The notes below the pieces were generated by a model, which was given only the letters and a program-made list of their open reading frames with translations, made no database searches and was not told the origin of the DNA. This document shows, one piece after another, positions 1-52,267 of a stretch of 52,267 nucleotides of DNA. Made by a program: the position numbers and the translations under genes. Source of the stretch: a virus (Duplodnaviria > Caudoviricetes); IMG/VR virus record IMGVR_UViG_3300012683_000011, positions 1-52,267 of that record. One strand, given 5' to 3'. Positions within the stretch are counted from its first letter, which is position 1. Each line of letters starts with the position of its first letter.

Positions 1-3
1 CGA

Positions 4-456
4 CTATAACGAATTCTTTATGCTTCGGAGTTCCTGCGGGCTTAGCGTCGTGTTCTTCACTATTTCCTGACACGTTTGAATCTCCTGCAATACGACAAGC
101 ATCTTATGTACTTCGATTAAATTGAAATAATTTAATTTCCAGCAAAAATAAGATTTAATTCTTGGCATATCCTTTAGGTTATAGGTCGAAAAATCAGCTA
201 TTAACCAATCAATTATAAGTGGAAATTTCCGAAAGTCAATATTAAATACGCATAATGCGTAATGAACTAATGATTTTGGACCCTCAATAAATGCGAGGGT
301 CCAATCGTCAATTGTAAGATTAAGGCTCTTTGGGAGCCCTAGTCTATGTAACCGGTACTCCCGTAAGCTCATTTTAATCCACTTTCCTTCTATGTAATAT
401 GTATTTAGAAACCTTTGATTTTCTTCAAACTCAAGCAGTTGGGGGTTGGGAGACAT
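4..456 (-). CDS. hypothetical protein
   Basis: 150-aa ORF in the tightly packed minus-strand arm. Confidence 0.6.
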   Translation of the reverse strand: MSPNPQLLEFEENQRFLNTYYIEGKWIKMSLREYRLHRLGLPKSLNLTIDDWTLAFIEGPKSLVHYALCVFNIDFRKFPLIIDWLIADFSTYNLKDMPRIKSYFCWKLNYFNLIEVHKMLVVLQEIQTCQEIVKNTTLSPQELRSIKNSL

Positions 457-736
457 TAGTTGTATACCAAGTTACCCAATTGGAAATATCACCAGAGTCA
501 ACAATAGCAGGCTTATTGTCAGGACCTAAGTTTGAAGTAACCCACTTACGAAACTCGTCAGTACAAGCCTGTAACCAATCTTTATTCGTGAGCCAGCTAA
601 GCTCGAAAATCCAGCAAATAGCTGTAGAATAATTACGATGCTCATTAACTAACTTACAAATCGCATCCCAATCATCCTTAGCGCCAAGATTCTGGCGAAC
701 CAATCCAAGAATATCTTCTTTAGTATACTGTGACAT
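431..736 (-). CDS. hypothetical protein
   Basis: ATG-start ORF co-directional with its neighbours. Confidence 0.7.
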   Translation of the reverse strand: MSQYTKEDILGLVRQNLGAKDDWDAICKLVNEHRNYSTAICWIFELSWLTNKDWLQACTDEFRKWVTSNLGPDNKPAIVDSGDISNWVTWYTTNVSQPPTA

Positions 737-772
737 TGTTTGCCCTAATGTTTCCTAGTTTTAAATCTAAGC

Positions 773-1024
773 TCAGGACTCGTCGTCCTCAGTGTCCTCA
801 TAATTATCAATCATTTCATCGCAATACTCAGTAAGCTCTGCTAATTCAGTTTGAGCATGCTCAAGAGCATCCGCAACTCCAGCGGCGTCGGACTCAATTA
901 AAATCTTACGAATCTCAGTAATAGCATCATCAATCCTCTCAGTAAAAAGCTTTGGCTTTTCGATCTTTTCTGGATTAATAGCAGCGTCACTTGACGTTGG
1001 CTTGCGCTTTGACGGCATCGACAT
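773..1024 (-). CDS. hypothetical protein with acidic C-terminus
   Basis: ORF with AAGGA-type RBS upstream; ends in DNYEDTEDDES. Confidence 0.7.
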   Translation of the reverse strand: MSMPSKRKPTSSDAAINPEKIEKPKLFTERIDDAITEIRKILIESDAAGVADALEHAQTELAELTEYCDEMIDNYEDTEDDES

Positions 1025-1563
1025 AAAATTCCTTTATTGCGTTGTATGCTTTTTCATTTTCTAAAATGAATCGGCGGTTGTTTGAAATCCATAATTCCAA
1101 AACGACTTTATCATCACCAGAAGCTGTTTTAAGAGCTTCTAATTGTGCTTCGAGTAAAGCTTGTCGCTTTTCAAACTTTATCAGGAAGGTCTGCAAGGCT
1201 ATCTATTTTCTTTTGAATGCTCAAGGCTACTTTTTGAACGGCATCAGAAGCGGCTAATTCCACATCTTCGTATGTCTTCTCATTCTCAGCGACCCATTGA
1301 GCCATGTAGATAACTCTTTGTTTGTATTTACTTAATCGTTCTTCAGCTTCTAATAGATTAGCGTCGGCGAAACGTTTTGCTTTCGCTAGCCTTTCTACTT
1401 CTTTCTCAGCGTTTGATATACCACCATTTTGTAAAAAGTGTAAATCTTGTTTTCGTTTCTTAAACAATACGGCGAAAACTTTTGATTTACTTAGCGCAGC
1501 CAGAATTGCGACAACATCCTCTTGATCGGACATTTTGACTCTCTCAATTACACTTGCTTGCAA
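987..1563 (-). pseudogene. coiled-coil protein apparently split into ORFs 1171-1563 and 987-1196
   Basis: Removing one copy of the tandem ATAG (ctatctat, 1199-1206 on +) fuses the ORFs in frame as ...QKKIALQTFLIKFEK... Confidence 0.45.
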
Positions 1564-1579
1564 TTGTTAGTAGCTAACA

Positions 1580-1618
1580 AAAAACTCCCTGCAAGTGGCT
1601 AATTTGCAGGGAGTGTTT
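1580..1618 (-). terminator. rho-independent terminator
   Basis: ACTCCCTGCAA/TTGCAGGGAGT stem followed by a T-run on the minus strand, just after the 1622 stop. Confidence 0.85.
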
Positions 1619-1621
1619 ATC

Positions 1622-2215
1622 TTACTTAGCAGCGACCGGAGCAGCCGCAGTGATCGCGGCAACAGCGGCATCAGCTTCATTAAGCTTCAGCTTCTTAACA
1701 ACATCATCGCCGAGCATCGCGTACATTTCATCCATCGAACCAAACTTACCCATCAGACGCTTCAGAGCATCCTTGAACAGATCAGTCTGCTTAACGCGAG
1801 CCTTCTTCTCACCAGTCGCACGTTCCTTGTGGAGACTATCATCAACCTTGAGAATATTCTTGAGAACTCCACCAACTGCATAAGCAGCGCGACCTTCCTT
1901 GTTACCAGGGAAAGCAGACTTCGGAGTTGCATCGAAAGCCTTAACAGCTTCCGCAAGATCAGTGACACCGCAAGCAGCGCAAGTAGCCTTAAAAGCTTCA
2001 AAAAGCTTCTTAGCATCAATACCATTGATATTCGGAATCGTAACCGCGCCTTCCCCCTTCGCCTTACCAAACTTCGCAATAACCTTGCGAGTCTTAGTTT
2101 CAGCAGCCGGAGCGGCAACATTTTCAGTCGGCGCAGCGGTAGCAGAAACATTAGTAGGAGCGGGGGCAACGGGAGCAGTAGAAACAGCAGCCTTCGGAGG
2201 CGGGGGCGCAATCAT
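1622..2215 (-). CDS. Ala/Lys/Pro-rich protein, probably highly expressed; possible DNA-binding protein
   Basis: 197 aa with strongly biased codons, its own consensus promoter and its own terminator. Confidence 0.8.
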   Translation of the reverse strand: MIAPPPPKAAVSTAPVAPAPTNVSATAAPTENVAAPAAETKTRKVIAKFGKAKGEGAVTIPNINGIDAKKLFEAFKATCAACGVTDLAEAVKAFDATPKSAFPGNKEGRAAYAVGGVLKNILKVDDSLHKERATGEKKARVKQTDLFKDALKRLMGKFGSMDEMYAMLGDDVVKKLKLNEADAAVAAITAAAPVAAK

Positions 2216-2311
2216 TGTATACTCTTTTCTGTTACTTTCGTAACTTTTTTGTACTTTCGTACATTTGTTAGGGCCAGTACCTTTTGGGTGGCTCCGGCCT
2301 TGTGATGCCTA

Positions 2312-2340
2312 ATTATAACCGATGAAATTCACTCTGTCAA
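2312..2340 (-). promoter_or_regulatory. consensus sigma70 promoter
   Basis: TTGACA-17 nt-TATAAT on the minus strand, upstream of ORF 1622-2215. Confidence 0.85.
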
Positions 2341-2799
2341 TAGCCAATATGGCTTTTTCTGGCGACGGTAGTCCCCGGACCTAACTCGTGTACGCTTATA
2401 GAGTAATCTATAACTCTCGTACATATCTGAGCTTACACAGTCAGCCGGAAACGTAACTCTAGGTTCAATCCAACCGTTAGTTGGAAAAGCCTTAATGTAT
2501 TGCATTAAAATTGTATCAAATTTCCATGTACGCAACCCTCCATAATAAATATCATTGTAGCGGGAAATGACGTGTTGGTAGAAATTCTTAACCCAAAGTA
2601 CGTGATCTCGTGACAACGTGACCCACAATAAGTTTGGGTGATTTTGTAAATCTAATGCATAATGTGGTTCTAAGATCATGCAAAGTATTGCTGAAGAAAG
2701 TAACGGTTCAAGTTCCTTAGCATACTTTTGTATAGTTTTATCACTGAGCCACCAAGCGCATGTTTGTGGATCAGGATGTACGAAGTATATGGGTTCCAT
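2329..2799 (-). CDS. divergent pyrimidine-dimer DNA glycosylase (DenV/Pyr_excise)-like protein
   Basis: IYFVHPDPQTCA..SDK..QK...LLSSA..NHP..LWV resembles the family pattern IFxLDxDPxxxA..DKHxxKM..NHP..W. Confidence 0.55.
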   Translation of the reverse strand: MEPIYFVHPDPQTCAWWLSDKTIQKYAKELEPLLSSAILCMILEPHYALDLQNHPNLLWVTLSRDHVLWVKNFYQHVISRYNDIYYGGLRTWKFDTILMQYIKAFPTNGWIEPRVTFPADCVSSDMYESYRLLYKRTRVRSGDYRRQKKPYWLLTE

Positions 2800-2808
2800 G
2801 TGTCACCT

Positions 2809-3012
2809 TCATTTGAAGCGTAGTTCAAAGGTTTCTGATAAAATAAGTTTAGGAAAGCCTACATACTTACGGCCAATTGGCATCGTGACACCGTGATCTA
2901 TAAAATAACAACTTGGAACCCCATTCGGGTATGAAATAACTACATATAAAGTCGATAATGGTAAATTCAAGGCGAATTTTAGCATTTGTTCTGTATATTG
3001 TTGTTTTGTCAT
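2809..3012 (-). CDS. hypothetical protein
   Basis: 67-aa ORF in operon context. Confidence 0.55.
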   Translation of the reverse strand: MTKQQYTEQMLKFALNLPLSTLYVVISYPNGVPSCYFIDHGVTMPIGRKYVGFPKLILSETFELRFK

Positions 3013-3108
3013 ATTTATAGACCGGAAGTAAGCCCTAACTCTATAGGGTATTGGCGGTTATGGCGCGCAGTTAAACGTTTAACCCTCGGCATGGAGTAAA
3101 AATGCCAG

Positions 3109-3242
3109 TGCGATAGAATAACGTTTATTGAAAGTAGGTATGGTATGTAAAAAGTAAGTAGTAGTTATATAGGGGGTAGATATATGGGATTCCCCATTTT
3201 CCAATGCCTTACCCTTATTCTTAAAAACGTCATTCTATCGCA
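3109..3242. repeat. inverted repeat around an AT/purine-skewed core (candidate origin)
   Basis: TGCGATAGAATAACGTTT (3109-3126) vs AAACGTCATTCTATCGCA (3225-3242), one mismatch. Confidence 0.7.
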
Positions 3243-3388
3243 TCGATCGGTGGCTAGGGGGTATTTAGTTAACAGGTGTTAACATTGGCCCATTGCAGCT
3301 TGCAGTGGCCCCAGGATCGACGCTAGGTGGCCTAGGCTGCCCCAGGCTCGACGATCTAGCTTAAAAGGTGGCAGAGTAGGGGGTGGCC

Positions 3389-3877
3389 CTACCCATGGTC
3401 AGATTGATGTGAAATGTACTGATTTTGAAGAGTTTTAAGTTCTTTTTCAAGAGCATTGACACGTTGTAACAGTGTTTCTTTGTCTTCAATAATCGCTCTA
3501 AAATTCATTAAAAGAACTTCTTTTAGACGAACTTTTAGACGAAAATGATTTCTAATTTCACTTTCACCAGTGAATTCACAAACACAATCTTCGTCTAAGA
3601 ATTGCTCTAATTGTTTTAGTGGTAATGTGACTTCGTGACAACGTGACGTTGTAATGTTTGGGCTAACGCTATCTAAAATATTAAAAGCATTACTTTCAGC
3701 TACAATGTCTACAACTTGATTACATTGATTTGCCATTTTAAAAGCTTCTTGTCGTAACGTATCTCTATATTCTTTTTGTTTTACTAAATCATTATTATAC
3801 CAAAAATAAGGTAACGCGGATATACAATGTCTCACAATGTCACCAGACGCATAGCGATTGCTTCCCAACGGGGCCAA
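3389..3877 (-). CDS. hypothetical protein with C-terminal coiled coil
   Basis: 162-aa ORF. Confidence 0.65.
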   Translation of the reverse strand: MAPLGSNRYASGDIVRHCISALPYFWYNNDLVKQKEYRDTLRQEAFKMANQCNQVVDIVAESNAFNILDSVSPNITTSRCHEVTLPLKQLEQFLDEDCVCEFTGESEIRNHFRLKVRLKEVLLMNFRAIIEDKETLLQRVNALEKELKTLQNQYISHQSDHG

Positions 3878-4089
3878 TTTACGTACTTCTCAAAACCTTC
3901 GAGAAACTTGTGAAAGTCTCTCATAATCATGTCGTACATTTGCGTAAGAGAAACAATAAGCTTCTCTCGACACGTTGAACGAAGCTTCATATTGCTAACC
4001 GCATTAGCAATCTTCTTCGTGTACTCATCAATTGCTTGAGAATTGATGATTAGTGTGTCGTGTATAATAAACTTAGCCTGGAGAATCAT
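3832..4089 (-). CDS. hypothetical protein
   Basis: ORF preceded by GAGGT RBS. Confidence 0.65.
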   Translation of the reverse strand: MILQAKFIIHDTLIINSQAIDEYTKKIANAVSNMKLRSTCREKLIVSLTQMYDMIMRDFHKFLEGFEKYVNWPRWEAIAMRLVTL

Positions 4090-4270
4090 TTGTTACCTCG
4101 CCTTCACTTTTGTAGTAGTGGGTACGGATGAATAAATTTAACTTGTCGATAAGATTAAATAATTCAACTAAATTCTTTGCCTCAAATAAGTCTGTTGGCC
4201 TACTAATATTATCTATGTGAGCGCTCATAGCAGTAATTAACGTAGCAGCTTCGCCTTTACTCAGTTTCAT
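4073..4270 (-). CDS. hypothetical protein (start probably MKLSKGE...)
   Basis: GGAGG RBS before the ATG at 4270 inside track ORF 4073-4369. Confidence 0.6.
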   Translation of the reverse strand: MKLSKGEAATLITAMSAHIDNISRPTDLFEAKNLVELFNLIDKLNLFIRTHYYKSEGEVTNDSPG

Positions 4271-4736
4271 TGGTAGCCTCCATTGGCTTGTCACAGACAA
4301 GTTTCTTTTTCGGGACCATTTCTTCTGTTTCAACCCACTTACAGGATTGACCACTAATATGAAGCTCAATCAAAATATTGTTATTGCGCCAATATTTACG
4401 TAAAGAGCGCTCAGGGTCATCTTTATTAGGCCAATCTTTTCTAGCCCCAAAGCCATTGAATGAAAGAGCCTTCAAATATGGTAAAATCTTTTGTGCATTA
4501 TCGAACCAAAGATCAACTTCTAATCCCTCGTCACCATATTGATAAAAATAAACGCAGTCAGTATCGTGGCCGTTTTCCTTAGCAACGTCGTAAACAATAC
4601 TGTAAAGTTTCTCGTATTTCTCTTTTACATTGTTACGTCGTTTCGCCGCTTCTTCCGCTTCTTTTGTTTGGTAAGCATTCCATGTTTCAAACGTTTGCAT
4701 AACTGTTCCTGTATACGAAGTGTGTTTGTGTTTCAA
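4257..4736 (-). CDS. hypothetical protein
   Basis: 159-aa ORF; true start may be the ATG at 4700. Confidence 0.7.
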   Translation of the reverse strand: MKHKHTSYTGTVMQTFETWNAYQTKEAEEAAKRRNNVKEKYEKLYSIVYDVAKENGHDTDCVYFYQYGDEGLEVDLWFDNAQKILPYLKALSFNGFGARKDWPNKDDPERSLRKYWRNNNILIELHISGQSCKWVETEEMVPKKKLVCDKPMEATNETE

Positions 4737-4917
4737 AGACTTGTCTTACAATTACTTCTTCTTGTAACAATTGATCTAAAGCTTGTATGAACACGTCGTA
4801 GCGGTATGTGTTCCAGGCGCCGACACCTAGTGACGCTTTTAGCTGTGAATAAGTTTTGTTATTCATCCGCAATTGAGCGACGATACTTTTCACCATGCTA
4901 GAAATGGGAATGAACAT
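4687..4917 (-). CDS. hypothetical protein
   Basis: 76-aa ORF overlapping its neighbours. Confidence 0.55.
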   Translation of the reverse strand: MFIPISSMVKSIVAQLRMNNKTYSQLKASLGVGAWNTYRYDVFIQALDQLLQEEVIVRQVFETQTHFVYRNSYANV

Positions 4918-5236
4918 AATCCGCTATTTCTTTGAATGTTTTATTTTGCTCGTCGTTAAGAGTAACGATTCTATGAATTTCATCTAAAGTGATTTTAAAA
5001 TGCAGTTCTGGTAGTATGTAAGTGGCGTTTGGCCCTTCAAAATGTGCCCCTGTAATTACAGCGTAATCATTCTCATCATAGATGATGCGTTGTTTTAGAA
5101 CAGCGTGACGAAGAATCCCAAGTGCGCAGTAATGGCAATCTCCGTCAATGATCTTTACAAGATCAAGTGTACAGTGTTTATCTTCATCAGCATTATTTAA
5201 TGCTTCGACGAATTGTTCTTTTAAATGAGGGTCCAT
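4898..5236 (-). CDS. conserved phage hypothetical protein (YCALG...LND..TFKEIAD type)
   Basis: AAGGAA RBS; motif pattern typical of small phage proteins. Confidence 0.7.
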   Translation of the reverse strand: MDPHLKEQFVEALNNADEDKHCTLDLVKIIDGDCHYCALGILRHAVLKQRIIYDENDYAVITGAHFEGPNATYILPELHFKITLDEIHRIVTLNDEQNKTFKEIADYVHSHF

Positions 5237-5250
5237 GTTTAGTTCCTTTA

Positions 5251-5333
5251 TACCCGTGGTCAGACTTGCACTGACAAGGCATCACTGCCGGCACTTTTTA
5301 AAAATGCTATGTTTGCTATTTCATCACACGGGC
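5251..5333 (-). tRNA. trnL: tRNA-Leu(TAA), no encoded CCA
   Basis: Acceptor GCCCGTG/CACGGGT, anticodon arm GCATT-TTTAAAA-AGTGC, long variable arm GGCA-GTGA-TGCC, T arm GTCAG-TGCAAGT-CTGAC, discriminator A. Confidence 0.85.
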
Positions 5334-5342
5334 GAGTGAAAG

Positions 5343-5510
5343 TTACTTTTTAAGTATTTTGTCTGTGGTTGTACGAACTGAAAAGTATTCAACGATAAAT
5401 TGTTTTTCACCATGCAATAGAGTTTTACGCCACGTTACGCTAAACCCCATGCGTCTTAATTCATCGCGACGTTGTAACGCCGTGTCAATGTGGTTAAAAG
5501 TTTCGATCAT
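5343..5510 (-). CDS. 55-aa hypothetical protein (below the track cut-off)
   Basis: MIETFNHIDTALQRRDELRRMGF...; ATGA overlap with the upstream stop. Confidence 0.65.
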   Translation of the reverse strand: MIETFNHIDTALQRRDELRRMGFSVTWRKTLLHGEKQFIVEYFSVRTTTDKILKK

Positions 5511-5695
5511 ACCATTTCTGCCTTACAGTTACAATAGTAAGGAAATTCCAGTACCCAAATGACTTCTTTAATTTTATACATTATATTTTTGTAGTAAATT
5601 AAATCGCCCCATGCAGGCGGGGAAGGTAATTCAAATAAGTCATCTTGGTGTTTAGTTTCATTTTTGAGTATTTTAAACTCGATATTAATTTTCAC
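5507..5695 (-). CDS. hypothetical protein
   Basis: GGAGG RBS; GTGA overlap. Confidence 0.65.
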   Translation of the reverse strand: MKINIEFKILKNETKHQDDLFELPSPPAWGDLIYYKNIMYKIKEVIWVLEFPYYCNCKAEMV

Positions 5696-5901
5696 AACTT
5701 ACCTCCGTAAAGATGGGCACGAATTCTTAGTGCTTCTTTAATAAGATGTTTGTATTGATCGGTTTTACCGTAATGCTTCTTAATCACTTTAGCGGAGTAA
5801 CGCAAACGTTTGATTTCGTTGTTGACTCGTTCACTAATAATTATAGTCTTATTAGAGTTAGTTTTGCGACAACGAATTATTCTGGTTATTTCAGTACGCA
5901 T
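5692..5901 (-). CDS. basic hypothetical protein
   Basis: translationally coupled ORF. Confidence 0.6.
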   Translation of the reverse strand: MRTEITRIIRCRKTNSNKTIIISERVNNEIKRLRYSAKVIKKHYGKTDQYKHLIKEALRIRAHLYGGKL

Positions 5902-6136
5902 AAAGTTTTCGTCTTCGTAATTCAGTGATTATACTAAGATATTCTTCATTTTCATCAATCAATTGCTGCATAAGCAACTCCACAATAACTTCACGGAGTA
6001 TGTTTATATCTTCCGTATCTACTTTATTAAGTAGAGCAATGATTTTATCGCGGAATTGTTTGTGCGTCATTGTTACTCCGTTACTCCAATTCAAGAGTAA
6101 ATTTGTATGGCTTACCATTGGTGGATTGAATTTCAA
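5891..6136 (-). CDS. hypothetical protein
   Basis: ORF; probable start MTHKQ at 6070 after GGAG. Confidence 0.6.
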   Translation of the reverse strand: MKFNPPMVSHTNLLLNWSNGVTMTHKQFRDKIIALLNKVDTEDINILREVIVELLMQQLIDENEEYLSIITELRRRKLYAY

Positions 6137-6293
6137 AAGACTTAATCTTTCGATCCGTACCCAACTCTAAGTAAACACCATTATTTTCGTACAATACAAC
6201 CCGTTTAATCGCTGCTTGCGCAACTAATGCAGAAGCTAAACCGACTGCTATAGAGAATACTATTACTGTGAGCCAATAAAAAAGTTTATTCAT
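6081..6293 (-). CDS. small protein with N-terminal TM helix
   Basis: hydrophobic segment LFYWLTVIVFSIAVGLASALV. Confidence 0.65.
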   Translation of the reverse strand: MNKLFYWLTVIVFSIAVGLASALVAQAAIKRVVLYENNGVYLELGTDRKIKSFEIQSTNGKPYKFTLELE

Positions 6294-6651
6294 ATTTCTG
6301 CTTTATGAATGCGAGAATATTAGCGGCGACTTGTTCTTTGGTTGCTTCTTTACCAAGACTAATATTGTTATATCTGTGTCGATTTGGGGTACCTTCAAAA
6401 TCTGGCCAAAAGAGATTCATAAATTCATCCGTTTGTAAATCAAAGAATTCTCTTAGAACACAGAAGTCTGTTTTTCCTTTGAAGAAATTTGCCCACATAA
6501 ACCAAGCTTCACCCATTGCACAACCGCACGTTGGTGAACATGTCGTTGCACTAAAAGTATTAAAGTCAAACTTCTCGTGGTAGAGGTTACCGCGGATTAA
6601 ATGTTTGACTAATTTAAGCAAACGTTGTTTATGATGTAGTTTTGTAGTCAT
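6286..6651 (-). CDS. hypothetical protein (Cys motif CGCAMGE)
   Basis: 121-aa coupled ORF. Confidence 0.7.
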   Translation of the reverse strand: MTTKLHHKQRLLKLVKHLIRGNLYHEKFDFNTFSATTCSPTCGCAMGEAWFMWANFFKGKTDFCVLREFFDLQTDEFMNLFWPDFEGTPNRHRYNNISLGKEATKEQVAANILAFIKQKYE

Positions 6652-6854
6652 TGTTTCTTCTCGAAAAGTGGTTTACTAGGGCCTGGGCAAAACTCTGTTA
6701 ATGTTTTAGACCAAAGTGATAAACCAGCAAAATGTTGTTTTAGAACTTTGGGGTGAGCGCAGTAAACACCATCAGGATCAGCCCCAGCGTATTTACAATG
6801 TTCGCAACGTCTATTTTCCACAGGTTTCATAATGCCTCTGCTGCGTGTTTCCAA
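6648..6854 (-). CDS. small Cys-rich protein
   Basis: CEHC...C...C pattern. Confidence 0.6.
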   Translation of the reverse strand: METRSRGIMKPVENRRCEHCKYAGADPDGVYCAHPKVLKQHFAGLSLWSKTLTEFCPGPSKPLFEKKQ

Positions 6855-7102
6855 AGACCGTCAATCTTTGTGCCATACTCAATGAGTAACTTACCTTTTT
6901 CTCTTGTTAGCTGCGTTATTTCTTCACTACTTGTGTAATACTCATTAAGTTTTTTATCTACAGAGTCTAATTGTTCTTTAAGTTTCTTACACTCAATAAG
7001 CTTTTTAATGATGTCTTTGAGGTCTTCGATTTCATCGTTCCTTTGATCATTACGATAATCGTCGAATTCAGCATCAGCTTTTGCATCATAGTCTGTAGTC
7101 AT
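6827..7102 (-). CDS. coiled-coil hypothetical protein
   Basis: GGAGG RBS; coupled ORF. Confidence 0.7.
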   Translation of the reverse strand: MTTDYDAKADAEFDDYRNDQRNDEIEDLKDIIKKLIECKKLKEQLDSVDKKLNEYYTSSEEITQLTREKGKLLIEYGTKIDGLWKHAAEAL

Positions 7103-7320
7103 TTGTTCCTCCAGTAGCCCATGCTAGAGATGATGAAGAAGAAACATTGTGTCAACGTGACACCGAAATTAGCAGTGTAGATTGACCATGTTATCATTAA
7201 TACATTGGCGAGTAAATAGAGTGTGAAACCTAAACGTCTCGACTTGCTTAGCGGTGACGTTGTGAGGATTGCGCCAGCGACGCTAATTGGAAACGCCATA
7301 TACTGAAGATCATTTAGCAT
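7099..7320 (-). CDS. three-TM membrane protein (PnuC/PQ-loop-like fragment)
   Basis: three hydrophobic helices with GF..YLLAN...W and GYWRNK. Confidence 0.6.
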   Translation of the reverse strand: MLNDLQYMAFPISVAGAILTTSPLSKSRRLGFTLYLLANVLMITWSIYTANFGVTLTQCFFFIISSMGYWRNK

Positions 7321-7717
7321 AATCTAAAACTCTTTTATACTCACGGTCCCAGGAATCAAAGAAATAAAGATCGCCGTCGCGCATTACGGGGCATTCAAAT
7401 TCTTCAAGAATTTCACCTAATAGAAAGAAAAGATTAAATCGTTCACGATTTCGCATTACGATACTTGCTAATGCTACCTCGTGACTTCGTGTAGGTTTAG
7501 CGAAACTAATTTGGTACATGAAATCTTCTTCAATATTGTAGCAAATCTCAAAGTTCTCATCGGGGAGAAATGCTTTCCAATAAAACTTCTGCCCATGAAT
7601 TTCGTTAACAACGTCATGATCTTCGTTGCATGCAATACGCATTCTACTTCTCCGCCAAACAATCACCGTTGGTGTTATAAAAATCGAAAGCAAAAGGGCA
7701 ATTCTTTTTAGCGCCAC
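7310..7717 (-). CDS. hypothetical protein
   Basis: ORF; probable start MRIAC after GGAG. Confidence 0.6.
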   Translation of the reverse strand: MALKRIALLLSIFITPTVIVWRRSRMRIACNEDHDVVNEIHGQKFYWKAFLPDENFEICYNIEEDFMYQISFAKPTRSHEVALASIVMRNRERFNLFFLLGEILEEFECPVMRDGDLYFFDSWDREYKRVLDYAK

Positions 7718-7934
7718 AAAGTCTACATGAAAAATCGTTAATTGTTACATTGTATTCTTTGAATAGTCCAGTAGCTTCAGCAGCGATTTGGTAGAGAGCA
7801 GCGAATTGAAGAGTCGATGGCTTTTTGAAACTAATTTGGTCGTGAATATTCCCCGCAGGTAATTCAAAAGTGTCACCAAGAGAATAAAGAGTCATTTCAA
7901 TGTCTGGTGGCGTCTCGTTGTCGGCTATTTGCAT
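7644..7934 (-). CDS. hypothetical protein with C-terminal Cys cluster
   Basis: CRLC...CPF...C pattern. Confidence 0.65.
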   Translation of the reverse strand: MQIADNETPPDIEMTLYSLGDTFELPAGNIHDQISFKKPSTLQFAALYQIAAEATGLFKEYNVTINDFSCRLCGAKKNCPFAFDFYNTNGDCLAEK

Positions 7935-7935
7935 G

Positions 7936-8031
7936 TTACCACTCGTCGTAATGTGTAGGTTTGTTAGGTGGCTTTTTCTCTTTATAGAGAATTATAGACC
8001 CAATAAGCATGATGAAAATAAATGTTAGCAT
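7936..8031 (-). CDS. 31-aa membrane mini-protein
   Basis: MLTFIFIMLIGSIILYKEKKPPNKPTHYDEW; stop abuts the next start. Confidence 0.45.
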   Translation of the reverse strand: MLTFIFIMLIGSIILYKEKKPPNKPTHYDEW

Positions 8032-8044
8032 AATTAATACCAAC

Positions 8045-8152
8045 GTAACGTTGTAACGATGGAACTTCTTAAAGCGCCACTTTGCTACTGGCCCGGGACT
8101 TCGCAACTGGTCTTTAATGGTTATTTCGTTTCAAACACCGTTACAACGTTAC
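8045..8152. ncRNA. stem-closed structured domain A
   Basis: Perfect 14-bp IR GTAACGTTGTAACG/CGTTACAACGTTAC; internal TTAAAG/CTTTAA stem; intergenic. Confidence 0.55.
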
Positions 8153-8159
8153 ATTTGAA

Positions 8160-8387
8160 TTACTTAACTTGCAGCATAAGATCGAGAATTGCGATCATAG
8201 CGTTGGTGGAAACTTCCATGTCGCTTGAATGGCGAATGTTCCAGTGATGCTTGCGCAGTTTGTGCCGTTCGCGTTCAGTCTTGCAAGCCTTCATTGCTTT
8301 GTGAAAGGATTTGCCAATCTTTGAATTGGTGGGGATGTTAGCGCTTACAACGGTGTGAAGGTTGCGCGCGTCTTTGTTATTGCTCAT
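8160..8387 (-). CDS. basic hypothetical protein with GC-richer codons
   Basis: GGAG RBS; 75 aa. Confidence 0.7.
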   Translation of the reverse strand: MSNNKDARNLHTVVSANIPTNSKIGKSFHKAMKACKTERERHKLRKHHWNIRHSSDMEVSTNAMIAILDLMLQVK

Positions 8388-8626
8388 TTTAACTCCGTGA
8401 GGTTGTACTTTGTGATTTGTGGGAGGAATTCATTTTCGTTGTACTGAAAAGCCCATTTATGGCCATAAATACGAAACATATTGTCCCTAGCGAATTCAAA
8501 AGACATATTTTCAAACTTAACATACTTCTGTGCATACAAAGAATTAAGTCCGAATGTAAAGTACCAATTTCCATTAGTCCTTTCATCGTTACTTATTGCT
8601 TGCATATTTAGCTCCAGCAATGTCAC
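8384..8626 (-). CDS. conserved phage hypothetical protein (WYFTFG...WAFQY)
   Basis: motif pattern seen in small phage proteins. Confidence 0.65.
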   Translation of the reverse strand: MTLLELNMQAISNDERTNGNWYFTFGLNSLYAQKYVKFENMSFEFARDNMFRIYGHKWAFQYNENEFLPQITKYNLTELK

Positions 8627-8751
8627 TGCTTATCAGCTTGCTAAAGGCTTTCTCGTTCCATAGTTAACGGATGTAGCTCGCTTGGTATGGAAGTACGTTG
8701 ACACTCTCGTCCGCAGAGACTAAACGTATTAAAGCAGTGACAATGTTGAAG

Positions 8752-8973
8752 TTAAGACTGAGTGATTTTCATTTGGTAGTAAACTTGAAATATTTTAATT
8801 ATTTCAACGTTAAATTGCGCAACCATCGTAGCTACAGTATTTTCTAAATCTTCGTTTACTTCGTTATTGTCTTCAAAATACTTTAGAAACTCTGGTTTAA
8901 TAGAGTTACGAATTGCGTCTGTTGTATTAATTGCAAACTTATCGATGTCGATACACAAGTCTTCGATTTTCAT
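8752..8973 (-). CDS. hypothetical protein
   Basis: AAGGT RBS; 73 aa. Confidence 0.65.
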   Translation of the reverse strand: MKIEDLCIDIDKFAINTTDAIRNSIKPEFLKYFEDNNEVNEDLENTVATMVAQFNVEIIKIFQVYYQMKITQS

Positions 8974-8991
8974 ATAGTACCTTGTTTAATG

Positions 8992-9179
8992 TTCACAATG
9001 TCACAGTGTAACGTATGCTCAGTTGATAAAACCTAGTATTAGTTACTTCCGCATCTTAATTAAGTTTACTGTGTCAAGGCTAACCACACAGTCATTACGA
9101 ATGATAATTAAGTTTATTAGCGGTCGCTTCGGAGGAACTTATCCATTATCGAAACTACGTTACGCTGTGACAATGTGAA
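8992..9179. ncRNA. stem-closed multibranch domain B
   Basis: 24-bp IR with 2 mismatches (8992-9015/9156-9179); nested CTTAATTA/TAATTAAG, ACTGTG/CACAGT and TCATT/AATGA stems; no ORF. Confidence 0.6.
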
Positions 9180-9181
9180 AA

Positions 9182-9280
9182 CTAAAAATTGTTATTTCGC
9201 GGAGCGGTGTACAATACTAAAGCTAACAAACCAAAGAATATTACAAAGTTTAGAATAGTTTGTAAAATAGCTATCAGCAT
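9182..9280 (-). CDS. 32-aa single-TM mini-protein coupled to the lysozyme gene
   Basis: MLIAILQTILNFVIFFGLLALVLYTAPRNNNF; TAATG overlap. Confidence 0.55.
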   Translation of the reverse strand: MLIAILQTILNFVIFFGLLALVLYTAPRNNNF

Positions 9281-9738
9281 TATAACCTCGCGCAGATGTT
9301 TTTAACTCTGTTTGGACACTGAATGAACCAACGTGAATTAATTAGTTCACGTTTCATTTCGGGAATATCATTGGATAAAAGAGCGGATTTAAATCTTTTG
9401 AATGTGTGGACTTTGTTGCCAAGGACGAAACAGATTTCGACGACGCATTCTTTTTGATCTGGCGTGAGGCTTGAGTAGCCACGCAATCTATTAGCAATTG
9501 ATTCAGCACTGGAAATATCTTCACGAAAGATTTCATCTGCTTGGTATTTTTGCAAACCGCGCAATTGCAAATGCCTAGAAATATCTCTCGAACTCCACCT
9601 GTGACCATAGCCAATCGTATCGTAACCGAGGCTATCTTTGTAGATTTCGCTCCGAAACCCTTCATTTTCTTTAATGTGGTCATATTGTGCTCCTTGAATA
9701 CTGTTGATGTATGTTGCGAGTGTAAGAGCTAAAAGCAT
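9280..9738 (-). CDS. GH24 (T4-type) lysozyme
   Basis: ENEGFRSEIYKDSLGYDTIGYG carries the E-X8-D-X5-T triad; C-terminal S.W..Q.P.R; hydrophobic N-terminus. Confidence 0.9.
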   Translation of the reverse strand: MLLALTLATYINSIQGAQYDHIKENEGFRSEIYKDSLGYDTIGYGHRWSSRDISRHLQLRGLQKYQADEIFREDISSAESIANRLRGYSSLTPDQKECVVEICFVLGNKVHTFKRFKSALLSNDIPEMKRELINSRWFIQCPNRVKNICARL

Positions 9739-9752
9739 AATTAACTCCTTAA

Positions 9753-9932
9753 CGTTGTAACAATGTCACAATAACTTGGTGTTTGAATCGTTCGTAGAGT
9801 TATGCTTACGATTACCCGTATTAAAGTAACCCAGGGCATTTCTATTTACTGTTCAATCCTTGAATACGTAGCAACCTTATATGAGGGCCGAATTTGTGTG
9901 CTACGAATTGTTATTGTAACAATGTTACGACG
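9753..9932. ncRNA. stem-closed structured domain H
   Basis: CGTTGTAACAATGTCACAATAAC / GTTATTGTAACAATGTTACGACG IR with 3 mismatches. Confidence 0.55.
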
Positions 9933-10143
9933 CAAAATCACTATAGGTTTGTTCATCAAGAATTTTGAAATGGCGGCGAATGAAACGGTGAGAGCGTTGC
10001 TTAAAACCAGAAATCGGAATATTCCAGCAGCAAGGACAGAATTTACCGTGGCGAACCGTCGCAGCAGGAATTCCGTTAATTGCATAGAACTTTGAAGGTT
10101 TGTGTTTCTTGTATTTGCCGCGAGTGCGAGGGGAACGTGACAT
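9925..10143 (-). CDS. basic hypothetical protein with CPCC motif
   Basis: GGAG RBS; 72 aa. Confidence 0.6.
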   Translation of the reverse strand: MSRSPRTRGKYKKHKPSKFYAINGIPAATVRHGKFCPCCWNIPISGFKQRSHRFIRRHFKILDEQTYSDFAS

Positions 10144-10145
10144 CG

Positions 10146-10373
10146 TTACTCCGTTGGGTAAAAATGTTTCACTATTTGTTCTAAATTATCAATTAGAAAT
10201 TCAGAACCAAATGTTGCCATTGGGTTGATTTCTAATTGCGCTTTCACAAAACGATCAAAATCTTGTTGTGAAAGCGTAACTGGAAAACTGAGTTTCATAT
10301 CTGTAGTCTTACGTAGATAGAGTTCGCAAGCGCGACGACGTGAAATTGTGTGAATTGTTCGGTATTTTAGCAT
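10146..10373 (-). CDS. hypothetical protein
   Basis: 75-aa ORF. Confidence 0.6.
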   Translation of the reverse strand: MLKYRTIHTISRRRACELYLRKTTDMKLSFPVTLSQQDFDRFVKAQLEINPMATFGSEFLIDNLEQIVKHFYPTE

Positions 10374-10390
10374 ATTGAGCCTGTAATGTT

Positions 10391-10554
10391 ACGACGTTAA
10401 AGAGTCTCAGAATTTCGCTGACTAGTGCTATCCATAACATCATGTTTAGGCAGTCACCCTAACTTAGATTTATGAATTGTACCCATAAAAGGTGATAACA
10501 CCAATGAGTGGAATACTCGCAGTATAATTGCGTTCTGAGACTCTTTAACATCGT
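10391..10554. ncRNA. stem-closed multibranch domain C
   Basis: 22-bp IR with 1 mismatch, ACGACGTTAAAGAGTCTCAGAA/TTCTGAGACTCTTTAACATCGT, enclosing about five small hairpins. Confidence 0.65.
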
Positions 10555-10737
10555 TCGCAATGTCACGGCGTTCTGTTAGTGGAGTCAAGCACTGTGAAAT
10601 TTCGACGGTGTACCGTGTACCACAAAAGAATTTAAAGCTCTAAATGCAGCTTTAGTAACGTAATTCAGTGTGGAATTGTAACCTTGAAATTTGTTTGTAG
10701 AGTGTGACTAGACTTAGTGACGACGTGACAATGTGAA
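10554..10737. ncRNA. stem-closed domain G
   Basis: TTCGCAATGTCACGGCGTT/GACGACGTGACAATGTGAA IR; internal TAAAGCT/AGCTTTA and AATTC/GAATT hairpins. Confidence 0.55.
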
Positions 10738-10902
10738 CGATGTTGCAATGTCTCTAATTCTGGTAAACTACGCCTTAATCATACTAATCCAACAGAGAGT
10801 TTAGCGTCTGCCAGAATTTAGATATGAAACCCTTGAAATCATTACGTAAAGTTAATACGGATTAATTTCTACAGGTATGAATTAGAGACAATGTAACATC
10901 GT
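10737..10902. ncRNA. stem-closed domain D
   Basis: 24-bp IR with 2 mismatches, ACGATGTTGCAATGTCTCTAATTC/GAATTAGAGACAATGTAACATCGT. Confidence 0.6.
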
Positions 10903-10954
10903 AACATCGTGTCGCCATTGTATGGAAATATTCTTTGAATGCAACGAATTTCTA

Positions 10955-11062
10955 CTACGAATTGTAGTAGTTGAAGAGAATCCGCATTTCCACGATGAGC
11001 GAAATTATCGCTTTGTTGCGGATGATGGAAGTGGCCAGTTCGTATTCACGGAAATAACTCAT
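10955..11062 (-). CDS. 35-aa mini-protein
   Basis: AAGGAG RBS; MSYFREYELATSIIRNKAIISLIVEMRILFNYYNS. Confidence 0.55.
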   Translation of the reverse strand: MSYFREYELATSIIRNKAIISLIVEMRILFNYYNS

Positions 11063-11085
11063 GGGTTGCTCCTTATTGATGTGGC

Positions 11086-11151
11086 GATGTAACTAAGTAA
11101 CTATTTATAGCTACAAATTTTGAGGCTATAACTTAATTACGAAGTGACATC
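11086..11151. other. long intergenic hairpin based on GTNAC motifs
   Basis: GATGTAACT/AGTGACATC base; TTATAGCT/GGCTATAA upper stem. Confidence 0.5.
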
Positions 11152-11165
11152 GTTACGTCAAGAAG

Positions 11166-11312
11166 TTAGAAATAGATTGAGAGGGAATTTTCATGTTCCA
11201 TCGAATTGAGCAAGCATGCGAAAGCTTGCAGGCTTTTTCTATCGATGAAAATTAGGCGTTGTTTACGCAGTGACGTTGTGAATTCTGAATCGGTGGATGG
11301 TGTATGTGTCAT
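11166..11312 (-). CDS. 48-aa mini-protein
   Basis: AAAGGAG RBS; MTHTPSTDSEFTTSLRKQRLIFIDRK... Confidence 0.55.
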   Translation of the reverse strand: MTHTPSTDSEFTTSLRKQRLIFIDRKSLQAFACLLNSMEHENSLSIYF

Positions 11313-11330
11313 AGAATGCTCCTTTGTAAT

Positions 11331-11612
11331 TGTGTGGTTGTTTATTAATTAGTTTTTAGTTAATAAACAACCACACAGCAGAGTTAACTTACTGTGTGGT
11401 TTATGTTTTCGTTCTATGGCGAAATAGAGTTACATTTCTATTCCGCTTCTCAACTTGAGCTAACAATGGCTCAGAGTTGCAACCACACTTTGTAGAGTGT
11501 GATTCCTAGGGTTCCAGAGTCCGACAATGGTGTCTCTGTGTACTAGGTTCTTTGGTCGCATTTGTTAAGCACTGTTGTTTCAGCGGCCGGTCTAATTCGT
11601 TAGAATTAGATT
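11331..11612. ncRNA. hairpin-dense non-coding region
   Basis: 18-bp perfect IR TGTGTGGTTGTTTATTAA/TTAATAAACAACCACACA plus a series of smaller hairpins. Confidence 0.5.
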
Positions 11613-11672
11613 TAGCATACATATACATAACAAATTCTCCCAGGGTTGGAAACTGGAAACTGTAACTTTAAG

Positions 11673-12125
11673 TTACGCAGCCTTGGCAACGGTGGCGCCA
11701 GCGTCACTCAAGGTGACACCAGCGTCCGAAGCACTCTTGATCGCACCGGCAAGATTTGCAGCGGTGGACAACATGACATCGTAACGACGGAAGTTTTCCG
11801 CCTCCTGCCGCGCGCCGTGGAAGTCGCCCTTGCGCTTGCAGTCTTCCACAAGCGACTTGTGCGAGTCGCGCCGCGCCTTGCACTGTTCACGGATGCTGTC
11901 GAGCATCGCGCGAGTGTGCTGGAACGGAACGCCCGACTTGGCAACTTCATGGCGGAAACTGTTCGCAAGGCTCATGATATTCTTATTCTGGTCCGACTCG
12001 TCCAGCTTGCTCCAATCGCTGAGGAAAGAGTTGATCGCCTTGGCGTGAGTACGCAGTGCGCTGGTCAACTTGGACACTTCCTTGGCGCTGGTATCGTTGG
12101 ACAGAAACTTGGAGATGATATTCAT
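11673..12125 (-). CDS. GC-rich hypothetical early protein (start probably MNIISKF)
   Basis: Helical, charged 150-aa ORF with visibly higher GC than the genome; flanked by a 28-bp IR. Confidence 0.75.
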   Translation of the reverse strand: MNIISKFLSNDTSAKEVSKLTSALRTHAKAINSFLSDWSKLDESDQNKNIMSLANSFRHEVAKSGVPFQHTRAMLDSIREQCKARRDSHKSLVEDCKRKGDFHGARQEAENFRRYDVMLSTAANLAGAIKSASDAGVTLSDAGATVAKAA

Positions 12126-12269
12126 GTGTATACGTGTACTTTCTTGCAACATTTGTTGCAAAGGATAGAAACTTACAATTTGCATACCATGCTACAAACT
12201 ATTGTTTGTATAACTTAGTATGTACAAACGGTAAGGTTTTACCCTGGGAGAGTTTGTTACGTATATGTA

Positions 12270-12660
12270 TTTTCAAGGCTGCAACTTTCTCCCAACCGTC
12301 ATTGCTGGCGGATGCCTGGCGCTTTTACAGAGTCTTTATTTCGGATGGTATTCAAACCCCATACTTTGCGTTAGGGCGATTCCTAGCCATCTTACTGCTG
12401 GTGTTACTCGTAGCTACGACCTTTGGACTCGCGTGACTCTGAGAGTCTTGGAGCGTCCCTATCCTCCGTTTCCGGAGGCTGGCCGTTTCGTCTGTACTGC
12501 AAACTGTTAGTTTTGCAGTGCGCTTTGCGTCTGAGAGAATCTTTGCAGGTATGTAGATTTCAGAGAGCCAACCACACTTTTTCAGTGGTATAGCCCTATT
12601 CTAAGGACCACGGATGATACTCTAGTTAGATGAACCTAACACAGACTAGAGTGTGTGATA
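12270..12660 (-). ncRNA. structured leader or ncRNA
   Basis: Consecutive hairpins including CCTCCG-GAAA-CGGAGG and CCGCCA-GCAA-TGACGG on the minus strand; no convincing ORF. Confidence 0.5.
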
Positions 12661-12664
12661 CTGC

Positions 12665-13210
12665 TGTAATGTGACGTTGTGACAATGTTTAGGCGCAAAC
12701 TAAGGATTGTGCATAAACGTATGTGTCATTGTGACATGGTACGTTGCAATATGCAATGGAGTGTGTCGTTTTGACAATTAGTAGTTTTTAGTGCTGTGTT
12801 TATTGATAAAAAGTGAGGGTTGTTACAACGTGACGTTGTTTTTGTAGTCACAATGTCACGTTGTAACAATCACACTTTCCAACGTTGCATTTACTATTCA
12901 CATAGTAACAGCCTGTGAGTAAGTCACACACTCACGATGTAACGTTGTCACTTTCACAAACTTTGGCACAGTTACGTCGTGACACTGTGACGATGTCACG
13001 TTGGTACTGTGTACTGGATCAAGAAGTATTTGAGACAGGCACAACGTGAGTTTGTACTTGATTGTGTAGTTGAGACGCTGTGACGTTGTCACGGTGTAGA
13101 GTTGTTAGTGTGCCAAAGTGTGACGCTGTGACATCGTGACATTGTTAAGTGTGTCACACAAGAGAGTGAGGGGGCGGGGAGGGTTTAGCGGTTGCATTGT
13201 TACATCGTGG
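12665..13210. repeat. dense cluster of (GTNAC-RNY)n 8-bp-period repeats
   Basis: e.g. GTTAC GTC GTGAC ACT GTGAC GAT GTCAC (12971-12999), GTGAC GCT GTGAC ATC GTGAC (13120-13140), and a 20-bp hairpin at 12820-12869. Confidence 0.85.
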
Positions 13211-13224
13211 GCTGGGGTAAGGGC

Positions 13225-13431
13225 TTAAATAAACTTTTTAATAAATTTTTCATAAAGAAGTTGTTTTCCACCATACCAACAATAAAGTCTCCCATAAGTA
13301 CAATGCCAAGTGTACTTTTTCATTTCTTGAACTAATTTTGTTTCGACTTTAAAAGAAGTAGGAACCCCTTTACCCATCCAACGAATAACTAATTCTGTAA
13401 CTGCATCATCAATTTTAATATATTCATTCAT
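13225..13431 (-). CDS. HNH homing endonuclease N-terminal-like fragment
   Basis: NEYIKIDD...VETKLV...YTW; paralogous to the upstream ORF. Confidence 0.5.
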   Translation of the reverse strand: MNEYIKIDDAVTELVIRWMGKGVPTSFKVETKLVQEMKKYTWHCTYGRLYCWYGGKQLLYEKFIKKFI

Positions 13432-13739
13432 TTTCTTACTACCATATTTTTAAAGCGGTAATCATGAAAGTTGCCCATCAGTACATTATTGAAGTTAGAA
13501 GTTTTTAAATAAAATTCTACAATAGTTCTTGATAACATAATATTTCTTGGATTAGGGTCAAAAACTTTACAATAAGCTTTATGAAGAACTTTATTCCAGT
13601 ACCATTTAATTTCTTCTAAGAAAGGGACTAACTTAGTATCTACAAGCAAAACTTCAATATCACCATCTGTGAAGTGTATTTCCAAATGTGTGTTTTCATC
13701 ATCAATCTTAATCCATTTATTTAAACTCTTCGCTGGCAT
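13428..13739 (-). CDS. degenerate HNH endonuclease-like protein
   Basis: NKWIKIDD...VDTKLV...KWYW...MLSRTI...GNFHDYRFKNM resembles the HNH scaffold without its catalytic His. Confidence 0.5.
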   Translation of the reverse strand: MPAKSLNKWIKIDDENTHLEIHFTDGDIEVLLVDTKLVPFLEEIKWYWNKVLHKAYCKVFDPNPRNIMLSRTIVEFYLKTSNFNNVLMGNFHDYRFKNMVVRK

Positions 13740-13757
13740 AGCAATATCTCCTAAACT

Positions 13758-13785
13758 AATATAAGCCTATTTTAACCAAAGTCAA
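13758..13785 (-). promoter_or_regulatory. putative sigma70 promoter
   Basis: TTGACT-16 nt-TATATT followed by an AGGAG RBS. Confidence 0.5.
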
Positions 13786-13956
13786 GTAGTTTTATTCACT
13801 GATAATATGGCGTAATCACGCCTGGGGGTATACCATTTTGAGAATGGATATACTATATAGAATAATATCCTAATATAATATAGTGATGATGTAGTAGTAA
13901 TATTCTCTTATACACCCGGGCCAAGTTACGCCATATTATCCGGGAATATAACTACT
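13785..13956. repeat. long imperfect inverted repeat around an AT-rich core at the strand switch (candidate origin or pac)
   Basis: GATAATATGGCGTAA/TTACGCCATATTATC core extending to about 45 bp; TATA-rich centre. Confidence 0.75.
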
Positions 13957-14049
13957 CCACACCACCACTAATAACCTTGATTTTTATGCATTGCATTTAC
14001 CCGCTCACGACGTAACGTTGTCACAAGCTCCCAAGTACAAAACCAAAAC

Positions 14050-15261
14050 ATGCACACAACCACATTAAAAGGGCTCCTAGATGGTATAACCTCAAAAGAC
14101 GAGCTATACCATGTACTTCGTAACCATAAACATTCCATACGTCGCTTAGTAAATCAATCAACTGGCAAACCTTTCATCGTCCCGCATCACCTACTTTGTT
14201 CAACAAAGAAAGAGTTCTTTTTATCATTACTATATAATACCGGCGTAACGTCGTCACTTTGTGACGCTGCTTCCGATGTAACTTCTCACTCTGGTATAAA
14301 ACAATCGCCAATACCACTCATTTTCCCACGTTGCCGTCCGCACGAAGAAAAATTTCGACGCCAGTTTAAACTCGCAACTTGGTTAGACGTTCCATGCGGT
14401 TCAATTTTTACTTATGAACTCTCGCGCCGCAACACTTGGCGCTGTCGTTTTGTTGGTTCAGATGGCTTTCGTTGTCGAGAATACTCAAAAAATAACACTT
14501 GCTTCTTTTGTTGGCATCACTATGCTCTGGCAGCAAAACTAATTCAAAATATGTCATCAGAAGAGCAAAACTTACTTGGCGCTTCAATAAAGTCACAGTC
14601 AATCCGTGAACTCTATGAAAAGCATTTAAATGATCCAAACAGGAAAAATATTGAATCTGAGCTAGCTTTAATGCGGACGCTATTAACTGCTGTTGTTTCT
14701 AACATTCAATCCAAATCACTAGCGGATATACCGCTTGATGCGATCGCAACGGTGGTGACACTTTGTGAAAAGGTATCTTCGGCTGTTCTGACTATGACTA
14801 ATATTGAGACTAAGCTTGGGGATAGATTTAGTATCGAGCAAGTTAATGTTATTACGCTGCGACTGCTTGAAAGTTTTGTTAAGATAACTCAGCCTAATGA
14901 AGAACAGTGTCTCCAGCTTGCGGCTGTCTTTGAGAATTTGTCAATTAATAAAACTTTGCCTGTTATTACTTTACACGGTTCTACTTCCGATACAACTAAG
15001 CAAGCGACTCAAAGTTCAAAAGCTACGTTATCACCAGAAGCTACAGATATAGTCGCGTTGACATATTATGATAAAGTTACGCCATCACATATTATTCCAA
15101 AGCATTTTACAGCAAATGACATTGCTGTTCGGGTAGACCCGAATGTTTACTCTGATAGATTTACTCGCCAACAAGACGCAGCTAATTTTAAAACTAAACT
15201 TGAGAACCTCAAGCGCGCCGATCCTGACGTAACGTTGCAACTAGCCAGAATGGGATTATGA
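14050..15261 (+). CDS. putative terminase small subunit-like protein
   Basis: First gene of the late arm; C..C..C..H cluster followed by LNDP...IESELALMR, as in TerS-like proteins. Confidence 0.5.
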   Translation: MHTTTLKGLLDGITSKDELYHVLRNHKHSIRRLVNQSTGKPFIVPHHLLCSTKKEFFLSLLYNTGVTSSLCDAASDVTSHSGIKQSPIPLIFPRCRPHEEKFRRQFKLATWLDVPCGSIFTYELSRRNTWRCRFVGSDGFRCREYSKNNTCFFCWHHYALAAKLIQNMSSEEQNLLGASIKSQSIRELYEKHLNDPNRKNIESELALMRTLLTAVVSNIQSKSLADIPLDAIATVVTLCEKVSSAVLTMTNIETKLGDRFSIEQVNVITLRLLESFVKITQPNEEQCLQLAAVFENLSINKTLPVITLHGSTSDTTKQATQSSKATLSPEATDIVALTYYDKVTPSHIIPKHFTANDIAVRVDPNVYSDRFTRQQDAANFKTKLENLKRADPDVTLQLARMGL

Positions 15262-15326
15262 GATATAATTTACTACTTTTACTTTGGTACTACTTTTCGT
15301 AACCACAACTTCATAGGAGCCACCTA

Positions 15327-15584
15327 ATGAAAATGTCTTGTGTTGTCGATGTCACGGTGTTTCATAAAAACAGTTCAGTAAAAGATTACTGTTACGATCA
15401 TAGAAATGATACTTGTTTTTATAAGGTAGTTAATACTATTGTTTATGTTGACGAGGGTGACGCCGTTATTACTTTTAAAAATGGAGTTAAGACTGTTATT
15501 TCAAAGGATCTTTGGGAAACCTTTAAACTTGAAACACAGTTTGATGTTTATAAAGAACCTCTTTTAACAAAGAGTGATGAATGA
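15327..15584 (+). CDS. hypothetical protein
   Basis: AGGAG RBS. Confidence 0.65.
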   Translation: MKMSCVVDVTVFHKNSSVKDYCYDHRNDTCFYKVVNTIVYVDEGDAVITFKNGVKTVISKDLWETFKLETQFDVYKEPLLTKSDE

Positions 15585-15940
15585 AATATGTCTTGAAACA
15601 TAAAGAAATCGACGTAACTATGTTTGATGGTAATAATCATGTAGATTTAAAATTACATCGATTAGTAACCCATGATGAGAAAGTTAAATTTGTTATTTAC
15701 ACAGAATATGGTCCTTGTGAAGTTAATATCGGGGATTACATTGTATCCGCTACACAGCATTCACCACGTCAAGTCATATCAAAAGAAACGTTAGATGAGT
15801 TCTACGAGAAAGAATTCGTTCCACAATGGGCGCAGACGCCAGAACCACAAACTCTTTTAGTAACTTCAGATGCGTTGACTAAAATGCCTTCACCACCCGA
15901 TGCTCCCCATAATATAGATTTTGGAGGAAAAGGGCAATAA
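15581..15940 (+). CDS. hypothetical phage protein (GDYIV motif)
   Basis: TEYG...IGDYIV...F...YE pattern. Confidence 0.65.
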   Translation: MKYVLKHKEIDVTMFDGNNHVDLKLHRLVTHDEKVKFVIYTEYGPCEVNIGDYIVSATQHSPRQVISKETLDEFYEKEFVPQWAQTPEPQTLLVTSDALTKMPSPPDAPHNIDFGGKGQ

Positions 15941-16135
15941 ATGTCTCTAATTAAAATTAGAGTTGGTAATTACAATGTGACTTATAATATGTGTACTTGT
16001 ACATATGTTCGTGACTTAGTAGAAAAGATTTCAAAAGACTTCTCTAAACCAGCTAAGTTAGTCGAGCGGCATCAAAAGTATTTTGATGAAACAGCCGCTG
16101 CTGTAGGTGAAGAAATCGAGATGGAGTTTATATGA
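15941..16135 (+). CDS. hypothetical protein
   Basis: coupled ORF. Confidence 0.55.
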   Translation: MSLIKIRVGNYNVTYNMCTCTYVRDLVEKISKDFSKPAKLVERHQKYFDETAAAVGEEIEMEFI

Positions 16136-16440
16136 AAGTTAAAGTTAACAAGAATCAATTTCAAACTACTTATGAGTTTTATTGCCCAGGTTGTAAATGT
16201 CACCATGCTTATAGAACCGAACAAATGGAAGGGCAAGTTGGCCCAATCTGGCAATTTAACGACGACACTGATAAACCTACGTTTACTCCTTCACTTCTTT
16301 ACAGATCCGACTTCAAGCATGATCCTCGCCAAGCAAAAAATATTTGCCACATTTACATGACGAACGGCGTCATATCGTTCTTAGGTGACTGTACCCATGA
16401 GTTCGCCGGTAAAACTTACGAAATGCCAGATATAACGTGA
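16132..16440 (+). CDS. DUF6527-like Zn-binding protein
   Basis: CPGC..H...WQFN...PTFTPS...CH...DCTH. Confidence 0.7.
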   Translation: MKVKVNKNQFQTTYEFYCPGCKCHHAYRTEQMEGQVGPIWQFNDDTDKPTFTPSLLYRSDFKHDPRQAKNICHIYMTNGVISFLGDCTHEFAGKTYEMPDIT

Positions 16441-16730
16441 CTCTCCGTGAAAATCGTAAAGCTCGCGGTTTAACATTAGCTGCCGAGGCACGGCGTCTCA
16501 ATGTTACGGTAGCTTATCTTCTCGAACGAGAATGCATCGAAGAAGTAGAAACTGCTATTTACCCAGCACTTTCAGAGAACACAGAGACAACTATCCGAAA
16601 TAAACGTATTGCAGTTTTAAATTGTATGAGGCGGCGCCTCTCAATTGAGAAACGAATGATAGTAACTCTAATGGCTGATTGCTCTGAACTTGAACAACAA
16701 ATACAAATTTTAGAAAAAATAGATGGTTAA
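16437..16730 (+). CDS. HTH (XRE-like) protein
   Basis: LRENRKARGLTL...ARRLNVTVAYL..RE. Confidence 0.55.
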   Translation: MTLRENRKARGLTLAAEARRLNVTVAYLLERECIEEVETAIYPALSENTETTIRNKRIAVLNCMRRRLSIEKRMIVTLMADCSELEQQIQILEKIDG

Positions 16731-16738
16731 ATCTATTT

Positions 16739-18346
16739 ATGTCAATTTCTCCTTATAGTATACTTTCTACAAGAATGAATCAGCTTGCGACACAATGTCA
16801 AAATAAGCAGAAGAGTTTATTGGAGTGGTCAAAGTTTTACTTAGAAGAACATTTCTCACGCGGTTATAGTAAATTCCACGTTACGCTAGGTTATAAGTAT
16901 GATGAACTTAGAAAACGACGTGGGATTAAAACAGTCGTTATCGCGCCCCGAGGCAATGCTAAAACTACCATTACGCAAGCCTCCTGTATACGTGATATCT
17001 GTGAAACCGCTGAACGATACATACTTATTGTTTCAGATACTGAAACTCAAGCAATAAAGATATTGGACGTTATTAAGCAGGAGTTAGAGCATAATGAAAA
17101 GTTGCGTCACGATTACCCTCTCGCTTGTCGTAAAGGATTCGAGTGGTCAAAGACGCGCATTGAAACTGCTAATGGTATATGTGTTGAGGCGGTTGGAACT
17201 GGCCAGAAAGTTCGTGGTAGAAAATATAAACACTACCGTCCAACGAAAATCATTCTTGATGACCCTGACAATGATGAAGATGTCGCACATGCGCAAACTC
17301 GGCAAAATCATATTGAATGGGTTGACAAAGCATTATCTCAGTGCGGCGATAAAGACACTAACTTTATCTATGTCGGTACAATGATTCATCGGGAATGTAT
17401 CGTAGGACACTTAGAACTTCGTCCAGATTGTGAGGTTATTAAATTCCAGGCTATAATGAAGTGGCCCACTAAACTTCACTTGTGGTCGAAGTGGGAGTCA
17501 ATGTACTTATCCGCTCCTACAAGAGTTGTTAAAGGGGAATTGATTCGTGACTTGAATGCTTGTAACAAATATTATATTGAACACAAAGATGCAATGGGCG
17601 AAGGCGCAGAAGTTCTTTGGGAAGAAAAAGAATCACTTTATGATTTAATGACTTTGCGCGCAGCTATTGGCCATCCAGCTTTTGCATCAGAGAAACAAAA
17701 TGACCCAAGAGATCCTTCCAAATGTGAATTCAAAGAGGAATGGTTCTCAGATGACATTTATTATGCCTATGAAGATTTGTTGCGAAGGATCAGCAAAGAA
17801 AAACCTTTTAGTATTCTTTACGGGGACCCAGCGAAGGGGAAAGATACTCAACGCCATGACTATTCTCCATTAATTCAATTACACAGATTTTCCAATGATC
17901 CATATGTATACATTGAAATTAATATGGAGAAGTTGCCAGTAACAGCGTTTACTGATAAGTTTCTTGATATTTGGCAATCTTCACAACCTACCATTGGAGC
18001 ATTTGAAGAAAACGGATTCCAAGAATTAATTGGTAATGAGATTTTTGATAAAGCTCAAACACGCAATATTTATAATTTAAATCTCAAACACTTTGAGAAC
18101 TATAATATAAATAAGCTTACAAGAATTTCACGCCTTTCGGTTTGGCTTGAGCGTCACTTTTTCAAGTTTAGGAGAGATTGCCCATTTACTAAATTACTTA
18201 TTCAACAATTGAAAGATCATCCACATGCGGCGCATGATGATGGTAGTGATTCTTTAGAATGTGTATTACGTCTATTGAATTTATATTTGAATGAAAGTGA
18301 CCAAGAACAAGAACCAACTGAAGAAGTAATTGGGCATGTTAGATAA
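16739..18346 (+). CDS. terL: terminase large subunit
   Basis: Walker A APRGNAKTT, Walker B IILDD, coupling motif VGT, nuclease DPA and HDDGSD. Confidence 0.95.
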   Translation: MSISPYSILSTRMNQLATQCQNKQKSLLEWSKFYLEEHFSRGYSKFHVTLGYKYDELRKRRGIKTVVIAPRGNAKTTITQASCIRDICETAERYILIVSDTETQAIKILDVIKQELEHNEKLRHDYPLACRKGFEWSKTRIETANGICVEAVGTGQKVRGRKYKHYRPTKIILDDPDNDEDVAHAQTRQNHIEWVDKALSQCGDKDTNFIYVGTMIHRECIVGHLELRPDCEVIKFQAIMKWPTKLHLWSKWESMYLSAPTRVVKGELIRDLNACNKYYIEHKDAMGEGAEVLWEEKESLYDLMTLRAAIGHPAFASEKQNDPRDPSKCEFKEEWFSDDIYYAYEDLLRRISKEKPFSILYGDPAKGKDTQRHDYSPLIQLHRFSNDPYVYIEINMEKLPVTAFTDKFLDIWQSSQPTIGAFEENGFQELIGNEIFDKAQTRNIYNLNLKHFENYNINKLTRISRLSVWLERHFFKFRRDCPFTKLLIQQLKDHPHAAHDDGSDSLECVLRLLNLYLNESDQEQEPTEEVIGHVR

Positions 18347-18394
18347 GCCTTGACTTCTCTTTTTATTATCACAAGTATTTAACACGGAGTATTT

Positions 18395-18682
18395 ATGGTC
18401 GAGCCGTTATTTAAGGGTAAAGTTTCTCAGCATACCGTAAATTATATTTACGCTATCTTTATGGTTAAGAAGATGGCTGCGGATAAGGATGTTGAGTATA
18501 CGAATGAGCAGGTTGAGCGTTTTATCATGGATAAGTATAAGTTCCATGACCATATCGCTAGGGAAATCGTTACTGTCGCTACTAAGTTAGCTGACAAGGA
18601 TTCTGTCGTTAAACATATTCACGATCAAGTTGGGATTCAAAATGAATACCTTATGGAAATCGCGGCTGAAGCTATTAAGTAA
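18395..18682 (+). CDS. hypothetical protein
   Basis: GGAG RBS; codon bias like the capsid genes. Confidence 0.7.
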   Translation: MVEPLFKGKVSQHTVNYIYAIFMVKKMAADKDVEYTNEQVERFIMDKYKFHDHIAREIVTVATKLADKDSVVKHIHDQVGIQNEYLMEIAAEAIK

Positions 18683-19148
18683 CCTGTTACACCCAGTATT
18701 ACTTTTAAGTTTATTAGTTTGCCCTGGATTTCTTTGCATGGGTCGACCAGGACTACCACATACAGATGGTATGTTTTCTGGTTTAGATACGATGAATAAT
18801 CTTTTATTATTCATGGGTTGTATCGGTCTTTGCTTATCTATCGGGGCATACTTCTATGTTAAAGACATTCCGCTTGTGCATGTAGTGGCTGGCACAGCAT
18901 TAGGTACTTTTGGATCAATGATTGGCTTAGCATTATTTTTAACTATAATTAAGCCATTCCTTATTTATATTTATATTGCTATTATGCTCGCCGGGGCTTT
19001 CGGCGCATTTGTTTGGTTGAAACGCCATCACATTAATACTATTTCTGATCTTTGGACCGAAAAAGAAGTTCAAGACGAAGTATCAAAAGCCAAAGATGCT
19101 GCCGCGCAAGAAATCACTCATCTTAAAGATTTACTTTCTAAACGCTAA
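18630..19148 (+). CDS. multi-pass membrane protein
   Basis: three to four hydrophobic segments and a charged C-terminus. Confidence 0.65.
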   Translation: MGFKMNTLWKSRLKLLSNLLHPVLLLSLLVCPGFLCMGRPGLPHTDGMFSGLDTMNNLLLFMGCIGLCLSIGAYFYVKDIPLVHVVAGTALGTFGSMIGLALFLTIIKPFLIYIYIAIMLAGAFGAFVWLKRHHINTISDLWTEKEVQDEVSKAKDAAAQEITHLKDLLSKR

Positions 19149-19194
19149 CAAACTTACTAGGGTTCCTGGTGGCTCCTTTAATTCTAGTTCGTTT

Positions 19195-19214
19195 ACCCGC
19201 TTCGGCGGGGTTTT
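19195..19214 (+). terminator. rho-independent terminator
   Basis: CCCGC-TTCG-GCGGG followed by GTTTT. Confidence 0.75.
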
Positions 19215-19227
19215 CTAAAAGGTAAGT

Positions 19228-20841
19228 ATGGAAACGCTGACTCCAGTCGAACCGATTGTTACAGAAGAGGAAGTTAAATTAGATTTCGCCTCTGCTAAAC
19301 TCAAAGTTGAACAGGCAATTTGTAGGTTTACAGAGTCGATTACATCAGAAAGATTTACCGATCCGGATGAAGCTTTCGAAAACTTCATGCCAATTCGGAT
19401 TGGCCTAACGTCAGAATTTCTTTTTAATGAGCAGCAGTTGCGTATTATTCGCGACTATGCTCGTCAAATCTGTAGTTCTGATGAGATTGCCAAGAATATA
19501 CTTATACAATACAAAACACATATTGTTGGTGAAGGACTTACATTAACTATATACCCAACAGAATCTATTGATGATCCTGTGAAGTTATCTTCAATTACTG
19601 AAGATGCTAAAATTAAGCAGATGAAGAAGAATTGGAAAGCTTTCTGCCAAGTTAACGAAGTCACGAAGAAACTAGATGATTGGGTCACGCGCGATCTTCG
19701 TGATGGGGAAACTTTCGTAAGAATCTTCGATTCGCGTAAGAAATACGCTGGAATGCGTGTTCCAGAAATCAGATTCGTTGACCCTTTTAGAATTCGTCGC
19801 AGTGATGGCGATGATCCTTTTGGTATGGTTACTGAGCCGGAGGATTTAGAAACTGTCTTATCATATACTTATTATCCAGGTAATGAGTATGGATACACCA
19901 CTCTAATTCAAAATAAAGGTGGGATGCTTTTCTTAGCTCCTGTAAAAGTTCCAGCCGACCAAATAATTCATACAAAGCGAAACGTTGATGGAAACGTCCC
20001 ACGCGGACTTTCACGTTTCTATACTGTATTTAATAATATTCGTCGCGCAGCTAAGAATTTAGTAAACTTGTCAGTCCTTTGCAGCATCTTATCCGCTATT
20101 GCGATGATTCGTAAGCATGAAGCTCCTGTCTCACAGGATAAGTTAAATCGACTCACTCAGAAAAATAGTGACGGTAGACAGCATGTTGACCCACAAAGTG
20201 GGAAACTTAAAAATGCTCAGTATATGTCTGCTGGAACAGTTCTCGATGCTTCTAAAGGTATTGAGTATGACTTCCCATCTATTAATGTTAAAACTGAAGA
20301 GTTTATTAAGGCGATCGACAAAGAATTAGCCCAGGTTGCTCTTGCATTTTGCTTACCAGTTCAATGGATGATGTCTACTGAACCTGTAAAAGAAGTCCCG
20401 ATCAATGCTGGCAGCCCCGTAACTAAGAACTTTGCTATGGAACAACGTTTACTTTATGGTGAAGAAGAATCGCCATTAGTTAAACTGTTCTGGAAAGTTC
20501 AGATGTTAATGGGGATGACTGAAGAAGATCAACTTAATTACGACATTATTTTCACTGGCCCCGCTCTCGGCGTAGAATCTACGCTTGATGAAGCTCGCGC
20601 TGAAGAAATTGCAATTCGCACTGGCGCTTCTTCTCCGCAGAACTATGCGCAGAAACTTGGTAATAAGTATGTTACTCAACGTTCTAACATGATTAAGCAT
20701 CGTAATACTAAGCAAGAAGGTGAAGTAATGCCTGGCGATGCGGGTAATACTAATGTAACTGATAAACAAACTTCTGCCGGCCAGGGTGGCGACGGCATAA
20801 CAAAGAAAGGCGGCGGAAGCCGAGTAGCTGATGGAAAATAA
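19228..20841 (+). CDS. portal protein (lambda-like)
   Basis: position; RDGETFVR, IIH...VPRGLS motifs. Confidence 0.9.
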   Translation: METLTPVEPIVTEEEVKLDFASAKLKVEQAICRFTESITSERFTDPDEAFENFMPIRIGLTSEFLFNEQQLRIIRDYARQICSSDEIAKNILIQYKTHIVGEGLTLTIYPTESIDDPVKLSSITEDAKIKQMKKNWKAFCQVNEVTKKLDDWVTRDLRDGETFVRIFDSRKKYAGMRVPEIRFVDPFRIRRSDGDDPFGMVTEPEDLETVLSYTYYPGNEYGYTTLIQNKGGMLFLAPVKVPADQIIHTKRNVDGNVPRGLSRFYTVFNNIRRAAKNLVNLSVLCSILSAIAMIRKHEAPVSQDKLNRLTQKNSDGRQHVDPQSGKLKNAQYMSAGTVLDASKGIEYDFPSINVKTEEFIKAIDKELAQVALAFCLPVQWMMSTEPVKEVPINAGSPVTKNFAMEQRLLYGEEESPLVKLFWKVQMLMGMTEEDQLNYDIIFTGPALGVESTLDEARAEEIAIRTGASSPQNYAQKLGNKYVTQRSNMIKHRNTKQEGEVMPGDAGNTNVTDKQTSAGQGGDGITKKGGGSRVADGK

Positions 20842-21952
20842 ATTAACGTTTCTACAACTTTTTGAGTCCAAGAAGTCAATGAAGGAAAATGTGATCGAGG
20901 ATGTTCATATCCTTGGTCCTAATAGTCAGAATAGTTTTCAAGGCAAAAAGATTTCTTATACTCCTACAGCTATGCAGGAGGCGACGAATCTTTATGAAGG
21001 TCTTGATGTTTATATTGACCATGCTGAACAAGATGAAGATGGTAACAATAAAGAGCGTAAAGTTCGTGACAAGATCGGCACTATTTCGGGGGTGAACTAT
21101 AAAGAAGGTACTGGAATTTGGGCAAAAGAATTCGTTCTTAACCCCAAACATCCTCAATTTGAGCAGATTAAGTGGTGGAATGAGAATTACCCTAATAAAA
21201 TTGGGTTTTCTCATGACGCTAGGATGGCTATTAATCCTGCAACTGGTGAAGTTAATAAGATTTTAAAGCCTAATAGCGCTGATTTGGTGGCCCAACCTGC
21301 AACAGTTATGGGTTTACACGAGTCAATTAAGCTAATTAAAGAAGGCGCGATTGCTGATAAGATGGAAGAAGATGCAGATAATATTTTCCTTGACAAGCTC
21401 ATTTCTACTGCCAATAGTTTAGCAGTTAATATCCTGTGGTCGGCTTACAAAGACAAGTCAGCCGCCGCTAAAAATTTAATCGTCATCTATAAAGATTTAT
21501 TAAGTGAACTTAAATCTTATATGGATGAAGAATCCAACGAAACGGAGAGTGTGAATATGGATCTTTCCAAGTTAACTATCGATGAATTGAAGAAGGATCG
21601 GCCGGACCTTGTCACTGTTTTAAGCAAGGAATCGGTTGCTCCTGTCGAAGCTTCAAAGGCTACTGAAATTGATGCCGCAGTTAAGAAGGCTGTTACTTTA
21701 GAGAAGCGTGTTATGGAAGCTATCAATCAGCTTCCGGAAACCTATCGTAGTAAGTCTTTTGAAACCCAGCTTCGTGAAGCTAAGAATGATGAAATTTTTA
21801 AGGAACTCTTAGATGATCGTTTGGCTTTAGTTAATAAGCCCGTGTCTGAGAGGGTTCTTGTTCTCGCTCATGAGAGTAAGAATACTGAAAAAGTTACTAA
21901 TGAAGATGACACTCGTAAGGCTTTAGGCTTACCTAATAAGAAGGGTGAATAA
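20831..21952 (+). CDS. capsid maturation protease/scaffold fusion
   Basis: YIDH...GFSH...DLVAQPAT protease motifs plus a helical C-terminus. Confidence 0.85.
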   Translation: MENKLTFLQLFESKKSMKENVIEDVHILGPNSQNSFQGKKISYTPTAMQEATNLYEGLDVYIDHAEQDEDGNNKERKVRDKIGTISGVNYKEGTGIWAKEFVLNPKHPQFEQIKWWNENYPNKIGFSHDARMAINPATGEVNKILKPNSADLVAQPATVMGLHESIKLIKEGAIADKMEEDADNIFLDKLISTANSLAVNILWSAYKDKSAAAKNLIVIYKDLLSELKSYMDEESNETESVNMDLSKLTIDELKKDRPDLVTVLSKESVAPVEASKATEIDAAVKKAVTLEKRVMEAINQLPETYRSKSFETQLREAKNDEIFKELLDDRLALVNKPVSERVLVLAHESKNTEKVTNEDDTRKALGLPNKKGE

Positions 21953-21954
21953 AT

Positions 21955-22425
21955 ATGACACACCAACATCGTGGTGGTAATGTTGATCAGATTGTTGCCC
22001 CTGTTAAATTAACTTCTACCGTTCCGACGAATACTATTAACAAGGGCGACCCCTGCGCTATTGTTTCTGGTTTTCTTGTTCCGGCTGGAGCTTTTACTTG
22101 GGATACTGATGAGGCAACTACCCAGACTGGTTTTGCTGCGGCTTTTGCTGGTTTCTCTGATGGTCGTTCTATCGCTGGTTCCACCGATCCGCGAGTTTTA
22201 GAGTTGCCTATTAATATGGGTGGAAATATTGAAGTTGATGTTGCCTCTGCTACATATGAGATTGGTACTTTCGTTGCTTGCGATTCTGGTTCTTCGTTAT
22301 TGAAGCCTGGAACTCTTAAAGCTACTTCGACTAAGGCTAAGGCTATTGGTGTTATTATTCGCCGCGAAGGCGCTGCCACTACTCGTGCCCTTATTCGCCC
22401 GATCAACACTCCGGTTTCGAGGTAA
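21955..22425 (+). CDS. head decoration protein
   Basis: position between scaffold and MCP; small and beta-rich. Confidence 0.65.
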   Translation: MTHQHRGGNVDQIVAPVKLTSTVPTNTINKGDPCAIVSGFLVPAGAFTWDTDEATTQTGFAAAFAGFSDGRSIAGSTDPRVLELPINMGGNIEVDVASATYEIGTFVACDSGSSLLKPGTLKATSTKAKAIGVIIRREGAATTRALIRPINTPVSR

Positions 22426-22430
22426 GACAA

Positions 22431-23636
22431 ATGCAAATTATTAATTTACGCGAAGCTTTCCGTAATAAGAAGACTCGCCCCGAAGTTCTTAGCGTTACCG
22501 AAACAGTTGGTAAGGCTATCAAGTCGGGTGAAATCAAGAAGGAACAGCTTTCTATTCGCAATATCGCTGAGTCGATTCTTGGCGATGCTGGTATGAAGGC
22601 TATGGATCGCAATAATGATGAAGGTAATATCATTGTTGGTTTACATGAGGCCGTTGATCCGGTTTCATTAACTGCTTTTACTAATATCACCGGTTTACTT
22701 GTGCTTCAGTATGCTGTCGAAGCGTACCAAGCTCCTGAGTATATTGGTATGCAGCTTTGCACTGAGGAAACTTCGCGCGATGATAATGTTCGCATTCCTG
22801 GTTTAGCTCCGATTGATGATAAGGTTTTAGTTGTTAAGGAAGGTCAGGAATACCCGACTGTTAGTTTCGGCGAAGATTATATCAGCACTCCGACTTCTCA
22901 GAAGCGCGGCGCTCGTATTGCTCTTACGCGCGAGATGGTTTTCTTCGATCGTACTAATCAGCTTGGTGAATTATCGTCCGCTCTCGGCGCCCGCCTTGCT
23001 ACTGATCGTGAGAAGCGTATTCTTTCTGAAGTTCTTGGTTTAACCAATAGCTTTAGTCGTAAGGGTGTTGCTCGTAATAACTATGTTAGTTCTGCCGATC
23101 CGCGAATTAACTTAACTTACTCGCAGGATCTTACCGATTGGACTTCGCTTGATGCTGCTCAGCAGGTTTTCAATGCTTATACTGACGATCGTACTGATGC
23201 CGAGCCTATTTCTGTGATTCCTGATACCTTATTAGTTACTCCTTCATACGAGTTTACTGCTAAGCGTATTTGGGAGGCGACTGAATTACGTGTTGGTACT
23301 CAGAGCGGAGCCCAACAGGCTTACGGCCCGAATATCATTCGTAGTAAGATTCAGAAGATTTATACCAGTCAGTGGATTACTAAGTTACTTGTTGATGCCG
23401 GTGTTGGTACTGGAGCCTCTACTTTAGCTCGCGCTAAGGGTAATTGGTTCTTTGGTAACTTTAAGAAGGCATTTGGTTATCGTACTTTATTCCCCTTCGC
23501 TGTCCAGGCTATTCAAAGCGACAAAGATATTTTTGATCGCGATGTGGTTGGCCAGTGGCGTGTGGATGAGCGCGGTACTCCTTACACCAAGGCTCCTTGG
23601 CAGGTGGGTCGCTTCCTTAAAGACTCGGCGTACTAA
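22431..23636 (+). CDS. major capsid protein (HK97 fold, Mu gpT-like)
   Basis: VKEGQEYP, KRGARIALTREMVFFDRT, PDTLLV motifs; high-expression codon bias. Confidence 0.9.
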   Translation: MQIINLREAFRNKKTRPEVLSVTETVGKAIKSGEIKKEQLSIRNIAESILGDAGMKAMDRNNDEGNIIVGLHEAVDPVSLTAFTNITGLLVLQYAVEAYQAPEYIGMQLCTEETSRDDNVRIPGLAPIDDKVLVVKEGQEYPTVSFGEDYISTPTSQKRGARIALTREMVFFDRTNQLGELSSALGARLATDREKRILSEVLGLTNSFSRKGVARNNYVSSADPRINLTYSQDLTDWTSLDAAQQVFNAYTDDRTDAEPISVIPDTLLVTPSYEFTAKRIWEATELRVGTQSGAQQAYGPNIIRSKIQKIYTSQWITKLLVDAGVGTGASTLARAKGNWFFGNFKKAFGYRTLFPFAVQAIQSDKDIFDRDVVGQWRVDERGTPYTKAPWQVGRFLKDSAY

Positions 23637-23642
23637 AAGAAT

Positions 23643-23670
23643 AAATGTGTGGAAGTTCCACCACACATTT
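23643..23670 (+). terminator. hairpin after the MCP gene
   Basis: AAATGTGTGG/CCACACATTT stem. Confidence 0.55.
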
Positions 23671-23687
23671 AACTAAAAGGATTTAAA

Positions 23688-24113
23688 ATGGCGAGTGTTC
23701 TCTATAATAGTTTTAAGAAGGATATAATGAATGGTAACATTGACTTAGATACTGATAGTATCTATGTATTGTTAGTTACCAGTTCGTATACTCCTGACAT
23801 CGATGCTCACACGAAGCGTTCCGATATTAGTAATGAGGTAACTGGTACTGGTTATACTGCGGCTGGCGCAGCAATTACTACTCCGACTGTTACTCAAGAT
23901 AATACGAATGATAAGGGTGTGTTCGATGGCGACGATGTCACGTGGTCAACAGCCACCATTACCGCTCGTGGCGCCGTAATTTATAAGCATCGTGGCGGCG
24001 CTTCTTCGGCTGACAATCTTATTGCATACATTGATTTTGGTGGTGATAAGGTATCTTCGGCTGGTAATTTTACTATTCAGTGGAATGCTTCTGGTATCAT
24101 TGCTCTTGCGTAA
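23688..24113 (+). CDS. virion structural protein
   Basis: IDLDTD..LLVTSSYTP...EVTGTGYTA...DFG...GNFTIQW, a widespread virion family pattern. Confidence 0.75.
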   Translation: MASVLYNSFKKDIMNGNIDLDTDSIYVLLVTSSYTPDIDAHTKRSDISNEVTGTGYTAAGAAITTPTVTQDNTNDKGVFDGDDVTWSTATITARGAVIYKHRGGASSADNLIAYIDFGGDKVSSAGNFTIQWNASGIIALA

Positions 24114-24122
24114 GGGGCCAGT

Positions 24123-24290
24123 ATGACTTTAGAAGAGGCTGATAGTGTTCTTTCTGATTTACTTGTTGCTAAAGAAAAAAAAAGAGCCGATATTAAGGTT
24201 GCAAGAATTCAACGTGATAAGTTATTAATCGCCAAACGTACTGAGGATGCTAGTAAATCTTCTGGTATTGACGCGGTTGCTAAACAGTAA
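24123..24290 (+). CDS. 55-aa hypothetical protein
   Basis: MTLEEADSVLSDLLVAKEKKRAD...; AAGGGG RBS. Confidence 0.55.
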   Translation: MTLEEADSVLSDLLVAKEKKRADIKVARIQRDKLLIAKRTEDASKSSGIDAVAKQ

Positions 24291-24295
24291 TTAAC

Positions 24296-24324
24296 TACCC
24301 TACCACAAAATGGTAGGGTATTTT
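24296..24324 (+). terminator. rho-independent terminator
   Basis: TACCCTACCA/TGGTAGGGTA followed by TTTT. Confidence 0.75.
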
Positions 24325-24335
24325 AGGTTAAATAA

Positions 24336-24836
24336 ATGGCTTACCCTACAACTTTAGATTCATTTACAGCTCCTAATGCAACTGATCCACGAAATGCCCC
24401 ATCTTTAGCTGGTGTAATTGTAGCAGTTCAAACAGCAATTGCCGCTCTAGAAGCTAAATTAGGTATTAATGGGTCCGCTGTAACGAGTTCAATAGACTAT
24501 AAATTAACTAATGATGTTAGATTTGCTGGCGGGGCGACCGCATTAACCGATGCATCGACAGTTGCTACCGACGCTAGTCTAGGTGGTTTCTTTACTCTTA
24601 CAATCGGTGGTAATAGAACATTAGGCGCCCCTACAAATCTTACTGCTGGGTTTAGTTATTGCTGGAAAATTACGCAAGGGGGTGGTGGTAGTAATACCCT
24701 TGCTTATAATTCAGTATTTAAATGGGCTGGCGGGACTGCTGGTGTACTATCTACAGCGGCTGGGGCTATTGATATTCTTACTGGCATTAGTGATGGTACA
24801 AATATATACGTTACATTAGCGAAAGCTTTCTCGTGA
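24336..24836 (+). CDS. fibre/spike protein
   Basis: AIAALEAKLGI coiled coil plus a C-terminal beta domain (LTIGGNRTLGAPTN...FKWAGG...DIL). Confidence 0.7.
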   Translation: MAYPTTLDSFTAPNATDPRNAPSLAGVIVAVQTAIAALEAKLGINGSAVTSSIDYKLTNDVRFAGGATALTDASTVATDASLGGFFTLTIGGNRTLGAPTNLTAGFSYCWKITQGGGGSNTLAYNSVFKWAGGTAGVLSTAAGAIDILTGISDGTNIYVTLAKAFS

Positions 24837-26239
24837 GAAGTCTTCATTTACTTGGCGCTTTTAGTGGCGCTGAGGATCTTATTATAACTACGTGGGCGGC
24901 TGCCATCGTTACCGCTAGTGGTACAGTTAGCGCAGCTACACGGGCCATTTGGTCTACACAAATAAAAGCATTACGAGCAAAAGCTTCGCTTTTTAGTAAA
25001 ATAAATAATGGTTCTAGTAGACTCTCTGCTGTTTGTGGGGATCAAAAAGCTGCTGCTTTAGTACCTTTTTTAGTTGGCGGCGGTGGTACTACTGATACTG
25101 GTAATAATCTTGTTAATGGCGACTATACTGAAACAACTGGTATAGCTGGTAATGCTAGTAATAAAACTATAGATATTAATATTACACCAGCGCAAGCTGG
25201 GCAATCGTCTAGTGATGCCTGCTTTATTTTTTGGTTCGGTGGTAGTGACACCGGGACTAAAGTTTTTTGTTCTAATGGTAGTGGGCATGAAGAAATTTAT
25301 AATGCGGGTGGTATAAATTGGAAATATGATTCTAGTAGTGGTGTTTCAGTTTTCCAAAGTACAAGTCAATTAGATACAGTAACATATAAAGCATCTTTTG
25401 GACAAAGTAATGTTGCTAATGCTTTAGGTGTTTTTAGACGCGGTGTATCTCGGACAATAGCGGAAGTTCGTGGTTCAGCATCTGGTTCCCTTGGTACGAG
25501 TAAATATCGCGCTTTAGGTCGTCAAGGTGGTGGGTTTGAAACTTCACTAACTTTACTTGGGTATTATATTGGCGCTGGATTAACCAACCAAGAAGTCTTT
25601 GATTTAAATGCTATAATGGAAGCTGGGTTTACAGCCCTTGGACGTTCTAGTTTCAGTACAGTAACTCCGATAGCTTTCTTTGGAGATTCTACTACACTTG
25701 GCGCTGGCTATACAGACATGCCGCAAGCTGTTTATCAGCTTGATGGTACACGTATGGGATCGAATCATGGTGTTAGTGGGGACACTTCTACACAAATAAA
25801 AACAAGACTTCTAGCGTACCCTGGTATTGCAAGAGATATTATAGTTATTCAAGCTGGCACTAATAATTATGTAGCCTCGGCATCTACTGTTTTATCTGAT
25901 ATAGCTGCTATGGTTGCAGCTATAACAGCTACTGGTAATAATAAATATTTAATTCTTACGCCACTTTGTATTTGGAGCGATGTACTTGGGTCAGCTAATA
26001 GAACTCAATATGATATAGTTCGCAATGGGATTATCTCAGCTTACCCAAGTAACTATGACGATGTCTTTACTGCCCTAGTCGCTTCATATGACGTACTCAC
26101 ACCACAAGATGTAATTGACCATACAAATGGTGTTGTTCCTAGTACAAAACGTTCAGATAATACGGTTCATTTAAATTCTCTTGGGTATTCTTTTGAAGCT
26201 ACTCGTGTTAATAATGATGTCGTAGCTGCTGCTTGGTAA
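24833..26239 (+). CDS. virion protein with C-terminal SGNH/GDSL hydrolase domain
   Basis: FFGDS, GVSG, AGTNN and DNTVH blocks. Confidence 0.8.
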   Translation: MRSLHLLGAFSGAEDLIITTWAAAIVTASGTVSAATRAIWSTQIKALRAKASLFSKINNGSSRLSAVCGDQKAAALVPFLVGGGGTTDTGNNLVNGDYTETTGIAGNASNKTIDINITPAQAGQSSSDACFIFWFGGSDTGTKVFCSNGSGHEEIYNAGGINWKYDSSSGVSVFQSTSQLDTVTYKASFGQSNVANALGVFRRGVSRTIAEVRGSASGSLGTSKYRALGRQGGGFETSLTLLGYYIGAGLTNQEVFDLNAIMEAGFTALGRSSFSTVTPIAFFGDSTTLGAGYTDMPQAVYQLDGTRMGSNHGVSGDTSTQIKTRLLAYPGIARDIIVIQAGTNNYVASASTVLSDIAAMVAAITATGNNKYLILTPLCIWSDVLGSANRTQYDIVRNGIISAYPSNYDDVFTALVASYDVLTPQDVIDHTNGVVPSTKRSDNTVHLNSLGYSFEATRVNNDVVAAAW

Positions 26240-26247
26240 GGTAATTT

Positions 26248-27294
26248 ATGCCCGCTTTATACGATGAAGTCGGTATTTATGATGAAGCCTTAGCTTACGA
26301 CACTGGCTACAGTGTTAGTACAACTCCAGCTATATTAGCTGGGACTTTATCATTATTCGCCCCAATAATAAATTTTGCCTATACGACAACCCCGAATGTT
26401 GTTAATGGTACGTCGTCACTATTTACACCAGCTATACAACTTGGTTACACAACTACACCAAATATAGTTGCTGGTACTTTTTCACTCCCTGTACCAGCAT
26501 TAGATTTTTCTACAATATCTGGCGCAACTTTAGTAGCTGGGTTATTTAGTTTACCGGCTGTAATTATTAGTACCGATCAAGTAATGAGCCCAGCAATTTT
26601 TGCTGGTACTTTCTCACTATTTGCTCCAGTTATTATAGTTCCAAATGCCCCATCCATCGGTACATTAAACCTTACCGCTTCATTATTAACTCCTACTATT
26701 AATTATGATCGTGTTTTACAGCCAGTTACTAAAATTGGGACTCTAAGTGTTATCGAGCCGGCTTTAGTTTATGATTATAGTTTCAGTGTTAATCGAGTAA
26801 ATGGAACTCTGTCACTGTTAACACCGGATATTAGTTTAATTAAATTAGTTACCCCAAATATTTTATCATTAACTGGCTCTTTATTTGCCCCTACTATTAC
26901 TGGAACGGCTATTGTAACGCCAAACGTAGTTACTGGTATTTTAACATTACCAGATGCTTTTGCTAATGTTGATACATCAATAATCAATAGCCAACTTACA
27001 TTAGTAGCTACTTTTAATTTACCAAATCCCATTCTTAGTGGTGATTGTTTAGTTGATATTATCTCTGATTTTATTCCTGGTAGTGACGGGGCATCCAGTA
27101 TATTTTACCCAAATGAACAACTTAATTTAAATTTACAACCAAATATTATAACACAAACTAATAATCCCATTCCGTTACTAGTTGGAATTTTCTCAATACA
27201 GAAACCTGTTTTTGCCCAAGACGAAGAGGCCGCGCCCGATTTTATTATTGGTATGAGTTTTGATGATAGATTGGTCTTGACTTCCATAGATTAA
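26248..27294 (+). CDS. repetitive fibre-like virion protein
   Basis: recurring TTP....GT.SL..P.I units. Confidence 0.65.
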   Translation: MPALYDEVGIYDEALAYDTGYSVSTTPAILAGTLSLFAPIINFAYTTTPNVVNGTSSLFTPAIQLGYTTTPNIVAGTFSLPVPALDFSTISGATLVAGLFSLPAVIISTDQVMSPAIFAGTFSLFAPVIIVPNAPSIGTLNLTASLLTPTINYDRVLQPVTKIGTLSVIEPALVYDYSFSVNRVNGTLSLLTPDISLIKLVTPNILSLTGSLFAPTITGTAIVTPNVVTGILTLPDAFANVDTSIINSQLTLVATFNLPNPILSGDCLVDIISDFIPGSDGASSIFYPNEQLNLNLQPNIITQTNNPIPLLVGIFSIQKPVFAQDEEAAPDFIIGMSFDDRLVLTSID

Positions 27295-27310
27295 ATGCTA
27301 CACGAGAATC

Positions 27311-27658
27311 ATGCGTAAGACATTTGAAGCTAGAATTGGTTCTAATTTTCGAGGCGAGATTCACCTTGAAAGAAACGGTAAATACTTTAATTGCTCTGGC
27401 GCTACTCTAGTAGAGTTTAGTTTAGTTGAGGTTGATAGAGTAACCCCGATTATTGGGCCTATTCATATCTCTGAAAATGACCCCAATAATAATTGGAGTG
27501 CTGGCATTATTATTTGCAAATTTCATAAGTCTGATTGGCCAGTCAGCCCCACTGTAAAGGAACACGAAGTTCTTTTACAAGTTAAAGTAATTTTAAATGG
27601 GGAGGATTATTTTTGGCCAGATGCGCTTGGGAAACTTCTTAATACGTCGTTAGGTTAG
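27311..27658 (+). CDS. virion accessory protein (BppU-like)
   Basis: beta-rich, 115 aa. Confidence 0.5.
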   Translation: MRKTFEARIGSNFRGEIHLERNGKYFNCSGATLVEFSLVEVDRVTPIIGPIHISENDPNNNWSAGIIICKFHKSDWPVSPTVKEHEVLLQVKVILNGEDYFWPDALGKLLNTSLG

Positions 27659-27660
27659 TT

Positions 27661-27876
27661 ATGGCTGATATTGATACGTTACGAATTGCTAAGAGCAATG
27701 TGATTGCTTTATTAGAGGAAATTTCACGGAGCCCTAAGCCTAACTATGACATAGATGGACAGGAAGTTTTATGGGCAGATTATTTCAAAATGCTTACTCA
27801 GCAGGTTGAAATGTTTAATACATTGATTCAGAGGGAAGATGACCCTCTCGAATTCATGAGTCAGATGTATACCTAA
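27661..27876 (+). CDS. head-tail adaptor (gpW-like)
   Basis: helix-YDIDGQEV-helix, 71 aa. Confidence 0.65.
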   Translation: MADIDTLRIAKSNVIALLEEISRSPKPNYDIDGQEVLWADYFKMLTQQVEMFNTLIQREDDPLEFMSQMYT

Positions 27877-27877
27877 C

Positions 27878-28279
27878 ATGGACTTAAAGAAATCAATTCA
27901 AGATGACTTCATGGTATTTGATGGGCTAACAAATTTAAAGTTGGCTCATGAAGATCAACTCGCTTCTATTGATTTCCAAAATGGTAAATACGATGCTAAT
28001 GTGTATACTATTGATGTTCCTGGGTGTTTGATTCGCCAGATGTCTGAACGACTTGTTGGTTCAGTTAGACAAATCTTTCAGCGTGGCATGTCAATTGGGA
28101 ATGATAATACTGATTTAGTAGATACAGTTATTGATGTTCCTAAAGCAAATGCCCCCAAAATAAATATTAATGACCAATTATGTGATGGTGAAAGGCAATG
28201 GCAAGTTCTTGGTGTTGATTTAGCAACTCTCGGAACTCGTATTCGTTGCGCTTGTCGTAGCTTGAAGAGTATAATGTGA
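27878..28279 (+). CDS. head closure/stopper protein
   Basis: position; PKI.D...DG..WQV. Confidence 0.6.
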   Translation: MDLKKSIQDDFMVFDGLTNLKLAHEDQLASIDFQNGKYDANVYTIDVPGCLIRQMSERLVGSVRQIFQRGMSIGNDNTDLVDTVIDVPKANAPKININDQLCDGERQWQVLGVDLATLGTRIRCACRSLKSIM

Positions 28280-28701
28280 GCTACGCGCTACCAAATCTAT
28301 CCACCGCTACTATGGAGAAGTGGTTAGAATCACGTATTAACGAACGATTTAATACACGCTTAAAACTTTTGCGGGAACAAGCTAAACAAGTTGTTATTCA
28401 ATTAATTGAAGTTGGGCCAAAGTACACTGGCGCATCTTCGGGTGTTCGTGGGCTATTTCCTATTTATAAAAGTCATCCGGCTTATGGAATGACTATTGGC
28501 AATATTTTAAATGGCGGCGATTCTGGTTGGCAAATAAACGAAACAGCTCGGCGTAAAGATACTGTGGTATCACTTATTATTTCTAACCCAATGTGGGAAC
28601 ATTATTTAAAATATGTGAATGCTGGGGAAGCTCCAAAGGCTTTCGCTTCATCGCATAATTTTGTACGTAAAGCTTGGTTAATTTATAAAGCGGCTCGATA
28701 A
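28276..28701 (+). CDS. neck/tail completion protein (HK97 gp10-like)
   Basis: position; PKYTG...W...Y..YVN.G. Confidence 0.6.
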   Translation: MSYALPNLSTATMEKWLESRINERFNTRLKLLREQAKQVVIQLIEVGPKYTGASSGVRGLFPIYKSHPAYGMTIGNILNGGDSGWQINETARRKDTVVSLIISNPMWEHYLKYVNAGEAPKAFASSHNFVRKAWLIYKAAR

Positions 28702-29165
28702 TGTTTCCAGACGAACGGCAAATTAATGCGGTTCTTTATGAATTAGTTCATAAAGCTTATGATGTTACTTGTATTATACACGGCGTCCCGTATCCGACAG
28801 GTAAAGAAGAATGGATTAAGTTTACTCCATTATCTTTTGTTAAAAATCCTTCTAGACGGGGCGATATTAGTCAACGTGTGTATGTTGAAATTACTTGCTA
28901 TTCTTTATTAGCTACCTATCGTAAAGATAAGCGGTATGATAGACAATGGGAATTAGCAAAGATGTATGCTGATTTATTTGACCAGCAAGATATACAAGTA
29001 GAAACTTCTTGCATATCATTTAAAGAGCCTAGGAAAGTATATCTGGATCTTAGATCGACTGGCGATTTTGCCGGCCCTATCAAACAAACTTCTCCACAAT
29101 TAAACGTCGATGCCGTTCTAATAGAAATAGAAGGCGACTTAATCCAACCGAAAGGGATAGAATGA
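28701..29165 (+). CDS. tail terminator
   Basis: position immediately before the tail tube gene. Confidence 0.55.
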   Translation: MFPDERQINAVLYELVHKAYDVTCIIHGVPYPTGKEEWIKFTPLSFVKNPSRRGDISQRVYVEITCYSLLATYRKDKRYDRQWELAKMYADLFDQQDIQVETSCISFKEPRKVYLDLRSTGDFAGPIKQTSPQLNVDAVLIEIEGDLIQPKGIE

Positions 29166-29671
29166 CACAGCAGGTTAGAAATTTACGCCATGGGAAGGTG
29201 ACTGTTAAAGATGGTTCTGGAACCCCCAAGGTATTAGAAATCGCCCCAATGAAGGGTGATTTAAAGTTTGATGAGCACTCTAAAACTCAGATTGTTATGA
29301 ATCGTGGCCGACTTGATAGTCGTATTGAGGGCGATCAGGAACCTATTAATATTACTTTCCAGGTTCAGTTTGCACAGTGGAGTTATGCGAATGCTGGTGT
29401 TGGTGTTTCGCCGCGTGATGCTATTCATGGTCCAGAAGCCCCTCCGGCAACTAATAGTGCTCAAGCTTGGGTTTCCGTTAATCCTTGCGGTCCTTATGCA
29501 GTTGATTTATTCTTTGATATCGCTAATCCTTGCGATCCGGGTAAGGCTGAGCATTTAGTTTTCCGCAATTTCCACGCAGATTCAATTGGGTTTGCTGAAG
29601 GTGATCCGGCGAATATGCTTACCGTTACTGGTACCGCATTCGTTATTTCGCCCGAGCGTTCTTACAACTAA
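29162..29671 (+). CDS. major tail (tube) protein
   Basis: position, size and high-expression codon bias. Confidence 0.7.
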   Translation: MTQQVRNLRHGKVTVKDGSGTPKVLEIAPMKGDLKFDEHSKTQIVMNRGRLDSRIEGDQEPINITFQVQFAQWSYANAGVGVSPRDAIHGPEAPPATNSAQAWVSVNPCGPYAVDLFFDIANPCDPGKAEHLVFRNFHADSIGFAEGDPANMLTVTGTAFVISPERSYN

Positions 29672-29688
29672 CACGCAAAGGAGCCACT

Positions 29689-30132
29689 ATGCGTATTGCC
29701 GATAAGGTTTTGAATACTAGAGAATATCGTGAGGTTACTTTAAAGAGAGCTTCTGGGGATTTAAAGATTAAAGTCTTTAGTTTTCCTCTTGGATTAAAGC
29801 AAGCTTTTAATAAATTAATCCCTAAGCCTCTACCACCGGTTACTTCTACAAATACTGGTTCTACTCCAAATTATAATGATCCTCTTTGGCAAAAAGCCAT
29901 TGAGGATTATAATGATCTTGAAAAGTATTTCCAGCTTTGGATTGTAACTAAAGATGATGAAACTATTAAGTACGATAATACCCCAGTTAATCAAGCATCT
30001 TTGAGTGCATTACGTGAAGAAATTATTAGCTCTGGTTTAAGCCCCGGGGATTATAATAATATCATCACAGCTGCTGTTGCTGCTGGTAATATCACTGAAG
30101 AAGACGTTACTGAGGCAAAAAAGGGTTTTTAA
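29689..30132 (+). CDS. tail assembly chaperone (gpG-like)
   Basis: between tail tube and TMP; ends in slippery sequences. Confidence 0.8.
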   Translation: MRIADKVLNTREYREVTLKRASGDLKIKVFSFPLGLKQAFNKLIPKPLPPVTSTNTGSTPNYNDPLWQKAIEDYNDLEKYFQLWIVTKDDETIKYDNTPVNQASLSALREEIISSGLSPGDYNNIITAAVAAGNITEEDVTEAKKGF

Positions 30133-30380
30133 TTGATCGACAAGCCGCTACATTAGGCGATGCTCACAATGTTTCGTTCGATGTAGAAGAAAAGTTACCT
30201 TCTGGTAGAACTCAAAGATATTTAATCCTACGAGTCTGTGAAAGATTCTCTCAGAAGTTATCTTGGTTTTACGAGGAACTTAGCCGGAGCGATCAAATAG
30301 ACTTTCTCGCATACGAAGAAATTCGACACATTGAAGAGTTTGAGATAATTAAATGTCAGATCCAATCTTCACTGAAATAA
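30117..30380 (+). CDS. -1 frameshift extension of the tail assembly chaperone (gpT-like)
   Basis: A AAA AAG (30117-30123) and G GGT TTT (30123-30129); -1 frame open to TAA at 30378-30380. Confidence 0.8.
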   Translation, partial: KKGFLIDRQAATLGDAHNVSFDVEEKLPSGRTQRYLILRVCERFSQKLSWFYEELSRSDQIDFLAYEEIRHIEEFEIIKCQIQSSLK

Positions 30381-33300
30381 TTGAACTACAATTATCTTCG
30401 GAAAAAGCATTAAATGATTTAAAAACTTTTACCAAAAGTGTTACTGCTGAAGTAACGTCGATGGTAAAAGGATCTAAAGATCAAGTAACAGCTTTAACAA
30501 TTGGGCTCGCGGATGCCTATGCTGTTCTTGCTAATAGATTACGGCAAGAAACATTGAATGAGTTGGTATCATTAATTGATGTCAGAACCCAACAAGATAA
30601 TAATTTAAAGGCTGTTATAGCTGGGGATAAGGAACGCACAGCCGTTCGCCGCGCAATGTATGCTGATGAACAGCGTATGGCGCAGGAGAATCAAACTTAC
30701 GAACGCCGTATATTAGAAGATAATCTTCGAGCTAATATAGCCGCCGATAAAGAAAAAGCGGCTGTTCGTAGAGCAATGTATGCTGATGAACAGCGCCACA
30801 AGAACTCAATAATTCCACCAGGCTCTAATAATGCTGGCGGTAAATTTAATCCTTCCGCGCGAAACGTTCTTCGTGGGGGCGCAGCATTAGCAGGGACATT
30901 CGGTAACTTCCAATTAGCTGCTGGTATTTATGGGCTTGAGCGTACTACAGAACTTGCTGGAGTCGCTGAACAAAGTATTCTAAAACTTAGCAGCACTTGG
31001 TATATACTCGGCGGGGCAATGGCCGCCGTGGCCGCTGGTGTAGCGGTTGCTTTTAAAGGGAATCCTTTAGATAAAGCGGTGGCAGAATTATCTGCCCTTC
31101 TACCACAAATAAATAATACAAAAGGTAAACTAGATGAATTAGCTGAGTCCGCCGTATCTATCTCAGCAAAATTCAATGTCAATGTAATGGATGTTATAAA
31201 GGGATTTAAAGAATCCCTTGTAGCTGGCGTCCCTGTCGAGGAATTAGTAGCGTTTACAAATAAGACAGGTGAATTATCTAGGACTCTCGGAGTATCATTT
31301 AAAGAATCTTCAAATATTCTTACATCATTTAAAGATCAATATAAATTATCTGTTGATGATTTGGGGCATGTTAACGATGTCTTGTTCAACACGTTCCGTA
31401 ATGGAAAGATAAATGTTGAAGAATTCGTTAACGGTATTGAGCGCTTAATTCCTGTTTCAAAAGCTGCTGGTATTTCCTTCGAGGAAATTGGCGCTGCGGT
31501 TGCTACTCTAACAAGAGAAGGCATTCCAACTAACTTAGCTATCAATGGTTTAATGACAACCATTGAGAAGGTTATTAAGCCATCTTCTCAAGCGCAAAAA
31601 GAATTTAAAGCTCTTGGGATTGAGTTTGGTGAAGCAGCATTCCGTGGTAAATCATTAATAGATTTCATTAATGAAGTTCAAGCTAAGACTGGCGGCGGGC
31701 TTGATGCCTTGAGCGCCCTGTTCCCCGCTAGACAATCGCAACGAATTGTTTCGACATTAACAAATGCGAGGGATGTTTTCGGGGAAATTAATTCTAAGAT
31801 AGATCAAGGTGGCACGAATCAGCAAGCTTTTAACCAATCCATGAATACATTCGGGCAGAATATTGGTAAGATTACTGAAGCATTTTCTGGTGGTTTAGAC
31901 TTAGCTGGGCGTGATACTTTACATAGACTGAACGAAATATTCTTTGGGGACGGGCCAATTTCGGAAAGTACACTTGCGGGTGTTACTAATGCTGTTCGTA
32001 CTCTTGCATCAGCATTTGGGGCTGTAGCTACTACACTAGCTAATATTGCATCAATACCAATTACAGTTTTCCAAGCTGCAACTGATTGGTTAGAAGAAGG
32101 CAATGAAACAGGGTCATATGCCAAGGGGCCATTATCTCCAGATATATTAGCTCGTCGTAAACATATGGTTAAACCGGTACCAAAATATGTTGATTCTGGC
32201 AGTTCATTAACAACTCCATGGGGTAATAAAGGTGGTTCAGAGAGTGATGAAGCTGTGGAATCTAAGTATGAAGCTCATTTAGCTAAGATTCAAGAGAAGT
32301 TAATTGCTACGAATGCCTCCCCAAAACAAAAAGATCGCTTAAAAGAATTGAAAGAAGAGTTAGAAGAATTAGATTTAAAGGCAGAGCATACTAAAGAACA
32401 ACTTAGTAAGGTTGTCGCTGGCTCTGAAGAAATGGTTGACTATAAGAGGAAGGCAGCTAATTTTGAGATTCCTCAATATGGAGTTGGTAAAACCCCACAA
32501 CAATTAGTTACTGATGAGTTTAATAGAAGTGTAAATACTAAATATGAAGCTACTGGTCTTGATGAACAAATTAAGACCAAGCGTGATGAATTAACGGAAT
32601 TGAAAAAGCAAATTACTGACCAGGGGGATTACGGTAATTTTAAAGATACTATGAAGATTGCTGAGTCTTCGACTAAAGAATATATTAAAGAAGAAGTAAA
32701 GAAGAACGCGGAGTTAAAGAGACTTGATAAAGAATTGGCTGACCATGCTCTTGCTGAATACGAGAAAGAAGTCACGGCGTATGAGCGTATACAGGATCGC
32801 AAATTAAAAGCTGCTCAAAGAATAACGAATGAAATTGAACGCGCTGAGGAACGCCACCAAAAGCGCATGGAAGATATTCAAGACCAATTAAATACTACGA
32901 TTCTTAGCAAAGAAAAAGATCCTCGGCGTCAAAAGAATATTGCCGATAATCAACTCCAATCTGCTCAATCCGCTATTCAATCATATGTTGATAGTGGTAA
33001 TGTTAACGAAAAAGATTTCACCGCTTTTATGAGAACATTCGATCAAGCATCTAAAGCGAAGCAATCTGCTATCGAGGCAGATACTAGAGATTCTCGCCGT
33101 GCGGGAAATTCTCGCGAGTCTGATTTAATGCTTGAGAAATCTTTTGAGAATGCTTTTAATGCGACATTTAAAAAGATTGGATTAGATGAGCTTGATTCTT
33201 CTAATCGTAAATTAACGGCTAATCGACCAAGCGTTGGGGATGCTGTTAAGAAATCTCTTAATGACGAGAACACCAAGAGAACAATAGAAGAACGGGTAAT

Positions 33301-33472
33301 TAAATCAAAAGTAGAATTGTCTATTACCGGGAATATTCCACAGGAAACAATCGAGAAGATCACTAAATCTGTTAAGGATGCTTTGGATAGGGATAAAACT
33401 AACCAAACAGATACACCTAAGTTTGCTCCTGAGTCTTTTAGTACATCAGTTAGAGAGCCTGGCGAAGAATGA
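30353..33472 (+). CDS. tape measure protein (TP901-like core)
   Basis: 1039 aa, helical; LIPVSKAAGISFEEIGAAVATLT core. Confidence 0.92.
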   Translation: MSDPIFTEIIELQLSSEKALNDLKTFTKSVTAEVTSMVKGSKDQVTALTIGLADAYAVLANRLRQETLNELVSLIDVRTQQDNNLKAVIAGDKERTAVRRAMYADEQRMAQENQTYERRILEDNLRANIAADKEKAAVRRAMYADEQRHKNSIIPPGSNNAGGKFNPSARNVLRGGAALAGTFGNFQLAAGIYGLERTTELAGVAEQSILKLSSTWYILGGAMAAVAAGVAVAFKGNPLDKAVAELSALLPQINNTKGKLDELAESAVSISAKFNVNVMDVIKGFKESLVAGVPVEELVAFTNKTGELSRTLGVSFKESSNILTSFKDQYKLSVDDLGHVNDVLFNTFRNGKINVEEFVNGIERLIPVSKAAGISFEEIGAAVATLTREGIPTNLAINGLMTTIEKVIKPSSQAQKEFKALGIEFGEAAFRGKSLIDFINEVQAKTGGGLDALSALFPARQSQRIVSTLTNARDVFGEINSKIDQGGTNQQAFNQSMNTFGQNIGKITEAFSGGLDLAGRDTLHRLNEIFFGDGPISESTLAGVTNAVRTLASAFGAVATTLANIASIPITVFQAATDWLEEGNETGSYAKGPLSPDILARRKHMVKPVPKYVDSGSSLTTPWGNKGGSESDEAVESKYEAHLAKIQEKLIATNASPKQKDRLKELKEELEELDLKAEHTKEQLSKVVAGSEEMVDYKRKAANFEIPQYGVGKTPQQLVTDEFNRSVNTKYEATGLDEQIKTKRDELTELKKQITDQGDYGNFKDTMKIAESSTKEYIKEEVKKNAELKRLDKELADHALAEYEKEVTAYERIQDRKLKAAQRITNEIERAEERHQKRMEDIQDQLNTTILSKEKDPRRQKNIADNQLQSAQSAIQSYVDSGNVNEKDFTAFMRTFDQASKAKQSAIEADTRDSRRAGNSRESDLMLEKSFENAFNATFKKIGLDELDSSNRKLTANRPSVGDAVKKSLNDENTKRTIEERVIKSKVELSITGNIPQETIEKITKSVKDALDRDKTNQTDTPKFAPESFSTSVREPGEE

Positions 33473-34326
33473 AACCACCATACCAAGTTTCTTTTTGGGC
33501 TCCTTTTAATGTAGCATTAGTAGATGCTACTCATTCCATTACTTTGAAAGCCCCTGAGATTGGCAACACTGATAAAAAAGCTCGTAATCAGTTACAGCAA
33601 CGTACACGTTCTGGTGTAACTACTATTATCGATCGTGGGCGAGATTATAACACTGAAAAGAAATTTCAGTTTCGTAATATTACTACTTTAGATATGTCAT
33701 CTTTAAATGTGTTCCTCGCCGCTATCCAATGGGGAAGCACAATAATTAAATACCGCGATTATAATGGGGTTGAATATAGCGGGCGTATGCAATCTACGTC
33801 GCTTCAATTTATTGATCGTGGGTATATTACAAAAACTAACCCTACTACTGATAATCTATTGTGGGACTTCGATCTTGACTTTCTGGATTTAACGGATAAC
33901 ACAAGTGCATTATTAGAGAATGTCGAGGTACCAGTGGGTAGTCCTTTATCCTTACATTTAGCTGATTTTAATAGCCCGCATAATCCACGAGTTAGAATTA
34001 ATCTTAGTTCTGGCGATGGGGCTAAGATCATAGAGCAGTTCTTTGTGGATGATTGGAATGCTATTTGTTGGATTATCTCTTGTTGGAATACTAATAATGC
34101 CAAGAAAGCTTTCTTCTTTGTTTCAGTAACACACGATGGGACCCCTACATCGGATGCAACTGCTGTTAATACAACTGTGGAAGTTTTAAATGACCCTGAT
34201 GGATTATACTCTGATCTTACAATTCTAACACAAGTAACTGGGGCGGGGCTTACGCAAGTTATACAATTAGTTATGTCGTCGACTACTAATGGTAATAAGA
34301 TTGATGCTCGTAGGATTAAGTTATGA
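33469..34326 (+). CDS. distal tail protein-like
   Basis: immediately follows the TMP. Confidence 0.6.
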   Translation: MKPPYQVSFWAPFNVALVDATHSITLKAPEIGNTDKKARNQLQQRTRSGVTTIIDRGRDYNTEKKFQFRNITTLDMSSLNVFLAAIQWGSTIIKYRDYNGVEYSGRMQSTSLQFIDRGYITKTNPTTDNLLWDFDLDFLDLTDNTSALLENVEVPVGSPLSLHLADFNSPHNPRVRINLSSGDGAKIIEQFFVDDWNAICWIISCWNTNNAKKAFFFVSVTHDGTPTSDATAVNTTVEVLNDPDGLYSDLTILTQVTGAGLTQVIQLVMSSTTNGNKIDARRIKL

Positions 34327-34562
34327 AACTTATCTTACCAATAATTGTTACTACCAGAAATCCTGGTGTCGGAGATAATAAAACTAAAGGTAATTTGCCA
34401 GGGCAGTTTTGGGTTAATAATTATTCTAATCGTTTGTTTGTTTGTTTATTAGATGGTGTTTGGGCTGAGCAAACTACATCATTAACTTATAGTGAAACAA
34501 TTTTACCATCACTTCTTGGCGGTGTTTTCTCTACACCCGCTGTAACCGTTACTGTAGTGTGA
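34323..34562 (+). CDS. small tail-associated protein
   Basis: P...D...GQFWVN...FVC...W motif typical of fibre joints. Confidence 0.5.
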   Translation: MKLILPIIVTTRNPGVGDNKTKGNLPGQFWVNNYSNRLFVCLLDGVWAEQTTSLTYSETILPSLLGGVFSTPAVTVTVV

Positions 34563-34569
34563 GGATTTT

Positions 34570-34962
34570 ATGGATGAAGTTGTTACCCCAATTATTCAAT
34601 CTTTAGCTGAGAAAAGTGGCTATGTTGCTTTACTTTTAGGGGCTGTTTGGTGGCTACTTAAACGAGATGATAAGAGTGATAAAAAGAATGAAGAGTTAAT
34701 TAAAGCTTCTCAAGATAAATGCGCCACTGAGAATGCGGAATTAAAAAAGAAAGTCGATGCGGCTTCCGGGGAGCATAAGGCTTTATTAGGCGGATTACTA
34801 ATGGAGAATCATAAAACGAATGCTGCTTCTAATCAATTAGGCAATCGAATGATGGATTTCATGGAAGAGTCTAAGGATGAATTGAAGCAACATAGGGAAG
34901 AATTAGCTAAGCATCGTGAAGTAACTGCTGAAACATTGAGCGTGTTACGAAAGCTTAAATGA
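34570..34962 (+). CDS. single-TM coiled-coil protein (holin-like)
   Basis: GYVALLLGAVWWLL followed by a coiled coil; GAGG RBS. Confidence 0.5.
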   Translation: MDEVVTPIIQSLAEKSGYVALLLGAVWWLLKRDDKSDKKNEELIKASQDKCATENAELKKKVDAASGEHKALLGGLLMENHKTNAASNQLGNRMMDFMEESKDELKQHREELAKHREVTAETLSVLRKLK

Positions 34963-37900
34963 GGGCTTTAGCCAAATTATATAATCAGATACAACAACAA
35001 CAACCAGTTTTAATTGTTGTTTGTTTTGATTCACTCACTAGAACTCCGCAATATTGTTTGATACAAGAAAATCCAACCGAAGTATCGGAAATTACTTTCG
35101 GGGATCTATCTTTACCAACAATTGGGGCTTTAGATACTGTTCAATTAGATACTAATACTCCTAGCAATGGCGGCGGGCTAATTCGTCGGCAGGGTAGTTT
35201 AGTAATTAATTCCAGGGATGCTAATGGTATTCCATTTAATTTAGATCCATTTAATAAAAAATTCTATAGTACAGGGGTAAGGTATCAAGATTTTTATTTT
35301 GGTATTTGGGTTATTGATCGTGCATTTATTAATGATGATATTCGCGGTGGTATGTTTCTTGGGTACTACCAAATCCAGCCAACAATAAACTGGACTGAAG
35401 ATCAAGTAAAAACAACTGTACCTATATTTGATATTCTTACATTAGAAGATGGTATAATTGGGGTATCTTTCGTTCGTAATTTCTTGGGTAATCTGGTAGA
35501 GGAACCAGTAGCATTACCAGCTATGCGGTTATTTAACCCGTGGATTACTAAATATGTTGTGCCTAAAGTTTATGGTCAAGTAGAACGTATAAAATTAGTA
35601 AATGATTTCCCCTCATTTAGTCTCAAGCAATTATCACAATTAATTTCTGGTAGACTACAAAGAGACTTTTTATTAACTGATACAAATATTAAATTACAAT
35701 TAGCAGAATTAGATATAGGTACAACTCAATTAAATCAATTAGTTGGGTATAGAGTCCGTATTAAAATTGGTACTACCGGCGAAGTTATATTAGGGGATGT
35801 TAGTACCGGCCTTGTAGCTGGTGTAGTAGATCCACGTCTACCAATATATTTAATAAATATTACTCGTAATGTTTATTATGCGAAGAGTAATGGGTATACT
35901 TATGCCCCTGGGTTTATTCCACAAGTTAATGGTGGCGCTGGGAATCCTATTCCAGCTAATTTCAGTTTCACAGCATCAGTAATATTCAATGGGCGTAATT
36001 TAATTCAAGATGCTAATGGGTATATGCAAGCCCAGATAAACTTTTTTGATAATGCAGTTACTGGTAAAGATGTATTTTATACAGTACAGACAAAATTAAA
36101 TGGTTGGCAAGACCAAAAATTAAATATAGTTAATCATGCACGTTGGGAAAAAACAAGTATACCAACTTATTCTGGCGATACTAATGCTGGTTTATCTGGA
36201 CAATTCCAGGGGACACCAACTGTCGCTAACCCTATTTTAAGTACAAGTTGGACACCCGGTGTTTATCTTTATTTTAAATCAGTTCCTACTGATGTATTCT
36301 TTTGGTTTAACCCTGCCACCATTGGTACACAAGCAACAGCAACAGCAACTTTAACTTCTGGCGCTTTAACTTCTGTAACAATAACTAGTGGTGGTACTGG
36401 ATATTCCGAGCCACCTAAAGTTAGAATAATTGGCGTACCAACTGGACAAGTCGCTGAAGCCGTAGCTATTATTACCGCCGGTGTTGTCACGGCGATCAAT
36501 GTTACGGTCCCTGGTTCCGGTTATACAGCAACTCCAATAATTCAATTAGTCGGTGGGCAGGGGGGAGAATACGATGCATTCTTTGGCGACCCATGGAGTC
36601 TCGTAGCTATTGAAGCGACTGGCGCTGGTAATTCACGCTGCTTTATTCAGAATGGATATTCTCGTTTCGATAACGATCATATCTATACTGAAGGCGAAGG
36701 TAGTTTAATCAAAATACCTAAAGCTAACATCGTAGCTATTTATCAAAATGCTGGATATAGCACTGTTGAAACTACAGGTGGCCCATTCGCTCGGATCGAA
36801 TTAACAACACCACCGCTTGATATGAATATTGGGGCTACTTCTAATATTGTTTATGCTGATGCTATGTACGTTAATTTAGTGGATGGAGCCAGGACTGAAA
36901 AAATTATTAACGAGATACTGAAAGATTCTGCCTTATTAAAATATTTTGCTGATGATACAATTACAGCTTTGAATATACCATATGCGCTTACTCCATGGGT
37001 TCCATATATAGGTATATTAACTGATGGTTCAGAATCAGTTACTGCATTATTAGATAGAATTTTATTCCAGGTAGCTAAAACTTTTCGCTATCGTGGTAGT
37101 ACATTCTATATAGATAATACCGGTAGACCATTACATAATGATTTTACTGCCTCTGTTTTATATCAAGGTGACCTAGCTGGAGCACACCCATATGATCCGC
37201 CAGCAATTAATTATATTAAGTTACCATACACGCATGTAGATAATTCTATTTACATTGAGAATAGTTGTGAAATTTCCATTGGAAAAATGAACACGGTAGA
37301 TTACCCTATCAGCCAGGCTAGTGGAGTTTATGATTATACTAAGGTCGATCAAATCGTAATAGATTTAACTTATGATTATGGCTCTTGGCAAGATCCTAAT
37401 TATAAGAAACAGGGTAATAGTGACCATGTCCCCTTGAAATACGGGCGTAAATTTAGATACGCTTTTGATCTAATTCAAGATAGTAATGATTTAAGTATCG
37501 CTGGTATCGCCGGGGGTTATGTAGGTGGGGCTTGGGGCCTTAATGTAACAGAGAAAACTTATTCATTTAAGACAACTCTTTATGGTATGGCTTACGAAGC
37601 ACTAGACCCATTAGTGTTAAAAGATTTCCCAGTAATTTCAGATGCAATACCAAAATTAACATATACTGTAGTAGCTGGTATCTTGGTACAAGATAACCCT
37701 CCCAAACCATATAAGTTAATTTTAGAGGATACGGATGATGGTCATTACATGGTTAGAGCTGATGGTATTAGATATGTCACTGGCCCATTAGTTCAAGTTT
37801 ATAGTACCTCAGCAATATTTTCCCTCTCTTCACAAGAAATAAAAATAATTACTAAACAAGCTCAAAGCTTAGTTAGTTTATCTATATCAAATGGTGGAAC

Positions 37901-38438
37901 TCCTGGGTCCCCACCAGGACCATTACCGCCACCACCGCCAAGTGGTAATCCTAATACTAATCCAGGAACTGGTGGTGGATTAAATCCTGGCGCTGGTGGG
38001 GGTGGTCCCGGTCATGGGGAATCATTAGATATGGTTATTTCTGGGTTACATGAATTAGAGATTGATGGTACTGATGATGAAGTATGTGACTTTACTGTTA
38101 GTGGAACATCTGGTTTTGGAACTGGAGTTGGGTTCTGTTATACAATTGAAAATGCTACTATCGATGGGTATGATATTTCTGCCGGTGTAACTATTTCACC
38201 TGTTAGTGGGTGTGTTAGTGATGTAGATCATTTTGGTGATACGCCAACTGTTAATACGCATCATCTCCATGTTAACTATGCTTGGTTCACACCAGTACCA
38301 GTATCCTTTATTAATAGAACAGTCAGATTAAAGTTTACTCGAATTGTTGTCGTGAGTGATGATTTCACTTATACAGATATTGAATATCGTGATGTGGATG
38401 TTATCATAGATGACCCCAGGGATATAAGTGCATCATGA
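34959..38438 (+). CDS. tail tip/central fibre protein
   Basis: 1159 aa; PKVYG; ATA.L.G...GGTGY..P repeats; Pro/Gly linker. Confidence 0.75.
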   Translation: MRALAKLYNQIQQQQPVLIVVCFDSLTRTPQYCLIQENPTEVSEITFGDLSLPTIGALDTVQLDTNTPSNGGGLIRRQGSLVINSRDANGIPFNLDPFNKKFYSTGVRYQDFYFGIWVIDRAFINDDIRGGMFLGYYQIQPTINWTEDQVKTTVPIFDILTLEDGIIGVSFVRNFLGNLVEEPVALPAMRLFNPWITKYVVPKVYGQVERIKLVNDFPSFSLKQLSQLISGRLQRDFLLTDTNIKLQLAELDIGTTQLNQLVGYRVRIKIGTTGEVILGDVSTGLVAGVVDPRLPIYLINITRNVYYAKSNGYTYAPGFIPQVNGGAGNPIPANFSFTASVIFNGRNLIQDANGYMQAQINFFDNAVTGKDVFYTVQTKLNGWQDQKLNIVNHARWEKTSIPTYSGDTNAGLSGQFQGTPTVANPILSTSWTPGVYLYFKSVPTDVFFWFNPATIGTQATATATLTSGALTSVTITSGGTGYSEPPKVRIIGVPTGQVAEAVAIITAGVVTAINVTVPGSGYTATPIIQLVGGQGGEYDAFFGDPWSLVAIEATGAGNSRCFIQNGYSRFDNDHIYTEGEGSLIKIPKANIVAIYQNAGYSTVETTGGPFARIELTTPPLDMNIGATSNIVYADAMYVNLVDGARTEKIINEILKDSALLKYFADDTITALNIPYALTPWVPYIGILTDGSESVTALLDRILFQVAKTFRYRGSTFYIDNTGRPLHNDFTASVLYQGDLAGAHPYDPPAINYIKLPYTHVDNSIYIENSCEISIGKMNTVDYPISQASGVYDYTKVDQIVIDLTYDYGSWQDPNYKKQGNSDHVPLKYGRKFRYAFDLIQDSNDLSIAGIAGGYVGGAWGLNVTEKTYSFKTTLYGMAYEALDPLVLKDFPVISDAIPKLTYTVVAGILVQDNPPKPYKLILEDTDDGHYMVRADGIRYVTGPLVQVYSTSAIFSLSSQEIKIITKQAQSLVSLSISNGGTPGSPPGPLPPPPPSGNPNTNPGTGGGLNPGAGGGGPGHGESLDMVISGLHELEIDGTDDEVCDFTVSGTSGFGTGVGFCYTIENATIDGYDISAGVTISPVSGCVSDVDHFGDTPTVNTHHLHVNYAWFTPVPVSFINRTVRLKFTRIVVVSDDFTYTDIEYRDVDVIIDDPRDISAS

Positions 38439-39400
38439 CAACCACAGGTTATAAAGATACTCAGTTCACAGTTAAGATTCGTATGTCAGCGTTATTAGAC
38501 ACTGACCAGGATGTTAGCTCTGTAATATTCTTTCCGCCCTCTGCCGAGCCTAGGAATCTTGAGATAGATTTACCAGCCCCCTTAATGTTCAATCATTCTA
38601 ATTGGAGTACCGATCAGAATGTAAAAGTCACTGGCCATAGAGTTGGTACTTTACCAATGTCTTATGAATTATCTATGCCATATACTAAACGTAAAACAAA
38701 GGGCGTTATTAATTTAACCATCAATCCAATACCCCCGAATACATTTAATAGAACAGCAGATCATATTGGTACTAACGGGGCTTTCAGCATTATTGGATTC
38801 ATCATCGCGGATGGTACAATATCTAGTCCTGTATCGATTGGTGGGGCGGGTGTTTTAATTGGTGGTACATGGCGCGATTTAGGTACCGTTAGTTTCTCGG
38901 GGGCTCCTGGAATTTACCAAGTAGCATTTAGTGATTTCAGTCATAATGCGAATGTTACGGCTGGAACCACTGTTGGTATAACTGTAACAGATACTAATGG
39001 AACTAGAACTGAAACTTTCACTTGTTGCACAGTTCATTTCTTCCATAATACAATCTCCGGTACTGTTGGTCCTGCTGATACAACACCGCGGTCTGTTAAT
39101 ATTGGGCCAATTGATTTAGCAACGTTTGATGAATATGAATATCTTAGTGACACTACTGGTGTTGATAATGGTATGGTATCTACTTGTTTTGTTTCTGGGC
39201 CTAGTGTTAAAGGTACTATGATTGGAACATGGACGCCACCATTCCCATTCCCTACTTGTCAAGGAGCTGGGTCGCCCAATTTAAAACTTATTGTTAAAAA
39301 CAAACCTAGCCCATATAATGGTTACTTGGAAGCAAATTGGCCGGATGTAATATACGGGCATTATGACGTTGGTCCCATAAACACTTTAGTTTGTAGTTGA
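38435..39400 (+). CDS. tail-associated/receptor-binding protein
   Basis: Thr/Gly-rich, beta-type, coupled to the tail tip gene. Confidence 0.6.
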   Translation: MTTTGYKDTQFTVKIRMSALLDTDQDVSSVIFFPPSAEPRNLEIDLPAPLMFNHSNWSTDQNVKVTGHRVGTLPMSYELSMPYTKRKTKGVINLTINPIPPNTFNRTADHIGTNGAFSIIGFIIADGTISSPVSIGGAGVLIGGTWRDLGTVSFSGAPGIYQVAFSDFSHNANVTAGTTVGITVTDTNGTRTETFTCCTVHFFHNTISGTVGPADTTPRSVNIGPIDLATFDEYEYLSDTTGVDNGMVSTCFVSGPSVKGTMIGTWTPPFPFPTCQGAGSPNLKLIVKNKPSPYNGYLEANWPDVIYGHYDVGPINTLVCS

Positions 39401-39447
39401 CATTCGATTTACTCATGTAGGGTAAATCAATCCTTAAAGGAGGAATT

Positions 39448-39795
39448 ATGCGCGCATTATTTGCTGGAGAAGAAGGGGGTAATAAAACCATTTTACGTGG
39501 TGGCGATTACTCAATGGAAGTTAAGTTACTTAATGATGTCGGTACTGAAATTGATATTACTGGGGATACTCTTGACGTAATTCTTTATGATACTACTGAT
39601 CGTCGCAATGCCGCTGTTGCGTCTTTCTTAGCTCTCACTCATTTGGTTGAACCTGCTGGCAATGCAACGTTGCCAATTGGTCACGTTGCTTCAGCCGCCC
39701 TCCCCGCTGGTAAAACTCTTTATGGGTTTATTAAGCGTACTCATAGTGCTAAGATTAGCTTCTGCAACACCCCCACTATTTTCCAAATCTCGTAA
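39448..39795 (+). CDS. virion accessory protein, paralog 1
   Basis: AGGAGG RBS; MRALFAGEEGG...YDTTDRRNAA. Confidence 0.7.
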   Translation: MRALFAGEEGGNKTILRGGDYSMEVKLLNDVGTEIDITGDTLDVILYDTTDRRNAAVASFLALTHLVEPAGNATLPIGHVASAALPAGKTLYGFIKRTHSAKISFCNTPTIFQIS

Positions 39796-39804
39796 AGGAA
39801 TACA

Positions 39805-40158
39805 ATGAGATTTTTACTTGATGGCGAAGAGGGTGGCGTGTTACCCATCTTCTCTGGCTCTGATCGTATTTTAAATGGTATCTTTTTAGCTGACGATGGT
39901 ACAGTTATCGACGGTACCGCCGACACTGTTTCTGTTGAATTCTACGACCGCCCCGATCGTAAGAATGCAGCCACTTTAGTTAAGGCCGGGGCAGCTGTTG
40001 TGATTGCCCGTGGTACGTACACTTTTACTTTAGTGCCAGCTGAGACTTTATTACTTGTTCCTGGCGCTGTTTATTATCTCGTGGCTAAGCGCGACGTTGG
40101 CGCTGGTGGAACCGACATCGAAATTGCCAAGAAGATTTCGACGATTATTCCTAAGTAA
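39805..40158 (+). CDS. virion accessory protein, paralog 2
   Basis: MRFLLDGEEGG...YDRPDRKNAA. Confidence 0.7.
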   Translation: MRFLLDGEEGGVLPIFSGSDRILNGIFLADDGTVIDGTADTVSVEFYDRPDRKNAATLVKAGAAVVIARGTYTFTLVPAETLLLVPGAVYYLVAKRDVGAGGTDIEIAKKISTIIPK

Positions 40159-40179
40159 CGTTTACTTTTTGATAGTTAG

Positions 40180-40216
40180 TTTTACACCCAAGGTTTTGCC
40201 TTGGGTGTAACTTTTA
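40180..40216. terminator. terminator between convergent arms
   Basis: TTACACCCAAGG/CCTTGGGTGTAA stem with T-runs. Confidence 0.8.
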
Positions 40217-40450
40217 TTCTAAATCGAAGCGGAATGCTTTTATTAGTTCTTCTTTTGCCGTAGCAAAATGTGTCTCTCGATTTTTCCACATGAATAAAAT
40301 TTGTGGTTCAAATTGTGGTAAACGAGGATTATAAATAAGTATCTTTTGAATCTTCTCCGCGGCTATGCCTTCCTCAAAACATTTCATGGCATAGTAATCA
40401 CAGGTATCGAATAGTGCAGTACCTGCGTCATCTTCAATTTCAATTAGCAT
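40214..40450 (-). CDS. hypothetical protein
   Basis: AAGGA RBS. Confidence 0.65.
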   Translation of the reverse strand: MLIEIEDDAGTALFDTCDYYAMKCFEEGIAAEKIQKILIYNPRLPQFEPQILFMWKNRETHFATAKEELIKAFRFDLE

Positions 40451-40466
40451 AATAGTCCTTTAGCGT

Positions 40467-42377
40467 TCAATGCTTAGTGAATAAAATATTCAAGGCAGTG
40501 GTGGCGGCGTCGTTATCTTTTAGTTTGTATTTATTACCCCAATTATATAAAGCCACTTCAGTATCAATTAACATTGGGATACGGAAGTTTGGTAATACAC
40601 AAGATAAACGATTAATACAATTTAAATATAATTGTGCTGTATTGATTGGCACAATAGCGAATGCAGCATCGTGAATATAGTTATCTAATTTTGCTTTAGA
40701 ATCTTTAAATTCTTCGTCATTAGCTATAGCATTGAGACGTTGCTTAACGAAATCAGCCTCAAAGCCTTGGCATAAATAGTTCATGCCAACATAAGCTAAT
40801 TGTGTATCTAAATAGTATCTACGGCCAAAGAAATTCTTAATGTATCCTTTAGCATGGAGTGCTTGTTTAACTTGCGCAATAAGGGCTTTAATAGCTGGAC
40901 ATCGGCGATGGTACTCTTCAAGAATACCGTTACTAATCCCGTCGAGGGTAATAGCATCATATTTAAATCTGAGTTTTGATATTGTATCATTATACTTTTC
41001 GATACCGAATTTTTCTTTCGCTTCATGTAAGACCTTAGCAATATTTTTAACAGTCTTCTTTTTACCAGCGCCGAACAGTAACATAAAGTTAACTGTCTTA
41101 ATTGGGTCACGTAAATCGCTCAAGGCTAATCTATCCGCTAATAATTGATGATAGTCAATCTTTGGGTTATCATCATAAGCTTTTAGAATTCCTGGATCGC
41201 AAGCGTATGCAGCGAAACAGCGATATTGTATTTGAGAATAATCGAATTTAATTCCAATAAAACCTTCTGGTATTCGCATCCCTTTGAAAGCCCACTTCGG
41301 TGGGTTTTGAGAATTTGGGCTAGAAGAACTTCGACCAGTTTCTGTTCCATGCTGTTTAAAGCCAACCCTAAGGTAAGAGTCAGGGCATGCATTTTCCGGC
41401 CAGCCAATAGCGAAAGTGGAGCGGGCCGTAGATGCCTCTGTGTATTCGTTGATGTCATCTGTCATTCCTCCTTCATCAATAATTAAAGCTCTTGCGTCAC
41501 CATTCCAAGAAACTTTAAAGGTTCCATCTTTTTGTTTATTCCAAGCGACTGGTTCAATCTTACGCATTTCATAGTAACGGGCAATTTGTTGCCATGAATT
41601 AGGGTTGAATTCTAAATCTTCGTTATTCATTTTCGACCAGAAAATATTCATTCGGTCGCCTAGCACTAATAATTTCTTAGCAAGGACGGCATTAACGATT
41701 TCAAAATAGTCCGTGTTTAAAAGTATACCCTGCTTTTCCATATTGAAAAGCGTACGGGTAAATTTTATTTCTTCTTGTATGACGCCAAGAGATTCTTCTG
41801 GCATCTCGTTTAAGATATTTAATTCGCATTCCATGGCAGCGAGTGTGTCATGGTTAGCGTACTTTGAAATTATATCTAAGGGTATTCTACCATAATCTTT
41901 TGTTTTATGTTCGGTAAGCCATAAGTCGATAGGCTCGTCTTCTTTGAAATGTAATTTATTGTAGAAAGATGCGAGGTACTTGAGGTTGAATTCTAAATGG
42001 TAGTTATGATGGACTCTAGCAAGACTGGCGAGGTCCACCATGGCGGCTTTTGGGAAATAGATTTTATCTTGTTCAAGGAAATGAGCATCGAATTTAATGT
42101 TAGCATTCCCCCATCGTTTAACTTCTCCGCAAAATTGTTGTAGCTCACGAATTGTTTCTTCGTATGGGAAGCATTCTTCAAGCTGAGTACGATGTCTTAA
42201 TGGTATATATGCCGGAGCCACATCCTGTTGGCATAACGAAATACCACAGACTCTATCACCATGGTAAGGATTGAAAGCAGCCTTTTTATCATCATTACTC
42301 GTTGTCTCTACGTCGAGCCACAGTGGATTCGATGGGTTGAATTGGTTCAACAAACTTACAATTTGCGTCATCTTCAA
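40467..42377 (-). CDS. polA: family A DNA polymerase with 3'-5' exonuclease
   Basis: ExoI DVETT, ExoII NIKFD, ExoIII YANHD; TGRSSS.PNSQN; motif A DYSQ, motif B K..NF...FG, motif C HD. Confidence 0.92.
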   Translation of the reverse strand: MKMTQIVSLLNQFNPSNPLWLDVETTSNDDKKAAFNPYHGDRVCGISLCQQDVAPAYIPLRHRTQLEECFPYEETIRELQQFCGEVKRWGNANIKFDAHFLEQDKIYFPKAAMVDLASLARVHHNYHLEFNLKYLASFYNKLHFKEDEPIDLWLTEHKTKDYGRIPLDIISKYANHDTLAAMECELNILNEMPEESLGVIQEEIKFTRTLFNMEKQGILLNTDYFEIVNAVLAKKLLVLGDRMNIFWSKMNNEDLEFNPNSWQQIARYYEMRKIEPVAWNKQKDGTFKVSWNGDARALIIDEGGMTDDINEYTEASTARSTFAIGWPENACPDSYLRVGFKQHGTETGRSSSSPNSQNPPKWAFKGMRIPEGFIGIKFDYSQIQYRCFAAYACDPGILKAYDDNPKIDYHQLLADRLALSDLRDPIKTVNFMLLFGAGKKKTVKNIAKVLHEAKEKFGIEKYNDTISKLRFKYDAITLDGISNGILEEYHRRCPAIKALIAQVKQALHAKGYIKNFFGRRYYLDTQLAYVGMNYLCQGFEADFVKQRLNAIANDEEFKDSKAKLDNYIHDAAFAIVPINTAQLYLNCINRLSCVLPNFRIPMLIDTEVALYNWGNKYKLKDNDAATTALNILFTKH

Positions 42378-42516
42378 GAGCCTTTTTAATTGTATATTCT
42401 GTATCGTTTAAGAAACATGGCATCCCATCATCATACCATTTATGTAATAACTTAATATCAGCTTCCGTCTCGGCAGTAACACTCAAGCGACCACTATTCA
42501 ATAATTTACACCGCAT
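42295..42516 (-). CDS. hypothetical protein
   Basis: coupled ORF filling the gap before the polymerase. Confidence 0.45.
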   Translation of the reverse strand: MRCKLLNSGRLSVTAETEADIKLLHKWYDDGMPCFLNDTEYTIKKALEDDANCKFVEPIQPIESTVARRRDNE

Positions 42517-42688
42517 GTTTTTGATCCAGTTCCTTAGCGCGGGAGTCGGAGTAATTCAATCTGGCTAGTAGACTAGTTAATTCGTGTTTAGATACACTAA
42601 AGAATGGGTTGGTAATTTTTAATACTGTTGTAATGATTTCTAAGTCACGATATGATAATCGCACTCGAACTGAGCGACCTTTTCTCAT
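42506..42688 (-). CDS. small basic protein
   Basis: ATGA overlap; GAGG RBS. Confidence 0.5.
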   Translation of the reverse strand: MRKGRSVRVRLSYRDLEIITTVLKITNPFFSVSKHELTSLLARLNYSDSRAKELDQKHAV

Positions 42689-45525
42689 AGCGTACCTCGC
42701 GCATTAATTACTGCCAATGTTTCGTTCTTCAATCCTTCCCGATCAAGTTCTTTAAGTAATTCGATAAAGGCTGGGGTTTTACGATACCCACCACGTCGCA
42801 ATTTTCTGAGTGCCTGTTTCCGAACGAGGAATCCAAGAAAGGTGTTTGCTTCTTCTCGCATCCATTCGGTGAAGTCCATAAGAGATTGAGTATCGACGCT
42901 ATCTGATTCGATGAGTCCTCTAATTGTGTCACCAGCATTTGGTATCTTTCTCAAATCGGTGGCGAGTTCTTTACGATCAATTAATTTAGTTTCAGATAAT
43001 TGGGCTTTGGAAAATTCCAAATAGCCTAATGCTTTATCCGCATAGATTTTATTTAGAAAGCGCTCAATGTATTCAACGTGACACTTTCTAATGACCACAT
43101 AACCATTATCGTCACAACTATAAGTGCGACCAGCCAAAGCGCCAGCAAGCCGTACAATTTTAATCCTTTGATCCGAGGGCTCAACAATGGGGCAAGCAGC
43201 AGAGTAAAGATTGCCCATTCGACTAGCAACAGCAAGAATTTCATGTTCGGCATCCCTATCTATTCTAATTTCGGATTCTTTTCTTGACCAACACCACATG
43301 ACAAGGTGGGAGCAGAGTTCAGATGTATAAGAGTGAGGGACCACTCGTCTTCTTTCTGACGGTGTATTAATAATACTCTCAGACACGTCACCACTGGCAA
43401 CAGCAATGCACATGTCAAAACGACGAATATCTTCCAAGGAACCAACCAATTCACGAATTGCGTCAACCCCATAATTATAAGTAGACAACTGTCTATCGCC
43501 GCGAGGATTGCTAATCCATCCAAGACGGGTTCGAGCATTGGTTTTGGCTCGTTCGATTTTGACGATTTCAGCAATGCCACTAGATCGCATGTCAGTAAGT
43601 TTAGTAATGACTTCAATTGATGCTCCTTTTACTTCTTCAAGGAATACTAATCGGCGATCATTTAAAGGTATTTGACCCCATGTAATAAACCAGCGCCCAT
43701 TGGACTCCTGTAAACCACCAACCAAACCGGCAACAGAGGAACTTTTACAGTCGACTCTCTCTCCAGCCTTATAATGAGCCATAAGTTTGATTGCAGTTTC
43801 CGATTTGCCCTGCCCGCTATCTCCAATACATAGCGCGTCGACCCACCCTTTTTTGATGTCCCCTTGAAAAGGGATATATAATAACGAGTGAACAATAAGA
43901 TCGTAAAATATATGTAGAGCTTCACGATTGTATATTTTGGTAACATTATGTTCTAAATCCTCATAGATGTCTGTTAACTTTGCTTCGATTCCTGCCACTG
44001 TCCATTCACTAGGTTGGAACAATGTAAGATCGTGTTTGAGTTCAAATTGTGAAATGTCATCCTGAGACTTCCGCATTTCATTTGCGACTAAAACCGCATG
44101 TTGGTCGTCCGGATTAATACAAACTTTGGCTGTTGTTTCATAGGATGCATTGGACTCAACGCCATGCCCAACCGCAAACACTCGTCGAACCACCATTTCT
44201 CCAGTATTATGACCAATGGCAACTTGAGGAACGCATCGGAGTTCTTCAACGTTTTGTGTTTCGATATTGATGAAGGCATGTTTGTTACATTTCTTATAAA
44301 CACCAGACATTAACTTTAAAGCGTCCTGTAAAGCCGAATCTGTCTTATTGACAAATTGTAAAATTGCTTCATCTGCGCCAATTTTAAACTCATACCCCCG
44401 ATGGGTAGCGACATGACACATTCCACAATAATCTTGGTCGGCTGGGCAGGTAACTCTAACCACCTTTGGTAATACATATGGCGACGTATCTTTGGCCGAT
44501 ACAACAACATTCGTTTTAATTTGCTTGTGGTAATACTTGGCGTTACCAGCCTCAGACAATAGAATAGGGTAAATATTAAGATCGATTGGCGGAAGTTCTG
44601 GTTCTTTAGGTGGCTCATAAATTGGTGTCGCTAAGCAAAGGATTCTAAAATCATCTACAGTCTTTTTCTTATCTACGAAATAATTAGTAATGTCGCCATT
44701 ATGCTTGCCGCGAGAATCCACAATATCCAAGACATCATTAAGGAAAATATTACGAACGGTCGTCGCTTTTCCGTAGAGAGCATTACACACAATATTTGAA
44801 CCAATACGCCCAGGCTCGTCAACATCGTACACAATGATAACATCTTTGCCAGTAAAGAAATCATTAAATTCAGCGCTCCATTTCTTCGCTCCATTGGTCG
44901 GAGCGCAGGCTGGCAAGCCATATTTCGTCATCAATATAGCTTTGAATTCCCCTTCAGCAATATAAACTTCAGTACCTTTGCAGGCTTCGGCATTGAATAA
45001 ATGGATTCCGCCGTGACCTTTTGTACTGATAACTTTGTCATCATGTGTGTAAGAATATTGACGGAAATTTACTAACTTATCATTAACAAAAATTGGAATC
45101 TGTACCCGCTCATTACTTCGATTCCACCCAAGCTTAAACTTCTTAATCTCTTCTAATGTAATACCATGTTTATCATTTAATTTCTTGATGATGTCAGGGG
45201 TTACTAATAATTCTCTATGGAAATCATCAACTAAACTTGTAGGGATCTTTTCTTTATTATTTAAACTATCAACAGCTAACTTAACTAACTCAATTGGTTT
45301 ATTAGTTACGTGGGCGATATATTTAAGAACACTACTAGGTTGATTACAACGATGACACGAATAAGCGCCGTTCGTTGCATTAATTCTTCCTTTAGCTTCT
45401 TGAATATCTTTGTCAGCATCACCTTTACAATAGCAACATCTAACAAATAACCATTCGCCATTCTTCTTATCGAAGTATTCAACTCCCGAGATTATTAGAG
45501 CCTGTTCCGGTGGAATGTGTTGCAT
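42685..45525 (-). CDS. Zn-finger/TOPRIM primase fused to an MCM-like AAA+ helicase
   Basis: CCYC..CHRC; IAEG..YDVD; CPADQDYC; GDSGQGKS, SSVAGL, VFLEE, ISNP, RRFD. Confidence 0.85.
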   Translation of the reverse strand: MQHIPPEQALIISGVEYFDKKNGEWLFVRCCYCKGDADKDIQEAKGRINATNGAYSCHRCNQPSSVLKYIAHVTNKPIELVKLAVDSLNNKEKIPTSLVDDFHRELLVTPDIIKKLNDKHGITLEEIKKFKLGWNRSNERVQIPIFVNDKLVNFRQYSYTHDDKVISTKGHGGIHLFNAEACKGTEVYIAEGEFKAILMTKYGLPACAPTNGAKKWSAEFNDFFTGKDVIIVYDVDEPGRIGSNIVCNALYGKATTVRNIFLNDVLDIVDSRGKHNGDITNYFVDKKKTVDDFRILCLATPIYEPPKEPELPPIDLNIYPILLSEAGNAKYYHKQIKTNVVVSAKDTSPYVLPKVVRVTCPADQDYCGMCHVATHRGYEFKIGADEAILQFVNKTDSALQDALKLMSGVYKKCNKHAFINIETQNVEELRCVPQVAIGHNTGEMVVRRVFAVGHGVESNASYETTAKVCINPDDQHAVLVANEMRKSQDDISQFELKHDLTLFQPSEWTVAGIEAKLTDIYEDLEHNVTKIYNREALHIFYDLIVHSLLYIPFQGDIKKGWVDALCIGDSGQGKSETAIKLMAHYKAGERVDCKSSSVAGLVGGLQESNGRWFITWGQIPLNDRRLVFLEEVKGASIEVITKLTDMRSSGIAEIVKIERAKTNARTRLGWISNPRGDRQLSTYNYGVDAIRELVGSLEDIRRFDMCIAVASGDVSESIINTPSERRRVVPHSYTSELCSHLVMWCWSRKESEIRIDRDAEHEILAVASRMGNLYSAACPIVEPSDQRIKIVRLAGALAGRTYSCDDNGYVVIRKCHVEYIERFLNKIYADKALGYLEFSKAQLSETKLIDRKELATDLRKIPNAGDTIRGLIESDSVDTQSLMDFTEWMREEANTFLGFLVRKQALRKLRRGGYRKTPAFIELLKELDREGLKNETLAVINARGTL

Positions 45526-45790
45526 TTGATTTTCTGCGACTGTTTTTATAATCGTTAACTTGATCCGGGTCTGACCAATCTATTCCAGAAAGATTTGGTC
45601 TACCTGCTTTTTCTAGTTTATCATAATATGGGCAGTCTTCGCATTTAACATCTGGTGTTGGGCATGGTTGTCTAAATTGAAAGTAATACCCACATTTATG
45701 ATATTTACTACCGTTACTCGGGCTGTAATTCTTGCACAGGATTTTCGTTGATAGGCTCTTGCACAGGCAATTGTTCAGTTGGCATGGCAT
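45479..45790 (-). CDS. Cys-rich hypothetical protein
   Basis: multiple Cys including CEDC; GGAG RBS. Confidence 0.55.
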   Translation of the reverse strand: MPCQLNNCLCKSLSTKILCKNYSPSNGSKYHKCGYYFQFRQPCPTPDVKCEDCPYYDKLEKAGRPNLSGIDWSDPDQVNDYKNSRRKSNATHSTGTGSNNLGS

Positions 45791-46067
45791 TCTGTATCTC
45801 CCACAAAGTCATTTCCTTAGTTTCATGATCGTATTCAATATTGTAACTCTTATTTGTTTTAGGTTCAATACGGTGGAATTTAAGAATTCTCTGAAATAAT
45901 TCAGCTTTGCGCTTCTCAAAATTACCAAGAGTTCTATTAACTAAAGTCTGAGCGGCATTACCTTCATTACGTAATTGCTGAAAGATTTCAACACTAAGGC
46001 CACTTAACTTTAGTAGTTCAACCTTTTCTACTTTATTTAAAGCAGCTTTAACAGCATCGTTCATCAC
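45714..46067 (-). CDS. hypothetical protein
   Basis: coupled ORF. Confidence 0.65.
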   Translation of the reverse strand: MMNDAVKAALNKVEKVELLKLSGLSVEIFQQLRNEGNAAQTLVNRTLGNFEKRKAELFQRILKFHRIEPKTNKSYNIEYDHETKEMTLWEIQNAMPTEQLPVQEPINENPVQELQPE

Positions 46068-46453
46068 GGATTCTCACAATCTAAAATGGTATTATCGGCC
46101 TTAATAAAAATGTCACTTTGTACTCGCCTACTCACTTCATTAAACTTCTCAGCCACGGCGTCACCAAGATCAATTCGGAATTGGAACGCGGCAATATCTA
46201 AGTAAGTAACGATGTCTGCGAATTCATTTTTAATCATTGGCATAGCATCTTCTAAACTAATATCCCCACGGCGAACCTTCTTTAAAACGTTACAAAGTTC
46301 GCCAAGCTCGCCAGTAACTGCCTGCATCCATTCGGCGCTAGACCAATCACTACCATCCGCTTTGCTATGACTCTTTTCACCCTTAGAATTTTTAAATTGT
46401 GGCAGGCGTAAAACATTCGCCTTACGTAATGTACTAAAAGATAAGTCAGTCAT
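46064..46453 (-). CDS. mazG: MazG-like nucleotide pyrophosphohydrolase
   Basis: GELGEL..VLKK...EFADI..YL...DL..AV..KFN. Confidence 0.88.
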   Translation of the reverse strand: MTDLSFSTLRKANVLRLPQFKNSKGEKSHSKADGSDWSSAEWMQAVTGELGELCNVLKKVRRGDISLEDAMPMIKNEFADIVTYLDIAAFQFRIDLGDAVAEKFNEVSRRVQSDIFIKADNTILDCENP

Positions 46454-46875
46454 TTGGTTTCGCCGCCAAGACGTTTAATTTCATCCTTAATATACCAAAT
46501 AGCTTTATTCAAATCTTCAATTTGCTTATTAGAATGTTTAATTGAGCGTCGGCAAAACTCAAGCGCCTCTTGTGGCTTTTCGGTAATCTCGACTCGATCT
46601 TTTAAACCGGCTCTCCAAAGATATTTAATAGCATTACCCACATTAAAATTACGGTGACGACAAATTGCAATTGCTTCGACTCCACTAGGATCGCTGGTAT
46701 AATGCTTCGGATGATTAACCGCGTCAACATTAATACTCGGCTTCTCACTAATAAAAGCATATTGAATCAGTGGAGTTTTAAGAATATCTTTTGAAACATC
46801 TATTGAATCTTTACAAATACCTAACTTCAATTTTGATTTCTGATATTTAGTTAATTTCTTCATGTTATATACCAC
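46450..46875 (-). CDS. DUF3310 (T7 gp1.7-like nucleotide kinase) protein
   Basis: DAVNHPKHY...EAI...GNAIKYLWRAG.K...EDL.KA.WYI. Confidence 0.85.
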   Translation of the reverse strand: MVYNMKKLTKYQKSKLKLGICKDSIDVSKDILKTPLIQYAFISEKPSINVDAVNHPKHYTSDPSGVEAIAICRHRNFNVGNAIKYLWRAGLKDRVEITEKPQEALEFCRRSIKHSNKQIEDLNKAIWYIKDEIKRLGGETK

Positions 46876-46899
46876 TGCATTTTGCAGTGCCTTTAAAAA

Positions 46900-47010
46900 G
46901 TAACGATGTCACGTTGAACCCCGTATTGACTCTACGGTGTCGCAAGCCGTAGATTTTAATCACCCAATATCTCAGGGATTTTTACTGCCCAAACAACGTG
47001 ACATCGTTAC
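46900..47010 (-). ncRNA. stem-closed rod-like domain F
   Basis: Perfect 17-bp IR GTAACGATGTCACGTTG/CAACGTGACATCGTTAC; inner AATCCC/GGGGTT, TATTGG/TCAATA and TCTACGG/CCGTAGA stems on the minus strand. Confidence 0.6.
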
Positions 47011-47020
47011 AAAGTTACTG

Positions 47021-47851
47021 TTAAAACGGCGGCTGATCTTTCTTCGCGGTAGCATTAGCCAAAGTTTCCTCGGGCGAAACATTCGACTGCTTCTCAGCCT
47101 GAGCAATTGAAGCAGCCATAAACGCAGCCTTCTGTTCAGTACAAGCAGTCTTCAGCATTAACAATGCCGGCCATTTCTCTGCCGCTACAAGAGTCGGTAA
47201 ACCGATAGAAGGCTCAAAGTAAATGTGTCCTTCCTTATCCTGTTCCTTCGTGGAACCGAATTCCCAAATAGCACTGCCAAGAGGCGCAGTTAACTTTTCA
47301 TTGGTCACAGGATCAACAATAGGCTTGTAAGCGCGCATACGATTTAACCACTCACGGCCCAATCTCCAGCTTGAGCGGGAGAAAGTAAGCTGCATCATAT
47401 CCTTGTAATTGCCGGAATACTCGGGGACACAGACAAGGAAATTATACTGTTCATCAATCTTATTTACTTCCTTGCCGGCCGGAGTCCGAACCTTAACACG
47501 GTTCTGTGAATCCTTGGACTGCTGCGACATAACGTCACAAGAACGGCTAAGAATCTTTTTGTCCTGCGCAGACTTATCGGGGTTCCATTCGATCCATTCA
47601 TTCCACCAAGTGATGGGGATGACATTCATATTCTTACCGATGTCGCAAACAATTTGCTTGCCAGATTCATCGGCCCACTGTCCAGCTTTCGCTAAACCAT
47701 TCTGGACCATATCACTTAATCCCTGCTGTAAACGCAGGCGGGGGACGATATAATCATTAGGACGCATGTCCTTAAAATCATCATCCGCTGACGCGCCGAA
47801 TGCCATGACAGCATTATTAGTTGGTACGATAACTTTGTTCTCATCAACCAC
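47021..47851 (-). CDS. putative ssDNA-binding protein
   Basis: VPRLRL.Q..S pattern, C-terminal PF, AAGGAG RBS, replication context. Confidence 0.55.
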   Translation of the reverse strand: MVDENKVIVPTNNAVMAFGASADDDFKDMRPNDYIVPRLRLQQGLSDMVQNGLAKAGQWADESGKQIVCDIGKNMNVIPITWWNEWIEWNPDKSAQDKKILSRSCDVMSQQSKDSQNRVKVRTPAGKEVNKIDEQYNFLVCVPEYSGNYKDMMQLTFSRSSWRLGREWLNRMRAYKPIVDPVTNEKLTAPLGSAIWEFGSTKEQDKEGHIYFEPSIGLPTLVAAEKWPALLMLKTACTEQKAAFMAASIAQAEKQSNVSPEETLANATAKKDQPPF

Positions 47852-47877
47852 AGGTGGCTCCTTGTATTTGGTCTATT

Positions 47878-47905
47878 ATTATATGGACCAAGGTGAATAA
47901 AGCAA
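47878..47905 (-). promoter_or_regulatory. putative sigma70 promoter
   Basis: TTGCTT-16 nt-TATAAT upstream of ORF 47021-47851. Confidence 0.55.
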
Positions 47906-47912
47906 TGAAAAT

Positions 47913-48353
47913 CTAATACTTATCTACGTAATTTTCTGGGACAATGTAAGCAATATATTGGTATTGCTGACCAATCTTATTAACTTCTTCTTGAGTCGGG
48001 ACGCGAATTTGTACGGCTAACCGACGGTTCTTTTTAACATAATTCGTAGAGTCGTCGGCAAGCATTGGCGGGTAGCCTGGGATAATTACCCAGCTATTAT
48101 ATGGGATGCGCTGTGATTGAATACTCACACCGCTATGATGCGCGTCGCCATCAATTGTAGTTAAGTTGTCGGTAGAATGATACGCCGTGACTTCGGCAAA
48201 TTGTACCCTCAGTCTACTAGCGAATTCCTCAACGTTCAAGCGATCCATCTCTAGTAACTTATTACGAGCTTCGACATATTGAAGGCGCATACCAATTAAT
48301 AGTAAACCTAATGATAAACATGTTGCCATTAATACAGCAATTAAAACTCTCAC
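47913..48353 (-). CDS. membrane-anchored degenerate 3D-domain (MltA-like) protein
   Basis: N-terminal TM; VTAY...IPY...IPGY...ADD. Confidence 0.55.
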   Translation of the reverse strand: MRVLIAVLMATCLSLGLLLIGMRLQYVEARNKLLEMDRLNVEEFASRLRVQFAEVTAYHSTDNLTTIDGDAHHSGVSIQSQRIPYNSWVIIPGYPPMLADDSTNYVKKNRRLAVQIRVPTQEEVNKIGQQYQYIAYIVPENYVDKY

Positions 48354-48856
48354 TTTGGCAGCTTTCTGGATTTAATTGTGTTCATGATGAAGACATTAAC
48401 AAAAGGCTGTGGCTTCCCGCCGGAGATAATTACTTCTTCAAAGAATGCTTGTAATGATTTCTGGTGTACGGTTTCTTTAACTAATTCAGCGCCTTTAGGA
48501 TCTTGCTTCATCCATTCGATCATCGCCTTTTCATTTTCCTTCTTACAAGTAATTGAATACTTTAAGTCAGGAGTAATTCGCTTAGTCTCATTCTCAAACT
48601 CAATATCCAAAGATTCAAAGCCTTCTTGCTCCATCATCTTATTAATGCGCGCAGCGAGCCCATCAATTGTTCGCCCACGAATCTTAGCAATACTTTCAGC
48701 AACATCCTTAATCTTATCAAGGATTAATGCGAACTCAATATTGGTTTTAAGGTTACTCCCCTGGGTACCAATAATTAATTGCCCAGCCTCTTCATCAATG
48801 TTTTTGAGTATGAGTTCTAAATACTCGGACATTGTTTTTAAATTGTCAGTAATCAT
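48350..48856 (-). CDS. conserved phage replication-region protein
   Basis: EWM....ELVKETVH..SL.AF pattern. Confidence 0.65.
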   Translation of the reverse strand: MITDNLKTMSEYLELILKNIDEEAGQLIIGTQGSNLKTNIEFALILDKIKDVAESIAKIRGRTIDGLAARINKMMEQEGFESLDIEFENETKRITPDLKYSITCKKENEKAMIEWMKQDPKGAELVKETVHQKSLQAFFEEVIISGGKPQPFVNVFIMNTIKSRKLPK

Positions 48857-49178
48857 TTTGTATTTCTACATATTGACGTTGTGAGTTATTAAAGACCAGA
48901 AACCCCATAGTCTTTCTATGCTCTTGATTAAGCCATAAAAATCCAGCGAGCCCAATAATCCAACTAGGACCATTCAAAACCAGAACATCAGTTTCATCCG
49001 CTTGATCGAGCTTACTCGATAAAAGAGCGGTGTAATCCGCCATCGTTTGATTGTCACAATGTGGCGGAATGTGAGTGAACAAGAAAACTTTCTCTTTTTG
49101 AATAGAGGAGTAATCGTCACCTTTTTCTTCCTCGCGGCGGGGCTTAGACTTATCTACTAAAATAAATGCTTTGTTCAT
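48846..49178 (-). CDS. hypothetical protein
   Basis: 110-aa coupled ORF. Confidence 0.65.
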   Translation of the reverse strand: MNKAFILVDKSKPRREEEKGDDYSSIQKEKVFLFTHIPPHCDNQTMADYTALLSSKLDQADETDVLVLNGPSWIIGLAGFLWLNQEHRKTMGFLVFNNSQRQYVEIQNDY

Positions 49179-49179
49179 A

Positions 49180-49416
49180 TTAATCTTTCAATGTTACGAT
49201 GTCAAAATTTCCATTACTATGCAATGCTGATTGAGTCCCCTTAACAATAATTAAATTGTTACTAGACAGGAACTCAACCAGTATTGCTTGCATGTTATCA
49301 GCATGTTGCTGAGTGGTGGTTATGTCGAGACAATTACGATTAGTGAAACGATCACTAATGTAGTTTTTCAGAACGTTATTTAATTTGTAGCCAACAATTA
49401 TACTTATACTATTCAT
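49180..49416 (-). CDS. hypothetical protein
   Basis: ATGA overlap. Confidence 0.55.
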   Translation of the reverse strand: MNSISIIVGYKLNNVLKNYISDRFTNRNCLDITTTQQHADNMQAILVEFLSSNNLIIVKGTQSALHSNGNFDIVTLKD

Positions 49417-51263
49417 ACTGGCAATTTGCCTTGCAGCAATTCTTTCAATTTGGAAACATCTTTAATTGATTCGGCTAAGTCCCTTTTTGACTGCAAAGCC
49501 GCTGCGATAACTTCTTCGATTGTATCTTCGTATACATAGTCTCGATAGAGGACCGGATTTCTTTGTCCAATTCTATGGTTACGCGCTTCAGCTTGATCTC
49601 TTGCGCCGTAGTTATAATCGTTGGAATAGAAAAAAGCGGTTTTACACCTGTCATTGTCGATGTCTTGATTACCGAGCAGATTGAGTCCAGTACCACCAGC
49701 TTTTGCATTAGCGATAAGGACTCTAAATTTATGATCGGAGTTAAACGCATTTTTATATTTCTCCCTATCAGAGTCGGTTGTTTTTCCGTAGAATGAGCCA
49801 CACGTGTAGCCATTCCCTCCTTTAGCGAACATAGACCGAATGCGTGTAGTTATTTGTTCTATATCATAATTGAACCTAGCCCAAATAATCACCTTCGACG
49901 TGTCGACGATGTCTTCAAGATCGTCTAGCATTTCATTAAGTTTGGCGTCCCCTCCAGGGATAACCATAATCTTATTCTCACGCTGTTCATTATTATCATC
50001 GTGAGCAACGCCAAACCCACAACAAATTTGCGACAACTTTAACATTTGAACAATGATAAAGTCAGCATCAATATGAACATTCTCCTCAAGCATTAATGTG
50101 AACTGGCTTCTGAATTGATAATATAGAGCCGCCATGGCTGGTGGCATTTCAATCCGGCGAGTGTCATATAGACGATCCGGAAGCTTGAGACATCGTGACT
50201 TTTTGACGATAAAAGATACGCGAGCCATATTTTCTTGTAAGGCTTCGACGTTCTTGAAGCCAACAATCTTATCAATATCTTGCCCATCATTATCAATCTT
50301 TTTAAGTTCACAGAATTCTCTCTTATAGCCAGCGAAAGTATTATAGCCCAAAACACCGGGCTGAAGTAATTCAAATTGCGACCACAAGTCTAAAAGATTA
50401 TTACTAACAGGAGTACCAGTTAGAATCCTCTTCATTTGTGTACACGGCATCTGAGTTAACAATACACCAGCTTTATACCGCTTCGATGCTGGAGACTTCG
50501 CATAATGCGATTCATCCATAATAATCATGCGAGGCATAAATAAAGCTAATTGTTCTGTCATGCGGTGTACTGCGTCCCAGGAAACAATAGCGATTTTGAA
50601 TCTGCTACGACACTGAATGAGTAAGAGCAAGTCTTCGATACCAGTAATCTGCCCATCGATAATTTTAATCTCATACTGAATTAACTTCAGTAGATATTTA
50701 TTTAATTCATCGACCCAATTCTGACGAATTGATTTAGGGCAAACGATTAAAGTTCTGAACGTGTCACCATCTTCCAATCGTAATGCATAATGATTTAATT
50801 CGGCAATCGCACAGAGAGTTTTACCAGTACCCATTTCCATGAGGTATGCGAAGTATGGGTAATTTAATGCAGCTTCGACAGCCACATTTTGATGTGGCAT
50901 TAATTCCCAAGTAGCGAGCCCTTTGTAGTCTGTGTTCTCATTATCGAATAAGTAATTCCACCGTTTAGCAGATCGCTTCTCGTCTAACTTTGAAGTGATG
51001 GTAATAAACGCCAGCATAAACTGAGCGTTTTCAGAAACGGAATATTGGTCTTTAGTCCATGTACTTTCGATATGTTCTAAGGTATTCTTATTAAGTGGAA
51101 TTTTGAATCCACCCATTCCACCTTGTTTGACCCAAGTTCTTTCCTTAAACTCTTGAGCCCACGTACGGAATTTTTCATAATTAGCATCATTTGCATTAGC
51201 CCCTTCTCGGAGCGTCATATGCAAATTCTTATTATCAAATTGGTCTAAATGAAACCAAATCAT
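49413..51263 (-). CDS. SNF2-family SF2 helicase
   Basis: EMGTGKT, MDESH, LTGTP, GGTGLNL, QAEARNHRIGQ. Confidence 0.93.
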   Translation of the reverse strand: MIWFHLDQFDNKNLHMTLREGANANDANYEKFRTWAQEFKERTWVKQGGMGGFKIPLNKNTLEHIESTWTKDQYSVSENAQFMLAFITITSKLDEKRSAKRWNYLFDNENTDYKGLATWELMPHQNVAVEAALNYPYFAYLMEMGTGKTLCAIAELNHYALRLEDGDTFRTLIVCPKSIRQNWVDELNKYLLKLIQYEIKIIDGQITGIEDLLLLIQCRSRFKIAIVSWDAVHRMTEQLALFMPRMIIMDESHYAKSPASKRYKAGVLLTQMPCTQMKRILTGTPVSNNLLDLWSQFELLQPGVLGYNTFAGYKREFCELKKIDNDGQDIDKIVGFKNVEALQENMARVSFIVKKSRCLKLPDRLYDTRRIEMPPAMAALYYQFRSQFTLMLEENVHIDADFIIVQMLKLSQICCGFGVAHDDNNEQRENKIMVIPGGDAKLNEMLDDLEDIVDTSKVIIWARFNYDIEQITTRIRSMFAKGGNGYTCGSFYGKTTDSDREKYKNAFNSDHKFRVLIANAKAGGTGLNLLGNQDIDNDRCKTAFFYSNDYNYGARDQAEARNHRIGQRNPVLYRDYVYEDTIEEVIAAALQSKRDLAESIKDVSKLKELLQGKLPV

Positions 51264-51688
51264 ATTTTATTTTTAATAACCTCTACTAACTGTTCAAATG
51301 TAAGAGTCAAATATTCAGTGTATGGAACGCCATTGTATAAATAGCATTGATTCTTATTTACATCCCAAACATACATTGGGCAATAAATTAGTCTTGCCCA
51401 AAACTCCATCGGAATAACTCTACGCTGAGCGCCATCTAATAAATTCATGAAATCATCTATTGACGGTAGACGCTTTAATCTATAGGCTTTACATTCAACA
51501 TGCCATCCTTGCTGATTATTATTCCCAATCCACAAATCGGGCATGCCAGCCATCCGTGTGGATGCCACCATAACTCTAGCGAAGATTTTCCACTTATTTA
51601 ACTGAGCAGTTAATTCGTGTTGGAAATCATGTTCATCTTTAAAAAAGGTCACATTGTTCCGATAATAATATTTCGTTAAGCATACCAA
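51260..51688 (-). CDS. VRR-NUC/PD-(D/E)XK nuclease (resolvase-like)
   Basis: E..FQ...GMPDL...VECK...Q, adjacent to the SNF2 helicase. Confidence 0.75.
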   Translation of the reverse strand: MVCLTKYYYRNNVTFFKDEHDFQHELTAQLNKWKIFARVMVASTRMAGMPDLWIGNNNQQGWHVECKAYRLKRLPSIDDFMNLLDGAQRRVIPMEFWARLIYCPMYVWDVNKNQCYLYNGVPYTEYLTLTFEQLVEVIKNKI

Positions 51689-51974
51689 AAAGATTTGGAA
51701 TAAAAACTAAAACCTTTGCTAAGAATTCTGGTGTCCAAACGTCACGTTGTAACTTTGTAACTATTCTCATGACTAATAAGTATCTAGCTTCTAAAACTTC
51801 ATGGTATCCAAATTGTTGGTATACCCAATCGACTAATGCTTCTGCAATGTAACGCTGACTGGATTGGCCCCACGTCATTATTTCAAGATTATATTGGATA
51901 TACTTGAGTAATTGTTCTTCGGTAGTTAATTCAACATTTCGTAATGTATTACCTATCTCAATGTGGGCGAGCAC
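51639..51974 (-). CDS. hypothetical protein
   Basis: coupled ORF. Confidence 0.55.
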   Translation of the reverse strand: MLAHIEIGNTLRNVELTTEEQLLKYIQYNLEIMTWGQSSQRYIAEALVDWVYQQFGYHEVLEARYLLVMRIVTKLQRDVWTPEFLAKVLVFIPNLFGMLNEILLSEQCDLF

Positions 51975-52221
51975 ATTCTAATCCTATATGTACAGAAGTT
52001 TGGAAGGCAACTTCTGCTTCAATACGATTCACTAACGAAACATACCAGGATATAAACTGTGGAACCCATTCAACCGATTTAAAGTTGTCTTGCTTGTAAT
52101 TCTTCTTTAACACTTTTTCAAGATGCCAACCCCATGGCGCATCCATGCGGTAGATACATAGAATCATGTTACGAACTTCGCCGGCCCAATTGAACTCGTT
52201 ACACTGTGACATACATTGCAC
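51958..52221 (-). CDS. hypothetical protein
   Basis: ORF near the window end. Confidence 0.5.
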   Translation of the reverse strand: MQCMSQCNEFNWAGEVRNMILCIYRMDAPWGWHLEKVLKKNYKQDNFKSVEWVPQFISWYVSLVNRIEAEVAFQTSVHIGLECARPH

Positions 52222-52267
52222 AATATGTTCGGCAATATTCTTTTCTTCTAAACGAGCACGATAAAAG

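Follow-up and report, generated by a model that had tools for sequence, protein, structure and literature searches.

GTNAC-RNY octamer arrays as candidate stem units of hairpin-forming inverted-repeat inserts between early genes of a phage

Short words repeated in a fixed phase are known from operators such as the tandem 8-bp met boxes of MetJ and the heptads of omega, and RNase III processing hairpins lie between the early genes of phage T7. The phage arrays described here share with met boxes the 8-bp period, the 2-5 tandem degenerate boxes and the two alternating dyad axes (box centre and junction), but the phage dyads fall on a base (5+3 nt) and met-box dyads between bases; in addition, the phage arrays are paired in inverted orientation and match at their free positions, neither of which a met operator requires, and MetJ is a ribbon-helix-helix protein, for which no gene was detected in the phage. 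Like the T7 early RNase III hairpins, the phage elements occupy nearly every early polycistronic gap and have stems of about two helical turns, whereas the T7 sites are short irregular hairpins with no phased word and no 75-150-nt loops, and cleavage in the phage is only predicted.

A related design is found in the octamer-array cassettes and the ORF-bearing 23S rRNA intervening sequences (PMC4990558), with the PF05635 'intervening-sequence protein', where, as in the phage, inverted arms of 8-nt repeats enclose a loop in co-directional gene gaps. The bacterial octamer arrays are homogeneous, whereas units within a phage arm are heterogeneous with only 2-4 good ones, and PF05635 is tied to the octamer-array class, whereas here the carrier is a phage in which a PF05635 gene was looked for and found to be absent. 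REPINs and other miniature inverted-repeat elements (PMC3116915) are likewise intergenic hairpin pairs with conserved arms, but REP arms are not phased octamers, are tied to the RAYT transposase and have interiors common to the copies, as opposed to the unrelated loops of the phage, in which no transposase was found. The MatP site matS, GTGACRNYGTCAC (PMC6907758, Table 2), has 13 bp in that source, with GT.AC at each end around an RNY centre, as does the phage 13-mer; the phage words have a free central base in each pentamer and overlap in tandem, as opposed to the solitary chromosomal sites of matS.

The window analysed here is the whole 52,267-nt stretch, and its carrier is an uncultured soil phage. 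Within it, GTNACNNNGTNAC has 35 matches, whereas 100 dinucleotide-preserving shuffles averaged 0.41 and never exceeded 2, and this composition-matched null confirms the 8-bp-period GTNAC-RNY motif claimed in a preliminary description of the DNA. There are 293 GTNAC words in the window, which form 35 pairs at a spacing of exactly 8 bp, 0-3 pairs at the other spacings from 5 to 15, 9 at 16 bp and at most 7 at the rest up to 48. When all gapped pentamers were scanned without bias at spacings of 5-24, GTNAC at 8 again gave 35, and the runner-up word and spacing 12. The period extends into the flanks of the GTNAC dimers, and the RNY spacer is seen in 29/35 dimers versus 66/231 isolated GTNAC words. 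The 8-bp period has two alternating dyad centres, one in the middle of GTNAC and the other in the middle of RNY. The 35 dimers collapse to 27 arrays of 2-4 units, with GTGAC, GTCAC, GTAAC and GTTAC mixed inside one array and spacers mixed too. The exact run coordinates reported earlier were all recovered, as were the runs at 5465 and 11270, although these two are degenerate (one exact unit plus near-units), and the coding copies ITTSRCHEVTL and VTSSLCDA were found in ORF 3389-3877(-) and ORF 14050-15261(+), respectively.

The uneven distribution that had been proposed is borne out, with 29 dimers in 1-14,300, none in 14,301-46,850 and 6 in 46,851-52,267 (expected 0.24, 0.30 and 0.03) and zero copies from 14,266 to 46,899. 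The motif is not genome-wide, as it had been called; it tracks non-coding DNA, with 25/35 dimers lying within 5,505 nt that make up 10.5% of the window, and the emptiness of the late region is due in part to the little non-coding room there, only 862 nt. Seven early-arm gaps hold any dimer, and six of these hold two or more.

Among the 20 arrays outside genes, 16 lie in inverted pairs that are at least 71% complementary, and two more form a weaker pair. These pairs close loops of about 10-148 nt and lie in same-strand early-gene gaps and within 2.8 kb that are poor in genes. A search for long-range inverted repeats, with arms of 17 nt or more, complementarity of 80% or higher and a spacer of 40-260, gave 13, compared with a mean of 2.0 and a maximum of 9 in 60 shuffles; 11 of the 13 fall in non-coding parts of the early and replication arms. 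In all, 13 long-range hairpin elements were counted, with motif-bearing arms in 11; they fill co-directional early or accessory gene gaps at 8.0-10.0 kb and 46.9-47.0 kb and crowd into the gene-poor stretch at 10.4-13.2 kb. The elements are as follows.

3106..3245, minus strand: hairpin E12, of the same size class, arms without the motif.
8031..8166, minus strand: hairpin E1, arms 8031-8061 and 8136-8166, loop 74 nt; arrays 8045/8140 exact reverse complements, 26/31 Watson-Crick, mfe -38.8, z -4.0; between genes 8160-8387(-) and 7644-7934(-), the 5' arm overlapping the upstream stop codon.
8608..8755, minus strand: hairpin E11, 24-nt arms, 100-nt loop, 20/24 Watson-Crick; single GTCAC/GTGAC units plus degenerate units; arms span the stop codon of 8752-8973(-) and the start codon of 8384-8626(-).
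8990..9181, minus strand: hairpin E2, arrays 9000/9159 reverse-complementary at 12/13, loop 134 nt, z -5.5; between the lysozyme gene 9280-9738(-) and 8752-8973(-).
9745..9940, minus strand: hairpin E3, arrays 9757/9916 agreeing at 11/13, loop 134 nt, z -5.5; fills the space separating 9925-10143(-) from the lysozyme gene, the 3' arm abutting an AAGGAG ribosome-binding site.
10391..10902, minus strand: chain E6-E8 of three abutting hairpins (10391-10554, 10537-10754, 10737-10902), z -5.7 to -6.8; octamer arrays in partial decay (units such as GTTAC/GTTAA/GTCTC) form the arms, those in the middle being shared and able to pair with either neighbour.
11081..11156, minus strand: short irregular hairpin E13, arrays 11089 and 11144, the weaker pair.
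12820..12869, no strand assigned: compact hairpin E5, 20-nt arms 95% complementary, loop 10 nt, z -6.1 and -7.9; arrays 12822/12855 exact reverse complements.
12923..13149, no strand assigned: E9, the largest cluster, inverted in-phase arrays 12923-12999 and 13072-13149 of about 10 units each, 71% complementary, which is near the roughly estimated ~69% given by motif symmetry alone; motif-less units form a perfect complementary block, CAAACTTTGGCACAGTTAC / 13104-13122.
13781..13960, no strand assigned: inverted repeat E10, 35-48-nt arms without the motif, 76-nt loop of 24% G+C, z -7.6; in the divergent gap between early (-) and late (+) genes.
46895..47015, minus strand: hairpin E4, arms 17/17 complementary (22 nt at 80% or more), loop 77 nt, z -3.5; fills the space separating 47021-47851(-) from 46450-46875(-).

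Exact reverse-complement 13-mers occur at 8045/8140, 12822/12855 and 46900/46998, with 12/13 at 9000/9159. At the free positions, which are the RNY spacer and the central base of GTNAC, the two arrays of a pair complement each other, whereas separate pairs differ. In the four isolated intergenic pairs these positions match at 5, 4, 3 and 5 of 5 (null mean about 1.7), and a 5/5 match is seen in 3/48 neighbouring pairs versus 5/425 distant ones. Each element pairs locally, one of its arms with the other. It had been suggested that any two runs can pair; neighbouring runs do form inverted repeats with matching free positions, but for a 'universal zipper' that would link sites far apart there is no evidence. 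Across 11 elements 254/299 arm positions are Watson-Crick, and the predicted folds have stems of 17-31 bp and, for the transcribed strand, z between -2.8 and -7.6, with arms that reach neighbouring stop and start codons. No 8-mer shared between loops was found, so the conserved part is the arms and not the interiors.

The best explanation would be that the GTNAC-RNY octamer is the stem building block of hairpin-forming inverted-repeat inserts, and we tentatively favour the arrays being arms of inserts that, like rRNA intervening sequences, fold out of early transcripts. On transcription of the early strand the two arms would pair, and a 17-31-bp stem would close a loop of unrelated sequence, about 10-148 nt long. 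This would fold the insert out of the message and juxtapose the upstream stop codon with the downstream ribosome site, while the stem would provide a double-stranded substrate of the kind cut by RNase III in 23S rRNA intervening sequences and at T7 early RNA intercistronic sites. Such a function in the phage is inferred, and two observations give no sign that the structure would act in RNA rather than DNA: the + and - strands of the elements fold about equally well, and G.U-compatible mismatches (10 on the + strand versus 12 on the - strand) show no strand bias. Close relatives of the phage were sought and none were found, and for this reason the arms have no support from evolutionary covariation. 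The packaging or partition role once envisaged for the motif is without support.

The hairpin model alone does not account for GT.AC conservation, and the conserved phase does call for a sequence-specific reader. Since GT.AC is kept every 8 nt and the other positions drift, a sequence-specific factor, either the host's or one from the missing 13% of the phage, may bind, spread or maintain the arms. With 8-nt-phased arms kept by such a factor, the elements would best be regarded as a phage variant, with heterogeneous units, of the bacterial octamer-array hairpins.

The main rival, which we consider possible but rather unlikely, is that the arrays are tandem operator boxes, where a small dimeric protein of the ribbon-helix-helix type (as MetJ or omega) would place one dimer on each GTNAC unit and polymerise over 2-4 units. 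Early or accessory genes would be controlled in this way, and paired arrays 75-150 bp apart would be looped operators. This reading fits the 8-bp period with two alternating dyad centres, the 2-4 heterogeneous units per array with key positions fixed, and the location of arrays 10-40 nt upstream of start codons. Of the 17 sigma-70-like matches in 7.5-14.5 kb, five draw their -35 hexamer from an array, but such promoter-like sites are not enriched (17 versus 18.2 in shuffles). Seven arrays inside ORFs, for which partners were sought and none convincing was found, are unexplained by the hairpin model and would be explained more easily as protein sites. The arrays without a clear partner, none assigned to a strand, are these.

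2610..2622: within ORF 2329-2799(-), which has a PHROG 624 'DNA binding protein' match; unpaired.
3627..3647: three units within ORF 3389-3877(-); weak gapped partner at 3829-3850 only.
6072..6084: where ORFs 5891-6136(-) and 6081-6293(-) overlap, immediately 5' of an ATG.
10137..10149: spans the junction of ORFs 9925-10143(-) and 10146-10373(-).
12671..12683: non-coding, partner not evident.
14012..14024: 25 nt upstream of the first late-strand gene, 14050-15261; no long-range partner; belongs to a 26-nt direct repeat with 12926-12951.
14245..14265: three units within ORF 14050-15261(+).
51741..51761: three units within ORF 51639-51974(-).
52198..52210: within ORF 51958-52266(-); 11/13 complementary to 51741, 450 bp off.

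As for the protein itself, a strand-helix-helix pattern was seen by eye in ORF 10146-10298(-) and ORF 42506-42688(-), and in single-chain models of both an unstructured N-terminus precedes two or three helices; however, the candidate ORF is an orphan, and its model has a low-confidence pLDDT of 66 and no fold match at E <=0.001. A six-frame search with PF01402 (RHH_1), PF07764 (omega) and PF06303 (MatP) gave no match at E up to 10, Pfam found no DNA-binding family over cut-off in 50 window ORFs, and no ribbon-helix-helix, MatP, omega or helix-turn-helix family was above threshold in the phage. Moreover, a reader of GT.AC only would give no cause for complementary free positions 80-150 bp apart, and the pairing of motif-free arm parts is likewise left unaccounted for.

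It is improbable that the arms are instead terminal or subterminal repeats of a mobile miniature element, or of invertible segments, whose recombinase or transposase is absent from the contig. At unconstrained positions the inverted arms are almost identical, a state that within-arm recombination would maintain, the segments are short, intergenic and upstream of genes, the motif is kept in arms around unrelated interiors, and the same arm design flanks genes in other genomes. A single phage of lytic appearance would, however, need about a dozen switches, for which we know of no precedent; no recombinase, integrase or transposase family was found (50 window ORFs by Pfam, 19 by PHROGs), and the sole run with this DNA showed no inverted or insert-free forms among its contigs, which drop rare variants.

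Less probable still is a replication origin, with the 12.67-13.2 kb arrays and 14012 as initiator iterons by the AT-rich 13.5-13.9 kb and the dispersed pairs secondary. Although 15/35 dimers do lie between 10,374 and 13,224, and 13485-13564 and 13835-13914 are 2 of the 12 most AT-rich 80-bp windows, these two do not mark the genome minimum, ten further windows being equally low or almost, the arrays are spread over a dozen separate sites across 20 kb, the replication genes are 27 kb away (40-51 kb), and iterons would not need inverted partners. Mimicry of matS, by which the 13-mers would recruit host MatP, for instance in positioning phage DNA or excluding MukBEF-type SMC complexes, is very improbable: the 13-mer has the length, outer GT.AC and RNY spacer class given for matS (PMC6907758), and exact words occur at 12987 and 13080, but these are only 2/35 dimers, the central-position combination G then C is not preferred (the commonest, G,G, is 9/35), known sites are single and not tandem, the sample is soil, and the phage has no MatP-like gene. 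To our knowledge, MatP is restricted to some Gammaproteobacteria.

Beyond the phage, the four-unit RNY pattern was found in at least 120 genome stretches and 30 viral stretches, where about 2 genome stretches would be expected by our own arithmetic with uniform base composition. Exact inverted 13-mers 40-1200 bp apart are present in 17/255 fetched loci, in one of which (L213) GTNAC-RNY arms enclose a PF05635 gene (E 6.7e-22), and gene-free examples occur in Alistipes, Hallella, Prevotellaceae and Flavobacterium loci. The octamer-phased hairpin-arm design of the phage is also present in many bacteria.

The 8-bp-periodic GTNAC motif claimed for this phage in the preliminary description has been borne out by counting against a null model, where the dimer GTNACNNNGTNAC (two GTNAC words 8 bp apart, separated by a 3-nt spacer) is found 35 times in the window, as opposed to 0.41 times in dinucleotide-preserving shuffles (maximum 2). 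GTNAC words are conspicuously often 8 bp apart and at no other distance (35 pairs versus 0-3 at spacings of 5-15), with echoes at 16, 24, 40 and 48, and a blind scan of all gapped pentamers at spacings of 5-24 placed GTNAC at 8 first with a score of 35, the runner-up reaching 12. The 8-bp period carries on into the flanks of the dimers, whose spacer is of the class RNY in 29 of 35 cases, compared with 66 of 231 after isolated GTNAC words; both GTNAC and RNY are self-complementary classes. After merging, the 35 dimers make up 27 arrays of 2-4 units each, where arrays of three or more units have spacers that are all different within the array, and the central bases of the two words are equal in 17 of the 35 dimers. 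The feature is real and strongly non-random.

The record is linear, is taken in whole by the window (52,267 bp) and has an estimated completeness of 87%. Among the runs listed, one public DNA run, labelled soil metagenome, and no RNA run carries the window sequence. This DNA run may be the source sample; its contigs are identical to the window and without joints, with contig ends at 9773-9792 and 11000-11020. The overall arrangement is that of a tailed phage:

1-13.7 kb, minus strand: small genes, including a lysozyme gene at 9280-9738
14.05-40.2 kb, plus strand: packaging and structural genes
16739, 19228 and 30353, plus strand: terminase large subunit, portal and a 1,039-aa ORF in tape-measure position, respectively
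40.2-52.3 kb, minus strand: replication genes, comprising a family A polymerase, a primase-helicase, an SNF2-type helicase and two Pam3 gp32/gp33-family proteins

The last two are adjacent ORFs at 48350-49178 with Pfam matches to gp33-like DUF7307 (E 9.5e-14) and a gp32-like family (E 1.8e-6), and these family names, which come from the cyanophage Pam3, may give a faint hint of lineage or host. Shine-Dalgarno-like words stand ahead of 37 of 82 starts and are uninformative about the host. The phage collection contains nothing that matches the one tRNA gene of the window, for tRNA-Leu. Searches with the TerL, polymerase, lysozyme and 403-aa proteins as queries found no close relative in the collections covered, the best being a 52.5-kb contig with a terminase identity of 47%, and the dimer pattern is absent from all five TerL relatives in which it was sought. 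The closest relative (G001, loci L283-L285; 50% G+C) is without GTNAC arrays; its strong periodicity is one of 9/18 nt in the word CCNGT (37 pairs at 9 nt), which may be a collagen-like coding repeat. The 403-aa Cys-rich protein, encoded by the first late-strand gene (14050-15261), belongs to no family; the relatives found here are confined to two loci (L005 and L006), in both of which the gene immediately precedes that of the terminase large subunit, a position normally taken by the small terminase subunit.

The uneven distribution that had been proposed also holds, with 29 dimers in positions 1-14,300, none in 14,301-46,850 and six in 46,851-52,267. An ORF-based gene list assigns 25 of the 35 dimers to the 5,505 non-coding bases (~4.5 per kb) and 10 to the 46,762 coding bases (~0.2 per kb), so that the motif tracks non-coding DNA; since the late region has only 862 non-coding bases, a regional effect explains its emptiness only in part. 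Seven arrays are inside ORFs, where they are unpaired and spread across all three codon phases, and the non-coding arrays at 12671 and 14012 have no partner.

Of the 20 non-coding arrays, 16 belong to pairs with a complementarity of 71% or more, and two further ones (11089/11144) form a weaker hairpin. The paired arrays and the elements of like size are as follows:

8031-8166, minus strand: hairpin element E1, isolated intergenic pair 8045/8140
8990-9181, minus strand: hairpin element E2, isolated intergenic pair 9000/9159
9745-9940, minus strand: hairpin element E3, isolated intergenic pair 9757/9916
46895-47015, minus strand: hairpin element E4, isolated intergenic pair 46900/46998
8608-8755, minus strand: further element of the same design (E11)
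10391-10902: chain of three abutting hairpins
11081-11156: weaker hairpin
12820-12869: further element of the same design
12923-13149: two ten-unit arrays forming an inverted pair, whose arms also match in a motif-free stretch
3106-3245 and 13781-13960: elements of the same size class, arms without the motif

In the four isolated intergenic pairs, the reverse complements agree at 13, 12, 11 and 13 of 13 positions and, at the positions left free by the motif (the N of both GTNAC words and the RNY spacer), at 5, 4, 3 and 5 of 5, whereas pairs of arrays more than 2 kb apart agree on average at ~1.7 free positions and reach 5 of 5 in just 5 of 425 cases. The arms run past the 13-mers to 17-31 nt and enclose loops of 74-148 nt, with fold z-scores on the transcribed strand from -3.5 to -5.5. 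Over 11 elements, Watson-Crick pairing is seen at 254 of 299 arm positions. A simple finder returned 13 long-range inverted repeats in the window versus 2.0 in shuffles (maximum 9 among 60 shuffles), 11 of the 13 being located between genes or in other non-coding parts of the early arm and the replication arm. A minus-strand ORF stands on either side of E1, E2, E3, E4 and E11, and several elements span the entire gap, so that one arm touches the stop codon upstream and the other the start or ribosome-binding site of the downstream gene. No 8-mer is common to three or more of the 11 loops, wobble-type mismatches are without strand bias (10 versus 12) and fold stability is about equal on both strands. 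The anatomy of the feature is largely explained by these observations: the phased octamers are the arms of intergenic hairpin elements.

Several other repeats are found in the same region. A 30-nt inverted repeat (11617-11646 / 12241-12270; 93% complementary, arms without the octamer motif) brackets the minus-strand ORF 11673-12185, a 170-aa orphan halfway along the gene-poor stretch and the loop gene of this long hairpin, for which no family was found and whose Atlas model is helical and without a named family. At 11331-11377 a hairpin of 21 perfectly paired bp closes a 5-nt loop; it is flanked by CACAC/GTGTG words, which recur at 11482-11505 and 12567-12584, and it looks like a two-way terminator. 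A 26-nt direct repeat (12926-12951 / 13999-14024; 88% identical) bounds a 1-kb segment that holds the densest arrays, a G-rich tract at ~13167-13182, two small minus-strand ORFs and the large inverted repeat at 13781-13960. This inverted repeat, with motif-free arms of 35-48 nt (81% complementary) and a 76-nt loop of 24% G+C, occupies the divergent gap between early and late genes and could be an origin or switch region.

The free positions vary between elements and match within each element, and therefore point to base pairing or to copying of one arm from the other, and not to the requirement of a protein that reads only GT.AC. In duplex DNA, inverted repeats spaced 75-150 nt apart form cruciforms poorly, so the likeliest setting for pairing is a single strand, with the early transcript as the simplest case. 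The classical substrate of RNase III is a stem of about two helical turns, and the 17-31-nt arms with their predicted folds give the double-stranded stem of ~20 bp or longer asked of such a site. Given a single-strand context and stems of the RNase III type, we infer that the elements would be hairpin inserts similar to rRNA intervening sequences (IVS), folded out of the early operon.

This likeness extends to the octamer-array hairpin cassettes of bacteria, with which the phage elements share tandem arms of 8-nt period (27 arrays), inverted pairs able to form one hairpin, and location in gaps between co-directional genes. The full-length IVS-like cassette carries a PF05635 four-helix-bundle gene in its loop and has near-identical units within an array, as opposed to the phage elements, which are without PF05635 (none in a six-frame search of this 87% complete contig, with E up to 10) and have short arms and heterogeneous units. 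The four-unit pattern was matched in at least 119 viral stretches with free spacers and, with RNY spacers, in 30 viral and at least 120 genome stretches, where ~2 matches would be expected in 596 Gb (our own arithmetic, uniform base composition); the genome stretches among the matches listed come from many phyla, notably Bacteroidota and actinomycetes. At loci in Alistipes, Hallella, Prevotellaceae and Flavobacterium, inverted pairs of homogeneous arrays enclose AT-rich spacers. Of 255 loci, 17 have an exact 13-mer and its inverted copy at a distance of 40-1200 bp, and the ten ORFs in such loops include one PF05635 'intervening-sequence protein' (E 6.7e-22, locus L213), one PqqD, one sub-threshold Mu gp36 match and seven without a family. 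No proteins beyond terminase, tape measure and helicase are common to the window and the other array-bearing loci.

The same word is also seen in other settings. Three related P22-portal-type phage contigs of ~54% G+C (L042:8000-10560, L050:1-1100 and L091:10200-12560) have same-orientation GTNAC-TNN 8-bp arrays that flank small genes on both sides; the flanked genes match Tad2-like and Acb2/Tad1 hairpin anti-defence families. Two related large phage contigs carry one exact 13-mer of the GTNAC-RNY-GTNAC class (L135:6352, 9629 and 10233; L140:28 and 3305) after an AT-rich TTTATWTAAA box at gene 3' ends, and a 90-kb phage record has 12 dispersed GTNAC-RNY-GTNAC words versus one in the control. 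Since the arrays of the P22-portal-type contigs and the words of the 90-kb record are not hairpin pairs, the word may serve several distinct biological systems.

Pairing alone accounts neither for the conservation of GT.AC and R.Y nor for the arrays inside ORFs: GT.AC and R.Y persist at 8-nt intervals amid drift at the other positions, which calls for a sequence-specific reader or writer, as do the seven unpaired intra-ORF arrays. The met boxes of MetJ advance in 8-bp steps, with two alternating dyads and 2-4 degenerate units, all of which the phage arrays share, along with the tandem short boxes, each with dyad symmetry, of MetJ/omega-type operators in general. Six-frame searches of the window gave no match to MatP (PF06303), RHH_1 (PF01402), omega (PF07764) or PF05635, and no DNA-binding family was over threshold among 50 window ORFs in Pfam or 19 in PHROGs, except for ORF 2329-2799 (PHROG 624, 'DNA binding protein'). 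Two small orphan ORFs, 10146-10298 and 42506-42688 on the minus strand, appear strand-helix-helix by eye. Their models have low confidence (pLDDT 66 and 75), and neither resembled a known fold at E 0.001 or better. Origin iterons would be direct repeats next to a single AT-rich unwinding element and an initiator gene; here the dense array cluster adjoins AT-rich windows, none of which is a unique minimum, and lies 27 kb from the replication genes. An array supplies the -35 hexamer in 5 of 17 sigma-70-like promoter matches, which are not enriched overall (17 versus 18.2); intrinsic terminators are likewise not enriched, and the Bacteroidota-type promoter word TANNTTTG was rejected at 67 versus 61.8 expected. 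The 13-bp matS site of MatP, GTGACRNYGTCAC in Table 2 of PMC6907758, has an outline common to the phage 13-mer, but the dimers are exact in 2 of 35 cases and their central bases are unconstrained. An RNA hairpin inside a single dimer fails on central bases that are Watson-Crick in just 4 of 35 (hand count). No known RNA family reached gathering score in the whole window, and below that score the matches in 7.9-14.1 kb were only to microRNA and snoRNA families, the best of them on plain hairpins. Other genetic codes (table 4 and TAG=Q) give no convincing gene in the gene-poor 10.3-13.3 kb.

We consider it possible, if rather unlikely, that these hairpins are of an undescribed kind, in which a factor that reads a GTNAC-every-8-bp duplex inserts, copies or processes cassettes in bacterial operons, 23S rRNA and phage early operons; the recognised duplex would be DNA or the folded strand, and the 23S rRNA copies would be the intervening sequences. 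If so, the mixed-unit phage copies would show the positions truly read by the factor.

Short tandem repeats as paired hairpin arms are scattered over many bacterial genomes and rRNA intervening sequences, and we know of no mechanism for them. The literature covered yielded no account of phages with phased octamers as hairpin arms. In this phage about a dozen such elements lie within 20 kb, with units diverged except at GT.AC and the spacer R.Y, and this divergence, unlike the homogeneous arrays of bacteria, separates pairing positions from sequence-constrained positions. As processing sites, the elements would represent a new mode of phage early-operon punctuation; as protein sites, they would define a new operator system with 8-bp steps.

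Follow-up and report, generated by a model that had tools for sequence, protein, structure and literature searches.

The DNA analysed here, called the window below, is a stretch of 52,267 nt from an uncultured soil phage (IMGVR_UViG_3300012683_000011), whose record is 87% complete with about 13% of the genome missing. The phage is a novel siphovirus with a lytic-type genome. Among its small genes lie nine non-coding spacers, each flanked by matching inverted repeats. Six of these (A, B, H, C, G and D) had been proposed in an earlier note as domains closed by an inverted repeat, and all six were recovered, with bounds that agree exactly or to within 7 nt. Three others (8608-8755, 46900-47010 and 3109-3242) can be added. 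The elements and the cluster formed by three of them are:

3109-3242, minus strand: element E3109, 18-nt arms, 17/18 paired, 98-nt interior; same geometry, arms without GTNAC units
8045-8152, minus strand: element A, arms 8045-8061 and 8136-8152, 16/17 paired, interior of about 74 nt
8608-8755, minus strand: element I6 (absent from the earlier note), arms 8608-8631 and 8732-8755, 20/24 paired, interior 100 nt
8985-9186, minus strand: element B (8992-9179 in the earlier note), arms 8985-9015 and 9156-9186, 27/31 paired, interior 140 nt
9753-9932, minus strand: element H, arms 9753-9775 and 9910-9932, 20/23 paired, interior 134 nt
10385-10908, minus strand: C-G-D tandem cluster, with an outer stem (10385-10400 and 10893-10908) around all three elements, absent from the earlier note
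10391-10554, minus strand: element C, arms 10391-10412 and 10533-10554, 21/22 paired
10547-10744, minus strand: element G (10554-10737 in the earlier note), arms 10547-10571 and 10720-10744, 22/25 paired
10737-10902, minus strand: element D, arms 10737-10760 and 10879-10902, 22/24 paired
46900-47010, minus strand: element R (absent from the earlier note), arms 46900-46916 and 46994-47010, 17/17 paired, interior 77 nt

The arms of element A have the sequence GTAAC-GTT-GTAAC and show a weaker extension, out to 8031-8166. Element R is located in the replication-gene arm and E3109 within the non-coding gap 3013-3388. Elements C, G and D do lie head to tail as described previously (164, 184 and 166 nt by the earlier bounds), and neighbours in the tandem have 8-nt junctions in common. 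The minus-strand fold of the whole cluster (-169.7 kcal/mol vs -113.6 +/- 5.9 for shuffles; z -9.5) contains all three closing stems together with the outer stem.

The window includes 13 inverted-repeat pairs with a score of at least 13 and a separation of 40-260 nt, compared to a mean of 0.45 in 20 shuffles. Across the nine elements the arms are 17-31 nt long and 83-100% complementary, and two of the stems have just 17 bp in silico. Pairing is specific for the partner. In 8/8 elements the best match of each arm is its own partner (diagonal scores 14-20, off-diagonal 4.5-15), and complementarity reaches element-specific, non-motif bases within the shared core (26/28), which is more than recognition of a box alone would need. 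Five stems carry a same-base mismatch located 10-13 bp from either end. The sequence CAATG is found on the plus strand in 10/10 arms of these five stems, as in both arms of I6, and results in A.A on the plus strand and U.U in leftward RNA; the central A.A lies at position 8998 in B and 9763 in H. With the same base on both strands at its centre, the duplex is dyad-symmetric, as a homodimer would prefer. Another mismatch, 3 nt off centre, is common to the I6, G and D stems and would be G.U on the plus strand and C.A in minus-strand RNA. Six of the 12 transition-type stem mismatches are wobble-compatible on the plus strand and six on the minus strand, and they therefore carry no signature of a transcribed strand. 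The elements can indeed be assigned to one closing-stem family with a common core, and the stem features would fit recognition by a single symmetric factor. Since E3109 closes without any GTNAC box, closure is more than a by-product of the box.

All elements sit between minus-strand ORFs, and the arms span the interval from the upstream stop codon to just short of the downstream ribosome-binding site. In I6, B and H the right arm contains this stop codon, and in A and R the two are 7-10 nt apart (in A the stop is at 8160, 7 nt past the right arm). On the other side, 2-24 nt separate the left arm from the start codon of the next gene. The right arm of I6 contains the stop of gene 8752-8973 and its left arm contains the GGAG ribosome-binding site belonging to the start at 8605. 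In B, the right arm includes the stop of a 32-aa ORF (9182-9280) and the start of gene 8752-8973 is 11 nt past the left arm. In H, the right arm includes the stop of gene 9925-10143, and an AAGGAG site and the start (9738) of a lysozyme gene, the one ORF bordering the elements with this Pfam assignment, are found 3-14 nt past the left arm. The neighbours of R are gene 47021-47851, which is Pam3 gp34-like, and gene 46450-46875. The leftward operon also carries a tRNA-Leu, which must be excised from any longer transcript.

What the DNA itself presents is a set of inverted repeats with partner specificity, a periodic box, a central same-base mismatch and a defined placement relative to ORFs. Our preferred reading, to which we assign a probability of roughly 35%, is that each element closes through its arms in a leftward polycistronic RNA and, between a stop codon and a ribosome-binding site, serves as a stem for processing, insulation or coupling. 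In its favour are the excess of repeats over shuffles, the partner-specific pairing, the box-free E3109, the outer stem around C-G-D, the symmetric centre of five stems, the placement at gene borders and the tRNA-Leu of the operon. The elements would be lineage-specific intergenic "punctuation" stems of a long leftward operon. In the minus-strand polycistronic RNA the two arms of each would form a 17-31-bp helix that begins at the upstream stop codon, ends a few nt before the next ribosome-binding site and loops out a spacer of 74-148 nt. The helix would be the functional part and the interiors would be spacers, not conserved or specially structured cargo. A double-strand-specific factor with two-fold symmetry, host RNase III being the simplest candidate, may target this helix and so separate or insulate adjacent cistrons. 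Because the upstream stop codon is found in or beside the 5′ arm, translation of each gene could also depend, through the helix, on that of the gene before it. To make the arms, the phage may have drawn on its own 8-bp GTNAC boxes. That the operon is transcribed as one RNA, that the arms pair in it, that cleavage or coupling follows and which factor is involved are all inferences.

RNase III requires a helix of roughly 20-22 bp, a value bracketed by the 17-31 bp of the stems. Neither RNase III nor another candidate factor was found among the 68 ORFs scanned. The RNase III stems between phage T7 early genes are single short irregular hairpins, and those flanking 16S and 23S rRNA are long-range stems which close a large interior that is released. 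Like both, the phage stems would be double-stranded, intercistronic in a polycistronic RNA and beside a downstream ribosome-binding site. In contrast to the T7 sites, they would close 74-148 nt of unrelated and apparently unconstrained sequence and are built from an 8-bp periodic box, often with a central same-base mismatch. A plain hairpin would be sufficient for processing, so the long interiors are not accounted for by a processing role.

As the earlier note had claimed, the arms (those of E3109 excepted) are built from GTNAC units, with two to three per arm in an 8-bp register. In the window as a whole there are 35 GTNAC pairs at a distance of 8 bp, compared to 0.8 expected (50 shuffles), in runs of up to four units. 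A single dense array accounts for 11 of these and solitary sites without an inverted partner, about ten in number, for another 13; there are none from 14.3 to 46.9 kb. Arrays outside the elements, with no strand assigned, include:

3627-3647: solitary three-unit array, in or beside ORF 3389-3877
10134-10149: solitary two-unit array, overlapping the start codon of gene 9925-10143, with a 13-mer identical to the element R arms
12660-13145: dense 8-bp GTNAC array, non-coding, next to the first two leftward genes on their downstream (left) side, absent from the earlier note
14012-14265: solitary GTNAC arrays lacking an inverted partner, where the rightward operon begins
51741-51761: solitary three-unit array, within the gap 51689-51957

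The 13-mer of the element R arms, ACGATGTCACGTT, is found again at 10134-10146 and 12990-13002. The dense array holds nested imperfect inverted repeats (for example 12934-12999 and 13080-13145) and has a fold z of -6.6 (minus strand) and -6.3 (plus strand). Of the arrays where the rightward operon begins, the one at 14012-14024 precedes the start codon (14050) of a 403-aa gene by 26 nt and the one at 14245-14265 is within the 5′ part of the same gene. Pairing in RNA leaves the 8-bp register, the solitary arrays and the large array unaccounted for. Also weighing against it are the stem mismatches and fold energies, which favour neither strand, the C.A that I6, G and D would have in minus-strand RNA, and the absence of the family from relatives.

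The occurrence of the box outside inverted repeats points to a sequence-specific reader, which need not act on RNA, and the solitary boxes and the 12.66-13.15 kb array are probably protein-binding boxes on DNA. The main rival explanation extends this to the elements themselves. A phage protein would coat the GTNAC boxes on DNA, one dimer per box, to form an operator, iteron or roadblock, and the element arms would be array pairs at both ends of a spacer, perhaps looped together. We regard this as possible, on the unlikely side. It would accommodate the strong register, the many pairs outside the elements, the sites at the 5′ end of the 403-aa gene and across a start codon, the long interval devoid of pairs and the stem mismatches without strand bias. 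Similar degenerate 8-bp GTNAC arrays also occur in unrelated IMG/VR contigs. Two of these (L031 and L072) carry inverted four-unit arrays around an AT-rich centre, upstream of a Dda-like helicase gene in L031, although their spacers are non-complementary, unlike the arms of this phage. The complementarity at element-specific non-box bases, the own partner as best match, the fixed orientation of the central base in 10/10 arms and the box-free element 3109-3242 would all remain unaccounted for by coating of DNA. Nor was a ribbon-helix-helix domain found by Pfam/PHROG matches in the 68 ORFs, most of which are orphans and could include a divergent member; there is one weak, sub-threshold helix-turn-helix match (ORF 16437-16730).

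The arrays resemble known operators such as ParG OF/parH, MetJ and omega. These also include short degenerate boxes in a 7-8-bp register, direct or inverted, in runs of two to a dozen, but the partner-specific complementarity of distant arrays is without counterpart there. MetJ boxes and omega heptads are tandem-box operators of ribbon-helix-helix proteins, and the former provide a precedent for the register. Another is the ParG operator, which is composed of ACTC boxes with regular 4-bp spacers and binds one ribbon-helix-helix dimer per box (PMC3130281).

The interiors bear on a further possibility, the full model of the earlier note, in which several different structured RNAs with functions of their own, as decoys, anti-defence RNAs or regulators, are released at the stems of an early transcript. 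That the interiors differ in sequence and lack a convincing ORF was correct: only 1/56 comparisons has z>3, no common architecture or sequence was found among them, and stops close all six frames. That they are packed with nested hairpins was not borne out. Relative to shuffles, folding is better for whole elements (z -2.5 to -8.7), but interiors without their arms give z +0.9 to -2.6, and low folding energy of a whole "domain" may stem wholly from its closing repeat and is uninformative on structured cargo. On the minus strand the interiors have a mean z of -0.98, indistinguishable from the -0.48 of sense-strand coding windows of the same genome (sd 1.06, n=37), and fold energies show no preference for either strand. 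The C, G and D interiors, with minus-strand z of -1.9 to -2.6, are slightly better than shuffles, and this speaks for released RNAs, as do the retention of about 1.4 kb of non-coding interior in a compact genome and its gene-like G+C content (34-46%, not AT-rich). No Rfam family had been recognised earlier, and a scan of the whole window likewise gave no match at gathering score. With E up to 5 there are sub-threshold matches, mostly to microRNA-precursor (hairpin) models and mostly located at 11.3 and 12.8 kb, none of which overlaps an element. The proposal of a cargo of multibranch RNAs or decoys is unsupported because the interiors are unrelated, non-coding and fold at the level of the coding background; with no Rfam match and no counterpart in four relatives, we consider it improbable.

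The element family was absent from three of these four distant relatives (G003, G004 and G005) and represented by at most two analogous units in the fourth (G001). When 11 left-arm proteins were used as queries, one was matched in G001 and none in the other three. Judged by sequence comparison, the elements are a lineage-specific repeat family. Their location between small orphan genes, where relatives have almost nothing in common, raises the question of recombination or mobility: the elements might be invertons, attC-like cassette borders, sites of PeSL-like shuffling or MITE-like insertions in a variable region. The conserved core with element-specific flanks, in inverted repeats around short segments, is in line with this idea. 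Recombinase, transposase, integrase (IntI-type tyrosine recombinase) and invertase matches are nevertheless lacking in all 68 ORFs of this record, from which about 13% of the genome is missing. Likewise, target-site duplications were not found (in 10/10 boundary sets the direct repeats abutting the arms reach 0-3 nt at best), three elements are in tandem without an intervening gene, and the interiors are unrelated, so the elements are not copies of one element. We judge recombination or mobility of any of these kinds to have a low probability.

Comparison with individual systems is instructive here. Copies of MITEs, Correia elements and REPINs have interiors in common. The phage elements share with these a size of 100-200 bp, an intergenic position and terminal inverted repeats able to fold as mRNA hairpins, but have unrelated interiors. 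attC sites are imperfect inverted repeats with conserved ends and strand-marking unpaired bases, which the strand-constant central mismatch resembles. As in attC, interiors are variable (about 60-140 bp) and located between same-strand small ORFs. They differ in occurring in a lytic-type phage without an integrase and in a tandem of three without ORFs; the RYYYAAC and GTTRRRY cores have three and two matches in 8000-11000, none at an arm end. A functional analogue of the integron attC, i.e. folded-strand recombination sites marking exchangeable gene cassettes in a lytic-type phage, is very improbable. Each arm would then carry two to three recombinase boxes, both arms would fold on one strand, the central mismatch would mark the strand used, the unrelated interiors would form the variable loop and the system would shuffle the small orphan genes that are wholly different between relatives. 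PeSL cassettes of T4-type phages combine a sigma-70 promoter with a terminator stem-loop and show that regulatory motifs repeated at gene borders are able to drive shuffling in phages (PMC2839356). They too are repeated non-coding motifs bordering small orphan genes of a variable genome region, but the repeats here are long-range, not local hairpins, and neither promoter-like (19 vs 20.3 expected) nor terminator-like sites (6 vs 5.4) are enriched in 7000-14500; B is the sole element with a 10/12 promoter match.

Lineage specificity and seemingly unconstrained interiors would also be expected of relics without present function: replication slippage or recombination would have copied and inverted box arrays in a region that evolves fast, where they were then tolerated as junk. 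We give this little weight: complementarity of the arms is kept in nine elements despite zero interior similarity, one central mismatch is repeated across five stems, and the arms are precisely placed at stop codons and ribosome-binding sites.

If, as in the preferred reading, the stems act in RNA, they would represent a modular punctuation of a long operon, with the same kind of symmetric helix at each gene border, made from a box in use elsewhere in the phage. Such stems would offer double-strand-specific nucleases a novel type of substrate and would be a natural equivalent of the insulator parts in synthetic operons. Should the boxes act on DNA, 8-bp GTNAC arrays would be recurrent at control regions of unrelated uncultured phages, and this would hint at an undescribed family of box-coating phage regulators.

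The virus record is linear (52,267 bp), is estimated to be 87% complete and represents a tailed phage, as indicated by PHROG matches which include the following.

16739-18346: large terminase
portal protein
30353-33472: tape-measure protein
40467-42377: family-A DNA polymerase
42685-45525: primase-helicase
49413-51263: helicase

Plus-strand genes occupy 14.05 to 40.16 kb; genes on the minus strand take up both ends, 1 to about 13.7 kb on the left and 40.2 to 52.3 kb on the right. In the leftward (minus-strand) arm, the elements are surrounded by small orphan ORFs together with two recognizable genes.

9280-9738, minus strand: lysozyme (Pfam match)
5251-5333, leftward arm: tRNA-Leu

The lysozyme gene is far from the structural genes, amid small orphan genes (9182-9738, minus strand), and is then followed by a 32-aa hydrophobic ORF; another hydrophobic ORF, of 31 aa (7936-8031, minus strand), adjoins element A. 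Three successive genes (47021-49178, minus strand) match Pfam families named for cyanophage Pam3 (gp34-, gp33- and gp32-like). The closest protein matches among GenBank phages are about 33% identical, and the element region gave zero DNA-level matches to 50,697 phage records (megablast and blastn). The stretch is contained in one soil metagenome DNA run, which may be its source, and there is no RNA run among those listed with it. Over 1-20000, the contigs of that DNA run show no joints and end at 1697-1713, 9773-9792, 11000-11020 and 14987-14997; we draw no conclusion from these contigs or from the listing of runs.

The six domains of the earlier note (elements A, B, H, C, G and D) are indeed closed by inverted repeats, with boundaries that were either exact or at most 7 nt off. 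Each element consists of a left arm, an interior and a right arm, and three members were absent from that note. Pairing between the arms is as follows.

Element A: 16 of 17 positions paired
Element B: 27 of 31 paired
Element H: 20 of 23 paired
Element C: 21 of 22 paired
Element G: 22 of 25 paired
Element D: 22 of 24 paired
8608-8755: element I6, additional, 20 of 24 paired
46900-47010, replication arm: element R, additional, 17 of 17 paired
3109-3242: element E3109, additional, 17 of 18 paired, arms without a GTNAC unit

When a pair is defined by a score of at least 13 and arms 40-260 nt apart, the window includes 13 inverted-repeat pairs, whereas 20 shuffled sequences average 0.45; the same rule applied to eight unrelated phage loci yields about 2.9 per 52 kb. 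Elements C, G and D have common 8-nt junctions and, in the minus-strand fold, are enclosed by an outer stem (10385-10400 / 10893-10908). This fold reaches -169.7 kcal/mol compared to -113.6 ± 5.9 in shuffles (z -9.5). A near-perfect local hairpin (11331-11377; 21-nt arms, 95% paired, 5-nt loop) is located within a region, 11.2-11.6 kb, where coding is doubtful.

The interiors had been described as different in sequence and devoid of a convincing ORF, and both statements hold: stops occur in all six frames, z exceeds 3 in 1 of 56 comparisons, and 7-mers are common to at most three of the nine elements. Their G+C content (34-46%) is like that of the surrounding genes. Whole elements fold more stably than shuffled controls (z -2.5 to -8.7). 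The interiors alone give z +0.9 to -2.6, and their minus-strand mean of -0.98 is indistinguishable from the value for 37 coding windows of this genome folded on the sense strand (mean -0.48, sd 1.06). The excess fold stability belongs to the arms. At gathering scores, Rfam provides no match across the whole window, in agreement with the earlier reading, and a permissive scan of 7800-13300 returned sub-threshold matches only, mostly to microRNA-precursor (hairpin) models. Since the interior z values are near the coding background and nothing was found in Rfam, the proposed cargo of multibranch RNAs is unsupported; that the stems release structured RNAs is, in our judgment, improbable.

What distinguishes the arms is how they close. 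In an all-against-all comparison, every left arm (8 of 8) scored highest with the right arm of its own element, with scores of 14-20 on the diagonal and 4.5-15 off it. Five elements have a common core, CAATGTNNC, and their inner bases vary from one element to another, yet 26 of 28 positions match between partner arms. Both arms of element C also carry CTCTTTAAC (10395-10405 and 10540-10550), which matches the boxA antitermination core; this was noticed after the fact and may be due to chance.

In I6, B, H, G and D, every arm (10 of 10) has CAATG on the plus strand, and CATTG occurs in no arm. A perfect inverted repeat would pair one with the other, and the stem centre is therefore A.A on the plus strand and U.U in leftward RNA. 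This same-base mismatch lies 10-13 bp from either helix end, and the duplex is exactly two-fold symmetric at the core, which is the view that a homodimer would have of the folded stem. A fixed central orientation would have no reason if a dimer bound each double-stranded arm, and we take this as the best single argument that the folded stem would be the functional object, as RNA or single-stranded DNA alike. Other features count against an RNA reading. The nine stems include 19 mismatches (five central A.A, two G.A and 12 of transition type), and those of transition type form a wobble in plus-strand RNA in six cases and in minus-strand RNA in the other six: the transcribed strand has no signature in the stem mismatches. 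In addition, three stems have a common mismatch, located 3 nt away from the centre, which is G.U on the plus strand and C.A on the minus strand, and fold energies show no preference for either strand.

The arms are built from a box, GTNAC, which is present 293 times in the window for about 185 expected. Pairs spaced by exactly 8 bp number 35 compared to 0.8 in shuffles, with lesser peaks at 16 and 24. Eleven of these are within element arms, 11 within non-coding 12660-13145 and 13 in about ten solitary sites, while none is found between 14.3 and 46.9 kb. The solitary arrays include the following.

3627-3647: solitary array
10134-10149: two-unit array overlapping the start codon of ORF 9925-10143
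14012: array 26 nt 5′ of the start codon (14050) of the gene for a 403-aa protein
14245-14265: solitary array
51741-51761: solitary array

A 13-mer occurs four times (both arms of R, 10134-10146 and 12990-13002), with none expected by chance. The inter-box spacer is mostly R-N-Y, so that an array is a degenerate palindrome and any two arrays look partly complementary. The 12660-13145 region is about 500 nt long and adjoins the first two leftward genes on their leftward side. It is dense in GTNAC units of 8-bp register and in imperfect inverted repeats nested within one another, and each of its strands yields a more stable fold than shuffled controls (z -6.6 and -6.3); we regard it as a candidate for an origin or for the main operator.

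The 8-bp register and the solitary arrays lie beyond what pairing alone can explain. They are well accounted for by the chief rival explanation, in which a phage protein would coat the boxes on DNA in 8-bp register, as ParG coats ACTC boxes with 4-bp spacers (PMC3130281); it explains closure by inverted repeats badly, and we consider it somewhat less probable than stems formed in the transcript. Degenerate GTNAC arrays with this 8-bp spacing are also present on unrelated IMG/VR contigs of other uncultured phages (L031, L072, L098, L057 and L125). In two of them, inverted four-unit arrays (L031:3154-3516, upstream of a Dda-like helicase gene, and L072:991-1267) flank a C-rich / AT-rich / G-rich centre. 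Unlike in the elements of the window, the spacers of the two inverted arrays are not complementary, and from their sequence they look like plain binding arrays. The elements of the window are under an extra pairing constraint beyond the box.

Their placement is precise. In I6, B and H, the right arm includes the stop codon of the gene upstream, which in A and R is located 7 and 10 nt past the arm, respectively; the distance from the left arm end to the next start codon is 2-24 nt; and the ribosome-binding site, as read from the sequence, is in the arm for I6 (GGAG) and 3-7 nt past it for H and B. The elements thus occupy the space between cistrons exactly. A large inverted repeat (13785-13956; 48-nt arms, AT-rich 76-nt centre), with the leftward genes on one side and the gene for the 403-aa protein on the other, includes a divergent pair of sigma-70-like promoter matches, which are consensus matches only. 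The leftward one, if used, would lead to transcription of the 12.66-13.15 kb array and of all the elements. Promoter-like and terminator-like sites show no enrichment, and TTG hexamers in the arms were rejected as -35 boxes, the left arms being too tight for a -10 box and leader.

Our tentative reading, to which we assign a probability of about 0.35, is that the arms pair in the leftward transcript into a stem that would serve as a processing or insulation site. The factor acting on it would be symmetric and specific for double strands, most simply host RNase III, and the interiors would act as spacers. The stems could also couple translation of the next cistron to that of the upstream gene, since a helix starting at a stop codon would be opened by the ribosome that terminates there. 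Stems in the transcript and the rival of boxes coated on DNA may apply at once; the arms could have been recruited from a box which the phage uses on DNA.

A search of the 68 ORFs against Pfam or PHROGs provided no relevant match to a binding or processing factor. Nor was a recombinase found among them, and this, together with the absence of target duplications and attC cores and the unrelated interiors, makes recombination or mobility sites an unlikely explanation. The 403-aa protein retrieved only itself in a word-index search and had no usable match in the ESM Atlas. The first two leftward genes (13225-13739, minus strand) are paralogous to each other (36% over 53 aa), with products of 103 and 68 aa. 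P0002, the longer of the two, resembles HNH_3-type endonuclease clusters (ESM Atlas score 0.96) and is an orphan in an exhaustive HMMER search; a likeness by eye to the first two early proteins of the related phage G001 was dropped, BLASTP having found no similarity. ORF 9925-10143 (minus strand, 72 aa) has its start codon in a two-unit GTNAC array that repeats the R arms exactly. It encodes a very basic product with a C-P-C-C motif and no Pfam match, a candidate nucleic-acid-binding protein.

Relatives were found through conserved proteins. The large terminase led to G001 and G002 (47%) and, in alignment against metagenome contigs, to nothing closer than 37%, while a primase alignment led to G003, G004 and G005 (42-47%) and, among genome contigs, to a single match (34%) on L173, a contig from a Candidatus Saccharibacteria bin. 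As queries, the primase-helicase alone yielded none and the lysozyme at best 30-35%; a scan of IMG/VR for four-unit GTNAC patterns (at least 119 stretches) revealed no kin by tblastx among the matches listed, apart from generic helicase/terminase. The four other clade members with genome-length or partial records are G001 (52.6 kb), G003 (51.1 kb), G004 (51.4 kb) and G005 (20 kb), with a large terminase or primase 41-47% identical to that of the window. G001 is syntenic with the window across the structural and replication modules, and the counterpart of 13785-13956 is a repeat with 56-nt arms (L149:9219-9462) carrying TTGACC-17-TATAAT in its right arm.

These four genomes lack three-unit GTNAC arrays. 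G003, G004 and G005 also lack the 8-bp periodicity and have 1, 4 and 1 inverted-repeat pairs, respectively; G001 has six, three of which come from an 18-bp iteron array. This stretch (L149:11520-11990), with about 25 tandem copies of a unit near GCGCGCGTGTCCGGTGAG and an inverted copy at 11990-12010, looks like an iteron array from its repeat structure and has no counterpart in the window. Near the left end of G004, whose record carries direct terminal repeats, L169:127-328 includes nested inverted-repeat pairs (127-149 / 306-328 and 161-184 / 273-296). The elements of the window were not found in the four genomes. At the syntenic place, G001 has a non-coding leader rich in repeats (L149:10460-11130), in which two closed units follow each other head to tail (10757-10938 and 10924-11107); their core, ACAATGTCC, is related to that of the window, and the first unit is one long hairpin throughout. 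Of the left-arm proteins, 1 of 11 queried has a match in G001 and none in G003, G004 or G005. With no three-unit arrays in the relatives and neighbouring genes not common to them, the element family is a lineage-specific expansion. That its members are relics without function we think improbable as well.

The closest known systems include RNase III sites of the T7 type, the stems at which rRNA is processed, attC sites and MITE-like elements. The PeSL cassettes of T4-type phages and the tandem-box operators of ribbon-helix-helix proteins such as ParG (PMC2839356 and PMC3130281, respectively) are also close. None of the features tested as definitive of PeSLs, MITEs, attC sites or any Rfam family is present in the elements. 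Only in geometry do they match box operators and, as predicted helices between ORFs, resemble processing stems. We rate them as intercistronic inverted-repeat elements with three unusual traits: arms made of periodic boxes, unrelated interiors that are each closed by arms specific to one another, and a central mismatch of constant strand orientation. The phage literature, in a search that misses most subscription journals, provided no account of 8-bp GTNAC arrays or of spacers closed by inverted repeats. The pattern is real and odd and is confined to one uncultured genome, and the structured RNA cargo was lost on testing. GTNAC arrays of the type seen in L031 and L072 may be a widespread and undescribed class of phage control site.
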